Of a stretch of 64,000 nucleotides of DNA, positions 1-64,000 are shown in pieces. The notes below the pieces were generated by a model. That model was not told the DNA's origin. It was given only the letters and a program-made list of their open reading frames with translations, and did no database searches. The number at the start of each line of letters is the position of its first letter. Positions within the stretch are counted from its first letter, which is position 1. The DNA is taken from NCBI RefSeq assembly GCF_963921235.1, contig NC_086107.1, positions 106,766,001 through 106,830,000 of the forward strand. The letters are read 5' to 3'. Both the position numbers and the translations under genes were made by a program. This DNA is from Mobula hypostoma (taxonomy: Eukaryota).

Positions 1-3000
1 ATCGGGAGGTTGTCCGTCGTGTCTGACGACGACAGGAGACCTGTGCAGGAAGTTTTTAAAGTGGAAAAGTGGAAAAGGCTGGAAGGGTCTGTTACCTAGA
101 TAAATAAACCTACATTTTAAAGATCCGATGGCAGAGAAGAAGAAGCTGCTCCAAAAAATATTGAGTGTAGGCCTTCACCCTGATGGTAGGTTTACCAATG
201 CTTGGTAAAGACTTGTTACCCACCACATAAATACACTCCATTATTTTTATAAACGTCTATAAGGTCACCCCTCAGACTTTTGCGTTCCAGTGAGAACAAT
301 CCCAGCCCAACCAATCTCTCCTTGTAATTAAACCACTCTATTGGTTGCAGTGTCATAGTGAATGTCTTCCGCACTCTTTCTCCTGCTGCCATATCCTTCC
401 TATAACACGGTGACCAGAACTTCACACAATAGTCCACGTGTCTTATACAGTTATAACATCATGGTCCAACTCTTCTACTCAATGCCCATGCTTATGACAG
501 TCCGAAAGCCACATTCCTTCTTCACTAACCTATCCATAACATCGCCATTAAGGGGCTTTGAACTTGGGTCCCTCGGCTTCTAAGTTCCCTTGTGTTTACT
601 TTATATTCTCAACTAGTATTAGACAGCCAAAAATTCATTACCTCACACTTGTTTGCATTAATCAGAATCAGGTTTAATATCACCAGCATATGTTGTGAAA
701 TTGTTAACAGCAACAGCAGTACAATGCAAAACATGATAAAAATAGAAAAAAAACTAAATCACAGTAAGTATATTTTTATTTATTTATTAAATAGGTACAA
801 AAAAACAGAAATAAAAAAATGGTGAGATAGTGTTCATGGTTTCAATGTCCATTTAGAAATCGGATGGCAGAGGGGAAGACGCTGTTCCTGAATCACTGAG
901 TGTGTGCCTTCAGACTCCTGTACCTCCTACCTGATGGTAATGATGAGAAAAGGGCATCTCCTGGGTGGTGGGGGTCCTTAATGATGGAAGCTGCTTTTCT
1001 GAGGCATTACTCCTTGAAGATGTCTTGGCTACTACGGAGTCCATGATGGAGCTGACTAATTTTACAACTCTCTGCATCACATCTCAACGCTGTGCAGTAG
1101 CCCCCACCGCCCGCCCCATACCAGACAGAGATGCAGCCAGTCAGAATGCTCTCCATTGTATATCTGTAGAAATCTGAATTCCATCTGCTACCATTTTTCC
1201 CTGTTTTCCAGCTAATCTAAGTTCCTCCGTATCCCTGGGCAACCGTCCTCACTATCTACAATTCCAACAACCATGTTGTCAGCAAACTTACTGAGACGTC
1301 AGATACTCTCTGCTGACTGAGAAGGAAGACGGAAGATGCCAGCATAGGAAAGGTGGGAGGAGGGGAAGGAGGCTAACTAGGAGGTGATAGGTGGGCGGGA
1401 AAGGTCAAGGGCCAGAGAAGAAGGAAGCTGATAGGAGAGGAGAGTGGACTATAGGAGAAAGGGAGGGAAGAGGGGACCCGGGGGGGCAAGTGACATTCAT
1501 TTCCATAGATGCTGCCTAACCCGCTGAGTTCCTTCAGCGTTTTGTGTGTGCGTGTGTCGCTTTGGGTTTCCAGCATCGTGTTTCAGATGTTCTCACCCAA
1601 CGAGGCCACAGCCCTGATCCGTGCAGTATATTACTGGTTACAGACATCCAGTCGGTAAAACAACCCTCCACTACTACCCTCCAATCCAAAACTGGCTTGG
1701 TAATACTTGTATGAGGCAGTGCTCCAAAACACTCCGGCCAGCAAGTGTCCTTGCTTTCTGGAGCTGCCCACCACGCAAGATCTAAAAATCCTTGCTAAAG
1801 TCCACATATACAATATCTACTGCCTTGCTTCAACAAATTTCACAGTAACCTCCTCAAAAAAAAACCTTCACATTTCTGAGTCAGGATTTCACAAGCGCAA
1901 AACTGTATCAACTCCACTATCAGTCTCCTGCCTTTCCAGAGGTCATACATCCTACTTCCAATAATTTTTTTCTAATCGTTTCCTTAGAAGCCCAAAGTTC
2001 AGCGAGTCTAATCTAATTTACTACTAACACAAAGTCTTATCGCTGCAATCCTTCTTGAATATATGAACATTAGCTACCCTGCAGTACCTCACCCGTGACT
2101 AAAGATGATGCAAAAATCTCAGTCCAAAAGGAGACCATTCAGTTCATTGTTTACATGGTGATCAAAAGCCTTTTGTTTCCGAGGGCCTTCAGTAAAAGAT
2201 GGTCAGTCATTAATAAATGCAGTAAGGACTTGAGGAGAAGCATTTTTATCCAAAATGGTGAAGGAATGGCTGAGGTAAAAACCAGATCACGGGTTCGTGA
2301 GGAAGCTGAAGAATTGCACGAAGAAGACAGGAAGGGGAAGGATTTATTGATGCAGCAGTTGGAGAGAGAAAAAGAAGAGGCTTCTGTGGAACACAAACGC
2401 CAGCACCTGGTCCCAATGGCCTACTTCTGAGCCGATGTCTCAATCAATATTAAACTAAAGCAAGGCTACTAGGTGCCCCAATAGCCAATGAAGTCATAAT
2501 CATACTTCATTGATCCCGGGGGAAATTGGTTTTCGTTACAGTTGCACCATAAATAATAAATAGTAATAGAACCATAATAGTTAAATAATAATATGTAAAT
2601 TATGCCAGTAAATTATGAAATAAGTCCAGGACCAGCCTATCGGCTCAGGGTGTCTGACCCTCCAAGGGAGGAGTTGTAAAGTTTGATGGCCACAGGCAGG
2701 AGTGACTTCCTATGACGCTCTGTGTTGCATCTCGGTGGAATGAGTCTCTGGCTGAATGTACTCCTGTGCCCAACCAGTCCGTTATGTAGTGGATGGGAGA
2801 CATTGTCCAAGTGCAGTTACTGTTACCGGCTCCTTGAAAAATTGGGAGAAGTTACATGCAAAAGTAATGTCGAATATCAGACCACGAATACTGGAATTCA
2901 GCAATAGGGCTGGAAGTTCTCTGCAGGTTAGCAACACCTGTGGAGAGAGGTTTAGATCTTTGACCTCAACTTTCAAAGTACAAAGTAGGTATACATTATA

Positions 3001-3007
3001 CAACCTT

Positions 3008-3311
3008 GAGATTGGATAGCCAGCGCCTCTTCCCCAGGGCACCACTGCTCAATACAAGAGGACATGACTTTAAGGTAAGGGGTGGGAAGTTCAAGGGGAA
3101 TATTAGAGGAAGGTTTTTTACTCAGAGAGTGGCTGGTGCGTGGAATGCACTGCCTGAGTCAGTGGTGGAGGCAGATACACTCGTGAAGTTTAAGAGACTA
3201 CTAGACAGGTATATGGAGGAATTTAAGGTGGGGGCTTACATGGGAGGCAGGGTTTGAGGGTCGGTACAACATTGTGGGCCGAAAGGCCTGTACTGTGCTG
3301 TACTATTCTAT
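3008..3311 (+). mobile_element. CR1 LINE 3' fragment
   Basis: TRGHDFKVRGGKF...FFTQRVAGAWNALP. Confidence 0.85.
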
Positions 3312-5688
3312 GAATCTCCCAACAGGAAACCATGAAACAAAGAAAGCTAAAAGAAGCCGTTTAAAACAAGACCGTCAAACACTTAACATGCAGAGAGGAA
3401 AAAAAAACAAATCATGCAAACAATAAACACAAGCAAATAGCGTTCTGAACTGAAGTCCACAAAGGGTGTCTGTCTATAAAACCTTAGTTCAGCGCATGAT
3501 GGGGTAACGGGGTAGGTAAATAGGGGTACAGACTAAGAACAATGGTCAATCACCTTGGGTGCGCCTTAGCTTACTGTTTTGGACAGTCAAACAGAAGCTT
3601 TACCCAATAACCGGTGACGTACTAGTCATTGTTCTCTAAAGACAGGCAAAGGCTCAAATAAGGAACTATCTGATCTTGCAGAAGCAGCTCAAGGTATAGC
3701 TAAATATGGCAAGTATAGTGTAGGGGCTAGAATGTTCTGGAGAAAAGAGGAAGGGGTCCGAATGAGGAACTGATGGGCTAGCTTTGGCTTAAAATAATTA
3801 TAACTAACTGACCAATGATTATTTTATATCTAATTATATCTTAGCATGTAATTGAAATGATTCTAATATTATCTAAACTTGTAATCGTAAGATTTCCTGC
3901 TACCTGATTAACGTTATATATTGTGGAGAATTGTGTAATTCGGGGGCAGTGTCTGGACTGGCTCCTTTGGGAGATCAGTCTGTAACTTCCCCCATAGCAT
4001 GCTATGAGTAAAGAATAAGGGTTTGAAAAAGAATTACGTGTGTTAGTGTTTTTGTGGTATTTTGTCTTTGCATCGGTCAGTCCAGTACGACACGCAGAGT
4101 CGAGTAAGCATCCTGGAGCAGTGAGCTGAACTGGCCCGTCCCTCACCTTGGGCTCTGACACCCTAACTTTTTCAGTCTGGCCTGGCACATAACTTGTCCA
4201 AACATTGGGTTCTGTCACTTCCACATGCTCTGAAGCCTGGACCCCACCACCTCGACTCGGCCTGAACCCGACTTTTCCAATTCGATCTGAACCACCAATT
4301 CTGTTTTACTTTCTTCAAATGCCGCCTGACCTAAGGATTTTCAGTATTTTCTTGTTTTTATACGAGAGCAAAACATCCATTCTTTGAAAGACTGATTGAA
4401 CAGCCATGATAAGAGACCAAAAACTTGCTACAATAAAATGGCTCTCCGACAGCAGCATAATTCACACTTCTGACAATAAGCCGCTCCCTCAGAACTGTCC
4501 TAATGGTGTCTTCCTAAAGTCACATGAGCGAGTTCCATCGTTTGAGACCTAAATACTGAATCGCATTGTGCCTATCACAAAGGGCAGGGGCTTGTCACAT
4601 GAAAACTCACGTGGGAGCTGCCTCAATGCTGCTCTCTCATTCTCTCACTCCATGGCAGAAGGGTCAGAGGACTGGTCCCACGCGAACTTCAGGCGGGATC
4701 TAAAAATACCTACAATAATTTGGCCACACACTCGCCACTTTGTTCTCCAAGCACTGCTAAAGGGCATGGAGCAAGCACAACGGGAGTGATGAAAGAGTTT
4801 GAAATGTTGCACCGTGTAATTGGCGAGATGCTGGGAAGTGGTGATCCTGAGATGAGAATAATCTCTTTGACTTGCTCACACAACGTTGACATCACTGGAA
4901 GACCACCATCTATTGGCCATCCCTAACTGATCTTGAAGCCTCCTTGTACCATCCGATGAAGACACTCCTATTGGAGCTCTAAGATTTAGACCCAGGTTGC
5001 AACTCATTCTAGTAATAGACACTTAAAAGCCCTGCCACAAATTCAAGATTGATTTTCATTCAATCACACATGAATACAACCAAACAGGACAGCGATATTC
5101 CGGGGCCAAGGTACAAAACACAGTCCCAAAAGTCACACACAGCATGCAAAAAAATAGTCCAGACCCTGAGTCCACGTAATGCCACAGGAATCTGCAGTCG
5201 ACCACAACACGGCTTGCTTTCTGGCGAGTAAAGACTGGGGGGCAGCACTGACTCCAGCCTGGGTACAGCGCCACACCGCCCCTGGAGGAGCACACTGGCT
5301 CTGGCGCGCGCCCCCCCGCCCCGGCGGCTGTAATCAGGCGACACTGTGGCTTGAGGCCTTGTCCTTGCTGTGACTGAGGCCACGCAATTCCCCTGCTCTC
5401 TGCCAATGAATCGGTGAATCACTCGTGCAGCAGTCCGCATTAACAATGTCCAAAAGGGTCTTGCAATCGCCAGAAAAGCGACTAAGACGGTCACTCGCTA
5501 TTAGACTGCACGCCTCCATTAAAGCACCCACCACGGCCTTGACGTTTCCTACCTCCAGTCCCCACATTCCAAAGACAAACATTACAGGGTTATTAAGTTG
5601 TAGGCATGCTGTGTTGGCGCTGGGAGTATGGCGACACTTGCAGTAAGTCCTCAATATAAACAACACACTTTATTGTATGTTTTGATGT

Positions 5689-6227
5689 GTTCGTCCATCG
5701 TCGACATCGATGAGGACCTCGACACCATTATGATGGTGTCGAGACTAGCGCGTGATTTGGATTTAAGTGAGGGAGAGTTGCCTCACTCTCTCTTCCCAAT
5801 TCCCGTCTGGATCCAGTGGCAAGACAGAGTCGAGACGGCTGGAGATGGGACTAGGCACAGTGGATGACCAGGGCGTCTTCTGTGTCTTGTCCTGCTCTAC
5901 ACGTTCCACGACGCTTGCAGAAACCGCCTTCTTGACCATTGGACCTTCCATTGGTCTCGTCCACTCAATCCGCCGGAGTCTGTCTTCACATGCTGGGATA
6001 GACAACTCCCTATCTCACCGAGGGTTTGAGACCCGTCGGCTACCCTCACCTGGTTTAGCCGGCTTGTCGAAGCCGTTGCCCGGGGTGTGGCCGCTGTCGC
6101 ATGCAAACTGCTACGGGAAGCCACAGGTGAGAGCTGACAGCCAGGTGGGGACCAAAGGTGGACTAACCGCCTTGAAAAGGACACGACATGTTCCCCCAAC
6201 AGAGGTGCTACCCCTCCCTGACACCCC
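5689..6227 (-). mobile_element. Non-autonomous RTE-type retroelement, 539 bp, with 12-bp TSD
   Basis: ATGTTTTGATGT duplicated at 5677-5688 and 6228-6239. CpG-rich, no transposase or RT ORF. Terminal 11-bp hairpin at 5718-5743. RTE assignment is from resemblance to RTE 5'UTRs and TSD length. Confidence 0.75.
6043..6227 (-). ncRNA. Candidate HDV-like self-cleaving ribozyme at the 5' end of the element
   Basis: P1 GGGGUGU/ACACCCC; P2 CUCUCACCUG/CAGGUGAGGG; P3 GGC/GCC; GG for P1.1; P4 CGGCUU-CGAC-AAGCCG; J4/2 GCUAAAC. Elements occur in the correct order, and G1 abuts the TSD. Confidence 0.65.
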
Positions 6228-6707
6228 ATGTTTTGATGTACATGTGACAAATAAAGATGATCTATAATCTCCCAAAACCTCTACATTCCATCAATTCTGG
6301 CTTCAGTTTTAAAATCCAACCTAGCCAGGGCCAAACTAAACCACACCTGAGACAGCACCAACACAGATTAGCCTCGCCAAGGATGGCTGGGGTTATCCAG
6401 ACTGTACTTGAGCATCCTGATTTCGTTTGCTTCCAGCACTGGAAGTGTGCGTTCAGCTGTTGAGGCTCATAGACTCCTGAGGTGTCTCCCTGAACCCCTC
6501 CAATTCTCCTTCCTCTTATAAAGGAACTCCTTCAGACCAACGTATGAGGTGGTAGTGATGTTCAAAGGTTCAAAGGTAAAAATAGTATCGAGAACATGAG
6601 ATGTAAAGAGTTGTTGAATATGAATCTGTAGATCATAGAGTCAGTTCAGAGTTGTGGTGAGTGAAGTTATCCATGCCAGTTCAGGATCCTGATAGGTGTA
6701 GGGTAAT

Positions 6708-6830
6708 CACAAGGAAATCTGCAGATGCTGGAATTTCAAGCAACACACATGAAAGTTACTGGTGAACGCAGCAGGCCAGGCAGCATCTCTAGGAAGAGGT
6801 ACAGTCGACGTTTCGGGCCGAGACCTTAAG
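6708..6830 (-). mobile_element. Short Penelope-like terminal-repeat insertion, 14-bp TSD
   Basis: AGGTGTAGGGTAAT at 6694-6707 and 6831-6844; truncated inside hammerhead stem II. Confidence 0.8.
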
Positions 6831-8144
6831 AGGTGTAGGGTAATAACTGTTCCTGAACCTGTTGGTGTGGGTCCTGAGGCTCCTGTACCTCCTCCCCAGT
6901 GGTGTTAACAAGAAGAGGACCTGGCCTGGATGGTAGCTTTACTGTATTGTATGCTAATGAAACATATCACAATGAAAGAGAGAGAGAGATTCCAGACTAT
7001 TGAGTATAAAAGTGGATCGAAAGAGAAGGTTCTAGAGAAAGCCACAACACGAGGGGTATATAGACAGGGTAAACGCAAGTAGCTTTTTTCCACTGACATT
7101 GGGCGAGACTAGAACTAAAAGTCATGGGTGAAAGGTGAAATGTTTAAGGGGAATATCGGGGGGACTTCTTCACTCAGAGGGTGGTGAGAGTGTGGAGTGA
7201 GCTGCCAGCAGAAGTGGTGGATATAGGTGTAATTTCAACATTTAAGAGGATCTGGGTAAGTACATGGATGGGAGGTGTTTGGAGGGCTATGGTCCAGTGC
7301 AGGTCAATGGGATGAAGCAGATCAATAGGCCAGCATGGACTAGATAGGCCAAAGGGCCTGTTTCTGTGCGGTAATGTTCCATGACTGGATGAAAGTACAA
7401 GGAGCACAGAGAGGAAGTGGAGCGGCTGGTGGATTGGTGTGAGATGAAAGGAAATCATTTAGGATGAACCATCCCCCATGGCTCCTTTGTAGAGAGAGTC
7501 AAGTGCACCAAGCTCCTGGGACTTCACATCATGGAGGACCTCAACTGGTCCTCCAATACCACCTCCCTGAACAAGAAGGCACAGTAGTGCCTCCACTTCC
7601 TCAGCAGGTTGAGGCAAATGTGTCCCCCCCCCATCTTAACTGCATTTTACAGGAGCACCATTGAGAGCGTCCTGACAAGTTACATCGCCACCTGGTATGG
7701 GAGCAGCCAAGCAATGGACTGGAAATCCCCCACAAAGGACTGTGAGAATGGCTGAGGGGATTATAGGGGCTTCCTACCATTCACCTGGGACATTTATCAG
7801 GAGTACTGTGTACGCTGGGCCCTTAGCATTATCCTCTTTGACTTTCTACCATCAGGCAGAAGCCTCCAATGTATAACAACAAGAACGGTCAGGATGGAAA
7901 ACAACTTTCTTCCCTCTGACCACCAGGCTTCTGAACTCTCTGCTACAACGCATTCGAAGCGTGACTGGTTAATCTGTTCTGTACCCTACAATATTTATTT
8001 TATGGCTTAGTTTTTGCATAATTCATCCGTAGATTTTATCCTTACTTTGTTGTGTATGTTATGTGTACTACTGTGCTTTACACCCCAGTTCGGAGAAAGA
8101 TCTCATTTGAGAGTATACACGTATATAGTTAAATGACAAACTTG

Positions 8145-8592
8145 AATGTCATATGTTGAAAAATTGGAGCGACTGGGCTTGTATACACTGGAATTTAGAA
8201 GGATGAGAGGGGATCTGATTGAAACATATAAGATTATTAAGGGATTGGACACGCTAGAGGCAGGAAACATGTTCCCGATGTTGGGGGAGTCCAGAACCAG
8301 AGGCCACAGTTTAAGAATAAGGGGTAGACCATTTAAAACAGAGTTGAGGAAAAACTTTTTCACACAGAGGGTTGTGGTTCTGTGGAATGCTCTGCCTCAG
8401 AAGGCAGTGGAGGCCAATTCTCTGGATTCTTTCAAGAAAGAGTTCGATGGAGCTCTTAAAGATAGCAGAGTGAAGGGATATGGGGATAAGGCAGGAACAG
8501 GGTACTGATTGTGGATGATCAGCTATGATCACAGTGAATGGTGGTGCTGGCTCAAAGGGCCGAATGGCCTACTCCTGTACCTATTGTCTATT
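8145..8592 (+). mobile_element. CR1 LINE 3' fragment
   Basis: LGLYTLEFRRMRGDLIETYKI...RTRGHSLRI...FFTQRVVVLWNALP; tail CCTATTGTCTATTG. Confidence 0.92.
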
Positions 8593-9844
8593 GACTTGAA
8601 AGGGAAAATAGAAATGTTTCAATATTCTTAATGTAGCTTAGTCTCTTGTAAAGCACTTTGGGATGTTGTGTTATGTTAGGGTCACTAGGTAAGTGGAAGC
8701 TATGTAGTTTGGTGAAGATTTCCTTGGACTTTAATCCCACAGCTTTGCCTGCATAGTCAGATCAATTCTCTGGTTTTGGCAGGGATTGGGGCAACAGCAG
8801 GGTCTGGAGGCTGTGCTGACATCCAGGGAACTGGCTTGGAAGTAGCACTGCTCTTTACACACTGTGCACCTTACAGGATTTGACTGGAATGCTGCCAGAA
8901 CATCTCCCCTCCCACCCCTTGCCCATCTGCTTGGGAATTGTGGCTCTGCTAACTTGCGTGAGAATTGTGCCCTGCTCACTCAGTTTCCTGCCTTCCCCAA
9001 GCCAGTTCCTGTCAGCCACGGTCTTCTTTCTAATTATTTCTCTGACCCTTTCAAGCTGTGAGACGCTTCGGTTATTTTCTGATTTCCCTCTTTCCATCTC
9101 ATTAGTCAGGTGTCAAGAGCAGGGAACTGCAAAGAATGAGATCTAAAATCACGAATAGTAACAGGTCAGAGTTACAAAGGGATGAGGGATTCTTCTTTTT
9201 CAAGTGGAAGGCAGACGAAATAAGCTATAATTTTGCTAGAGAATGGTGAACCTTCTTCCAGATGAATGAGTGAACCCTGAACAGCATTCCCACTCACTCC
9301 CTATTTTCTTTTGCATTCTACATTAAGCTCCACCCTGCTTCCCTGAGTTTCTTTCCATCGAGGATGCTAATCCTCCGGTGACCTTAACGGAGATAAATAC
9401 ACGCAAACAGGTGCATGCACGCACGCTGGGGAGGAGGAGAGAGCGAAAGAGGGGAGAGGGGAGAAGAGCGAGAGAGCCAGGGACACAGATGCTGTCGCCG
9501 TAAGCAGTGAGCCACGTTGGGAAAATTACACAGAGCAGACATGATTTGATAAAGCGAGGCGCAGAATACAAGAGCAAGCAAGTCGTGGTGAACCTTTGTG
9601 AAGCACTGACTCAGCTGCAGCTGCCCTGTTCTGAGTACCACACTTGAGAGGATGTAGCAGTGATTTGCCAGAATGTTTCCAGGCATGGGGTATAGACTGC
9701 AGAAGCTCACACTGGTACAGGGGCAGATGCAAGGGGAGCTGAGAGAATGGAATTTAAATCACAGAGTATTGTTATTACCATTGGTAGAGGGGGGGCAGGA
9801 ACAGGGGCCACTAGAAAGATAACTGGCAAAACAATCAAAAGTGA

Positions 9845-10100
9845 TTTATTTATTTATTGAGATACAGCATAGAATAGGCCCATCCAGCCACAGCACCCAG
9901 CAATCCCCCGATTTAATCCTATCTTAATCACAGGACAATTTACAATGCCAATTAACTTACTAACTGGTACCTCTTTGGACTGTGGAGGAAACCCACGCAC
10001 TCACAGGGGAGAACGTACAAACTCCTTACAGGCAGCGGCGGGAATAGAACCGGGGTCACCGGTACTGTAAAGCATCGTGCTAACCACTGTGCAGCCATGC
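9845..10100 (-). mobile_element. V-domain tRNA SINE
   Basis: Reverse-complement homology to 17456-17722. Confidence 0.8.
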
Positions 10101-10261
10101 CATTACAACCACTTATCTGAACTGCTGGGATTGTAGTGAAGGTACATCTGCAGCAGAGGGCAAGGCAGATTTGATTATGTTTCAAAGCGAGCTGGATATT
10201 TGAGAGAAGGGGCTATGGGGTGAGGGAGGGGAGTGTGACAAATTGGATTACTCCTATGTGG

Positions 10262-10810
10262 TCAGACTTCACTTGGAGGACTTTGAGCAGTTTGGGCCCC
10301 TTATTTAAGGAAGGATGTGCTGGCATTGGAGAAGGTCCAGAAGAATTATCTTGGGAACGAAAGGGTTAATATATGAGGAGCTTTTGATCACTTTGGGCCT
10401 GTATTCGCTGGAATTTGGAAGAATGAGCGGGGATCTCATCTAAACCTGTCGAATATTGAAAGGTTTAGATAGAGTGGATATGGAAAGGATGCTTCCCGTA
10501 CTGGGAGTGTCTAGGACCAGAGTGCACAGCCTCAGAATACAAGGACATCCCTTTAAAACAGAGATGAGGAATTTCTTTAGCCAGAGGATGGTGAATCTGT
10601 GGAATTTGTTGCCACAGACGGCTGTGGAGGCCAAGTCTTTGGGTGTACTTAAAGCGGAGGAGGATAAGTTCTTGATTAGTAAGGGCATCGAAGATTATGA
10701 GGAGAAAGCAGGAAAATGGGGTCAAGAGGTTTAATAAATCAGCCATGATGGAATGTCGGAGCAGACTCGATGGGCCCAGTGGTCTAATTCTGATCCTTTG
10801 TCTTATGTTC
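10262..10810 (+). mobile_element. CR1 LINE 3' fragment
   Basis: KGLDRVDMERM...RNFFSQRMVNLWNLLP. Confidence 0.85.
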
Positions 10811-10818
10811 TCATAGAG

Positions 10819-11055
10819 TTACTTGTGTTGGGCACATGGCCAAATGGTTAAGGCGTTCATCTAGTGATCTGAAGGTCGCTAGCTCGAGTCTCAGCTGTGG
10901 CGGCGTGTTTGTGCCCTTGAGCAAGGCACTTCACCACACATTGCTCTACTGTCTGTGTGAGGAGTGGCGCCCCACACAGACTTCCAATCTGCGCCTTGTA
11001 AGGCATGAAAGTGCCTGACGCAGGCCTCTCATGGTCTGAGTCGATGTTCCCCCCC
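10819..11055 (+). mobile_element. tRNA-derived SINE with CORE-like block
   Basis: TGGCCAAATGGTTAAGGCG head; GTGCCCTTGAGCAAGGCACTTCACC CORE-like motif; imperfect TSD TCTCATAGAG/TCTTATAGAG. Confidence 0.7.
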
Positions 11056-12206
11056 TCTTATAGAGAGCCAGTACAAATTTGGAAGACCGAATGGCGTTAT
11101 TTCATGCTGCAGCCATTCTCGTATTCAGAGACACTGATACACAGACAGACAAGATCAACAAGCCCGCTGGAGAAACAGAAATGTGACCTCCAGTCAACAT
11201 TTAATCGTGCACCAAAGACATACACACACACCCTTGTGTGTCAAAGTGGTGCCGGTGTTTATCGATGGATAAGCCACAAAGGGTCCCTGTTTTTCTGTGG
11301 CCCATGACATTCTGTGATAAACAATGGCCCCTAACTGATGGATTGGAATTTGCCGAAGGGTTTCGACCCGAAATGTCGACTGTGCTTTTATCCATAGATG
11401 CTGCCTGGCCTGCTGAATTCCCCCAGCATTTTGTGTGTGTTGCTCGGATTTCCAGCATCTGCAGAATTTCTCTTGTTTGTCATTGGAATTTGTGCTGTAC
11501 GTCACTGACAAGCAAAAGATTAAACCTATTCCCATGCAGTCTACAACAAACAGAAATGGTTCAAGTACAAATGGTTAAACAAGTCGTACTCTGACATCAT
11601 CACAGGTCAGCCTCTGATTGGATGCCCTCCCGTACGTCACCTCCTGCAAGTTGGATTGGATGAAAGCCCAATAAATGGCCCCAGTGCTATTCAGCTCGGA
11701 AACCAGGCACTAATCACTGCGGACATTCTCTTCTGAAATCTCGTTGTGAGAAATAACTCTGGGCAGATCCAATTGTTTTCCCCTTGAACAGAGATGAAGC
11801 TGTCCTTCAATGTCGATTAAATCAAATACAGGACGCCTGAATATGCAGATGCTCAAATCCATATACAACCTTCCTCCAAATCTAGCTTAATATAGAACCC
11901 TGCAACGGAGGATCCTATGTAATTGTAAGACATCCTATAAGTAACGGCTTGTATTTGTACAAATCACTCCCCGTCACCAGGCATCAATCCTTACTCCAGA
12001 AGCACTCTTACAACTCCAGTGTCTGTCGTCATCAAAGGAAGGCAGAGAAAATTACTGCCATTTTGATCTGAATAACAACTCCTCTTTGATACCGAGGTGG
12101 AAGTAGATAAGAGAATTTTTGTTTTAAAACATCAGGTTGCCGTGAGCAACACACACAAAATGCTTGAGGAACTCAGCAGGTCAGGCGGCATCTATGGAGA
12201 GGAAAA

Positions 12207-12245
12207 CAGTCAACATTTCGGCCCGAGGGCCTTCCTCAGGATTGG
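12207..12245 (-). ncRNA. Minimal hammerhead motif variant
   Basis: Minus strand AAUC-CUGAGGA-A-GGCC-CUCG-GGCC-GAAAUGUU-GACUG. Stem II sequence differs from the other copies but still pairs. Confidence 0.5.
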
Positions 12246-12389
12246 AAAGGAAGTGGGGAGATGCAAAAATAGAAAGGTGGGGGGAGGAGAAGGAGCGTGA
12301 ATGTTTGAAGAAGGGAACAATTGCGTGGCTAGGCACAGCTCAAACACCATCTATAAATTTGTCAACGACACAACTATTGTTGAAAGAAA

Positions 12390-13145
12390 TTCAGATGGTG
12401 ACGAGGCGGCGTAGAGGAGCGAAGTAGATCAGCTGGTTGAGTAGTGTCGCAACAAACAGCCTTGCACTTAAAGTCAGTGAGACCAAGGAATTGATTGTGG
12501 ACTTCAGGAAGGGGAAATCGAGGGAACACACACCAGTCCTCATCGAAGGATCAGCAGTGGAGAGGGTGAGCAGTTTCAAGTTCCTGGGTGTCAGCATCTC
12601 TGAGGATCTATCCTGGGCCCAACATATTGATGCAGTTATTCATTAGCAGTTTGAGGAGATTTAGTATGTCACCAAAGACACTCTCAAATTTCTGCAGATA
12701 GAGAGCATTCTAACTAGTTGTGTTACTACCTAGCATGGACCGGCCACGCCACAGGATCGGAAAGAGCAGCAAAAAGTTGTAAATTCGGTCAGCTCCATCG
12801 TGGGTGCTGGCCTCCACAGCATCCAGGGCATTTTCAAAAGGCAATACCTCAAAAAGGTGGTATCCATCAATAAGGGCCCGCATCTCCCAGGACAAGCCCT
12901 CTTCTCATTGCTACCATCAAGGAGGTGGTACCGGAGCCTGAAGAGACACACTCAACACTTCAGGAATAGTTTCTTCCTTCCACCACTAGATTTCTGAATG
13001 GACAATGAGCCCATGAGCACTAACTCACTATTTTTCCTCTTTTTTTCACTGCTTATTTAATTTAATTTACCTCATATATATATATTTCCTATTGTAATTT
13101 ATAGTTTTATTATTATGTATTGCTGCCGCAAAACAACAAATTTCA
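12390..13145 (+). mobile_element. Rex1/Babar-type LINE 3' fragment
   Basis: KTKELIVDFRK-like motif (SETKELIVDFRK), VERVSSFKFLGVSISEDLSW, LFSLLPSRR.YRSLK. Confidence 0.8.
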
Positions 13146-13184
13146 CATTTGCCCAGATTACATCTGGGCAAAGAAGTGACAGAT

Positions 13185-13870
13185 GTCGGGAAGTGATAAA
13201 AGAAATGAACAGGTTGACTATTTTCTAAATGGAGGGAGAATTCAAAAATCTGAGGCGCAAAGGGACTTGGGAGTCCTTGTGCGGGATCCCCACAGTTTAA
13301 TTTGCAGATTGAGTCTGTAGTGAGGAAGGCAAGTGTGATGTTAGCATTCATTTCGAGAGGACTAGCATATCAAGAGGTTTTATAAAGCACTGGTGAGGCC
13401 TTACTTGGAGCATGGAGAGCATTTTTGAGCCCCTTATCATAGAAGGGATGTGCTGACACTGGAGAGGGTTCAAAGGAGGTTCTTAAAAATTATTCCAGGA
13501 TTGAACAGCTTGTCATATGAAGAGTGTCCGATGGCTCTGAGCCTGTATCGACTAGAATTCAGAAGAATGAAGCGTGACCAAATTGAAACCTATCGAATGA
13601 TGAAAGGCCTCGACAGGGTGTATGTGGAGAAGATATTTCCAATGGTGGGAGTCTAGGACCAGAGAACTTAGCCTCAGAATACAGGGGCATCCTTTTAGAA
13701 CGGAGATGAGGAATTTCTTCAGCGAGAGAGTGGTGGATCTGTGGAATTCGTTGCCACAAGCAGCTGTGGAGGCCAAGTCAATGGGTATATTTAAGGCAGA
13801 GGTTGATACATTCTTAATTGGTCAGGGGATGAAGGAATACGGGGAGAAGGCAGGAGACAGGGGCTAAGAA
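13185..13870 (+). mobile_element. CR1 LINE 3' fragment
   Basis: LERVQRRF...RNFFSERVVDLWNSLP. Confidence 0.85.
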
Positions 13871-15144
13871 GAGAAGATCATCCAAGGTTAAGAACCCTCC
13901 ATCACCCAGGACTTGCCCTCTTCTCATTGCTACCATCAAGGAGGAGGTACAGGAGCCTGAAGACGCACACTCAGCATTTCAGGAACAGCTTCCACCATCA
14001 GATTTCTGAATGGACAATGAACCCACAAACACTACCCCAGTATTTTTCCTTTTTTTTTGCACTTCTTTAATTTAATTTTTTAATATATTTTCCTATTGTA
14101 ATTTATACTTTTATTATTATGTATTGCATTGTATTGCTGCTGCAAAACAACAAATTTCACGACATATGCCAGCGATATTAAACCTGATTCTGATTCAAAG
14201 GACAAGGTAGGAGGTGATGGGTGAAGCCAGCTGGGTGTGAAAGGTAAGGGACTGGAGATGAAGGAATCTGATAGGAGAGGAGAGTGGACCGTGGGAGAAA
14301 GGGAAAGACGAGGAGGAGATGATAGGCAGGTGAGAAGAAAAGAGGGGGTAAGAGATGGCCGGAGTTGCTTTAATTCTAAGGCAGGATACTGGTGGTGATG
14401 GGTCTGCATCAGGGAAGGGAGTGTGGGCTGAGGCGATATACTGGAGAGGAACTCCCCAACCTAGCAATACAAATGTAATTTCGCCTATAACATACCCGAC
14501 ACCACCTAACATTTCACAAGGTGTTCAGCTGACCACACTCAATGAAAACATCGACGATCTTAACATAGTGTCAGCTATCATAAGAACATAAGAAACAAGA
14601 GCAGGAGTAGGCTATCAAGCCTTCCCCGCCATTCAATAAGATCAGGGCTGATCTGACCGTAAACTCAGCTCCATATCGCTGGTTTGATAAGCATTAATCC
14701 CTATTTGTTAATTTCCTTTTGACCCTGGTGGCTAGCTGGGCCATTTCAGATGGCAGACAACACTCAAGCACATTGGAAGGTCTGGACTCACAAATAGACC
14801 CCAATGAGGTTACCAGATTTTTACTTCTGATGGAACCAGACTGATTTTTCCAAATGAGAATTTATTAACTTTATGGTCATTATTAATAGTATTACCTTTT
14901 TATTTCAGGCAGATTTAATTCAAATTTCCCAGCTGCCACAACGATCCGTGCACTCTACGCATTAAACAAGAGCTCTGGGTATGGTTAAAGCTTTACTGTT
15001 CATCATCCAAGTCTACCACTTGGCATTTTTGTCCACAACCAATACGGAATAACAGACTGTAATAAGATAGTGTTTTGGTAAGAGTACACCGATTGACTAT
15101 GGCTTTGGTCATAGACCCAGACTGCACAGACACAGGCCTTTCAT

Positions 15145-15296
15145 CCCACCATGCCCATGCCAACCACACAGTGCCCACCATGCACATGCCAACCACAGAG
15201 TGCCCACCATGCACATGCCAACCATACAGTGCCCACCATGCCCATGCCAACCACAGAGTGCCCACCACACCCATGCCAACCATAGAGTGCCCACCA
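15145..15296. repeat. Minisatellite, 29-bp unit, about 5.2 copies
   Basis: CCCACCATGCMCATGCCAACCAYASAGTG at 15145, 15174, 15203, 15232, 15261. Confidence 0.95.
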
Positions 15297-17455
15297 ATAC
15301 TAATCCTAGGACATTTTGCCTCTGGTGAGGAGGTGGCTGAGGAATGACCTCATTAAGGTACATCAAATCATGACCACAGGACCACAAGGCCTAGGAGCAG
15401 AACTTGGCCACTTGACCTATCAAGTCTGCTCTGCCATTTCATCATGGCTGATTCATTATCCCTCTCCGTCCCATTCTCCTGCCTTCTCCCCATAACCTTC
15501 GACGCCCTGAATAGCCAAGAACCTGTCGACTTCTGCTTTAAGTACACTCAATGACTTGGCCTTCACAGCCATCTGTGGCAATAAATTCCACAGATTCACC
15601 ACCCTCTGGCTAAAGGAATTTCTTCTCACCTCTGTGCTAAATGTACATCCTACCTTTCAGCAATGGATTTGTGGACCCCAGGTTGGGAACCCCTGGTTTA
15701 GAGGGATATTGGCTAAACGTGTGCAAATGGGGCTAGCCCAGGCAAACATCTTGTTCGGCACGGACAAGTGTGGCCACAGAACCTGTTTCTGTGACGTGTA
15801 ACTACTTCCCAGCACTTGACCCTCCATCTTCTGTGCCTCGATGACTCAAGTGCTTATCTGGATGCTGTGAGATATCTGCCTCCACCATCAACCCAGGCAG
15901 TGGGCTCCAGACTCCAATTACAATATCTTCTTCAAACCCCTTTTAACTCTGCCATGGACCATCTCAAGCCCGTTGGGGAATCCTATCCTGTAGAAACCCA
16001 GTGCTACAGAAGCTCCAAAAGACCTCATCCCTGCGAGAGGAAGAATCTTCAAAGTTGGGCTACCCCTGGGGGTAACTTGAAAGTCTGGCCCAAGACAGAG
16101 GACTCTGGCGAGTTCCTGTCAGTGGCCTATGCTCCCTCTAAACCTCTCTCCCATTACCTTACGTATACAGAGATTACGTCATAAAACAGATAATAAGGGA
16201 AAAGTTTCTTACGATCTATGCTATCTATGCCCCCATGGAAAAGACCTGGAATTATTCGTCCATTTCTGGGAGAAGACTTTCGGTTATTCCGCTCAGGAAG
16301 CAATACCATCTCCAGCAATTTTCTGAAGGAAAAGCAGCTTGGTTCTAGGCATTTGAAAGTTGTTGCAAAGTGCTTCCGTTGTACATGTGAAAATGTCTGC
16401 AAGCTTAGCACCTCCACCAACACCATCCACAGGTGGCGTTGTGGACCTTCCCCCTCCTGAGACAGAAGGGCATTACTGACTATGCAAAAACATTCCTAAC
16501 TCTCGGCTAACCAGCAACCCCTGCGGATGCCATTTAGCAAAGCTTTTACTGTGCAACGCAGCAATCAAAATACTGCGCTCTGAAGTGAAAGACAGTGTCC
16601 TGGAGACATTAACTGAGAAAGACCTGATGAATTATTTGGGATTGTTTGTGGTAAACATTAACCTACTAAACAGTGACTGCACTTTGGGAAAAAAATTACT
16701 TATTGGATGCAAAGTGCTCTGGGAGTTGGGACTGTGCTGCAGAAATAGCAATTATTTTCTTGCTTTCTAAAGTGTACTGGTGGGTGCCCATAGTGTGGAT
16801 GCCCTCCCCATTGAGTTCAGGAGCAATTAGGAAGATAATAAATAAATCATTGCTGTACATATCTCATGAAAGAATAAATTAAAAATATTTTATTTTCACC
16901 AAGGGAGACAGAGTCAGTCACAAAATGGGCTCTTCAGCCAAACTGATCTATGCCACCAAGACACTCTTCCATATCAGTCCCATTTATCCCGGTATAACAT
17001 CTCGCCTGAAAGACTCTATCTCTAACACCAGAGTGGGAACTCAACTTTATCACCTTTTTATTTAGAAACATGCAACCAACGCCAATCCATCCCATAAATT
17101 GGTTTAAACGACTTTTAATTAAACAATAAGCAACCTGGAGTATGGAGACTGCTTTAACTCAGAAAATATTGCTGCCCCCGTAGAGGTTCCAAGACTGGTG
17201 CCACTTGGCAAGATTACTGAGCAATGGTACCCATCAACACTGATAAGAAAATGATAGTGATTTGTGCACGAGACAGAAATCACAACAAGAACAGTGAAAC
17301 AACTATGAGAGAGAAAAAAAAAGAACTGGAAATTGACAGTGAATTTCTAAGAAATTATCAGGATTTTCCAGTGAAGACAATTGTAATCCACATTCTCCAT
17401 TTTTTCTTAACCCCACCAAGATAAGGAAGACCATTAAGACCACTCTCTTATGGTA

Positions 17456-17722
17456 CGGCACAGTAGCGTAGCGGTTAGCACGATGCTTTACAGTACCAGC
17501 AACCTGGGTTCAATTCCCGCTGCTGTCCATAAGGAGTTTGTATGTTCTGCTTGCTTCCTACCGGGTGCTCCGGTTTCCTCCCACAGTCCAAAGATGTACC
17601 GGTTGGTAGGGTAATTGGTCGTTGTAAACTGTCCCATGATTAGGCTAGGATTAAATGGGGCGATTGCTGGGCAGTGCAGCTCAAAGGGCTGGAAGCCTAT
17701 TCCATGCTGTATCTCAATAAAA
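17456..17722 (+). mobile_element. tRNA-derived V-domain SINE (HE1-like)
   Basis: A box TAGCGTAGCGG, B box GGTTCAATTCC, V-core CCGGGTGCTCCGGTTTCCTCCCACAGTCCAAAGA, tail GCTGTATCTCAATAAA. Confidence 0.85.
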
Positions 17723-18724
17723 GTAAATTCCACAGGGAGCATTCATTTAAAAAATTCTCAGCCTTTCAAATTCCTCTTTTTTAAATTTTTTCGTATCTGT
17801 ATTCTTCTTTAATCATAGAGCACAGACACAGGTCCTTCGGCCCAACTGTTCCATGCTGACCACATCCTCCTCCTTGTTAGTCCTAGTTGCCTGCATTTGA
17901 CCCAACAACCTCCAACCCTTTCCCCTCGAAGTACCAATCCAGAAGCCATTTACATGTTGCAATTCTTCTCAACCACTTCCTCCGGTAGATCATTCCAGGT
18001 ACTCACTTCACTGTGTAAATGAGCTACCTTTCAGGTCTTTTTTCTGCCCTCTTATCCCTGTATCTGTGCACTCAAGGTTTTCAATTGCCCTTACCTGAAT
18101 CTAAATGACCTCCCCTTCATACTGAGACTGTGACTCTTGGTTGTAGAATCCCTCACCAGAGAAAATATCCTCCCTACATCCAGCTGTTGAGTCTTGTAAG
18201 AAGAGTTTCAATAAGATCTCCTCATTATTATTCTAAAATCCAAAGAGTACAGTCTTAGTAGGGTTATTGAATTAACAGTACAGGACCAGTATCCATGATC
18301 TGTGCACCACCAATTCTGGTGGCCAGATCACCCCAGAATGCTCACCCCTGGTGTTCTGAGACCTGAGCTCTTCAATTCCTTCCCTAAATCTTGTTGCGGT
18401 CTTTATTAAGAAATGCTGATCTCTTTGTTTAAACCTTTGTCACCCATTGTAATACAGTGGATTCTTGTCAATTGGGACACATCCGCTGGAAAGCCTATTA
18501 ATTGGGACCAGTACATTTTGGCCCAGTTAAGCAGCTGTCCCAATTAGCTGATATTTCATGGAAATAGTCAAAAAGGTATAAACAAGATAATCTTCCGCTG
18601 AACTAAATAACAACTTACATATTTAAATGAAATGCAAAACAAATTAGAACACTATCAATATTACTAAAGTACTATAAAACTGTATATTAGTTCCTAATAG
18701 TTATGAATGCAGAAATTGTCTTAC

Positions 18725-20750
18725 TGGGTTCTCAGTTTTCAAAATTTTAAATATATTGAAGTAGGATTTTTGAGCTAATCTACAAAACATTGTGTATCAT
18801 GTCAAATCAAAAGAAATATTCCAAAACCTGTCAACAATTTACAAAAAATTCAAAAACAAAATTGTGAGGCTGAAAAGGTATTCATTCCCTTTGTAATTAC
18901 TACGCTAACCTTCCTCAGGTGCAATACTGTATGTTACCTTATCAACTCATCCAATTTGTTGAGATAGAAAATTGGAGGACCGCCTGAATAAATACGCCCT
19001 CCCTCTGTAAGGTCCAATATGGTAGAATTTCTACAAATCAAACGAAAATTAAGCCAAAAGAGCATTCAAGGCAAGTCAGAGAAAAGATAAGAGAGAGGGA
19101 AAATCTGGGGAAGAGTACAAGACCATCTCAATGGCACTGAACATACATCAGAACTCTGTGCAGTCCATCGTGAAAAAGTGGGAAAAATATGAAACCACAG
19201 CCACACTGCCTAGGTCAGGCCATCCTTCTAAACACCAACAGTCACTCTGAGTAATTGCAGAAGTCAGTGGCTGCAACTGGAGATGATGTTCATGGCTCCA
19301 CAATCTCCAAGACCTTGCACAAAAATGGTATTTATGAAAGAGTGGCAAGGAAGCAGCACTGGCTTTAAAAAAAAACACATCTTTGCCTGTAAAGACTTCA
19401 CAAAGTGTCACTTAGAAGATACTGTGAAGATGTGGAAGAAGGTCTTGTGGTCAGATGAGACTAAAGTGGAACGTTTTGGCCTCAACACTAAGTGGTACCT
19501 GCGCATCAGCCAAATAACACCATCCCTACTGTAAAGTATGGTGGAGGTAGCATCATGCTATGGAGATGCTTTTCAGCTGCAGGGACTGGAAATCTGGTCA
19601 GGATTGATGGGAAGATGAATGCTGCTAAATACAGAGAGATGCTGTATAAAAACCTGCTAGCCTCTGCCACAAGACTTAAAACTGGGGAGGAAGTTCATCT
19701 TTCAGCAGGACAACAACCCAAAGCACACTGCCAAAGCAACCATGGTGTGGATTCAAATGAAGAAAAATGATATCCTTGAGTGGCCCAGTCAGAGTCCTGA
19801 CCTTAATCCCATTAAGCCTGGTTCGGGAATTGCACTGTCTTGGATCGCAAGACCCAGCAGTGGATAGTGAGTTCAGCTGAGAAGATCATTGGGGTCTCTC
19901 TTCCCGCCATTACATACATTTACACTACACGCTGCACCTGTAAAGCCAACAGCATTGTGAAGAACCCCACGTACCCCTCATACAAACTCTTCTCCCTCCT
20001 GCCATCTGGCAAAAAGTACCGAAGTATTCGGGCTCTCACGACCAGACTGGGCAACAGTTTCTTCTCCCAAGCCATCAAACTCCTTAATACCCAGAGTCTA
20101 GACTGACATCTACATCATTTATTATTATATTGTAATTTGTCCTCTACTGTGCCTATCGTCTTGTTTACTATTTATTGTACTGCCCTGCACTGTTTTGTGC
20201 ACTCTATGTAGTCCTGTGTAGGTCTGTAGTCTAGTGTAGCTTTGTGTTGTTTCATGTAGCACCATGGTCCTGGAGGAACGTTGTTTCATTTTTACTGTGG
20301 ATTGTACCAGCAGTTTATGGTTGAAATGACAATAAAAAGCGACTTGACTTGAACATCTCTGGCAAGACCTCGAGACTGCTGTCCACTGCTGCTCGCCAAC
20401 TAACCTGGCACAGCTTGAACCATTTTGCAAGGAAGAATGGACAAATCTTGCTCCATCATGTCGTGCAAAGCTAATGGAGACTTATCCAAAAAGACTACTA
20501 GTGGTAATAGCTGCAAGAGGTGGTTCAACCAAGTACTGAGCAAAGGGGATGAAGACTTTCGAACTTCTGACAGTTCAGGTTTTGAAGTTTTAGTTTTTCA
20601 TGCTTTACAATTTTCCCTGTTGTTTGGCTCTACTGAGAAAAAAAGGAGCATGTGAACCACAAATAAAAATTCTCAGTGAAATTGATCAAAATCCCTGGCT
20701 GTAATACTTATTTATATGAACAAAGGATTAGGGGGTGAATATTTTCCTGA
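18725..20750 (+). mobile_element. Decayed Tc1-family DNA transposon (DD34E transposase pseudogene ~19050-20539), interrupted by a LINE fragment
   Basis: Broken frames give YKTISMAL...[63 protein letters not shown] / EHLW...GGSTKY* (TGA 20537-20539). Outer ends approximate. Confidence 0.9.
19814..20350 (+). mobile_element. Rex1/Babar-type LINE 3' fragment inside the Tc1 transposase
   Basis: Frame SAEKIIGVSLP...LFSLLPSGKKYRSIRALTTRLGNSFFSQAIKLLN, 3'UTR with AATAAA and (GACTT)n tail. Confidence 0.8.
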
Positions 20751-23663
20751 GATTCATTTTTCTGTGGGCATATTCAGCAGATCTAAAGAATGGTAACTAT
20801 GACAGGAAATAGAAGGCAGCGTTGAGTTGAGGAGGTGGGAATGCGACATAGTAGAAATCTGTGGAATTCATTGCCATTGCTTCCTTTTTCCACAGTAGTC
20901 TGACATCTCTGCACTCTAGTTCTGAATTCCTGCTCAATAACATCTCAGCTCCTTCACCATCATTAATTTCCAGTGAAGGTCACTTTGGATACCCCAGGCT
21001 GATTCCTGCTCCCTTCCCAAACTTCTACAAGTCAACCCCTTACCGTCCTTTCATTCTGACCAATCTCCCAATCTCTCATCCCTTTCCCGGAAAGAGAGCA
21101 GAGAAGATTTACCAAGATGCTGCCTAGACTTGGGGCCTGAGTTTAAGGAGAGGTTGTGTGAACTAGAACTTTATTCCCTGGAACTGAAGAGTACGATGGC
21201 AAAGATAAATGAAAGGTTTAACATATCAGGAGAATTTGATGGCTTGAGCCTGTACTTGGAGTTTAGAAGAATGAGGGAGGATCTAATTGAAAACTATTGA
21301 ATATCAAAAAGCCTGGATAGAGTGGATATGGAGAGGACGCTTCCAAAAGTGGGGGAATCTAGGACCAAGGGTCAGCCTTAGAACAGAAGGGCATCTCTTT
21401 GGAACAGAGATGATGAGGAATTTCTTTAGCTAGAGGGAAAGAGGAATTTCTTTAGTCAGAGGGTGGTGAATCTGTGGAATTCATTGCCACAAAGGCTGTG
21501 GAAACCAAGTCATTGTGCTGATAGTTTGATAGGTTGATAGTTTCTTGATTAGTAAGAGCATCAAAGGTTACAGGGAGAAGACAAGAGAATAGGGTTGAGA
21601 GGGATAATAAATCAGCCACGATGGAATGGTGGAGCAGACTCAATTTGCTGTTTTTATCAAGGACGAGAATTTTAAGATTAAAATGTTTCCAGGACCCAGC
21701 CTGTGGGGAGTATTGGCTGCATGGGACCTACCACAAGCTGAGCAATGGGAGTCTGCTTTCTCATAAACACATGGACAAAGCAGAGGACCCAGTTGATTCC
21801 AAGCAGCCTAAAACTCAGGATAAAGAAATTGGACTGAATTGTCTTTTGGAAATGGGAGCTAAATTACATAGAGGAAAAGGTGACAAAGCACTTGGACCTA
21901 GAGTTATAGAAGAATATTTCCACCCACTGAGTCTTGGAACTGAAACGTTATTAGAGATACAATAAATTCTAAAGATGCTGGAAATCTTGAGCAACAAACA
22001 CAACATGCTGGGTCCCCTCAGTGTTTTGTGTGTGTCTCTGTTTCTCTTTCCATAGATGCTGCCTGATCTGTTAAGTTTTTCTAGCACTTTTCACTTTTGT
22101 CTCACATTTCCAGCTTTTGCAGTTGAGGGGACTGACTGATGGGACGGTTAGACAGAGATATTGATCAATGGTGCAATTGAGAAACAGTTGAGTAGATGCG
22201 TGGAGGAAGGGATCAAGGGATGTGTAGAAATGAGGCTGGCAATCTCTTCTTGTATGGTCACGGACAGGGCAAAGAACTTTAATCTATTCAGCCTAGAGCA
22301 GACCAATAGCAGGTTTAAAATAAGATCAATAGGTCATGAAGACGACTCCTGTTTTGGACAATCCAATCAACACTGGCTTCAACCATGAACCACTGCCATG
22401 CTGCTGTTTCTCATAGACAGGAGGGAACTCCTTAATGTGTTATTGGTTTGTTGACAGCTGAAATTCTCCCTTTGCAAGGGACTTTTTAGGTACAGCTTCT
22501 TCTCCCCTGCAATCAGATTTCTGAATGGACAATGAATCCATGAACACTCTCTCACCATTTTTTCTCTCTGTTTGCACTATTTATCATTTTTATACGTATT
22601 CTTCCTATAATTTATAGTATTTTATGTATTATACAATATAATAAATAAAATTTACTGTACTGCTGCTGCAAAACAACAAATCTCACGACATTAGTGATTA
22701 TAAACCTCATTCTGGGTTGAGCTGTTCTCTGATCTTGGCAATTTAATTGCAAACATTTCATCACCGTGCTAGGAGACATCATCACTGCGCTGTTGATTGT
22801 GGTGTGTCCTCTGAATGCTTGGTCACAGAGTCACAGAACAGTACAGCACAGAAACAGGCCCTTTGGCCCATCTAGTCCATGCTGAAACCATTTAAACTGC
22901 CTCCTTCCATTGACCTGCACCGGGTCCATAACCCACCAAGCCCTACTATCCATGTACCTTTCCAAACTTTGAAATCAAGCTCACGTGCACCACTTGTGCT
23001 GGCAGTTCATTTCACACTCTCACGGCCCTCTGAGTGAAGACGTCTCCTCATGTTCCCCTTAAACTTCTCACCTTTCACCCTTAAGCCATGACCTCTAGTT
23101 GTAGTCCCACCCAACCTCAGTGGAAAAAGCCTATCTGTACTCCTCATCAATTTGGTTATGGTCTTTAAAACTTTATCAGCTGAATAGACGTCATTTCGGA
23201 AACTCAGTTGTGATGTGGGGAGGAAATCCCATTGCTGATTGGCAGTGTGGTGAACTTCATACATTGTGGTCTAGAATTTTGCTCGAATCAGCTCATTCAA
23301 ACCCAATTCTGATTGGCGCCTTAATTGGTCAGTAGTTGCACCATTCAATTATATGCTTGACGTTTCGTTTTTCGAGATATCCCCCTCTTCAATGAAAGGA
23401 CAGAAGGACAGGAACTCCACAGTTATGCATTTGTTTTCTTGAGCCTGGGTATAGACTTTCCATTCTTGGCTATCTCAAGGGGGCCTCTGTTTATAGGAGG
23501 AAGGAGGGGAGGTCATTTATGGGAAGGGTTCAGTTGATGTTCCACCTATCTTGGGTGTTGGGTCGAAGGAGCCAACCTGACGATGTTGATCATTTACCAC
23601 TCAATCTTTGCAGAGCATTTCCCTCTGTCAGCAGTCACTCCCAAATAACTATCAGTACTGGCA

Positions 23664-24585
23664 CAAGATAGGTGGAGGGGCCGGTAGTGCTAAGGAAACA
23701 GAGAGTCTGCAGAGAGACTTGGATAGATTGGAAGAATGGGCAGAGAAGTGGCAAATGAAGTACAATGTTGGAAAGTGTATGGTTATGCACTTTGGCAGAA
23801 AAAATAAACGGGCAGACTATTATTTAAATGGGGAAAGAATTCAAAGTTCTGAGATGCAATGGGACTTGGGAGTCCTCGTACAGGATACCCTTAAAGTTAA
23901 CCTCCAGGTTGAGTCAGTAGTGAAGAAGGCGAATGCAATGTTGGCATTCATTTCTAGAGGAATAGAGTATAGGAGCAGGGATGTGATGTTGAGGCTCTAT
24001 AAGGCGCTGGTGAGACCTCACTTGGAGTACTGTGGGCAGTTTTGGTCTCCTTATAAAGAAAGGATGTGCTGACATTGGAGAGGGTACAGAGAAGATTCAC
24101 TAGAATGATTCCGGGAATGAGAGGGTTAACATATGAGGAACGTTTGTCCGCTCTTGGACTGTATTCCTTGGAGTTTAGAAGAATGAGGGGAGACCTCATA
24201 GAGACATTTTGAATGTTAAAAGGCATGGACAGAGTGGATGTGGCAAAGTTGTTTCCCATGATGGGGGAGTCTAGTACGAGAGGGCATGACTTAAGGATTG
24301 AAGGGCGCCCTTTCAGCACAGAAATGCGAAGAAATTTTTTTAGTCAGAGGGTGGTGAATCTATGGAATTTGTTGCCATGGGCAGCAGTGGAGGCCAAGTC
24401 ATTGGGTGTATTTAAGGCAGAGATTGATAGGTATCTGAGTAGCCAGGACATCAAAGGTTATGGTGAGAAGGCAGGAGAGTGGGACGAAATAGGAGAAAAT
24501 GGATCAGCTCATGATAAAATGGCGGAGCAGACTCGATGGGCTGAATGGCCTACTTCTGCTTCTTTGTCTTATGGTCTTATGGTCT
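23664..24585 (+). mobile_element. CR1 LINE 3' fragment, relatively intact
   Basis: LQRDLDRLEEWAEKWQMKYNVGKC...LYKALVRPHLEYC, frameshift, then RNFFSQRVVNLWN; (CTTATGGT)n tail. Confidence 0.92.
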
Positions 24586-25504
24586 AATTTGTGTTGTTGA
24601 GAATTCATTCAGTCACTCAGGTGGTTCTACAGTAAACCCACTCAAAGGTTAGTGAACCGAGTTAAAGTTTAATTAAACCATAAGGCATAGGTGCAGAATT
24701 GGCCATTTGGCCCATCAAATTGCTTTGCCAGTCAAAGGTCCAAAGGTTCACTTATTATCATAAGTATGTATGCGGTACACAACTCTGAGATTCATCTTCT
24801 CCAGGGGGCCACGATACAAAGGAAACCATGGAATCATTCAAAGGAAATACCAAATCCCCCTGCACAAAAGAAAACTAACAAAATCGTGCTGAACGGCAAC
24901 ATGATCATCAACCCCCACCCCCCACATATGAAAAACATCACGCAATGGTGAAAGAAGCATCAAACTCCCCCCCCCCCACCACAGAGAAAAGCAAGTCATG
25001 TGAACTGGAAAAAATCACCCCTGATTTATTATCCCTCTCAATCCCAGTTTCCTGCCTTTTCCCCGTAACCTTCGACACCCTTACTAATCAAGAACCTATC
25101 AAACTCCACTTTAAACATTCTCAATGACTTGGCCTTTGCAGCCATGTGCAGCAATTGATTAAGGACACATGGACATTGTGAGGGGAAGAGTTGGCTTAAT
25201 TCCAGAACCCCTTCTGAATTTCATAGGATGATTTAGCAGCACAGGAGGCCATTCAGCCACATTCCTCATGCTGTTTCACTCATTCCCACTACCTCACTGT
25301 CTTCCCATACTTCATCTTCACAATTCCAATTCTCTTTTGAAAGTTTCTACTGAATCAGCGTCCACTTATTACTCAAGCAGGTCGTCCTGGTCATAACTTG
25401 CTCTGTAAAAAAATTGATTCCAAATGTCATCACTGGCTGCCAATCATTACAGCTCTGTTCCCGCTGGGTCAACAACCCTCTTGGCAGCTAAGCTATTGTT
25501 GGCA

Positions 25505-25995
25505 GAATTTCAGATGGTGACAAGGAGACATACAGCTGGTTGAGTGGTGTCACAACAACAACCTTGCATTCAATGTCAGCTGTGGACTTCAGGAACGGGA
25601 ATTCGAGGGAATGAATATCAGTCCTTATTGAGGGATCAGAAACGGAAAGGGTGAGTAGTTTCAAGTCCTGGGTTTCAACGTCTCTGAGGATCTATCCCAG
25701 GTCCAACATATTGATGCAGTTACAAACAAGGCAAGACAGTGGCAATATTATATTAAGAGTTTGAAGAGATTTGGTGTGTCAGCAAAGACACTCGCAAATT
25801 TCTACAGATGTACCACGAACAGCATTCTAACTGGCTGCATTACTGTCTGATATGGAGTGACCATCTGCACAGAATCGGAAAAAGCCGCAGAAAGTTGTAA
25901 ACTCAGCCAGCTCCAGCCCGGGCACCAGCCTCCCCAGCATCCAGGACACCTTCAAAAGGCAATGCCTCAAGAAGGAAGCATCCATCTTCAAGATC
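25505..25995 (+). mobile_element. Rex1/Babar-type LINE fragment; appears to continue at 28410-28705 beyond the CR1 insert
   Basis: Homologous to 12390-12870; the adjoining sequence GGACCCCCATCACCCAGGAC resumes at ~28414. Confidence 0.7.
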
Positions 25996-26019
25996 ACAGG
26001 ACTATAAGGTATAGGATCA

Positions 26020-28410
26020 GAATTAGGCCATTTGGCCCATCGAGTCACCATGTGGAGCAGACTCTACATCATCACTGATCCAATTTCCCTCTCAGCCCCA
26101 GTCTCCTGCCTTCCCCCTGTATCCGTCCATGCCCTGACCAATCAAGAAGCTATCAACCTGTGCCTTAAATATATATCAAGACTTGGCCTTCACAGCCACC
26201 GTGGCAACGAATTTCAGATTCACCACTCTCTGGCTAAAAGATCCGTTCTAAAAGGCCGACTGTCTATTCTGAGATGGTGTCCTCCGGTCATAAGACTCTC
26301 CCACCATTGGGAACATCCTCTCCACATTCACTCTATCAAGGCCTTTCACCATTCAATTAGGTTTCAATGATGTCACTCCTCATTTTTCTGAAATTTAGTG
26401 AATACAGGCCCAGAGTCATCAAACGCTCTTCATTTGACAAGCTGTTCAATCCTAGAATCATTTTCGTGAACCTCCTTTGAACTCTCTCCAATGTCAGCAC
26501 ATCATTTCTAAGATAAGGGGCCTAAAACTGCTCACAATGCTTCAAGCGAGGCCTCACCAGTGTTTTGTAAAATTTCCACATTACATCCTTGCTTTTATAT
26601 TCTAGTCATCCTGAAATGAATGCTAACATTGCATTTCCCTTCTTCACTATAGAGTCAACCTGCAAATTAACCTTTAGGAAATCCTGCACAAGGACTCCCA
26701 AGTCCCTTTGTGCCTCAGTTTTTCGCATTTTCTTTTCATTTAGAAATAGTCAACCTTTTCATTTCTTCTACCAAAGTGCACGACCACACACTTCCCAACA
26801 CTATTTCATCTGCCATTTCACTGCCCATTCTCTTAATCTAAGTCCTTCTGTAGCCTCTCTACTTACTCAAAACTACCTGCCCCTCCACCTATCTTCATAT
26901 CGTCTTCAAACTTTACAACAAAGCCATCTATTCCATCATCCAAATCATTGACATATAACATAAAAAGAATCAGACCCCTCTGGAACACCATTAATCACTG
27001 GCAGCAAACCAGAAAAAAACTCCCTTTATTCCCACTCTTTGCCTCCTGCCAATCAGCCACTGCTTTATCCATGCTAGAGTCTTTCCTCTTATACAGTGGG
27101 CTTTTAGCTTGTTAAGCAGCCTCATGTGTGGCACCTTGTCAAAGGCCTTCTGAAAATCCAAGTACACACAACATCAACTGATTCTCCTTTGTCTACCCTG
27201 CTTGTTACTTCTCCAAAGAATTCCAATTGATTTGTCACGCAGGATTTTCCCTTGAACAAACCATGCTGACTATGGCCTATTTTATCATGTTCTTCCAAGT
27301 ACCAGGACCTCATCCTTGATAATTGACTCCAACATCTTCCCAACCGCTGAGGTCAGACTAACTGGCCTAGTTTCCTTTCTTCTGTCTCTCTCCCTTCTTG
27401 AAGAGTGGAGTGACATTTGCAATTTTCAGTCTTCTGGGACTATTCCAGAATCTAGTGATTCTTGAAAAATCATTAATGCCTCCATTTTCTCTTGAGCCAC
27501 CTCTATCAGAACCCTGGGGTGTACACCATCAGGTCCAGGTGACTAATCTACCTTCAGACCTTTCAGTTTCCCAAGAACCTTCTCTCGAATTATGGTAACT
27601 TCACACACTTCATGACCCCTGACACTTGGAACTTCCACCATATTACTAGTGCCTTCCACAGTGAAGACTGACGCTAAATACTTATTCAGTTCATCTGCCA
27701 TTTCGTTGTCCTCCATTTCTACCTCTCCAGCCTCGTTTTCCAGCAGTCTGATATCCACTCTTACCTCTCTTTAACACTTTATGTACCTGAAGAAACTTTA
27801 CCTTCTTAATGGCTTTTTAAAAAATTTCCGTCTGTTGGGTTTTTAAAAAGCTTCCCAATCCTTCAACTTTCCATTAATTTTTGCTCTATTATATACCCTC
27901 TCTTTGGTTTTTATGCTGGCTTTGATTTCTCCTGTTAGCCACAGTTGTGTCATCTTTTGTTCAGAATACCTTTCCCTTTTTGGGATGTATGTAACCCGTG
28001 CCTTCTGAATTGCTTCCAGAAATTCCAGCCATTGCTGCTCTGCCATCATCCCTGCCAGTGTTCTTTTCCAATCAATTCTGGCCAACTCATGCCTCTAATT
28101 CCCCTTACTCCACTGTAATAATGACACATCTGACGTTAGCTTCTCCTTCCCAGATTTCAGGGTAAATTTAATCATAGCATGATCACTTTCTCCCTAAGGG
28201 TTATTTTACCTTAAGCTCTCTAATCAATTCTGATTCATTGCACAACACCCAATCCCTTAGTGGGCGCAACCACAAGCTGTTCTAAAAAGCCATCTCTTAG
28301 GCACTCTAGAAGCTCTCGTCCTGGAATCCAGCACCAACCTGATTTTCCCAATCTACCTGCATATTGAAGTTCCCCATGACTATCGCAACATTGCCCTTTT
28401 GGCATGCCTT
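26020..28410 (-). mobile_element. Long decayed CR1 (HER1-like) LINE fragment: ORF2 including RT region and 3'UTR
   Basis: Broken frames ECLRDGFLEQLV, MADELNKYLASVFT, SQHG.FKGKSCVTNQLEFF, plus the CR1 3' end. Confidence 0.9.
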
Positions 28411-29213
28411 TATGGACCCCCATCACCCAGGACATGCCCTCTTCTCATTGCTACCATCAAGGAAGAGGTATAGGAGTCTGAAGACACACACTCAAAGTTT
28501 TAGGATCAGCTTCTTCTGCTTCGCCATCAGATTTCTGAATGGACAATGAACCCATGGACACTTCCTCAGTATTTTTCCTTCTATTTTTGCACTACTTAAG
28601 TTATGTTTTATATATACTTCTTACTGCGATTTACTGTTCTTATTATGTATTACAATGTACTGCTGCCACATGACATATGCCGGTGATATTAAACCTGACT
28701 CCGAATCATTTTACTTACTCCATCAAAACATTTTGTGCATCAGTAGTAAATCTACTGACCTTCTTTGCTCTTTGGACAGCAGTTTTATCCATTCTCTCCA
28801 CAGAGCTAAAACTATCATCCTTGAGCCATAAAGATAAAGATCTGCACCTTCTCTGTCATCCTCCCTACTGTGTGATAACTTTATATCTTCCATTTGTTCC
28901 TTTGACAAAGACAATGGAAGAAGAAATTCACTCTAAACTATAACCAACCAAGACTCAACTAACATTCACATCTCCTGATTGAATGACTGAATCTGAAGCA
29001 CAATAATTCAGATCCAGGAAACAATGTTAGAATTCCCTTTTTTATATAAATATATACTCAGTGGCTACTTTATTAGGTATACCTGCTCATAATGCAAATA
29101 TCTAATCAACCAATCATGTGGTAGCAACTCAATGCATAAAAGCATGTAGACATGGTCAAGAGGTTCAGTTGTTGTTCAGGCCAAACATCAGAATGGGGAA
29201 GAAATGTGAACTA

Positions 29214-29386
29214 CACAAACACGAGAAATTCTGCAGATGCTGGAATTTCAAGGAACACACATAAAAGTTGCTGGTGAATGCAGCAGGCCAGGCAGCATCT
29301 CTTGGAAGAGGTACAGTCGATGCTTTGGGCCCAAACCGTCGACTGTACCTCTTCCTAGAGATGCTGCCTGGCCTGCTGCGTTCACT
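29214..29386. mobile_element. Fold-back Penelope-like insertion, 14-bp TSD
   Basis: AGAAATGTGAACTA at 29200-29213 and 29387-29400; near-perfect palindrome 29274-29385. Confidence 0.85.
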
Positions 29387-29500
29387 AGAAATGTGAACTA
29401 AGTGACTTTGACTGTGGAATGATTGTTGGTGCCAGACAGGGTGGTTTGAGCATCTCAGAAACTGATATCCTGGGATCTTCATGCACAACAGTCTCTAGAG

Positions 29501-29580
29501 CAGGGGTTCCCAACTGGAGGTCCACGGACCCCTGGGTTAATGATAGGGGTCCATGGCATAAAAAAGGTTGGGAACCCCTA
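29501..29580. mobile_element. hAT (Charlie-like) MITE, 80 bp
   Basis: TIRs CAGGGGTTCCCAAC / GTTGGGAACCCCT; imperfect 8-bp TSD CTCTAGAG / CTCTAAGG. Confidence 0.75.
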
Positions 29581-32394
29581 CTCTAAGGTTTACAGAGAAT
29601 GGTGCAAAAAACAGAAATACATACAGTGAGTGTCAGTGCTGTAGGTGAAAACTGTTAATGAGAGAGGTCAGAGGAGAATGGCTAGACTGGTTCAAGCTGA
29701 CAGCAATTTAAATAACCATGCGTTACAACAGTGGTGTTCAGAAGAGCATCTCTGAAAGCACAGATGTCTAACCTTGAAGTGGATAGAAGCAGAAGACCAC
29801 GAACCTACACTCAGTGGCCACTTTATCTAATAAAGTGGCCACTGAGTATAAGTGGCTTTTAAACTCATTGCAAAAATAAAAGATTACGCATCACATTGCA
29901 TCAATCACAACCTACTTACAATTTATTCACTTGTAACACATTTATCCCTTTAATTTTGAAGGGAATATCAATATGTTTCCTCTACATATTCCTGGAATAT
30001 GGCCATATGATTTGCATTTCTGGAACTAAACCAATATTTAACTGGAATTCGACTTCCCATTTCTCCAATTCTCCTCAGAGCTCAGCCTGTACCGTGATCT
30101 CTGCTGTGAATGTGTTGCGCCCCTCCTCACCCGATACCCACTTCAAAGCTCCAAAGGTGCAAAGTTTCACTTATTATCAAAGTACGTATGCAGTATACAA
30201 CTCTGAGATTCATCTTCTCCAGATAGCCAAGAAACGAAAAAAAGCCATGGAGGTTGTTCATAGAGAAACATCGAAGCCCAATATCTCCCCCCCCCCGACA
30301 CACACACACACAAAAAAGAATGGCAACATGATTATCAATCTCCCCAAACTTCCCCACCCCCCCACACAAAATAGAACAAGAACATTGACCCCCCGCAACC
30401 ACACTGTCCCGCACAAAAAATCTATGAGAAAAAACAGGTAAAAATACAGAATATAAAAAACTTGGTAGAAGATTTGATCATAGGGTCATAAGTTCAGAAA
30501 CAAGCCCTTTGGTCTACACTAACCCTTAAAGATCCATTTACATGAATCTCATCTTATTGTCCTCCTATTCATAAGACACAGGGCAGAATTAGGCCATTTG
30601 ACTCACCAGGTCCCATTCAGTAATCCTACTCAAAGTTTGAAGTTCAAAGTACATTTATTATGAAAGTAGGTATACATTATACAACCTTGAGATACGTCTC
30701 CTTACAGGCAGCCACAAAACAAGAAACCTAAAAGAACCCATTAAAAAAGACCGACAAACTCCCAGTGTGCAGAGAGAAAAAGAAACAAAAGCAACATGGA
30801 TAAGACGTTGCCAACAGAGGGAGAGTCCAGGACCAGAGGGCAGAGTCGCAGAATAGAAAGACATACCTTTATAACAGAGATGAGAGGTATTTCTTTAGTC
30901 AAGGGGTGGTAAATATGTGGCACTCATTGCCACAGATGGCTATGGAAGTCAAGACATTGGACATATTTAAAATGATTATATACAGATGTAAGGGTGTCAA
31001 AGGTTACAGGGAGAAGGCAGGAGAATGGTGTTGAGAGGGAGAATAAATCAGATATGGTCAAACAGCACAGTATACAAGACAAGCTTTTCACTGTATCTTG
31101 GTATATAAAAAACCAATACCCATGCTTCCAAGACAAGGACATGAAATTATGTCCAAATCACTATAGCAGCTCCCCATTAAAATGACTCATCTCCCCACTC
31201 AACATACACACTCTATTTACTTTCTGCCACAGGTCAGAGTGCGTGCCTACTAACCCATATCCTGCACTGCTGACCAGAGATCTGTCTCGCTGACCACATC
31301 ACATCCCCAGCCACGCACTGGGCTCCTCCTTCATGAGGAAGAAGGAACTCCTCTCAATCCAAGGAATGATTAGAACGCGAGTCTGATGAATGTAGTTTAG
31401 CGAGCCCTGGGGACTAGGGATTTTCTCAAAGGCAATAATGTTTTCATTTAGTTGGGGAGGTACTTATTTTGGGAATTCTTTCCTCAGTTCAGCTGCTACA
31501 TCAAACATTACAACACAGTACAGGCCCTGCAGCCCACGATGTGGGTGCCGACCTTTTAACCTATCCTAAGATCAATCTAACCATTCTCTCCTACATAGCC
31601 CTCCATTTTTCTATCATCCACATGCCTATCTAAGAAATTCTTAAATGCCCCCAATGTATTTGCTTCTACTACCACTCTTGGCATGGCGGCCCACAGACCC
31701 ACCACTCTCTGTGTAAAGAACTTAACTCTGTCATCCCCCCATACATTCCTCCAATCACCTTATAATTATGGTCCCTTGTCCTTTCCATCCTGGGAAGATG
31801 TCTTTGGCTGTTCACTCGGTCTATCATTTTGTTCACCCCTATCAAGTCATCTCCTATCCTCCAAGAAATACTGTGATTTGTACAAATGTGCGAATTAGGG
31901 TCAGGAATAGGCCATTTAATCTCCTTGAGCCAATTCCACCATCCAGTAAGATCATGATCCATTCGTAGCATCAATTCCATATTTTCATGTTTTATTTTTA
32001 TAACTCCGCTTTAAAAAAAATCCAAGGTGAGACACACACACTGATGTTTCAGTTCGCTGTTGCACAGGGTTTACGCATCTCTGCACTGAACTGAGGCTGT
32101 GGTCTGCAACTAATCAGCTGTGGACTCACTTTCGTGAACTTGAGTTCTGAATGCTATTTGCTTATTGTTATAGTTTGGACAATTTGTTTTTTTTTAAAAC
32201 AGCACATTGGGTGTTTGACAGCCTTCTTGTGCTTTAATGGGTTCTATTGGGTTTCTTTGTTTAAGGAGATGAATCTTGAGGTGGTATATGAAGCATACAC
32301 ACTTTGATAATAAGTGCAATTTGAACTTTGAACTTTTAATGGAAGTTTAAAAACAAAATCCAACAATATGTATTTGGATATTGGACACTTAAAG

Positions 32395-32668
32395 GAGCGT
32401 AGCGGTTAGCGAGGCACTATCACAGCACGTGGCATCGGGATTCAGAGTTCAGTTCCGACGTCCTCTGTAAGGAGTTTGTACTTTCTCCCCGTGGAATGCG
32501 TGGGTTTTCCCCGGGTGCTCTGGTATCCTCCCGCAGTCCAAAGACACACTGGGTAGGCTAACTGATCATCGTAAAACAAAAACAAATAAATTGTCCCGTG
32601 ATTAGGCTCAGGTTAAATCAGGGATCGCTGGGCATCCCACCTATCCCGCGCTGTATCTCAATAAAATA
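32395..32668 (+). mobile_element. V-domain tRNA SINE
   Basis: AGCGTAGCGGTTAGC head, V-core, GCTGTATCTCAATAAA tail. Confidence 0.8.
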
Positions 32669-33670
32669 ATTTCTTGCCTGCTCAATTTCAGTTCTAAAAA
32701 AAATGAATGTATTTTTGTTAACTGCTGGCAAACCTCCATCATGGGCTATAATAAATATCAATGACCAAAATTAACTCATTTAGGGTTCAGTCCCCTTCCC
32801 ACATGCTGGAGGTATCAAATACTACCAATATTCCAGAGATCCCACAGGATTCTAAATAACAGAGGGGATGATTGAAAACAAAAACACCCACTGAACTCAA
32901 TTATATTTTATAATCTTTTTGTAATCCTGCTCAAACTCCCAGGTCTTCTTCCGCCGGTCAAACAATCTCCCTCAAAAGATAACTGGCACGTCAGCTTTTT
33001 TGAACAATGTTCCTAAAGTGTGGAATTCAATACCTTGATACAGACTCATTTGACACTTTTAAACACCAGCTCAAAACCTATTTATTTAACCTTGCTTTTA
33101 AGTTGCAAATTTCTACAGATGTGCCGCGGAGAGAATTTTCTAACTGACTGCATCCACCGTCTGGTATGGGGCGGGGCGACTGCACAGCGGAGGGATGTAG
33201 AGTTAGTCAGCTCCATCATGGGAACTCGCCTCCGTAGTATCCAAGACACCTTCAAGGAGCGATGCCTCAAAAAGGCAGCGTCTGACATTAAGGACCCCCA
33301 TCACCCAGAACATGCCCTCTGCTCACTGTTACCATCAGGGAGGAGGTACAGAAGCCAGGCACACACTCAGCGATTCAGGAACAGATTCTTCCCCTCTGCC
33401 ACCCAATTTCTAAATGGACATTGAACCCATGAACACTACCTCACTACTTTTTTATTCCTACTTATTTAATTTAATTATTTATTTATTATATATATACTTA
33501 CTATATTATCATGTATTGCATCGTACTGCTGCTGCAAAGTTAACAAATTTCACGACACTAAGGACCCCACCCATCCATCCAGCATCCTTTTTGACTTTCC
33601 ACCATCAGGAAGGAGATTCCGATGCATTAAGACAAGAACGGTCAGGATGAGGAAGTTTCTTCCCTCAGGC

Positions 33671-33871
33671 AACACTCACAACACGCTGGAGGAACTTGGC
33701 AGGTCAGGCAGCATCGGTGGAAAAGATCGGTCGACGTTTCGGGCCGGAACCCTTTGTCTGGCCCGAAACGTCGACCGATCTTTTCCACGGATGTGGCCCG
33801 ACCTGCCGAGTTCCTCCAGCGTGTTGTGAGTGTTGCTTTGACCCCAGCATCTGCAGATTATTTTGTGTTTA
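33671..33871. mobile_element. Fold-back Penelope-like insertion, 15-bp TSD
   Basis: TTTCTTCCCTCAGGC at 33656-33670 and 33872-33886; inverted arms 33669-33745 / 33760-33836. Confidence 0.85.
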
Positions 33872-35689
33872 TTTCTTCCCTCAGGCCACTGGGCTTCTGA
33901 CATCCCTGCCGCATCGTACTCGAAGTGGCGCTGGTTATTCTGTTCTGCACCTTACAATATTTAATTTAGGCACACAATTTGCTGGAGGAAGTCAGCAGGC
34001 CAGGAAGCATCTATGGAAAAGAGTCAACAGCTGACGTTTCGGGCCAAGACCCTTCATCAGGACTAATATTTACTTTATGCACCTTAGCTTGTTATTTATG
34101 TGTGACTCATCTGTAGATTTTATCCTTACTTTCATAAGTTATCCTGTATAATGTGAGTTATGTGTACTACCGTGCTTCACACCCTGGTGAGGAGAAACAT
34201 TTCGTTTCTAAATACATTATATAGCTATTTACATTATATGGTTATATATGTTACATATATTATATGGCTATAAATGTTATATACATGTATCTAGCTAAAT
34301 GACAATAAACTTGACTTGACACATACCGGTGATATTAAACCTGATTCTGACTAACGTTTTTTCATCTTTTATTTTCATGTTTGCACTATAAGAGAACTTT
34401 GAATTATAGTAGTGTGTACCATGGACAGCATTCTGACTGGCTGCATCACCATCTGGTATGGTGTTGGGGGGGGTGGGTATTGCACAGGATTAAAATCAGT
34501 TGCTGACAGCTCTACCCCGGGGCACCACCCCTCCCTAGTATCCAAGACATCTTCGTGAAGCTGTGCCTTAGCAAGGATTTAAGGACACCATTAAGGACCC
34601 CCACCACCTAGGACAAGCCCTCTTCACGTTGCTACGGTCTGGGAGGAGGTACAGAAGCCTGAAGGCACACACTCAGCGATTCAGGAACAGCTTCGTCCCC
34701 TCTGCCATCCAATTTCTAAATGGACATTGACCCCATTACTACCTACCTCACTACTTTTTAATTTCTGTTTTTGCTCTACCTATTTTAATTTAACTAATAG
34801 ATATATATTTACTGTAACTCAGTTTTTTCCCCCTCCATATTTATTTATCATGTATTTCAGAGTACTGCTGCCGTAAAGTTAACAAATTTCACGACATATG
34901 CTGGTGATTCAGTATGAAGGGTTCTCTATAAATAAGTTATTATTAATGTAGTCCAGATCAGCAAGGCAAGGCCAACCAACCTGAGATACTTGCAATCCAG
35001 CAGATTCCAACTGGTGTAACATGCATTAGCACACATGGGGAAAGGCACGAGGCACGTATTGGTTCTTAATGAACACACATCGGATTATCAGGGTGCTTTG
35101 AACAACTCTTATGTCACACTAGCACCTTATCTTGCTTCAGTGAGGGGTGATTTTGCTCATCCTCTCACTATCTCGCCATGCCCGGACTCACGCGCAATCA
35201 GCCTGAACCAGCTCCCGTATCGCTGCGGCTTCCCCGCTCTGGGCCACCTGAGTTATGGTGGCTGCTCTTCCCGAACTTCTCCCCCCTACAAGTCAAGCTC
35301 AATTAACTCTGCTCCGTGAGGCCGTGTTTAACCACTTCTCCCTGCATTGTTTAACCCTCTCCCCTGGCTCTTGGTCTACATTAACCTCCACTCCTCAATT
35401 GGCATTCCAGTCCGGATCAGCCCGCTTTTCACTTTCTTACCCCGCCATCACCACCCTCCTCTTCCAGCCACGTCAACCCAACAACTCTCAACCCCAATCC
35501 TGGCCTACATCGAAACTTCTCCCTCAGCCACTGTTAAACACACTCCACACTGTGTGAAACCACTGTTAAACACACTCCATACTGCCTTAAACCACTCTGC
35601 TCTCCAGGCCTACATTAACCCACTCTTCACCCTAATGTGATAAACCCAAGAGATCTAAAGCAGCATTAACCACCTCACCACCACAGTCT

Positions 35690-37330
35690 AACCAGCATTA
35701 ACCCCCACCCCCGTCTCCCACAATGCAACTGGCATTAACCCACTTCATCTCCCGCAGTCTGGCCAGCATTAACCCCACATCTCCCGCAGTCTGGCCCGCA
35801 TTAACCCCACATCTCCCGCAGTCTGGCCGTTAACCCCACATCTCCCGCAGTCTGGCCGGCGTTAGCCCCACATCTCCCACAGTCTGGCCGTTGTTAACCC
35901 CACATCTCCCGCAGTCTAGCTGGTGTTAACACCCCCTCCCCCGCAGTCTGGCCGTCGTTAACCCCACATCCCTGTAGTCTGGCCCGCATTAACCCCACAT
36001 CTCCCGCAGTCTGGCCGTTAACCCCACATCTCCCACAGTCTGGCCGGCATTAACACCCCCCTCCCCCGCAGTCGGTCGGCATTAACACCCCCCTCCCCTG
36101 CAGTCTGGTCGGCATTAACACCCCCTCCCTCGCAGTCTGGCCGGCGTTAACCCCACATCTCCCACAGTCTGGCTGGCGTTAACACCTCCTCCCCCCCAGT
36201 CTGGCCGTCGTTCACCCCCTCCCCCGCAGTCTGGCCGTCGTTCACCCCACATCTCCTTCAGTCTGGCCCACGTTAACCCCATATCTCCCGCAGTCTGGCC
36301 CGCGTTTAACCGCACATCTCCAGCAGTCTGGCCCGCGTTAACCCCACATCTCCCGCAGTCTGGCCTGCGTTAATATTCCCCTCTCCCGCAGTCTAGCCGG
36401 CGTTAACACCCTCTCCCTCGCAGTCTGGCCAGCATTAACACCCCCTCCCCTGCAGTCTGGCCGGCGTTAACCCCACATCTCCCGCAGTCTGGCCGGCGTT
36501 AACACCCCTTCCCCCGCAGTCTGGACGTCGTTCACCCCCTCCCCTGCAGTCTGGCCGTTAACCCCACATCTCCCACAGTCTGGCCCGCGTTAACCCCAAA
36601 TCTCCTGCAGTCTGGCTGGGGTTAACACCCCCTCCCCCGCAGTCTGGCCGGGGTTAACACCCCCTCCCCCGCAGTCTGGCCAGGGTTAACACCCCCTCCC
36701 CGCAGTCTGGCCAGGGTTAACCCCACATCTCCCGCAGTCTGGCTGGCGTTAACCCCACATCTCCCGCAGTCTGGCCGGCATTAACCCCACATCCCCCGCA
36801 GTCTGGCCGGCATTAACCCCACATCCCCCGCAGTCTGGCTGGCATTAACCCCACATTTCCCGCAGTTTGGCAGGCACTAACCCCATATCACCTGCACTCT
36901 GACCCGCATTAACCCCACATCAACCGCACTCTGACCGGCATTAACCCCACATTACCTGCACTCTGACCAGCGTTAACCCCACATCTCCTGTAGTCAACCA
37001 GCGTTAACCCCACATCTCCCACAGACTAAATGCTGTTAACACCCCTGTCCCACAACCTAACCAGCCTTAACCCTCCCTCCCCACAGTCTAACCAGCATTA
37101 ACACCTCCTCTCCCACAGTCTAGCTGGCATTAACCCCCCCCCCACAGTCTAACCAGGGTTAACTTCCCCCATAGTCTAGTCAGTATTAAATGCCCCTCCC
37201 ACAGTCACACTGACAATTCTAATTATCATTAACCCCCCCGTCTCACAACCTAACCAGTACAAACCTATGTTCACAAGCCTCACCAGCATTAACCCCTTCT
37301 CCTACAAGAAGTCTAATTTAACCCCTTGCC
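35690..37330. repeat. Minisatellite, 29-33 bp unit (CAGTCTGGCCGGCGTTAACCCCACATCTCCCG and variants), homogeneous core ~35745-36860 with degenerate flanks
   Basis: Tandem units read directly, e.g. starts at 35787, 35819, 35848. Two main variants: TTAACCCCACATCT and TTAACACCCCCTCC. Confidence 0.95.
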
Positions 37331-37475
37331 ACTGTCTGGTTTAACTCACACATCTCAGGCTAATTTAAATCCCCATCACCCACCCTCCTTAACGGATTTA
37401 ATCCAACCTTCCCCTTCTGCCCACCTTCACTGAACCTCCTCCCCACCCTTGCCGGCAGCTTGAACCCCCACTCAC

Positions 37476-37577
37476 CCAGCTGACAGCCCGGAGTATGGTC
37501 TGAGGCTGCCTGAGGAATGTGACGGGGTCAAAGGCGCCCCCAGCCTTGCCAGCTCCATAGGCTGCTCCGGTCTCCAT
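37476..37577 (-). CDS. SYNGR1: Synaptogyrin coding exon 1 (34 codons, METGAAYGAGKAGGAFDPVTFLRQPQTILRAVSW), most similar to synaptogyrin-1; downstream exons not found in window
   Basis: Translation matches the synaptogyrin-1 N-terminus as I recall it (YGAGKAGGAFDP...RQP.TILR.VSW). ATG is in a good Kozak context (AAGATGG). A perfect phase-0 donor TGG|GTGAGT lies at 37475. Paralogue assignment (SYNGR1 vs SYNGR2/3) is by eye. Confidence 0.88.
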
Positions 37578-37800
37578 CTTTCTCCAGCCTCTGCCTTCTC
37601 CCAGCGCTGGAGCGACGGGAACGCGCCCGGCGCCGGCGGGAGCGCGCACTCCCAGGCACGGAAGCCGCCTGGACCAAGCCGGAGTGCACGAGCGGAGAGG
37701 GAGGGGGGTGGGGGAGAAAAGGCGATTCGCGAGCGGAATTCGAAAGACCATGTCAATGCAGGAGCACGAAATAAAGGCTAACAACCTTACCTTGCGATCG
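37480..37800 (-). promoter_or_regulatory. CpG-rich promoter / 5'UTR region of the synaptogyrin gene
   Basis: Dense unique-sequence CpG cluster (cgcgcccggcgccggcgggagcgcgc, gcgattcgcgagcgg) over and upstream of the ATG. TSS cannot be determined. Confidence 0.7.
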
Positions 37801-39019
37801 CATATTTGATATGCATAATGTATTAAATATTAAAAATGTAATCCCGCTGTTAAAGCATCCTGCAAATATATTTTTTAAAATTATTGTACCTGTTAAATGT
37901 CCTTGTAGCAGTAATTATGCATGATAATATTGTTGCGTTTTAAAAGGACAAAATATGAAGTGATCCTATATGGAATATGAGGTAATACCGAGTTTTCAAA
38001 ATAAAAATGAATGCAAAACAATTTTATGAGTATATTTTGATATTGTACGTTAAGAAATCTGATAACAATATCGTTCTATATACTAAATAATCTAATATTA
38101 AAAATTCATGTTAAATAATGTAAGTGTAAAACTACAATCTATGCTTAATAAATTGGGAAGAACACACAAACAAGAAATATCGAGATGAATAATATTTTAA
38201 TACGTGCAAAGCTTTAGTAAATAGAGTGAATATTTCAGAATATCACTAAGCAAACTAGATAAGAACGTGGAATAAAATTTATTTGTGGTAAGTCACTATT
38301 TAACATTTCAGAGCATGTTAACCAATGTACCTAAAAACGTTTGCAATTTAAATTAAACAATCATAAGTGCGTTTATTTTTATTAATAAATTATTTTTAAA
38401 TATATTATTAAGTAAATTGATAAATAATAAATATACAACAAATAAGTAGTCCATTATATTCATTAATTGAAAGAAATATAGAGTATTAGGTGATAATTGG
38501 TATTACTCTGAGTGGCTGAAACCCAGAGAAAAGAAGTGGATCAATATAAATTTTCAGTCTTGTTCTAATTCTCACAAGCCTGTGGTGATGACAGATTTAC
38601 ATTCCTGAAGTAATTTTCCTGATGTCCCAAAGTGCTTTACAGCGAATGAAGTGCTTTCTAAACTGCAGCCACTTTTGCAGTATATGTACGTTTTTTTTTG
38701 CATGACTATTTCTTTTTGCTCACTATTTTGAATGTGCTGTGTATGTTTTGCATTTTGACCCCAGCGGAACGCTGTTTCATTTGGCTGCATTTACGTTTGA
38801 ATGATAATTAAACTTGAATTTTGAATTTGAAACCTGGCAGAAATTTGCATAGGGCAAGATCCCACTTGCTCAGAGGGAGAGGAGTAGAAATTAACTTTGA
38901 GGGAAAGGTGGGGATTAAATCAGCTGAGGAGGAGATGGAAGGGTAAGTTAAACGTGGGGCCGGAGTAGAGGAAAAGTTCCTTTCTGGTGATGTTGAATAT
39001 TGGAAAATGCACTGAGGTT

Positions 39020-39615
39020 CAATGGCATCTATTTTGATTCCAATCCCCATTCCCATTCCAACATGTTGCTCCATGACCTCCTCTACTGCCATAATGAGGC
39101 CACTCTCAGGTTGGAGGAGCAACACCTCATATTCTATCTTCGTAGCCTCCAAACTGTTGACGTGAACATCAATATCTCCAAATTCCAGTAATGATTCCCC
39201 TTCCCCTTCCCTTTCCCTCTGCTAACTTTCCTCTTTCCTCTTCCCTCTTCTTTAATTCCCCACTCTGGCCCCCCCCTTACACCTTCTCTTCTCCTCAGTT
39301 GCTGTTAAGTCCCCCTGGTGCCCCTTCTCCTTCCCTTTCTCCCATGGTCCACTCTCCTCTCCTGTCAGATTCCTTCATCTCCAGCCCTTTCCCTTTCCCA
39401 CTCACCTGGCTTCACCTATCACCTTCCAGCTTGTCCTCCTTCCCCACCACCCACCACTACCTTCTTTCCCCTTCCTTTCCAGTCCTGATGAAGAGTCTTG
39501 GGCTGAAATGTTGACTTTTATTCATTTCCATAGACGCTGCCTGACCTGCTGAGTTCTTCCAGCGTCTTGTGTGTGTTGCTCTGGATTTCCAGCACCTGCA
39601 GAATCTCCTGTGTTT
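39020..39615 (+). mobile_element. Penelope-like element 3' fragment: end of GIY-YIG endonuclease ORF, pyrimidine-rich UTR, hammerhead (39481-39516), terminal repeat
   Basis: Frame ...HSHSNMLLHDLLYCHNEATLRLEEQHLIFYLRSLQTVDVNINISKFQ* resembles the Penelope endonuclease C-terminus. It is followed by AGTCCTGATGAAGAGTCTTGGGCTGAAATGTTGACT. Confidence 0.75.
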
Positions 39616-40257
39616 CTGAGGTTCAAAAACCCTCTTTACTGATCTCCCCCCCAAAAAAAATTCTGTTGGATTCTTTCGAAGAGCATGCAGGTCTTCGATT
39701 AAATCACTCCTGTCAAAAGCAGCACATCCAAAGGTGCTGCCCTCCTCTGTTAGCACAAGAGATTCTGCAGATGCTGGAAATCTGGAGTAAGACATGCAAA
39801 ATGCTGGAGGAACTCAGCAAGTCCAGCAGCATCTATTGAGATGAATAAAGAGTCAACATTTTGGGCTAGAATGGCTTCTTCTGTCTTCCTTTCACCTCTT
39901 GATGAAGGGTCTTGCCCCAAAATGTCGACTGGTTATTCCCCTGTCCGACCTGCTAAGTTACTCGAGCATTTTTTGTGTGGGGCTTCTTTGTAACTGCTTT
40001 GGGAGACTCAGCCCAGATCTCTGCACTCCCATCTCTGGCGTGGAACCGAAGGTAAGGTTGTGCTGATTAAGGGCTCAGAGGATTTGCAACTGTACATTGA
40101 GGAACCCCAGGTACTTGGGATCCAAATGTCAATTGGGACAGACAGGCGGATTACCCGGATCGAGCCAGAATTGTCCCAATAGAAGTAGGAGGCAACGTAA
40201 CTGCCTGATCTTGCCATTTCTCAGGCTAGACAGGGAAAGCAATTCAATATCCCTTTG

Positions 40258-40541
40258 AAAGAGAGTGAGGGAGAGAGGGAACGTGAAAGTAAATGAGAGA
40301 GAGACAGGAGAGAGAGTTAGAAAGTGAGTAAGAGAGTGAAAGAGAGACAGACAGTGGGGAGAGTGAGAGAGGGAAAATGAGTGAAGGAGAGCGAGGGGAA
40401 AGGAGAGTAAGAGAGAGAAGGGGTGGGAAAGAGAATGGGTGAAAGAGTAAGGAGAGAGCGAACGTGGGAGTAGAGGGGGGAGAAAGAAAGAGAGGGAGAA
40501 AGAGAGAGAGAGAGAGAACATGTGTGTGTGTGTGTGTGTGT
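40258..40541. repeat. GA-rich low-complexity tract followed by (TG)n
   Basis: Direct reading. Confidence 0.9.
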
Positions 40542-41315
40542 ATTTTAAATGTAGCGGCTTCAAGTTTCTGTCTGTAACATTGTGCCTTCTCTATGATCAA
40601 GCAAACAGCATTGTGGCCACATGTGACTGTTTTAGCCAGGTGAGGTTTTAACTGATGAAATATTTCTCTTTAAACATAAAGCAGCATCTGCAAATCTGCA
40701 ACAGCACAGAAGCCGCCGGTCGGGAGCTCCACGATTTCAATGCAGTGCCAATGAAGGAGTCAAGCGGGGAAAAGCATGACTTGGAGGCAAAGCAGACCGA
40801 ATTGTTCCCATGTGTCTGCTATACTTGGCCTGTTAGATGATAAGGTCAAAGGCTTGGGAAAGATTGGTTAAAAGAAAAAGCTTTGATGAGCTACAGCAGT
40901 GCGTTTTGTAGGTTGCTAACAAGTGGGCAGTTAATTAGCAGAAACCTGCCCAGCCCGAGAAGATTACATTGATTTCAATAATCGCTTTCCCTAAAACGAT
41001 GAACTTTTTTTATCCTAAAGTCAGGGTCAACATTGAAAAGAAATAGGAAGGTTGGCGGAGAGGCACGAGGCAGGTGTATAATGGTGCAAGGTCAAAAAAA
41101 AGGAGATATGATGTTCAAACAATTGATTAAAAGAATGGTAAGGATATGGAACTGATGGCTTCAGAGGGCTCTTAGGGTGAATAGCCTGCAAGAGGATGTA
41201 CTGTTCGGGTATATTCTGGAGTTATGGAATATAGCAAATACTAATTCTAACAGTAGCCAGTCTTCAGATCAGAACATGGATTGTAGATTGAATTTAAAAT
41301 GCAACTCTGAACAAT

Positions 41316-41482
41316 GACGCAAACACGAAGAAATCTGCAGACAACAGGAATTCTGCAGATGCTGGAAATTCAAGCAACACACATCAAAGTTGCTGGTGAA
41401 CGCAGCAGGCCAGGCAGCATCTGTAGGAAGAGGTACAGACGACGTTTCGGGCCGAGACCCTTCGTCAGGGTCAGGGTCTCGG
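41316..41482 (-). mobile_element. Short Penelope-like insertion with hammerhead core and a micro-inversion at its 5' end, 10-bp TSD
   Basis: TCTGAACAAT at 41306-41315 and 41483-41492. Minus strand CTGACGAAGGGTCTCGGCCCGAAACGTC; inverted AGGGTCTCGG at 41473-41482. Confidence 0.8.
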
Positions 41483-43209
41483 TCTGAACAATAACCTTCC
41501 GTTTGACCGCAGAAGCCTGCATATGCATGAATGCGGCAATTAACATTCATTTTGGGTGTCTGGAGTGTGGGTGCAAAGAGGGTGGTGTTTGACAACCATA
41601 TGTAAATCAAAGGAAGCACTGTAGATACAGTATAACTGTAGAATTGTCCTGTTGCTACCTTTCATCTTTAGCATGTAAAAATGTCATGTAATATTGGGCT
41701 GAGCAGGCTTCTTCTTTCAAGAGTGTCTCAATATGATGCCTACTGCCCGTTTTTGTTGAATAAAACACTTCTCTATCCATTAGCTTCAACGTCTCTCCAG
41801 TGACTTTGTACACGTCACAACAAATAGTCTGGATGCACTTAAGGGGAAATTGGACAAGCCCACGAGAGAGAACGAAACTGAGATCACACTGTTGGATTTA
41901 AATGAAGAAGGAAAGGAGGAGGTTCATGTGGCGTAGAAGTGCTAACATGAACAGTTTGGGCCAAATGTACATGCCTTAGAATACAGTGCAAGAACCAAAT
42001 TATAATGATTTGAACACCTACAGACAGCTCCAATTTACAGAGCTCCCCTTTAGTGTAATCCGTAAAGCTGGGACACATCTATGGCCCAATTAGTGTAATG
42101 GTCCGTTAAAATATACATTTGTTAATGGAAGCCTGCTTAAAGGGCACCACTGTCACAACACAGAGAGAAAGGAACTGTGAGGTAATGTGTCATTTCTGCT
42201 GCAGTGCAATGTGACCTTGTAGCTATACTCAAGGCACGCACTCAGCTGTTCTCAAATGTGGCTCAGTCGGTAGGTCTTTGGGTTCTGAGTCGGGAGGCTG
42301 TTGGTTCAGCTCCTGCTCAGGGGGGCTGGAGGAAGCCCTGGTGGAATCATGGGACAGCAGTTAAAACGTGCTGTGATGCTGTGACGGCTTTCAGATCTGA
42401 CGTTAAACTGGGATTGTGTTCTCCTTTTTGTCTGGATTTAAAAAGCATCATTATGCTATTCTTGAAAAGGCACGTTGAGTCATACGACACAGAAACAGGC
42501 CCTGCAGCCTGATTGATCCATGCTGACAAAGATTCCCATTTAACCTGGTCCTCTTGGCCCAAATTTGGCCCCTATCCCTCTCAGCATTTCCTATCCATCT
42601 CCCTGTCCAAGTTCCTTTTAAATGAGGGGAGGAACTTCTTTAGCCAGGGGGTGGCGAATCTGTGGAATTCATTGTCACAGACAGCTGCGGAGGCCAGGTC
42701 ACTGAGTACATTTGAAGTGAAGGTTCATAGGTTCTTGTCAAAGGTTACGGGGAGAAGGCAGGAGAATGGAGTTGTGAGGGATAGCATATCAGCCATGATG
42801 GATTGGCAGACCTGACTCGATGGGCCAAATGGCCTAAATCTTATGCTCTTATATACCTGCCTCAACATTTCCTCAGGTAGCTCGTTCAATGTACTGACAT
42901 TATACCTCTGGGTGAAAGGATTGCCCCTCAGGTTCTGATTAAATCTTTTGCCCCTCATCTTTGAGCTTTGCCTCCTTGTCCTTGATGCCCAACCCTGTGA
43001 AAAAAACAGTACTCCTTCATGTCCCTCTATGTCCCTCATGATTTTATAAGATCGCCTCTTCTTCTTCCACATTCTAATCAAAATAAATTGGAGCCTGCAC
43101 AATCTCACTCCATACCTCAGTCCCCTGAGTCCTGGCAACAGCCTCCTCTGCAATCTTTCCAGTTCAGTGATATCTATCTTGTAGATGAGCGCAATATTCT
43201 GTTGTTAAG

Positions 43210-43598
43210 AGTCATTAAGTACTCAGTGAAGATCCTCCATCTCGGTGATGTTCAGGGCTTCCTTCATCATGTCAGTAGTTTCCTCTCTGTTTTCACTACC
43301 ATCAGTCATGCAAGTCCCGGGTGGAGACTCAGGAATACCGTCGCACTCAGATGTAGAAGGATTCTTCATTGCTGTTTCCGTAACAGTTTTGTTTTACTAG
43401 ACAGCTGAGCTGAATCCCTGAACCCGGAGGACTGGTGGACCACTCTTAGTCTGTCCTCTACCTCTCTGACCTGTTTGGCTTGGGTGACCCTACCAAGAGC
43501 CAAAGCGTAAAACCCTGACTCCAGCCAACATAGCTCCCCGGGTCATTGAGGCACACGAGCCTCCAAACCCTACGACAGGGTCATGGTCCTCTTGGAGG
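43210..43598 (-). mobile_element. Second copy of the same RTE-type element
   Basis: Shared GGTGACCCTACCAAGAGCCAAAGC...GGTCCTCTTGGAGG end. Confidence 0.7.
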
Positions 43599-43897
43599 GT
43601 GTGCCTATCCAAGAGGCGTTTAAATGTCCCTTATTTGTCGGCCTCTTCCTCCATCTACTGTGCTACTGTAGCATGGGAACAGACCTCTCTGCTCTTCTAA
43701 TCCATGCCAACCTGTTCTCTACCTAGTCCCATCTAGGTGCACCTGGATCATAGCCCTATGTATCTCTTTCTTCCATGCACCTAACCGAACTTCTCTTAAA
43801 TGTTACACTGGAACGTGCGCCTACCACTTCCACTGACAGCACGTTTCACACTCACACCACAACTCCAAGTGAAGAGGCTCCCCCTCAGGATCTCCTA

Positions 43898-44195
43898 CGG
43901 CACGTAGCGTAGTGGTTAGCACGACGCTTTACAGTACAGGCATCCCGGGTTCAATTCCCACTGCTGCCTGTAAGGAGTTTGTATGTTCTCCCTGTGACCG
44001 CGCGGGTTTCCTCCGGGTGCTCCGGTTTCCTCTCACCGTCCAAAGATGTACCGGTTGGCAGATTTCTTGGTCTTTGTAAATTGTCCCGTGTTAGGCTAGG
44101 ATTAAATTGGGGGGGTTGCTGGGCAGCCAGAAGAACTCGAAGAGCCAGAAGGGCCTTATCTGTGCTGTATCTCAATAAAAGTAAATAAATAAGTA
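43898..44195 (+). mobile_element. V-domain tRNA SINE
   Basis: A/B boxes, V-core and (TAAA)n tail. Confidence 0.85.
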
Positions 44196-44799
44196 AATAT
44201 TTCCCCTTCCACCTCAGTCTATGATCTCTAAGACTAGTCTCACCCAGCCCGAGGGGAGAAGGCTGAGACCCATCATTAATTTTGCATTCCTCACTAGGAT
44301 CTCTCCCCACTCTCCTGTGCTCCAGGGAATTAAGTCCCAAGCTATTAAACCTTTCCCGATAACTCAATTCGTCAAACGCCGTTAGTGCAGCGGCCTCGTA
44401 AATTTTCTTTGGACTTTCTAGATATCTTTGGTACTTGTTATGTTTTGCCCTGGGAGTAAATATATTTATTATTCAATATTTCATAAAATACTAATAGAAC
44501 CATAGAACATAGAACAGTACAGCACAGGAACAGACCCTACAGTGTTGTGCCGAACCTGCTAAAAAGCAAATCAAAAATCTCCAAAAGCTAATCCCTCCTC
44601 CCTACACAATGTCCGTATCCCTCCATCTTCCTCACATTCATGTGCCTATCTAAACGTCTCTTAAAACCTCTAATGTATTTGCCTCCACCACCATACCAGG
44701 CAGTGCAATCCAGGCATCCACCACTCTCTGAGTGAACAACTTACCCCTCACATCCCCCTCTCACTTTCAATGCATGCCCTTTGGTACTAGATATTTCTA

Positions 44800-45234
44800 A
44801 TATTTCAGTATGAACATAGAATTCTCCAACTTCCGGTTATTCCCTCCCCCTCCCTCTCCCCTATCCCAGTTTCACTCTGCCCCGTCCCCCAGCTGCCTAT
44901 CACCTCCCTCACAGTTCCGCCTCCATCTACTACCCATTGTGTTTTCCCCTATTCCTTCTTCACCTTTCCTGCCTATCACCTCCCTGCTTCCCCTCCACCA
45001 CCCCTTTATCTTTCCCCTTACTGGTTTTTCACCTGGAACCTACCAGCCTTCTGCTTCCCACCCTCCCCCCACCTTCTTTATAGGGCCTCTGCCCCTTCCC
45101 TCTACAGTCCTGACGAAGGGTTCCGGCCCGAAACGTTGACCGATCTTTTCCACTGATGCTGCCCAACCTGCTGAGTTCCTCCAGCGTGTTGTGAGAGTTG
45201 CTTTGACCCCAGCATCTGCAGAGTATTTTGTGTT
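44800..45234 (+). mobile_element. Penelope-like 3' fragment inserted in a CR1 copy, 12-bp TSD
   Basis: TAGATATTTCTA at 44788-44799 and 45235-45246. Starts at the ORF end (MNIEFSNFR). Hammerhead at 45105. Confidence 0.8.
45105..45142 (+). ncRNA. Minimal hammerhead ribozyme motif
   Basis: CAGUC-CUGACGA-A-GGG-UUCCGG-CCC-GAA-ACGU-U-GACCG; core intact, GUU triplet, one stem I mismatch. Confidence 0.6.
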
Positions 45235-45810
45235 TAGATATTTCTACCCTGGGAAACAGATACACCCTGTCCACTCCGTCTGTGCCTCTCATAATCTTAT
45301 AAACCTCTAACAGATCTCCCCTCAGCCTTCGCTGCTCCAGAGGAAACAACCCAAATTTGTCCAGCTCCTTATGATAGCACAAGACCTTTAAACCAGGCAG
45401 CATTCTGGTGAACCTCTTCTGCACCCTCTCCAAAGCCTCAACATCCTCCCTGGGGTGACCAGAACTGTGTGCAATACTCCAGCTGGGGCCTCACCAGAGT
45501 CCAATACAAAACGTTATTAATGCTGGAAATACTCAATAGATCAGGCAACATTGGTGGGCGAGAAGGAGTTAATGTTTCATGGGAGTGTTGAGTGATGTGA
45601 AGTGTTTGTTGAGCGTGTTCTGCTTTTATCTTCTGGAGGGAAAAATAAATCAGCCACGATCGATTGATGAAGCACGCTCGATGGGCCAAATTACCTAATT
45701 CTACTCGTATATTTTGTGATCGTGCATTATTGCAGCAGGTAGTTCTGTTGCCTTCGAGCTTCAGTAATCCTGACCTCTACATGATTGTGTGGAGTGTCCG
45801 ACTGCATGGA

Positions 45811-46504
45811 TGTCACAACCGCAGACACTGCTGGGGGGCTATGCGTCCCCCACAGGCGGGCTGCGTAACAGGCTTGGCAACTGTGCTCATGAATATGCAC
45901 GTTCCAGCTAAATACTGTCTCATTATGGTCATATTTAACTCCCTTCTTTTCACTGTAGTCTTATCAAGACTTGACCAGAAGCACAGCAACACTTCCACTC
46001 CTTGCTTGTACCCTCATCCTTGTCCGGGAAAGAGGACTACCGCTTCGACTGATGTTGGAGAGGGGCAGTATTCGTTTAGTATTGTTTTCAGCTGCAGTTT
46101 TGGCATTAACTTTCAGTCTGAGTGCTTTAGTTAACGGCCCTGTTGGCCTAATGTTTATTGTTTTTCTTTTCCTTTAAATTCTGCAACAGTTCTCATTAAA
46201 GTCAGAAGTCAGTGAACTCTTGACCTGCTTCAGTCTCTCCCTCCCTCCCCCCTCTCTCTCTCTCCCCCTCTCTCTCCCCCTCCCCCCTCCCCCCCTCTCT
46301 CTCTCCCCCCTCTCTCTCCCCCTCCCCCCTCCCCCCTCTCTCTCTCCCCCTCCCCCTCTTCCCCCTCTCCCCTCCCCCCTCCCCCTCTCCCCTCCCCCCT
46401 CCCCCTCTCCCCGTCCCCCTCTCCCTCACCCCCCTCTTCCCCTCCCCTCTCCCCCTCCCCCTCTCCCCACACTTGGGCCATATCCAAACGTTTGGATGGT
46501 GACG
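45811..46504 (+). mobile_element. Solo LTR of the same family, containing an expanded C/T tract, apparently inserted in an old V-SINE
   Basis: Shared blocks with 54079-54469 (TGTCACAACC, TGAATATGCA, CCTTCTTTTCA, GACCTGCTTCA). V-core halves GTGTGGAGT and GCATGTTCTCCC lie on either side. Confidence 0.65.
46234..46468. repeat. Almost pure C/T low-complexity tract
   Basis: Direct reading; only isolated purines in ~235 bp. Confidence 0.9.
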
Positions 46505-47182
46505 TTCGCATGTTCTCCCTATGATGGTGTGGGCAGCTCCTGGGCATTCCCACATCCAGCTGGTCAATAGGTTAATTGATGATTGGGAAAATAATCCCCA
46601 GTGAAGGTTGCTGATAGGAAATTTAGGCAGGAGTTGATGGGAATGTGAGAGAGGTTACAATGAAATGAGTGGAATAAAGGGAATGCTCTGAGAACTGGTG
46701 CAGGTTTTGATGGGCTGAATGGCCTTCTATATTATTAAAAGGTAAGAAAATCTGGATACTGCACCGCTGTATCCAGATTACTGTGGAGAAAATGGTTGCT
46801 GTATTTCTTGCATTACCTGAGTGACCAAGCTCTAAACGTACTTAATTGCTCGTAAAGAGCTTTCAAATGTCATGAAAAGGGAGAGGAATTTGCTGCAGAA
46901 ATCCTGCTTTCTAGATCACATTTCAAAACCATTCTTAAAGCCGAGATAAATAATTTTTATTTCTGGTGCAGCAGAAGGGAAACCTTGCAGTTACATAGCA
47001 TCTTTAAAATAACAAAAAAAAAACACCCAAAGGTACAGGAGTATTTTTACAAAACATTTGAGTTTGCCACATAAAATTCAAAGTAACTGTATTATCAAAG
47101 TACATATATGTCACCACATACAACCCTGAGATTAATTTCCTCATGTCTGTACTCAATAAATCCATAGAATAATAGCTATAAC

Positions 47183-47978
47183 TGTCATAAGGGGGTGTTG
47201 GAAGCAGACCCAAATGCAAGACACAGACACTGAAGTACTAGGAACTGGACTATGCTTATTAAGAATTCTAGGGAAGCCAAGGAGCGAGAACAAAATGATA
47301 ACATGAAGGTAGACGAAGAGTGACAAACCGGAAAACCTGGACTTGGACTTGGGACACGAACTTGACAGGGAACTCAGGTCATGACTCGGGACTCGGGTCT
47401 TGGCAGGGACTCAGTACTTGGGTCTAGACTTGGCTCTTGACTAGAACTAGGTCTTGGCTTGGACTGAACTTGGACTTGGCTTGGACTTGGAACTTGACTC
47501 TTGTTTGGACTTGGAACTTGGCTCTCGAGTTGGACTAGGCTCAGACTTGACTTAGACACAGGACATAGAACACTGAGACCGTTCCCCCCTCAGGGTAGTG
47601 GCAAATGGCCGTTCCTACCCAGCGGAGGAGAGAACACGGAGAGACAAAATCACACAACGGTAGACTGTTCTTTATCTTGACAAGAAAAGGCTCCAAGTAG
47701 TGGCAAGCCCTCGACACAGCCCAGGAACTACAGACAGTGGCTCTTATCTCACTCTGGCGGGTTAACTTGATGGGGATTCTGACGAGGTTACTGACGAGGA
47801 CGGTCCAGCAATGAATTACTGGACCCCAGAGCTATTTATGTTGCCAGCCTGAAATGAGAAATCAGGTGCCTCAATTAAGGCGCCCAATGGAACAAGGGAA
47901 AAAAGGAGTAGCCGGAATACGGAATCCATGGACTGGACCATGAACCAGAATGTGGACTTCACGGACTGGATTGTGACA
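47183..47978. mobile_element. Solo LTR, 796 bp
   Basis: TGTCA...TGACA termini; perfect 5-bp TSD ATAAC (47178-47182, 47979-47983); internal (GGACTT)n-like repeats at 47335-47560. Confidence 0.8.
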
Positions 47979-50094
47979 ATAACAGGATCAATGAAAGACC
48001 GAGCAAAAAAAAAAACACAAAGAGCTGGAAGATCTCTGCAAGTCAGGCAGCATCTGTGGAGGGAAATGGACAATGGCTCTTCCTGTTGAGACCTTTCAGC
48101 TGGATTGAAAAATGAAGAGGAGATAGTTTGTATAAAGGGTGATGAAAAGTTTGGTCAGAGAACCAGATGTCGTGGTATTTCCTCAAAGGGGAAGGAGAGT
48201 GTGGGGTTTGGAGAGGGAATTCCAGAGCTCTAGACCTGGATCTGGGGCAGTTAGAGGCAATAGCGGACTGACTAAATTCAGGTATGATCCAGAGGGCAGA
48301 ATTGGAGGAACCCATAAATCTTAGTGGCTTTACAGAGGGGGAGAGGGGAGTGTTGCAAAGACTTATCCCCTAGTAATAATGATCATTCAGGCACAAAGAT
48401 CATCTGTAGTTACTGACAAGTATCTTTATTGTCTCAACAGAAGAGCACATGAATACCTATTTGCACACCTACTAAGGTTTCCTGACCGTCCATAAACTGT
48501 CAAAGAATAGAAGAGGTAATACCCTGAAAAGGAGTCTACACTGACCGTATGTTCCTCGTGGTCCCTATCTAATCTCCACGTGTCCGTGGGGTACTCCACT
48601 TCCGTGATGGTTGGCCTCTGAAGAGTTGTCGCTGCTTTGCATCCAAAGCCTCTGTTTTTATATTCTTTCCTTACTACTTCAAATGTCACATTTGAATCTC
48701 ATTGGCTGTGGGTGGGTCATCTGATGACCTATATCACTTTCTTATTGGCTCTGGTCCAAGTCAGCATCCATTTGTTGCCCTTCATCCACAAGTGGCAACT
48801 GGTGAAATCAGTTACCAGCTTGAATCACTCATGGCAGACACAGACCCCACCATTCACAAACCTTCAATGCTACATCAGACCAAAGAACATCCCACAAACA
48901 ACTTCTTATTTGGAAATTACCTCTAATCCAGCAGATTACCTGGAGCATCATTGTCTCTACTTTAAAACACTGACTCAGCCAAGCAAAACCAGTTCACAAA
49001 ATGGAGGATGCAGAGCAGCTTCACAAAATGGCAGCCTTCATTCCTTCAACCTCATGGCAAGAACAAAAGACGATCGGTCTATCTGCTTCCACTTCCCTTG
49101 ATTCATACGAATTCACTGATTTGTAGACTGTAGTTCTTTCTGGCCAACAAAGGGTACCAGATCAAAAATATTGCAGATATAAGAAATCTGAACTAGATTG
49201 GAAATACTCAGCTGGTCGACAACATCTGTGGAAAGAGAAGCAGACCACATACAGATTAGGAGACTGCTTTTCACAGCACCTCTGTTTTGTCTACAGACAT
49301 GACCTGTCAATTCAATTCTCTGTCCCTCTCCCAGGATGACCTATCATCTGTAGCCTGCTCTGTTTTAATCAGGCCAAAAATAAACTTGAGGGACAGTATC
49401 TCATCTTCAGTGTGGATATTTTGCAGCCTTTGGGATTCGGTATCAAATTGAACAATTTCAGATAACTTTTTTTTTCTGTTCTGTTTGTATCCAGTCTGGC
49501 CAGTTCCACTGTAAGGTTATCCAGCTGTAAAATTAACTCAGCTTGTCTCTCGGCATGGACAGTGCCTGATTTCCACCATTCTCCAACTGGTTTCAGCTTT
49601 CAGCACCAGCTCTGCCCTGCATTTCACAGAACTTGCATGTCTCTTTGTTTCCCGTCTCTAACGACCCATCTTCAATCTACCAACCAGAGGGTTTCATAAA
49701 CAGCAGAATCACCAGCCTCACCCTATCTGAGACATCCCTTTTGTCTTAAACCAGCCCTCCAATACCCACTCTGGAACTTAAAACTACCTTGTTTTATCAC
49801 TTTCCAAAATTCCGGTGGAAGGTCTTCAATTGGAAGCAGAAATCCTGTTTCCCTTCCAGCATTGATCTGTTCCAACTCTCATAACAATCCCATCCCTCCA
49901 GCAAAACACACAAAATGCTGGAGGAACTCAGCAACCCAGGCAGCCTCTGTGGAGGGGAATGAGTGGTTGCCATTTTGGACCAAGACCCTTCATCATAACT
50001 CAGCCCTCCACTTATTGCCCAGTAATCTCTTCTCTCTTTCACAAATGTCTATCAACACCGCCCTGTTTCTCCTAGTTCCAATTTACATATTGCA

Positions 50095-50645
50095 CCATAA
50101 GACATGGGAGCAGAATCAGGCCATTCAGCCCCTCGAGTCTACTCTGCCACTACCACATGGCTGATTTATTATCCCTCTCAACAACATTCTCCTGTCTTCT
50201 TCCTGTAACCTTTGACGTCCTTACTAATCAAGAAACTATCAATCTCCATTTTAAATATACCCAATGACTTGGCCTCCACAGCCGTCTGTGGCAATGAATT
50301 CCACAGATTCGCCACCCTCTGGCTAAAGAAATTCCTCCCCGTCTCTGTTCTGAAGGGATGTACTTCTATTCTGAGGCTGTCAATATTTGGTCGGTTTCAA
50401 CGAGTTCCCCCACTCATTCTTCTAAACTTCAGTGAGTTCAGGCCTACAGCCGTCAAGTGCTCCTCTAATGGTAACCTTTTGTTTCCCAGGTTCATTCTTG
50501 TAAACCTTCTCCGGACCCTCTCCAATGCTGGCGCATCCTTTCTTCGAAATGAGGCCCAAAACTGCTTACAGTTCTCCACAAAAGTGGTCTGACCAAAGCC
50601 TTGCAGACTTTCAGCATTACATTCTTGCTTTTATATTCTAGTCTC
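50095..50645 (-). mobile_element. CR1 3' fragment with internal deletion
   Basis: Reverse-complement homology to other CR1 copies; junction AATATTGA|CAGCCTCAGAATAG. Confidence 0.8.
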
Positions 50646-51114
50646 CTCTTACATTCAGCCTGTACTGATGCCGCCTATCAAGACACAAGACAACGTAGAT
50701 GGTGGATTCTGGAGTTATACAGCCGGAGGAGCTCAGGTGGTCAGGCAGCACGTGTAGAAGAAATGGATAGTTGACATTTCAGGTCGCGATCCTTCATCTT
50801 GTGTGAAGGTGTAGAGTGGGGATAGCTAATAGAAAGATATGAGGGAGTGGGGTGGGCCAAGAGCTGGCAAGTGATAGGTGGACTCAGGTGAGGAGAGGTT
50901 GATTGGCAGATAGAGTCAGCCGAGGGCGGGAGGAGTGCAAATACCTTTAGAGGCTGGGAGGCAACAAAGGTCTGCAGGTGATGGAATCTGATAGGAGAGA
51001 AAGGTGAAGCATGGAACCAAATAAGGGAGGTGGGAACAGTGGTCAGGAGGACCCACTGGAGGATGCAGGACATCTGCAGTCCAGGCTTCTGCTCTACTCT
51101 TGAAGGCCATCAAC

Positions 51115-51500
51115 TGTTTAATGTATGAGGAGCACTTGATGGCTCTGAGCCTGTATTCGCTGGAGTTTAGAAGAGTGAGGGGGTGAAATCTCATTGAAAC
51201 CTACCAAGTATTGACAGCCTCAGAATAGAAGTACGTGCCCTCAGAACAGAGAAGAGGAAGAATTTCCTTTGCCACAATGTGGTGAGCCTGTGGAATTCAT
51301 TGCCACAGTCGGCTGTGGAGGCCAAGTCATTGCGTATATTTAAAGTGGAGGTTGATAGGTTCTTGATTAGCAAGGGCATCAGAGGTCACGGGGAGAAGGC
51401 AGCATGAATGGGGTTGAGAGGGATAAGGCATCAGTCACGATGGAATGATAGAGCAGAGTTGATGGGCCGAACGGCCCAATCTGCTCTTATGTGTTATGGT
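51115..51500 (+). mobile_element. CR1 3' fragment with the same internal deletion
   Basis: GTATTGA|CAGCCTCAGAATAG junction. Confidence 0.8.
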
Positions 51501-51964
51501 CCCCTGCGCCCTTATATGTTTGTATATTCGAATTCTGATTGGTTACAGTAAATCTTAAAGCCGTTCTCCCAGATGTGGGAATATTGATATCAATAAATGA
51601 TATATTTAAACATAAATCATGTGTCTCAAAATACAGTGAACTCTGCTAGGATAAAAGTAAATGCAAAATAGTCACTATCAGGCAAGACATGAGAAAGCTT
51701 GGATATGCTGCCCTCCACAGACACGTAGGAGCTTGCAGTCACTTACTGCAGGACTCACGTGGGGAATGAACCCGCTGCCATTGGAGCTGTGGCTCAGAGC
51801 GAGCCAGTGTGGGACGCCCAGCTCTTGAGTCTGCTCCGCAGTTGACTAAACAATGGCATAAAAATGATCCTCAGGAGGGGCACTGGACGATGGGGTTTGG
51901 AGAGTTAGGATTGGAATACGGATGGACTTTATCTCTACGGGGAATGAAGTGCAGAAGATGTGAA

Positions 51965-52428
51965 ATGACATGGCGGTCCTCGGCCTCCTCTGTGCCGAGA
52001 TGAGGCCACCCTTGGGGTGGAGCAGCATCACCTTATATTCCATCTGGGTAGCCTCCAACCTGATGGTATGAGTATCAATTTCTCCTACCAGTTAAAAAAA
52101 AATTTTTCCCCCTCCCCTCTTCTTCTACTCCACATTCTGGCCTCTTACTTCTCACTTGCCTATCACGCCCCCCTTCCTTTTCTCCTACTGTCCACTCTCC
52201 CCTCCTGTCAGACTCCTTCCTCTCCAGCCCTTGACTTTACCCACCCACCTGGCTTCACCTGTCACCTTCTAGCTACTCCTCTTCCCTTCCCTCCACCTTT
52301 TTATTCTGGCGTCTTCCCCCTTCCTTCTCAGTCCTGAAGAAGGGTCTGGGCCTGAAACGTCCACTGTTTGTCCATTTCCATAGAAGCTGCCTGACCTACT
52401 GAGTTCCTCCAGCATCATGTGTGTGTGT
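51965..52428 (+). mobile_element. Penelope-like element 3' fragment
   Basis: Frame EQHHLIFHLGSLQPDGMSINFS, pyrimidine-rich UTR, hammerhead at 52329, same terminal repeat as 39481-39615. Confidence 0.75.
52329..52366 (+). ncRNA. Minimal hammerhead motif, closing pair of stem I mutated
   Basis: CAGUC-CUGAAGA-AGG-GUCUGGG-CCU-GAAACGUC-CACUG. Confidence 0.5.
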
Positions 52429-52860
52429 AACTTTGATACGAACCATTCAGAGTATTTTAGGGACCTGCAGATTAATTCCCAGCCTCTTCCTGATGGTGGA
52501 GGTGTTTCTTTAATCTTCCGCCGTTCGTTGCATTTTTATTCAATCTATAATTGAATCTTATTGGGTTTCCTCATGAATAAAACAACAAGTGCTTCACTTT
52601 TTCAGCAGTCAAATGAAAGTCAAGAATATCCCAAACTGAACAGCGTGTCTGTTGGTGCTGAAACATATTGGACAGATCCTGCCGTGTAGGTGTGAGCTCT
52701 AAGTGAATGTGACCTTCCAACCTCCAAAGATAAATGCAGATATAATAATTAAACTTCAAGTGGGAATTGGTAATGCATGCATGCCCAAGTCTGGATTGAG
52801 TTGTAACTGTTACTTGGCTAAGTACCTTGTCAAAATCCATTTGCTCTGATGCTGTCGCTG

Positions 52861-53410
52861 CACACAATGGCCACTTTATTAGGTACAGGTTCTGCCTAAT
52901 AAAGTGGCCGCTGAGTGTGTGTTCGTGGTCTTCCGCCACTGGCACCCATCCTTTTTAAGATCCAACGTGTTGTACATTCAGAGATAGTCTTCTGCACCAC
53001 CACTGTGGTTACGTGTGTATTATTTGAGTTACTGTCCCCTTCCAGTCTGGCCATTCTCCTCTGACCTCTCTCATTAACAAGGCCTTTTCACCCACATTAC
53101 TGCTGCTCGCTGGATTTTTTCTTTCTTTTGCCTTATGCACCATTCTCTGTAAACTCTAGCGACTGTTGGGCGTGAAAATCCCAAGAGGTTAGCAGTTTTG
53201 GAAATACTCAAACCACCCTATCTGGCACCAACAACAATTCCCCAGTCAAAGTTACTTAGATCACTTTTCTTCCCCATTCTGATGTTTGGTCTAGACAACA
53301 ACTGAACCTCTTGACCATGTCTGCATGCTTTTATCTATTGAGTTGGGGCCACATGATTGGCTGGATAGATATTTGCATTAACGAGCAGGTGTACAAAGGT
53401 ATCTCATAAA
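52861..53410 (-). mobile_element. Non-autonomous Tc1-like element, same family as 29055-29848
   Basis: Reverse-complement homology throughout; TIR-derived TGGCCACTTTATTAGGTAC at left end. Confidence 0.75.
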
Positions 53411-54078
53411 CTGTCTGTCGGACAGCTCCTGCGGTGATGCTGTGATCTCCAACTACATGAATTTGACCTTACAACCTCCAAAGATGAATGAAGACATAAT
53501 AATTCTGCTTCAAGTGGAAATTGAGTCGATAGCTAATGCATGCATGCCCATGTCTGGACTGAGATGGAGCCATTATTTAGCTAAAGACCTTATCAAAATC
53601 CATTTGTTCTGATGCTGTCCCTAATTGATCATTCTCCCTCACTGACCAGTACCCCCTACAGAGAAAACTAAAACTAATCTTATTTTTAAAGACATAGTGC
53701 CATAGAATTTAATGTTCAAACAGCATGAAAAAGGCCCTTCGGCTCATTGGGTAACATTTAGTAAACCTACTCAAAGTTCAAACTTCTAAGTACATTTATT
53801 ATCAAAGTATGTAGACGTTATACAAACCTTGAGTTTTGTCTCATTACAGGCAGCACAAAACAAAGCAACCCATAGAACCCATTTTAAAAAAGACCATCAA
53901 AAATCCAATGTGCAGAGAGGAAAAGAAAAACAAACAAATCATGCAAACAGTAAAAGCAAGCAAATAGCGTTCTGAACTGAAGTCCACAAAGAGAGTCCGT
54001 CCACAGACCCACAGTTCAGCGCAGAGCCAAGTAAATCCCCTACGCTCTGGGGACTGCCGCTTCGATTTGGCCTGTACC

Positions 54079-54469
54079 TGTCACAACCACGGATTCGGCA
54101 ATTGCGCTTGTGAATATGCATGTGTCAGCTAATTATTATTTAATTATGGTGGTATTTAACACCCTTCTTTTCATTGTAGCACAGCAACGTTACACTGCCT
54201 GCTTGCATTTGGCCTTGCCTGAGGAAGTGGGCTGTCAAGTCAACTGACACTAAAGTCTGATGGTATTCATTTTATACTTAGATATTCCTTTCAGCTGTGG
54301 TGTTGGCATCCAGTTTTCCATTTGAGAGTTTTCGTTAACAGCCCTGCCTGGCCTAGGGTTTACCATTTTATTTTCCCTTAAAATCCTGTTTGCATTGAAG
54401 TCTGTAAACTATCAACCTGCTTCAACCTGCTCCCTCTCTGCACTTCGGTCATAACCAAACAAATTGACA
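54079..54469 (+). mobile_element. Solo LTR, 391 bp
   Basis: TGTCA...TGACA termini; TSD GTACC/GTACT; homologous to 45811-46504. Confidence 0.7.
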
Positions 54470-54717
54470 GTACTGACCTTCCCAATCACAGTTTAATTTC
54501 ATCGCACTCCCATCAACTACCCCTAGATTTAGCAGTTCACCTACGCCCTAGGAATAATTTATAGTGGCAAATTGACTTACCAGACATTCTCATGCATTCA
54601 TCAAATTGAGAGCGGAGAAGATAGGAGATGCTGGATAACCAACTCACTGTGGCACAGGTCTTACAGCTTCAGGCAGATATATCCCTTCTCACATGAGTCT
54701 AACTGTAAGTGGTTACC

Positions 54718-55135
54718 TGTTATGGGGTTTAGACACTCCCATTCTCCGGAGTATGGATAGCTGACGTGGTCCCTTTAAAGATATTGGCCCGCTCCGCTAA
54801 CATTTTGCCGTGTTTTGCCCCCACAATTTGGATATTTAGAGAGCACCTGAACTCAGGTTCGGTGCTCAATCACCAGCTCAACTCTGGTTCAGTCCGTGAT
54901 TGCGTTTAGTATTTCTGTCTCATTTGGATTCTCATCTAGTCTCATCAGGTTCTCATCTAGCATCTAGCCAAGAACCCTGTTCTCGTCTCAGTCTCAAAAT
55001 CAGGCCTAGTCTCGGATACTCCAGCACTTGGGTCCTCACCATCCTTGCCCAGGCCTCTCGTCATGGTTACCAGGTATTTGACTACGGAGGCAGCATGACT
55101 GGGCCTGGTCCCCTGGCTGATATTCACATGTAACA
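54718..55135. mobile_element. Possible solo LTR
   Basis: TGTTA...TAACA termini and internal (TCTCA)n-like repeats; no clear TSD. Confidence 0.45.
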
Positions 55136-55279
55136 TCCACAAAATGCTGGAGGAATTCAACAGGAGTTGACGTTTTGGGTTGCACAACTTTTCGCCCGAG
55201 AGACTTCGAATGGTAGAGTCAGAAGTGGGAGCCTTGTCCCCACCTCCTTGCTCTAAACCTCTCCAGCTAAGATATTGAG

Positions 55280-55690
55280 GACATGGTCAAGAGGTTCAGT
55301 TGATGCTCAGGCCAAACGTCAGAACGGGGACGAAATGTGATCTAAGTGACTTTGACTATAGAATGATTGTTGGTGCCAGATGGGGTGGTGTGAGTATCTC
55401 GGAAACTGCTGGTCTCCTGGCATTTTCATGCACAACAATCTCTGGAATGGTGTGAAAAACAAAGTAAAATACAGTGAGCGGCAAAAACACCCTGTTAACG
55501 AAAGAGGTCGGAGGAAAATAGCCAGACTGGTTCGAGCTGACAGGAAGGTGTCAATAACTCAAACAACCATGAGTCACAACAGTAGTGTGCAGAAGTGCAT
55601 CTCTGTATGCACAACTTGTTGAACCTCGAAGTAGATGGGCCACAGCGGCAAAAGACCACAAACATACACTCAGTGGCCTCTTTATTACAT
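55280..55690 (+). mobile_element. Third, truncated copy of the same Tc1-like family
   Basis: GACATGGTCAAGAGGTTCAGTTG ... CATACACTCAGTGGCCTCTTTATTA. Confidence 0.75.
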
Positions 55691-55831
55691 GCAGTGTCCA
55701 CTGGGTACAATGGAAAACTTACATGCAGCAGTATCACAGGCACATAGCATCAGATACACAATATTCACAAGAAAAATATCAACTAACAACACAAATTACA
55801 CATAGTTATACCAGGAAGAAAGTGATTAGAG

Positions 55832-56160
55832 CAAGCAGGCTTTTTCCACTGAGGCAAGGGGAGGAAAAAACCAGAGGACATGGGTTAAGGGTGAGGGGGG
55901 AAAAGCTTAAAGGGAACATCAGGGGGGGCTTCTTCACACAGAGAGTGGTGGGAATATGGAATGAGCTGCCAGATGAGGTGGTAAATGCGGATTCTTTTTT
56001 AACATTTAAGAATAAATTGGACAGATACATGGATGGGAAGTGTATGGACGGATATGGTCTGTGTGCAGGTCAGTGGGACTAGGCAGAAAGTGGTTCGGCA
56101 CAGCCAAGAAGGGCCAAAGGGCCTGTTTCTGTGCCGTAGTTTTTCTATGGTTTCTATGGT
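55832..56160 (+). mobile_element. CR1 LINE 3' fragment
   Basis: TRGHGLRVRGEKLKG...FFTQRVVGIWNELP; (TTTCTATGG)n tail. Confidence 0.85.
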
Positions 56161-56274
56161 TTTTTTTCTAAAAATAGTTCATTGCTGTGCAAAGTGGTTC
56201 CCTAAGATTGCTATAGCTGGGGGTGGTAATGGGGGCAGGCTTCCACTACTTATTAAATGCTCCTAATGGCAGGT

Positions 56275-56583
56275 GTGTGGGCACGTGGCCAAGTGGTTAA
56301 GGCATTGGACTAGCTACCTGAAGTTGTGAGTTGGAGACCCAGCCGAGGGAACGTGTTGTGTCCTTGAGCAAGGCACTTAACCACACATTGCTCTGTGACG
56401 ACACTGGTGCCAAGCTGAATGGGTCCTAATGCCCTTCCCTTGGACAACATTGGTGTCGTGGAGAGGGGAGACTTGCAGCATGGGCAACTGCTGGTCTCCC
56501 ATACAACCTTGCCCAGGCCTGCGCCCTGGACAGTGAAGACTTTCCAGGCGCAGATCCATGGTCTCGTAAGACTAACGGATGCC
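56275..56583 (+). mobile_element. tRNA-derived SINE with CORE-like block and a different tail
   Basis: TGGCCAAGTGGTTAAGGC head; GTGTCCTTGAGCAAGGCACTTAACC; homologous to the 10819 copy up to CACATTGCTCT. Confidence 0.7.
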
Positions 56584-56658
56584 ATTTAGTATTTCAAATT
56601 GCCTCTGACAACCAGATCCAGCTTCTGACCTTCACATATGGCTTTGCTACCAAGCCCA

Positions 56659-57068
56659 CTTAACTTACTGCCTGTTACGCTGCTGGCGTTTAGGGCAGTG
56701 CTGAAGGTCCTCCATTTCTGGCGGAGTTCAGGTCTTCCTTCACCATATCACGAGCTTCTTCTCGGTTTTCTCTGCTGTCAGTGATGCAGGTTCCGGGTGG
56801 AGGCCCAGGAACATCATCGTACTCAGATGGAGAAGGATCCTCCATTGCTGTTTCAGTAACAATTTGATTGTTTGCCCCGAGCTGGACCCCTGGACCTGGA
56901 GTACCGGTGGACCACTCTCAGTCTGGCCTCTACCCTTTGACCTGTTTGACATGGTGACCCTACCAAGAGCCAAAGCATAAAGCCTTGACTCCAGCCAACA
57001 TAGCTCTCCGGGTCATTGAGGCTCACAAGCCTCCAAACCCAATAACAAGGTTGCGGTCCTCTTGGAGG
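56659..57068 (-). mobile_element. Non-autonomous RTE-type element with 11-bp TSD
   Basis: TACCAAGCCCA / TACTAAGCCCA flanks; homologous to 43210-43598. Confidence 0.7.
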
Positions 57069-57907
57069 TACTAAGCCCAGCAGAACCATGTCTACTGATA
57101 GGAGAATGGGCAAAGGTAGGTTACTGGCACCTTAAAACCAGTTACTTTGGGTAGATGGGGCTCATCAGCCGTTGTTGGCAGCTCATCTAGGAGAACTCTG
57201 ATCTTAACTTCCACTGCCTTATGGCTATACCCACTGATGGTGAAGTCTTTGGGAGTAAACCCCGAGGAAAAATCCAGAGCTGGAGTCCCAAAGGGAGTCC
57301 TACATTGAGTTCAACATTGACTGGCAACTCCTGAGACACGCTGGTGCCAAACTGCATCGGTCTCTGCCGTTCCTTTGGATTCATCGGCTGGGTGGAGAGG
57401 GGGAGCCTGCAACATGGGCAACAGCTTGATCTCCAAATCGTACTGCCCTGGCTTGCATATCATGTCGACAGCTGAGAAGCAACATCCATGGTTGACCATG
57501 AACAACGGGGAGCCTCATGCACAAACGTACATGAACGTACACTAGAACACAGAACAGCACATCACAATACAGGCTTATTGGCCCACAATGATGTGCTGAC
57601 CTTTTAACTTACCTGCTATGTGCATCAAAAGTGATATTTCCAATATAGCACAGAGGGAATGCTGAAGTGGATAAAATGTATAAAACTAGACCTGATTACT
57701 CTCGCAATTATTTTGAACAAAATAGTTGAGAGGGAGAGATTTCCTGGGATTATTATTTTTTCCCCCTCACTCAGCATTGTTTAATCGGATTAACTGCCCA
57801 TCATCACACTGGTCTTTGTTAGAGTTTTTCCATTGTGATGCCAACTTTACAACAGTTATCACAAAACCCATGAGGCCCTTTGGGATGTTCAAAGTAAATT
57901 TATTACC

Positions 57908-58390
57908 CAGTACTGTGCAAAAGCCTTGTGCATATGTGAAAAAAAATTCTGTAAAGTGAAGGTGCTTTCGAAAATAATGAAATGAAAAGTTTCTAAAGTA
58001 TCAAAAATTTACTATAAAGAACAGTAAACAGTGACAAAAAAAATGAAATCAAATCAATACAACACACACAAAATGCTGGAGGAACTCTGTAGGCCAGGCA
58101 GGAATAAACTGTCGAAACTTCAGGCCGAGACTAACTTTATCAGGACTAATCAAATCAATATTTGATGTGATCACCTTTAAATCTGCATCAATTCTCTCGG
58201 GTACATTGTCATGCAGTTTTATAAGAAAATTAGCTGGTAGGTTGTTCCAAGCATCTTGGAGAACTTGCCACAGTTCTTCGGCAGACTTTGGATGTCTCAC
58301 TTGTTTCCCTCTTTCCAGGGGGTCCCAGACAGCCTCGATGATGTTGAGATCAGGGATCTGTGGAGGTTATAAGAATTTTGCATAATACTG
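57908..58390 (-). mobile_element. Internally deleted Tc1-like element with TIRs
   Basis: TIRs CAGTACTGTGCAAAA / TTTTGCATAATACTG. Minus strand encodes PDLNIIEAVWD and PKSAEELWQVLQDAWNNLP (Tc1 C-terminus). Contains a Penelope-like insert at 58060-58147 (TSD AATCAAATCAATA). Confidence 0.8.
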
Positions 58391-59270
58391 TATTTGTCAA
58401 TTTATGCTACCTTGAGATTCATTTTCTCACAGGCATTCACAGTGGAACAAAGAAATACAATAGAATCAATGAAAAACTACAGACAAACACTGACAAATAA
58501 CCAATTTGCAAAAGAAGAAAAAATGTGCAAATACAAAAATAACAAATAATAATAAAAAAAATAAGTATGTAAACAAATCATATCAGGAACATGTGTAAAA
58601 GAGGCCTTGAATGTGTGTCTGCAGGTTGTGAAATCAGTTCAGAGTTGAGGTGAGTGAAGTTATCCACCCTGGTTCAGAAGCCTGATGGTTGAAGGGTATT
58701 AACTGTTCCTGAACCTGGTAGCATGGGACTTGGTGATGTGAAATGTTCTATAAGAAACACAAGTTTCTCTTGTTCTCCTGATATGTAAATTTGGAGACAG
58801 GCTCTCAATTGGGATTCAGCGGCACAAAGAACAAAGGTGGGGGGGCGGTGTTAGGATTAGAAGATTCCATGCAGTGAACAAAGCTCTCGTCTCCACAAGG
58901 GGCAGGAGAAGAGGGTCAAATCTAATATTAGAGAATGGATTTAAAAAGTGAAGGAAACTATTTCAGAATAACTGTAAAGAATGCAGAAACATAGAGTGGA
59001 TAGTTGCAGAGATAAAACTATACAAATTGCTATGATCCTACAAAATGAGGGATGAGCAAGATGTAATTTTACAACAGGCAATTCTAGTTCAACACCCTTT
59101 CAGCTACAAAAAACTGAATGTCTACTGGCTGATTATATTGAATGAAGGGATTGTTGGACTATTGCCGCACCTGTTTTCGGTGCTGAAGTTTCAATTTGAT
59201 GTCAATGTAAGATTTTTAAATACTCTTCAGTCTAGAAACTGGCACGTCGCATTCTCAATAGATGCACAGA

Positions 59271-59692
59271 CGTCACGGTGCGTGCTCGCTGAACTGGACC
59301 CAAGCGCAGAGGAAAGACAGACTCTCTCTGTCAACGGCGGTCGCTGACACCGACTCAACCCAGGTGCGGAGGAATGGAAGAATCCCCACGAAGAGATGGA
59401 AACAGGAAGTTAGACATAGGAATCCTAGCAGAGCATTGGAGATAAAACCAAGCAACACCGAGAGACAAATAATTTTCCACAAACACAGACAGACTCTGCA
59501 ACCAGTGCAGAAGAGTTCCCTTTAAGTAACCATGAAATCCGGGAAACACGTGCTGATCACAATTAACTGGACAAGATTAAACCGAAAGCAGCAGGGCTTA
59601 ACGACTATAACAATTAGTAAATACAGAAGCTTGAAAAACTCAGAAGCCCAAATCTCTATGGCAAGCCACAGAGGCCTGCAGGGCTCGTGACA
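59271..59692. mobile_element. Possible solo LTR
   Basis: Terminal inverted GTCACG...CGTGAC; CpG-richer than flanks; TSD not clear. Confidence 0.4.
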
Positions 59693-59815
59693 CATGGACT
59701 ATGCAGTTCACATTATGATGTGTTCTTAGTATCTGGTTACTCCTTTCTTATAACAACATACATCAAAGTTGCTGGTGAACGCAGCAGGCCAAGCAGCATC
59801 TATAGGAAGAGGTGC

Positions 59816-59851
59816 AGTCGACGTTTCAGGCCGAGACCCTTCATCAGGACT
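59816..59851 (-). ncRNA. Minimal type-I hammerhead ribozyme motif (Penelope-like terminal repeat)
   Basis: Minus strand AGUC-CUGAUGA-AGGGUCUCGGCCU-GAA-ACGU-C-GACU: stem I AGUC/GACU, intact core, GUC triplet, palindromic ACGU in place of stem III. Confidence 0.7.
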
Positions 59852-60831
59852 TTCTTTCTTATTGCTGGTTCGCGCGATTTTGATCGGGGCGGACTGGCTC
59901 TGCCACCTGCAGTTAACGAACGATGCAGCACTAAATTAAGCCGAACTGAACTAAACTGAACATTCCTTGAGGGTTTCAATGACACCGTGGTTTGAATGTT
60001 TTATATCTTGTGTGTTTTTCACTTTTGTGCAAATTGTTCATTTTCTTTTGCACGTTGGGTGTTTGATGTTTTTCTTTGAACGGGTTCCATGGTGTTTCTT
60101 TGTTTTGTGGCTGTCTGTGGGACGACAAATCTCAGGGTTGTGTACTGTATGCGTACTTTGATAATAACTGTACTTTGAATCTTTAAATCTTCGAAATTCT
60201 AAATCTCCTAAAACTCTTTCCATTTCTCATATTTTGTCTGTGATGAGATGAAATTAATGAAAACTTCAGAGTGTTGTCCCCATTGTTGGATTACACTGCA
60301 TTATTATTATCTTTTCAGCTTAACTATTAATTGCCTGCTTGTATTTTATATAGCTACCTACATACATGTAACTGATTAGTATGTTTCCTAGTGTTCACAG
60401 TATGTATATGCAATGTGTCCATTAGTGGTTACAGTTCTGTTTCCTTAATGTTCCGTGTCCTCTGTGGCCTGCAGATAATGAAGACTCAGCACTGGGCTAG
60501 GCTGAACTGAGCTGGACTCTTCTGATAACTTTGTGGTTTGGTGTTTTATATTCTTGTTTTTTTTTTGCTGTTTGCGCAATTTGTTCTTTTTTTTTGTGCA
60601 TTGGGGGTTTGATTTTTTTTCTTTGAACGGGTTCCAAGGTTTACTTTGTTTCGTGGCTGTCTGTGGGAAGATGAATCTCAGGGTTGTTTGTATACTGCGT
60701 ACATACTTTGGTAATAAATGTACTTTGAATCTTTGAATCTCTATCAAAGAGTGACCATAACAGAAAAGGATTCTTCATTCAGATGGAAAATGAAATAGTT
60801 CTATCTGAAACTAGGTCTTAAATCTGAAAAG

Positions 60832-61640
60832 GCGGTGGAGCTTAGGAGAGACAATGGCGCCTAACGGCGACTCCTTTGCTCGCATCTTCGGAAACAGCTC
60901 TATTTCCATCTTTAATATCTCTATTTTTCCCGTTCAGGGTTCTTTTGAAGACCCTGACCTGGAGTAACAGACTGACTACGGTTCTTTGTGGGAATGGGAC
61001 CCGCCCTCGCAGTTTCACAACTGGACGTTTTTCGGCACGCCAAGGGCTCAGCCTAAGAGCTCCGCTCACCTTCGGAGGCCCAGGATCTCATGGCTCTGGA
61101 GACCGGGGGGAGGATTGGAGGTCGGTGCCTCTACAGGAGATCGGAGTGTCATGGGAAAAACCGAAAATCCCTAGCTGTGCGCCCAGAGACACGAGATCTT
61201 TAGGCACAGAGGTTGGGAAAAGTGACGTAACAGACCTTTTACGCCGTAAACCAGCGACTTGTTTGCTATGTCTCCCCTCTCTCTGTGAAACAGAAACACC
61301 TCTTTCTCCCTTATTAAAGAGAGAGAGAGCCTGTGGTATGTCGAATGCCAGTTGGACAATGTAGTCTTCGGGGTACTGCAAGTCTGTGTCTTTGCTGTTG
61401 CCTTGCTCGGTGGTGGGTGCCGATGCCTTTTTTGCCAGTGGGGAGGGGGATTGTTGCTCGCTACCGCTTACACGTGGGGTGGAGGGGGAGCTGGGGGGGT
61501 ACTTTTCGGTTCTAACATTTAACTGTCATTCATTCTTTGGGGGCACTCCTCTGTTTTCGTGGATGTTTGTGAAGAAAAAGCATTTCAGGATGTATATTGT
61601 ACACATTTCTCCAACATTAAATGTACCTTTGAAACCTTTG
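60832..61640 (+). mobile_element. Non-coding retroposon, 809 bp, 12-bp TSD, (CCTTTGAAA)n tail
   Basis: AAATCTGAAAAG at 60820-60831 and 61641-61652; ATTAAA followed by a short tandem tail; CpG-rich. Confidence 0.8.
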
Positions 61641-62010
61641 AAATCTGAAAAGAACTTTCAGTCAAGATGCGCCTGAGTACAATGCTCTTTCGGTCGACAT
61701 CTTCTGGATAGATCATGAAATCATATATTTCACTTATATTATGTCTTTTACATTTGTTTTTCATCTTGAATGTGATTCTGGAATTGTTGGGGCCTGTGCT
61801 TTGTACTTTGGAGATCATTTGGGTGTTTCAGCGCTCTGCAGTCTCTGAGAGGATTCCGGGAGATAGAGGCAGCGTGATCGAACCTCATGACGAGGAGGCT
61901 GCGGGATGGGGCTTGAACCGATGTCCGACTCCGTTTCACTGATTAAATCTTCTATTGTTCACAGATTAAAGTACAAGGGAGATCGAAACATCGAGGTGAA
62001 TGCAGAAAGT

Positions 62011-62517
62011 GATCGCTGGTGGGATCGCTCTGCTATGGAGAGGGGAGACTGTGTTTTGATCGATGGTGGGATCGCTCTGCTATGGAGAGGGGAAACCGCC
62101 TTTTGATCGCTGGTGGGATGGCTCTGCTATGGAGAGGGGAGACTGTGTTTTGATCACTGGTGGGATTGCTCTGCTATGGAGAGAGGAGACTGTGTTTTGA
62201 TCACTGGTGGGATTGCTCTGCTATGGAGAGGGGAGACTGCGTTTTGATCACTGGTGGGATTGCTCAGGTATGGAGAGGGAAGACTGTGTTTTGATCGATG
62301 GTGGGATCGCTCTGCTATGGAGAGGGGAGACTGCATTTTGATCACTGGTGGGATCACTCTGCTATGGAGAGGGGAGACTGCGTTTTGATCACTGGTGGGA
62401 TTGCTCTGCTATGGAGAGGGGAGACTGCGCTTTGATCACTGGTGGGATTGCTCTGCTATGGAGAGGGGAGACTGTGTTTTGATCACTGGTGGGATCGCTC
62501 TGCTAAGGAGAGGGAAA
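62011..62517. repeat. Minisatellite, 47-bp unit, 10 full copies plus 1 partial
   Basis: GATCRCTGGTGGGATYGCTCTGCTATGGAGAGGGGAGACTGYGTTTT starting at 62011, 62058, 62105, 62152 ... 62481. Confidence 0.95.
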
Positions 62518-63349
62518 CACCTGCTGCTGTGTCCAGAAATTGTTACCCAGGATTTTCTGCTTTCTGGATATGGATTTGAACTATAGACTTTTTTTTTATT
62601 GGTCTTACAGATTTTTTCATATTCTGTGTTGTCCCCCAATCTTTCTTGTCTGTTTTTTGTGTTCAGGGGCGGGGGATTTGGGGGTTAATGTGCCTGTCCG
62701 TTTTAGTTAGTTTTTTTGTGCGGGAAAGAAGGAATTGGTGGGGTGGGTTGATGAAGATGGTGCTGCCGTTCTTTTCCTTCTCAGTTTCATGGCTATCTGG
62801 AGAAGAAGAATTTCAGAGTTGTATTTTTGATAATAAGTGAACCCTTGAACCTTTGAACCTCAAAAGTATGAGAAACAAACCGGCTGATAGATTGGAGCGT
62901 GCCATTGAATATCAAGGGCTAACGTATAAGGAATGAACGTCAGAGTCATAGCAGCTTATACATTCCTTTCTGGCTCAAAAGTGCAGCAGAAAAAGTGAAC
63001 ATCAGTGAGAGCGAACCTTCGAGAAATTCAGCTGCTTGGTCTAATTTTGGAACCAAAGCTGTTAGGAGTTCTGGGGCTGCGATGTCCCTGTAAAAAGCCA
63101 CAAAAAAAAACCTGAATCAGATGAAATCTGAGTGAACATCAATTTCAGGATCGGAATCAGATTTAATATCACTGGCATATGTCGTGAAATATGTTGTTAT
63201 GTAGCAGCAGTACAATGCAATACATAATTAAACTGTAGATTACAGTAAAAAGTATATATAGTTAAATAAGCAGTGGAAAAAGGGAACAAGAAAGCAGTGA
63301 AGTAGTGTTCATAGGTCAATGTCCATTCAGAAATCTGATGACAGTTTGG

Positions 63350-63780
63350 AATTTCTCGTAATTCACCCCCCCCCCCCCAATCTTCTTCCATTCCCCACTC
63401 TGGCCCCCCTCTTACCTCTTCTCTTCTTCTCACCTCCGCTTGGTAACCCTCCTCCTTCCCTTTCTCCCACTCTCCTCTCCTGTCAGATTCTTTCTTCTTC
63501 AGCCCTTTACCTTTTCCACACCTATCACCTCCCAGCTTCTCACTTCATTCTGCCCCCCCCCCACATCTCCACCCACCTATCTTCCCCCTCACATGGCTTC
63601 ACTTATCACCTTCTAGCTTGTAACTCCTTTCCCTCTCCCTACCTTCTTATTCTGGCTTCTTCCCCCCTCCTTTCCAGTCCTGATGAAGGGTCTCGGCAAA
63701 AGCTGTTTATTCCTCTCCACAGACCTGCTGAGTTCCTGCAGCGTTTTGCGTGTGTCACTCTAGATCTCCAGCATCTGTAG
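63350..63780 (+). mobile_element. Penelope-like 3' UTR / terminal repeat fragment, hammerhead degenerate
   Basis: Pyrimidine-rich UTR, then CAGTCCTGATGAAGGGTCTCGGC with the GAAAC half damaged, then the same tail (CCAGCATCTG). Confidence 0.65.
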
Positions 63781-64000
63781 AAAAATAAAAGGGATGCAGC
63801 CACGGCTAACAGGAGATGTTATAGGCAGTAGCATGTGCAAAGGCTGCCAATAAAAAATAGCAAGCCTGGGGATTGGAAGCAGCTTAAGATTCAATAAAAC
63901 GGCTAAGAGATTGACTAAAGGAGCGAAAATAAGGTACAAGAGTTAACCTGCAAGAAATACAGCTGTTTGGTCTATGTTCGGACCAAAGCTGTAATGAGTT

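Follow-up and report, generated by a model that had tools for sequence, protein, structure and literature searches.

A candidate HDV-like ribozyme with a hairpin in L3 at the 5' end of a SINE-like retroelement family in Mobula hypostoma

The question raised by this locus is whether the 5' end of a retroelement was set by self-cleavage of its RNA. The initial annotation of the window, a 64-kb stretch of Mobula hypostoma DNA, had placed an HDV-like ribozyme fold with an enlarged L3 loop at the 5' end of an RTE-type element on the minus strand, the strand to which all features below belong unless stated otherwise. The element is a SINE-like non-LTR copy of 537 nt (5691..6227), and the target-site duplication reported around it was confirmed: the 12-nt sequence ACATCAAAACAT precedes it at 6228..6239 and recurs at 5688-5677, after a minimal tail, AC (5690-5689). 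Near the 3' end, a perfect 11-bp stem-loop (5718..5743) is a candidate recognition element for a reverse transcriptase. Relative to its family, the window copy is shortened, as it is devoid of the first 9-nt unit, GGGGTGTAT, and of an 11-nt stretch present in most copies.

The family is non-autonomous and SINE-like, about 550 nt in length, and comprised at least 3,700 candidates in the 3.48-Gb genome; it was also present in at least four other organisms, represented by contigs of four sequencing runs. The tails of other copies were microsatellite-like, with (ACA)n, (AAC)n, or (AACC)n repeats. No open reading frame belonging to the family was identified. The longest overlapping open frame in window positions 1-8000, of 166 aa (5767-6267), lies on the plus strand, antisense to the element, and the minus-strand frames of the element itself gave no match in Pfam. 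ARAGORN detected no tRNA genes in the element, and Rfam (E<=10) returned no match to tRNA, 5S, or 7SL models for window positions 1-12000 or for the 246-nt element head. Thus, with neither a tRNA nor a small-RNA head, a standard Pol III SINE start was not evident. Pol III-type A and B boxes were also considered; the P4 loop described below is loosely B-box-like by eye, but about 160 nt separate it from the 5' end, and in view of the ARAGORN result the boxes were rejected.

A partner LINE was searched for in three ways. The sequences upstream of six 5'-truncated copies shared no relation with each other. A cluster of copies on one contig did not represent a longer element, about 120 nt of 3' flank being common to two copies only. 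With the last 75 nt of the element, 40 perfect matches were obtained; 20 of them were checked through the 130 nt upstream, and all 20 were copies of the SINE itself. The affiliation implied by "RTE-type" is a putative one; neither an open reading frame nor a partner LINE was found.

The position of the 5' end was next considered at the family level. It had been proposed that the fold starts exactly at the element's 5' end, with G6227 (G1) as its first nucleotide; this was true for the window copy, whereas most family copies carried GGGGTGTAT further upstream. The usual 5' end was located 9 nt upstream of G1, and the heptamer GGGGUGU was repeated there, so that the sole heptamer of the window copy corresponds to the second of two in the family. 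Target-site duplications defined the start of 39 of the 54 distinct copies; 26 of these 39 starts fell within -6 to +3 of the G of the first heptamer and four at the second. These genomic starts fit a predicted cleavage directly 5' of P1, which would make the first base of P1 the first base of the product. Members extending 5' of G1, which had been named as evidence against the reading, do exist; however, the extension is 9 nt long and opens with the same P1 heptamer, so the predicted cleavage site is shifted rather than lost. In a sample of 30 copies selected by their 3' half only, 18 aligned from position 1-2. In the contigs of the four other organisms, read depth jumped inside the bin that holds the first heptamer in all four runs; loose contig ends of two runs lay exactly at this heptamer, although contig ends at repeat borders are uninformative on cleavage. 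The number of 9-nt units per copy ranged from one to three, which reverse-transcriptase slippage could also account for.

All pairings proposed for the window copy were present at their coordinates. The 5' strand of P1, GGGGUGU (6221..6227), with the proposed cleavage site 5' of 6227, pairs with ACACCCC (6082..6088) in seven of seven Watson-Crick pairs, C6082 standing opposite G1 as a G-C rather than a G.U pair. J1/2 follows (6134..6220) and contains a hairpin domain (6214-6147) closed by GGGG/CCCC. The 5' strand of P2, CUCUCACCUG (6124..6133), forms 10 bp, including one U.G, with its 3' strand, CAGGUGAGGG (6043..6052), and an 11th pair, G.U, is possible. P3 consists of GGC (6120..6122) and GCC (6089..6091), extended by U6119.G6092. 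Between its strands lie the L3 core (6114..6119), UUCCCG here and UCCCCG in most copies, and an insertion (6092..6113) composed of UA, a hairpin (6111-6093), and a G. The 3' strand of P1 is followed by the GG proposed for P1.1 (6080..6081), by P4, CGGCUU-CGAC-AAGCCG (6060..6075, with 6075-6070 paired to 6065-6060 and the loop CGAC), and by J4/2, GCUAAAC (6053..6059), in which C6058 is the candidate catalytic cytosine. The complete HDV order P1-P2-P3-P1'-P1.1-P4-P2', a nested double pseudoknot with P1' directly after P3, can thus be drawn. The competing pairing UGUGGC/GCCACA, raised as a caveat, proved real and was part of the minimum free energy (MFE) fold; GGG/CCC and GGCUA/UAGCC also compete as nested pairings.

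The lengths of 28 nt for L3 and 87 nt for J1/2 were confirmed, and both had been regarded as unusual. A J1/2 of this size is ordinary for the class, being described as 23 to over 700 nt long in R2 elements (PMC3774820) and as structured in a large HDV-like ribozyme (PMC4908430), whereas the L3 insertion is truly odd. The family L3 reads UCCCCG or UCCAAG, that is, U-N4-G with two cytosines for P1.1, and the complementary GG is found after ACACCCC; the U-N4-G loop with CC for P1.1 is described as a signature of HDV (PMC3386971). The statement that L3 starts with UUCC holds for the window copy but not for the family, in which UUCC is a mutated form of UCCCC. Immediately 3' of the G of UCCCCG, a conserved 5-bp hairpin, GCUGU-9 nt-ACAGC, is inserted in the family, so that L3 lacks the length of about 7-8 nt seen in HDV-like ribozymes. 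No HDV-like ribozyme with proven activity is known to carry a hairpin in this loop.

The catalytic cytosine of HDV-like ribozymes lies in a J4/2 motif of the form CNRA. The J4/2 of the family, GCUAAAC, was invariant between subfamilies and in a related metagenome contig (L101), with a C at its start followed by N-R-A; its length of 6-7 nt was counted against the ribozyme reading. At the cleavage site, 19 of 33 copies, with the 14 young ones all among them, had a G-C pair in place of the G.U wobble that characterizes HDV-like ribozymes. A G.U was present in nine of the 33, and these sit at a CpG and look like products of decay.

Conservation was assessed by comparing two subfamilies. The older subfamily, 77% identical to the young one, retained every core element. 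Among 198 columns, 29 majority differences were counted, none of them in the 88 core columns (heptamers, P2, P3, the U, C, C, and G of L3, the L3 insertion, P1', GG, and J4/2), a sparing with a hypergeometric p of about 6e-9, or 3e-6 when the L3 insertion is left out. The differences were distributed over J1/2 (21), the two N positions of UCCNNG (2), J1.1/4 (3), and P4 (3). They fall where HDV-like ribozymes tolerate change, and those in P4 are compensatory.

Of P1-P4, the helices for which the annotation had called for a covariation test, P4 alone covaried at the family level. There, pair 166-179 was GC in 14 copies, CG in 10, and UA in two; between the young and the older subfamily, P4 differed by one pair with full compensation and by one U-A/U.G change. 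Pairs 43-78, 48-73, and 56-71 of the J1/2 hairpin were also compensatory. In P1, P2, and P3, no family-level covariation was detected between the two subfamilies because these helices never vary between them.

In L101, the metagenome contig (77% identical), the 5' end carries one heptamer only; every core element is kept, P1', L3, and J4/2 being unchanged, and P2 shows a C-G to A-U double change together with a U.G to C-G change. The A-U pair of P2 was present in one genome copy (L064) and this one metagenome copy, whereas the A occurred without its partner in 12 copies and the T in five; given this rarity, it could be due to chance. A sublineage with the A-U pair in this genome was rejected, as both changes occurred together at one place only, L064 being a single copy. 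The best relative of L101 in this genome was 83% identical, and the 12 places checked were ordinary young-family copies.

The fold was also compared with chance expectation. A descriptor of the pseudoknot matched 27 of 60 loci, in every case at the element; neither the remainder of the window nor the sequences flanking these loci gave a match. In 6 Mb of composition-matched random sequence, it produced one match, with a P2 of 8 bp, and none with a P2 of at least 10 bp. The nested MFE of 6040-6227 did not exceed that of shuffled sequences (z = +0.55; 144 of 200 shuffles folded at least as well). An Rfam search with the 246-nt head (E<=10) returned two matches, one of which was RF02682, the HDV ribozyme of F. 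prausnitzii. The HDV family was the sole ribozyme family returned, far below threshold (13.2 bits versus a gathering score of 44, E = 4), and the alignment covered P1'-GG-GCAAC-P4-GGCUAA, with the 5' half unaligned. None of 19 older copies gave an HDV-family match, four noise matches of similar E being obtained, and window positions 1-12000 at E<=10 gave two snoRNA-type noise matches only.

Taking these data together, we favour with moderate confidence the interpretation that the first approximately 200 nt of the family represent an HDV-like self-cleaving ribozyme, in a new structural variant, belonging to a promoter-less, non-autonomous, SINE-like retroelement. The suggestion that self-cleavage made the 5' end and that the variant is undescribed is thus retained in part: the identity of the core in two subfamilies and the U-N4-G loop with CC speak for it, whereas the lack of covariation in P1, P2, and P3 and the G1-C pair speak against it. 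Catalysis, the cleavage sites, and a role in retrotransposition are here predicted from sequence. The element would be transcribed by read-through of transcription begun upstream, in host sequence or in a repeat. The 5'-terminal heptamer would pair with ACACCCC to form P1, and P2, P3, P1.1, and P4 would close the nested double pseudoknot, upon which the C of GCUAA in J4/2 would cut directly 5' of the heptamer. The freed RNA would then begin with the first base of the element and would be copied by the reverse transcriptase of a partner LINE, which probably would recognize the 3' stem-loop and the microsatellite-like tail. With two tandem heptamers, cleavage would usually take place at the first and occasionally at the second, and the latter event would yield copies like that of the window.

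Such a ribozyme would be distinguished from known HDV-like ribozymes by the hairpin in the 3' part of L3 after the U-N4-G core, by the structured hairpin domain of J1/2, and by the G-C pair at the cleavage site. A broader proposal, which we offer tentatively, is that an undescribed, active HDV-like subclass, marked by an L3 hairpin adjoining the active-site G, by a G-C pair at the cleavage site, and by tandem P1 heptamers as alternative sites, may have allowed a promoter-less SINE-like family to reach copy numbers in the thousands in several related vertebrate genomes.

The main alternative, which we consider rather unlikely, sees in the 5' approximately 200 nt a conserved structured module, of RNA or DNA, that performs another function without self-cleavage, such as an internal promoter, a binding site for a partner protein, or an element of the stability or translation type. 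Transcription initiation would in this case set the 5' end. The likeness to HDV would then be coincidental, or the module would be a relic ribozyme disabled by the L3 insertion and the G-C pair. Proven covariation is limited to local hairpins, P4 and the J1/2 domain, while the pseudoknot helices are invariant, and conservation of the core could serve a different function. The 23-nt L3 insertion is conserved like the core, as would be expected of a protein-binding site. The nested alternative pairings, the sub-threshold Rfam match, and an MFE not above that of shuffles are consistent with this alternative, as is the description of the 77 nt of L1Tc as also serving as a promoter (PMC4035085). 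However, it leaves two observations unexplained: the exact complementarity of the first 7 nt, present as one to three tandem copies across three lineages, with the 7 nt after P3, and the agreement between the changes that the subfamilies tolerate and the positions at which HDV-like ribozymes vary. The absence of a tRNA-, 5S-, or 7SL-type head also argues against it.

It had further been suggested that the window copy (6043-6227) could itself be active and cut intron 1 of the host pre-mRNA during transcription, in the manner of CPEB3. On the same strand, approximately 31 kb upstream of the element, there is an exon-1-like open frame (37476..37577) that runs from ATG through W and is followed by a GTGAGT donor; the host gene is putatively synaptogyrin-like. 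No exon-2-like motif was found between this frame and the element or further downstream in the window, and P1, P2, P3, P4, and J4/2 are intact in the copy. The name of the gene, however, is tentative: the 34-aa exon-1-like peptide had no Pfam match, and no MARVEL domain was detected in 150 of the 222 minus-strand frames of at least 55 aa (coordinates 1-46173). The sole Pfam match among these 150 frames was an RVT_1 fragment (26994-27173). In addition, the copy departs from the family by a C>U change at the first P1.1 cytosine and by a U>A change that breaks one pair of the L3 hairpin, and its sole P1 strand, in the absence of the first heptamer, has to contend with pairings on the 5' side of J1/2. 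Because of the two core mutations and the missing heptamer, the window copy is probably a weak or dead ribozyme, and CPEB3-like cleavage of a host intron by it is speculative. The copy is also one among thousands that are decaying, with no sign of conservation at the locus. We therefore regard an intron-cleaving role as improbable.

Least probable is a chance resemblance, in which a G+C-rich repeat merely permits an HDV-like drawing: the z-score, the Rfam E-value, and the choice of pairings by eye would allow it, but it is already disfavoured by the descriptor rate of about one per 6 Mb with no P2 of 10 bp or more, the four compensatory pairs between subfamilies, the restriction of all 29 differences to the 110 columns outside the 88-column core, and a motif that begins at the first base of the element in three lineages.

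If the ribozyme is active, a helical insertion is compatible with L3, the loop under the strongest constraint in the active site, and G-C can replace the cleavage-site wobble in nature. The family would also exemplify, in a vertebrate, a non-autonomous retroelement that is highly amplified and owes its 5' end to RNA self-cleavage and not to a promoter, and its copies with one, two, and three P1 repeats would be a natural series informative on how cleavage sites shift. Thousands of sense intronic copies could, moreover, cut host pre-mRNAs co-transcriptionally. If it is inactive, the family becomes a case study in how an HDV-like drawing, an exact coincidence with the 5' end, and core conservation can mislead.

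The candidate has partial counterparts among known systems. With CPEB3 it shares an HDV-type fold in a sense-strand, intronic position in a vertebrate gene; CPEB3, however, is a single conserved locus, whereas the window copy is one decaying repeat copy with core mutations. The RF02682 model resembles it in the end of P1', GG, GCAAC, the P4 hairpin, and GGCUAA, and differs in being bacterial, in the low score, and in the unaligned 5' half. Ruminski et al. reportedly described HDV-like ribozymes of RTE and baggins elements in 2011. Such ribozymes are documented in RTE, baggins, and non-autonomous elements (PMC6765202, PMC4035085), and RTE and baggins are described as promoter-less elements transcribed by read-through whose 5' end is defined by the ribozyme (PMC6765202), as is predicted here. 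The microsatellite-like 3' tails of the Mobula element fit the RTE style; a difference is that no APE/RT open reading frame and no partner LINE were found. L1Tc/NARTc and SIDER of trypanosomatids are likewise described as including short non-autonomous elements with a 5' HDV-like module and high copy number (PMC3185411, PMC4035085), but their module is compact (77 nt), doubles as a promoter, and belongs to a protist host (PMC4035085). In drz-Agam-2, a structured J1/2 (P1.2) hairpin between P1 and P2 is described as activating (PMC4908430); the corresponding hairpin is supported here by covariation and, flanked by linkers of 7-16 nt and 13 nt, may but need not "pinch" P1 and P2. Finally, R2 differs in being autonomous and rDNA-specific, with a short L3, while the Mobula element is non-autonomous and dispersed, with a hairpin 3' of the conserved G of L3. 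The likeness to R2 lies in a ribozyme at the 5' end of a non-LTR element that frees it from a co-transcript, here a prediction, and in a large J1/2; R2 5' junctions are also described as commonly carrying extra, non-templated nucleotides, and two copies of P1 have been proposed to provide alternative cleavage sites and a 5' extension (PMC3774820), which parallels the tandem heptamers of the Mobula family.

All of the pairings listed in the initial annotation, which had proposed an HDV-like ribozyme heading an RTE-type element, were present on the minus strand at positions 6227 to 6043. P1 consisted of seven Watson-Crick pairs between the heptamer GGGGUGU (6227–6221) and ACACCCC (6088–6082), and P2 of 10 bp, including one U.G, between CUCUCACCUG (6133–6124) and CAGGUGAGGG (6052–6043), with an 11th pair, G.U, also possible. 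P3 was formed by GGC/GCC together with U6119.G6092, P4 by the hairpin CGGCUU-CGAC-AAGCCG, and J4/2 by GCUAAAC; the lengths of L3 (28 nt) and J1/2 (87 nt) were likewise reproduced. The nested minimum free energy fold of 6040–6227 was no more stable than those of shuffled sequences (z = +0.55, with 144 of 200 shuffles equally or more stable). Alongside P2 and P4, it used the UGUGGC/GCCACA pairing that had been flagged as a competitor.

The element spans 6227 to 5691 (537 nt) and is flanked by a target-site duplication (TSD) of ACATCAAAACAT at 6239–6228 and 5688–5677. A search of the 3.48 Gb assembly with the element returned 3,706 first-look candidates, and the 40 that were scored were all about 94% identical to it and nearly full length. 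At the 30 loci fetched, GGGGTGTAT lay directly upstream of G1 (6227) in most copies; the family start is thus GGGGTGTAT-GGGGTGT-CAGGG, with the P1 heptamer in duplicate. The 5' end proposed at G1 therefore holds for the window copy but not for the family, which begins 9 nt further upstream in most copies. In a second sample of 30 copies, picked by the 3' half alone, the alignment began at position 1 of the first heptamer in 15 and at position 2 in three; the other starts were at 5, 6, 8 (the window copy), 12, 13, 16, 72, 134, 223, 247, 268, and 276. A TSD of at least 7 nt was found in 39 of 54 distinct copies, and the starts it defined lay at −6 to +3 of the first G in 26 of the 39, frequently with a few extra nucleotides, at position 10–11, which is the second heptamer, in four (the window copy, L006, L024, and L054), and elsewhere in nine. 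Second-heptamer starts were also found at loci L103, L106, L109, and L111. The number of GGGGTGTAT units varied from one to three among copies, with three in L102, L113, and partly L107, in a sample biased by the AT-rich flank of the query. Alternative cleavage, duplication at insertion, and slippage of the reverse transcriptase are each possible sources of this variation.

A decayed copy, L052, with 77% identity across the 5'-most 190 nt, gave entry to an older subfamily (3,497 candidates; 40 scored, at 82–87% identity; 20 fetched), which keeps both heptamers, P2, P3, the L3 hairpin, P1', GG, and GCUAAAC. When majority letters were derived for the young (14 copies) and old (19 copies) subfamilies and compared over columns 2–199, 29 differences emerged: 17 in the J1/2 hairpin domain, four in the J1/2 linkers, two at the two N of UCCNNG, three in J1.1/4, and three in P4. 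None fell in the 88 core columns, comprising the heptamers, P2, P3, the U, C, C, and G of L3, the L3 insertion, P1', GG, and J4/2 (hypergeometric p ~6e-9, or ~3e-6 with the L3 insertion left out of the core). Pairing was kept in P4 at 166–179 (14 GC, 10 CG, and two UA copies) and at 169–176 (U-A exchanged with U.G). RNAalifold recovered the J1/2 hairpin at columns 25–92, where pairs 43–78, 48–73, and 56–71 had changed on both sides between the subfamilies. In the proposed structure as a whole, 90.9% of cells were paired, compared with 35–50% when the partners were slid. Since P1, P2, and P3 did not vary between the subfamilies, the comparison neither supports nor opposes these helices.

The family was also found in contigs of four runs from four other organisms. 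A jump in depth occurred in the first-heptamer bin in all four, and the loose ends listed for runs X19 and X2 were at the first heptamer. Among the variants listed for the ribozyme part (counted at a frequency of at least 10%), some lay in J1/2, and the others at 112/113 of L3 (CC, AA, CU, UC), at 118 and 135, where each creates a G.U pair within the hairpin, at a CpG (129/130) of the L3 hairpin loop, at 149 in J1.1/4, and at 164 in P4 (U-A to U.G); none of those listed was in P1, P2, P3, or J4/2. A metagenome contig, L101, 77% identical, represents a third lineage. It has one heptamer directly 5' of GGGAGGGG, preceded by a partial repeat, and shares P1', L3, and J4/2 with the family, and its J1/2 hairpin has a different tip (CACC-UUCG-GGUG). 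Its P2 carries a double change, C-G to A-U, as well as U.G to C-G. In the Mobula hypostoma genome, the A-U pair occurred at a single place (L064), against 12 copies with A alone and five with T alone; the apparent covariation in P2 is therefore only suggestive.

In most copies, L3 reads UCCCCG-UA-(GCUGU-UUGCAUGCG-ACAGC)-G. Its hexamer has the U-N4-G spacing with CC, and thus the extra 22 nt, with a 5-bp hairpin, are placed 3' of the conserved G. Two substitutions set the L3 of the window copy apart from that of the family, C>U giving the hexamer UUCCCG and U>A within the hairpin; both look like decay, and judged by sequence the family is nearer to HDV than the window copy is. The order 3' of P1' is GG (P1.1), GCAAC, P4, and GGCUAA. 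Of two Rfam matches to 246 nt of an intact copy (E ≤ 10), one was to RF02682 (HDV ribozyme, F. prausnitzii) and covered exactly this stretch, with only 13.2 bits where the gathering score is 44 (E = 4). Noise matches of similar E occurred, four of them in 5.4 kb, and the 19 older copies gave no match to an HDV family in Rfam; we therefore treat the RF02682 match as a hint and make no membership call. Over window positions 1–12,000, Rfam (E ≤ 10) gave nothing beyond two noise hits.

A descriptor was composed of a 7-bp P1 starting with G, J1/2 no longer than about 120 nt, P2 of 6 bp or more, a 3-bp P3, UCCNNG, L3 no longer than 35 nt, GG after P1', a P4 hairpin, and CNRA. It matched 27 of 60 loci, some being the same copy fetched twice, always at the first or second heptamer, and gave no match in the locus flanks or the remainder of the window. 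For the window copy to pass, U had to be allowed in place of the leading C of the hexamer. Random sequence matched in dinucleotide composition to the 5' region gave one match in 6 Mb (P2 of 8 bp) and none with P2 of at least 10 bp. One of 21 older copies passed, as expected of decayed copies.

No minus-strand ORF inside the element matched Pfam, and no tRNA was found. Tails 3' of ...GATGGACGA are (ACA)n, (AAC)n, (AACC)n, or (AC)n. The family is non-autonomous, SINE-like, and non-LTR; the RTE-type label is putative, since the search for a partner LINE, made in three ways, yielded SINE copies alone. At 5718–5743 (minus strand), about 30 nt before the 3' end, lies a stem of 11 perfect pairs with a 4-nt loop; it is kept in family copies and is likely recognized by the reverse transcriptase of the partner. 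Many copies are open on the antisense strand along their entire ~550 nt (166 aa at 5767–6267, plus strand; with flanks, 254 aa in L007 and 273 aa in L010; also L045 and L046), which may merely reflect G+C-rich composition; in L045, where the copy sits inside another LINE, the frame continues into that LINE's RT ORF. L046 also contains, at ~2060–3280 beside its SINE copy, a long tandem repeat with a 623-codon open frame of ...TLTNEMAPQHT... units, which looks like a minisatellite. At ~1835–1878 of L055, an inverted piece of the element (positions 180–217) stands ahead of a 5'-truncated copy that starts at position 223, an arrangement resembling twin priming. The sub-type nearest to the window copy (95–96% identity) is one without an 11-nt stretch, and several of its copies are clustered within ~550 kb of contig C82 of genome G000 (13.9–14.45 Mb; L002, L027/L033, L042, L047). 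L002 and L027 have ~120 nt of 3' flank in common and no usual tail, which suggests local duplication or 3' transduction.

About 31 kb upstream of the element and on the same strand, an exon-1-like ORF begins with ATG at 37577 and runs for 34 codons to a GTGAGT consensus donor after 37476. It had no Pfam match, and presumably it resembles synaptogyrin N-termini. As the window showed no exon-2-like motif, the earlier placement in intron 1 of a gene on the same strand, putatively synaptogyrin, is plausible. The same presumed intron holds a reverse transcriptase fragment of an unrelated decayed LINE (26994–27173, minus strand; Pfam RVT_1, E 1.8e-6, just under the cut-off). Since the window copy has two core mutations and is missing the first heptamer, it is very unlikely to cleave the host intron efficiently.

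The observation in the initial annotation is thus real, and its interpretation is partly supported once moved from the window copy to the family. Our best reading, held with modest confidence, is that an HDV-like ribozyme frees master elements of the family from the read-through transcripts that contain them. The main rival, a conserved structured 5' module with another job, such as promoter or protein binding, in an element that never cleaved or cleaves no more, seems to us less probable. Under release by a ribozyme, cleavage would occur 5' of the first heptamer and now and then 5' of the second, which would account for copies like that in the window, and the ribozyme would contribute to retrotransposition. 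The two-heptamer proposal matches the model outlined for R2, where a duplicated P1 lets either site be cleaved and the 5' end extends (PMC3774820). The J1/2, described earlier as unusual, is normal for the class: the distance from P1 to P1' in R2 is 23 to over 700 nt (PMC3774820), and a J1/2 helix activates large HDV-like ribozymes (PMC4908430). According to PMC6765202 and PMC4035085, such ribozymes are established in RTE, baggins, and non-autonomous elements. New in the present family are the conserved hairpin inside L3 and the G-C pair at the proposed cleavage site.

What the first reader, a model, noticed from the sequence alone, without database searches (positions are those of the whole stretch)
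6708..63780. Dispersed minimal hammerhead ribozyme motif in the window's most frequent short repeat
Seen: the recurrent repeat contains (C)AGUC-CUGANGA-A-GGG-loop-CCC-GAA-ACGU-H-GACU(G). Best copies are 59816-59851(-), 45105-45142(+), 52329-52366(+), 39481-39516(+), 34028-34065(-), 41436-41468(-) and 12207-12245(-). Decayed copies lie near 11355, 39900, 49975, 50780, 58125 and 63680. Stem II varies while keeping pairing (GGGU/GCCC, GGCC/GGCC, AGG/CCU). Stem III is only a palindromic ACGU, and there is usually an extra A after the CUGANGA box. Established: Penelope-like elements carry minimal type-I hammerheads thought to cleave as dimers through a palindromic stem III, and longer copies here follow a Penelope endonuclease C-terminus. 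Inference: a very high-copy hammerhead family exists in this genome, and minus-strand copies in the synaptogyrin intron (12207, 34028) could supply partners within one transcript.
Basis: partly seen in the sequence, partly recalled or inferred. Interest (0 to 1): 0.7.

Follow-up and report, generated by a model that had tools for sequence, protein, structure and literature searches.

The report
Penelope stubs carrying decayed hammerhead motifs
These repeats are short, separately inserted and mostly broken ends of a very abundant Penelope-type jumping gene that carries an already known tiny hammerhead RNA motif, and they are unlikely to cut the host gene's RNA; many begin right at the motif's front edge, likely because the copied RNA starts there.

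Summary
The motif is real. All seven named copies keep the hammerhead core letters and the extra A, but only two (59847-, 45110+) keep both stems intact next to the core. The repeat is the 3' end (pseudo-LTR) of a Neptune-type Penelope-like element. Evidence: an endonuclease C-terminus upstream, 11-15 bp target duplications, head-to-head pairs and an optional ~33-nt tail. The extra nucleotide and the palindromic stem III are published traits of such elements, so the family type is known. Variation among copies is mostly CpG decay; covariation does not beat shuffles. The idea of dimer partners inside the synaptogyrin intron fails: both named copies have broken stem I, they lie 22 kb apart, and the nearest partner is predicted to be locked in a long hairpin. 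Of 29 arms, 22 span the cut site and none begins there, so the templates were uncut or re-joined. Seven arms begin within 6 nt of the motif's front edge, at an initiator-like sequence. The scan has already reported this family and this 5' clustering on other DNA of this genome.

The parts
59815..59851 (-). Intact minimal type-I hammerhead motif (C3 at 59847) at the 5' edge of a ~100-bp stub (about 59753-59851) without tail; begins at the A of stem I (offset -4)
   Evidence: 9-bp flanking repeat
44800..45234 (+). 5'-truncated element: last codons of the endonuclease, pyrimidine-rich 3' region, hammerhead with intact core and 3-bp stem I (45106-45142), tail; 12-bp target duplication
39061..39620 (+). 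Longest copy: endonuclease C-terminus (39063-39191), ~290-nt pyrimidine-rich region, hammerhead (39480-39517) with broken stem II, tail
51965..52436 (+). Copy with endonuclease C-terminus (about 51993-52085) and hammerhead (52329-52366) mismatched at the pair closing the cut site; no tail
33969..34064 (-). Stub in synaptogyrin intron 1, sense; starts at offset -4; core intact, stem I broken at the cut site; 13-bp target duplication with one mismatch
12142..12297 (-). Copy in intron 1, sense; core intact, stem I mismatch, palindrome decayed; carries the only double change in stem II
41319..41482 (-). Stub starting at offset -1, preceded by a ~12-nt inverted piece of stem II; tail present; 13-bp target duplication with one mismatch
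33671..33871 (.). Head-to-head pair joined inside the hammerhead, tail on one arm only, 15-bp target duplication; predicted RNA hairpin of -148 kcal/mol
29214..29386 (.). Head-to-head pair joined in stem II, tail on one arm only, 14-bp target duplication; no CUGANGA box
39753..39985 (.). Older head-to-head pair, tail on one arm only; G12 mutated in both arms
6708..6830 (-). Stub with tail, homology from offset +7, lacks the CUGANGA box; 14-bp target duplication
11353..11481 (+). Stub with tail starting inside the core box; 11-bp target duplication
58060..58147 (-). Decayed stub starting at offset -4, no tail; exact 13-bp target duplication
49900..49999 (-). Decayed stub starting near the hammerhead front edge
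50722..51054 (-). Old diverged copy with upstream pyrimidine-rich region
63372..63784 (+). Copy with upstream region and a deletion through the GAAA half of the motif
48015..48111 (-). Heavily decayed copy
1315..1577 (.). Diverging pair: one arm ends just before C3, the other starts at offset +32; neither holds the core
21954..22089 (.). Rearranged cluster of tail and body fragments
37476..37577 (-). Synaptogyrin coding exon 1 followed by a GTGAGT donor; intron 1 appears to run past the window start
   Evidence: E 1.5e-10 to PDB 8a6m synaptogyrin-1

Best explanation
The repeat is the hammerhead-bearing 3' end (pseudo-LTR) of a Neptune-type Penelope-like retrotransposon, scattered as separate short insertions that are likely catalytically silent relics in the host intron. 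Shown: an endonuclease C-terminus upstream, target duplications, head-to-head pairs, two alternative 3' ends ~33 nt apart, CpG-biased decay, and 22 of 29 arms spanning the cut site. Inferred: the element's enzyme nicks DNA and primes reverse transcription at one of two internal sites downstream of the motif, on RNA that is uncut or re-joined. It often runs off an RNA 5' end at the first base of stem I, probably a transcription start at an initiator-like sequence. That would give the ~95-130-bp stubs. The motif is predicted to fold shut as a monomer, so cleavage, if any, would need the element's protein and a tandem master copy.
For: The window peptide matches P0012 at 63% over 35 aa. P0012 has the RT YIDD motif, a CX4CxxC linker and a GIY-YIG with internal CxxC. 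That linker marks Neptune/Nematis and is absent from Penelope/Poseidon (PMC8557442 passages). Relatives of P0012 carry RT and GIY-YIG Pfam domains. Flanking direct repeats score 11 or more at 6 of 19 units and 10 at 2 more; 2% of 150 random pairs reach 11. 3' ends: 11 of 29 arms at +84..+96 and 9 of 29 at +123/124. In three head-to-head pairs the tail is on one arm only, as described for these elements. 5' ends: 7 of the 21 arms starting within 60 nt of C3 lie in -4..+1 (p 5e-5 against uniform), and 0 of 29 lie within 2 nt of the cut site. The A at -4 fits YYANWYY and BBCABW as +1 (consensus from PMC5287107). CpG positions differ in 31 of 132 cells against 38 of 387 elsewhere (p 2e-4), and G12 is A in 5 of 17 copies. 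In the monomer the core pairs with the cut site at P 0.82-0.97, and the double hammerhead is 6.5-7 kcal/mol worse than two monomers for the two intact copies. In the anole element the hammerhead needs protein and is dispensable for insertion in vitro (PMC11167929).
Against: No full-length element or RT is in the window, so the clade call rests on a 35-aa link to a database protein and no tree was built. The uniform null for 5' ends is crude, boundaries are good to about 3 nt, and 11 copies seeded the profile that measured them. An initiator match is common by chance, and the same bases form a 3' splice acceptor. None of the three -4 junctions shows an extra G from a cap. Nearest-neighbour folding ignores tertiary contacts, Mg2+ and protein. 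Non-CpG core positions differ less than other motif positions (5 of 129 against 29 of 248, p 0.013, a biased test), which fits selection on the ribozyme in master copies.
Confidence: 0.8

Rival explanations
1. Dispersed sense copies in synaptogyrin intron 1 pair with each other and cut the host pre-mRNA.
For: 8 of 14 intronic arms are in sense. The 5' half of 34060 is intact and could in principle use an intact substrate half at 6825 or 12239. Dimers of such motifs cleave weakly in vitro (PMC4209133).
Against: Partners are 22-27 kb away with 9 bp of pairing. The full 34060/12239 pair is 5.8 kcal/mol worse than the monomers. The near partner is predicted to be sequestered, with pair probabilities of 0.0. 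No sense intronic copy passes the strict descriptor.
Confidence: 0.04
2. In tandem master copies the hammerhead cuts the transcript into unit lengths that may be circularised and serve as templates; the dispersed copies are by-products of that cycle.
For: This is the published model (PMC4209133). The core is identical across three subfamilies where covered. Re-ligated RNA would also span the cut site.
Against: None of 29 arms starts at the cut site and none ends there. In the anole element, uncut RNA is the dominant substrate and no RNA-seq ends were found at the site.
Confidence: 0.25
3. The 5' clustering comes from splicing or decay and not from a transcription start: the pyrimidine tract plus CAG that overlaps stem I is a 3' splice site, or a 5'-to-3' exonuclease stops at the foot of the hairpin.
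For: The sequence directly shows a pyrimidine tract and CAG at -5..-3. In Drosophila virilis Penelope the intron ends at the 5' end of helix I.
Against: Three stubs (34064, 58147, 59851) keep the AG and abut target sequence with no shared upstream exon. A spliced template would start at -2 and carry exon sequence.
Confidence: 0.2

Closest known systems
Minimal hammerheads (min-HHR) in pseudo-LTRs of metazoan Penelope-like elements (Cervera and de la Pena 2014, PMC4209133; parts 1-2 of 4 read)
   Same: Type I, helix I of 4-5 bp, extra nucleotide between 9 and 10.1, G10.1-C11.1, palindromic 15.2-16.2, mostly single dispersed motifs, pairs on opposite strands, thousands per genome (about 4,000 in coelacanth, 9,000 in Xenopus).
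   Different: Helix II is only 4 bp here (7-8 bp in Schistosoma). No cartilaginous fish is named in the parts read or in the searchable supplement. Density here is 29 arms and 7% of the bases in 64 kb.
Neptune/Nematis EN+ Penelope-like elements (Craig et al. 2021, PMC8557442; Arkhipova et al. 2013, PMC3846280; passages read)
   Same: C-terminal GIY-YIG, CX2-5CxxC linker (in homolog P0012), frequent 5' truncation, inverted pseudo-LTRs, optional 30-40-bp tail on one end, short target duplications.
   Different: Duplications are 11-15 bp here against 8-10 bp in the rotifer examples. 5' ends concentrate at the hammerhead front edge, which the passages read do not mention.
Poseidon PAc of the green anole (Frangieh et al. 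2024, PMC11167929; parts 1-2 of 4 read)
   Same: Two 3' ends downstream of the hammerhead that define a tail; templates that span the cut site.
   Different: Different clade. The PAc ORF starts at stem II, whereas here the ATG in the core box is not kept (N7 is C in several copies) and its frame meets a stop after about 20 codons. The first 3' end here lies in a GU-rich tract, not an AC-rich one.
Non-LTR retrozymes (PMC7229834, listing only; bioRxiv 10.64898/2026.07.22.740005, part 1 and passages)
   Same: Type I hammerhead, Penelope origin; reported in one chondrichthyan genome.
   Different: Retrozymes are defined as tandem arrays of hammerhead-bearing units; the copies here are solo or head-to-head, and none lies in a tandem array.

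Membership tests
PLE minimal type-I hammerhead | CUGANGA and GAAA-UH core closed by helix I and helix II | tested here: met
   Majority sequence and 2 copies meet it fully; 7 of 22 keep all core letters
PLE minimal type-I hammerhead | Unpaired nucleotide between 9 and 10.1, and G10.1-C11.1 | tested here: met
   A in 12 of 12; pair 10.1-11.1 is GC in 8 and GU in 4
PLE minimal type-I hammerhead | Palindromic, unclosable helix III | tested here: met
   ACGU in 7 of 12 aligned copies and AUGU or AUGG in 5
PLE minimal type-I hammerhead | Compensatory changes in the helices | tested here: inconclusive
   Not above shuffles in 12 window copies; contig pile-ups show mainly CpG changes
PLE minimal type-I hammerhead | Self-cleavage as a dimer or with protein | not testable with these tools
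   Folding only; contigs cannot show RNA ends
Neptune-type EN+ Penelope-like element | C-terminal GIY-YIG endonuclease upstream of the pseudo-LTR | tested here: met
   C-terminal 35-58 aa match P0012; no direct Pfam hit for the short window peptides
Neptune-type EN+ Penelope-like element | CX2-5CxxC linker and CxxC inside GIY-YIG | tested here: met
   Met in homolog P0012 only, not in window DNA
Neptune-type EN+ Penelope-like element | RT phylogeny (Neptune versus Nematis) | not tested
   No RT in the window; no tree built
Neptune-type EN+ Penelope-like element | Inverted pseudo-LTRs, optional tail, target duplication | tested here: met
   3 head-to-head pairs with a one-sided tail; duplications at 8 of 19 units
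Non-LTR retrozyme | Tandem array with two or more hammerhead-bearing units | tested here: not met
   None of 28 tandem-repeat rows covers a hammerhead
Rfam hammerhead families | Covariance-model match | tested here: not met
   No hammerhead family among 8 matches at E up to 5; expected for a motif lacking helix III (inference)

The most novel reading that the evidence does not exclude
The hammerhead's first base is also the element's transcription start. Solo pseudo-LTR stubs would then make a short uncut RNA that carries the enzyme's priming sites and is copied in trans like a SINE. That would explain the huge excess of ~95-130-bp stubs and head-to-head pairs, with the hammerhead folded shut and not cutting during amplification.
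Probability: 0.35. Interest if true: 0.5.

Novelty: new member of a known kind. Interest (0 to 1): 0.22.

Why it matters
As a ribozyme finding it is ordinary: Penelope-like elements of fishes, amphibians and reptiles are known to scatter thousands of such minimal hammerheads. It adds a very dense family from a likely cartilaginous fish, judged from the closest named homologs. The junctions bear on the open question of what the hammerhead does in Penelope transposition: copies span the cut site and start at the motif's front edge, which is directly testable by mapping RNA 5' ends. For the host gene, the likelier effect is double-stranded RNA from head-to-head pairs, not cleavage.

Tried and rejected
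No whole genome is held, so there is no genome-wide count. Rfam gave no hammerhead match. Pfam on 80 stretches (77 of 219 listed ORFs plus 3 chosen by hand) gave nothing above cut-off. Word-index protein searches with two short endonuclease peptides found nothing; the Atlas gave no usable hit; the unindexed search succeeded. Motif scans of viral and metagenome contigs gave 0 matches each. No RNA holder was listed on record; the two runs guessed to be RNA are contigs and cannot show ends, strand or level, so expression and cleavage are untested. The loose-end table showed only 6 of 278 rows and did not resolve 5' boundaries. 'Core versus flank' conservation was inconclusive, because non-CpG core and most flank sites both stay under the 7% listing limit and shares are alignment-biased. 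Summed contig depth was not used as a copy number. Rejected: an ORF start at the ATG in the core box; a retrozyme array; 5' truncation at the cut site; chance. Lunse et al. on dimer cleavage (PMC5785218) is not held and was seen only as a reference and through a review passage.
Full report
Observation. The seven named copies are at the stated coordinates. A profile built from them finds 28 fragments; a longer profile finds 29 arms covering 4,520 bases, 7% of the window. Apart from a tandem satellite near 35.7-37.2 kb, this family has the highest self-match multiplicity. A strict descriptor (core, optional extra base, stems I and II of at least 3 bp) finds 2 sites, 59847(-) and 45110(+), against 0.025 per shuffle over 200 shuffles. 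Five of the seven have a broken helix: 52334 and 34060 at the pair closing the cut site, 41468 and 12239 within stem I, and 39485 in stem II. The extra A is invariant in 12 aligned copies. Rfam has no hammerhead match.

Variation. In 12 aligned copies stem II is 91.7% paired, but almost entirely through one-sided changes; no measure exceeds shuffles. The motif holds four CpGs. These differ in 31 of 132 cells against 38 of 387 elsewhere (p 1.6e-4), and G12 is A in 5 of 17 copies; 4 of 22 copies were left out of this count as gapped or unalignable. Non-CpG core letters differ in 5 of 129 cells against 29 of 248 for other motif positions (p 0.013), but start-point fitting and subfamily differences bias that test. 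Contigs of one DNA run laid on the 52334 copy agree: the differences listed inside the motif fall on CpG sites or on that copy's own changes, plus the last stem-I base, and G12-to-A is about 9% (shares are alignment-biased). On the 59847 stretch 44,227 contigs of run X1 and 33,251 of run X5 (another organism code) were laid, about 5,500 of each only partly, and 1,395 of run X19 (a third organism code). This shows a very large family shared between organisms but is not a copy number.

What the element is. Upstream of the longer copies lie a ~300-nt pyrimidine-rich region and the end of an ORF. The 42-residue peptide at 39063-39191 finds 15 proteins at E up to 0.001; the six looked up are from a stingray, a skate and the whale shark. 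One of them, P0012, continues into an RT motif (YIDD), a CX4CxxC linker and a GIY-YIG motif with internal CxxC. It aligns to the window at 39000-39173 (E 2e-12) and 51993-52127 (E 1e-8), and its relatives carry RT and GIY-YIG Pfam domains. The linker marks Neptune/Nematis and is absent from Penelope/Poseidon (PMC8557442, passages). The insertion anatomy agrees. Flanking direct repeats of 11-15 bp score 11 or more at 6 of 19 units and 10 at two more, while 2% of 150 random pairs reach 11; 2 units have 9-bp repeats and 9 have none. Three head-to-head pairs carry the tail on one arm only. 3' ends are bimodal: 11 of 29 at +84..+96 and 9 of 29 at +123/124 relative to C3; +124 is also the end of the profile, but target duplications abut five of those ends. 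Inverted pseudo-LTRs with an optional 30-40-bp tail are the described signature (PMC8557442; PMC3846280; passages).

How it most likely works. Twenty-two of 29 arms span the predicted cut site, and none starts within 2 nt of it, so their templates were uncut or re-joined there. Of 21 arms that start within 60 nt of C3, 7 start at -4..+1 (p 5e-5) and 13 at -9..+16 (p 7e-5) against a uniform null. Three stubs start exactly at the A of stem I. That A is the +1 of a match to both human initiator consensuses, YYANWYY and BBCABW (PMC5287107, passages), which are common by chance. The same bases also form a 3' splice acceptor, as at the helix-I edge of Drosophila virilis Penelope, whose promoter is internal (PMC2377424, passages). 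I infer that reverse transcription primes at one of two internal sites, as shown for the anole element (PMC11167929, parts 1-2 of 4), and often runs off an RNA end at the hammerhead's foot. A transcription start is my preferred cause. The monomer is predicted to pair its core with the cut-site strand (P 0.82-0.97), and the double hammerhead is 6.5-7 kcal/mol worse than two monomers for the two intact copies. This fits the low dimer activity reported for such motifs and the protein dependence of the anole ribozyme, which is dispensable for insertion in vitro. No cleavage was measured here.

The intron idea. Synaptogyrin exon 1 lies at 37476-37577(-), and no later exon was found in the window, so minus-strand copies below 37475 are likely intronic and in sense; 8 of 14 arms there are. 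Neither 12239 nor 34060 is intact. Their best pairing builds one core from 9 bp across about 21.8 kb and is 5.8 kcal/mol worse than the monomers. Half-motif estimates are slightly favourable (-2 to -4 kcal/mol with 12239 or 6825) but ignore distance and context. The only near partner, 300 nt away, is predicted to be locked in a long hairpin with its inverted twin, and forcing the trans core costs 82 kcal/mol. Double-stranded RNA from head-to-head pairs (-78 to -148 kcal/mol) is the likelier effect on the transcript (inference).

Comparison and novelty. Every feature of the motif, including the nucleotide between 9 and 10.1 and the palindromic helix III, is in Cervera and de la Pena 2014 (PMC4209133, parts 1-2 of 4). 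It is a member of that class by sequence and context; activity is untested. It is not a retrozyme array. Four searches found no paper describing this family in sharks or rays. A 2026 preprint reports retrozymes in one chondrichthyan, but its supplements are closed, and file 1 of the 2014 supplement could not be searched, so prior description is not excluded. Earlier notes of this scan on other DNA of this genome report the same family, target duplications and 5' clustering. I had noted the AGTCC starts before reading them, took the target-duplication test and the RNA-start reading from them, and count them as leads, not support. A word search of the scan for the initiator or splice-acceptor overlap returned nothing. 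Verdict: real, a new member of a known kind, interest 0.22.

Noticed in passing
window 52322-52333 and equivalent positions in 39480, 45105, 63675 copies: A pyrimidine tract ending in CAG overlaps the 5' arm of stem I; it reads both as a 3' splice acceptor and as an initiator. The two sense intronic copies with an intact core lack a complete acceptor (12239: AG to AA; 34060: no tract).
   Followed up: partly
P0001, P0014 (database proteins): Host gene models (an ATP synthase subunit C-like protein of a stingray, neuromedin-U receptor 1 of a skate) end in this element's endonuclease C-terminus: exonisation or annotation artefact.
   Followed up: no
window 41319-41340 and 41470-41482: One stub has a duplicated tail end and a ~12-nt inverted piece of stem II at its 5' junction, inside one target duplication.
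   Followed up: partly
window 1315-1577: Diverging pair in which one arm ends exactly before C3 and the other begins after stem I, so the insertion lacks the whole core.
   Followed up: no
window 35746-37024: About 40 copies of a 32-bp satellite start ~450 bp into synaptogyrin intron 1, next to the CpG-rich exon 1 region.
   Followed up: no
window 62010-62514: About 11 copies of a 47-bp tandem repeat at 91% identity.
   Followed up: no
window 29803-29853, 52856-52922: Short palindromic repeats matching Rfam mir-9256 below its gathering score; likely ends of a DNA-transposon-derived element.
   Followed up: no
run X19 laid on window 59807-59816: A third organism's contigs show a stem-I change (T to A at position 1.4, about 20% of depth) not common in X1 or X5; a compensating change on the 5' arm could not be seen.
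   Followed up: no
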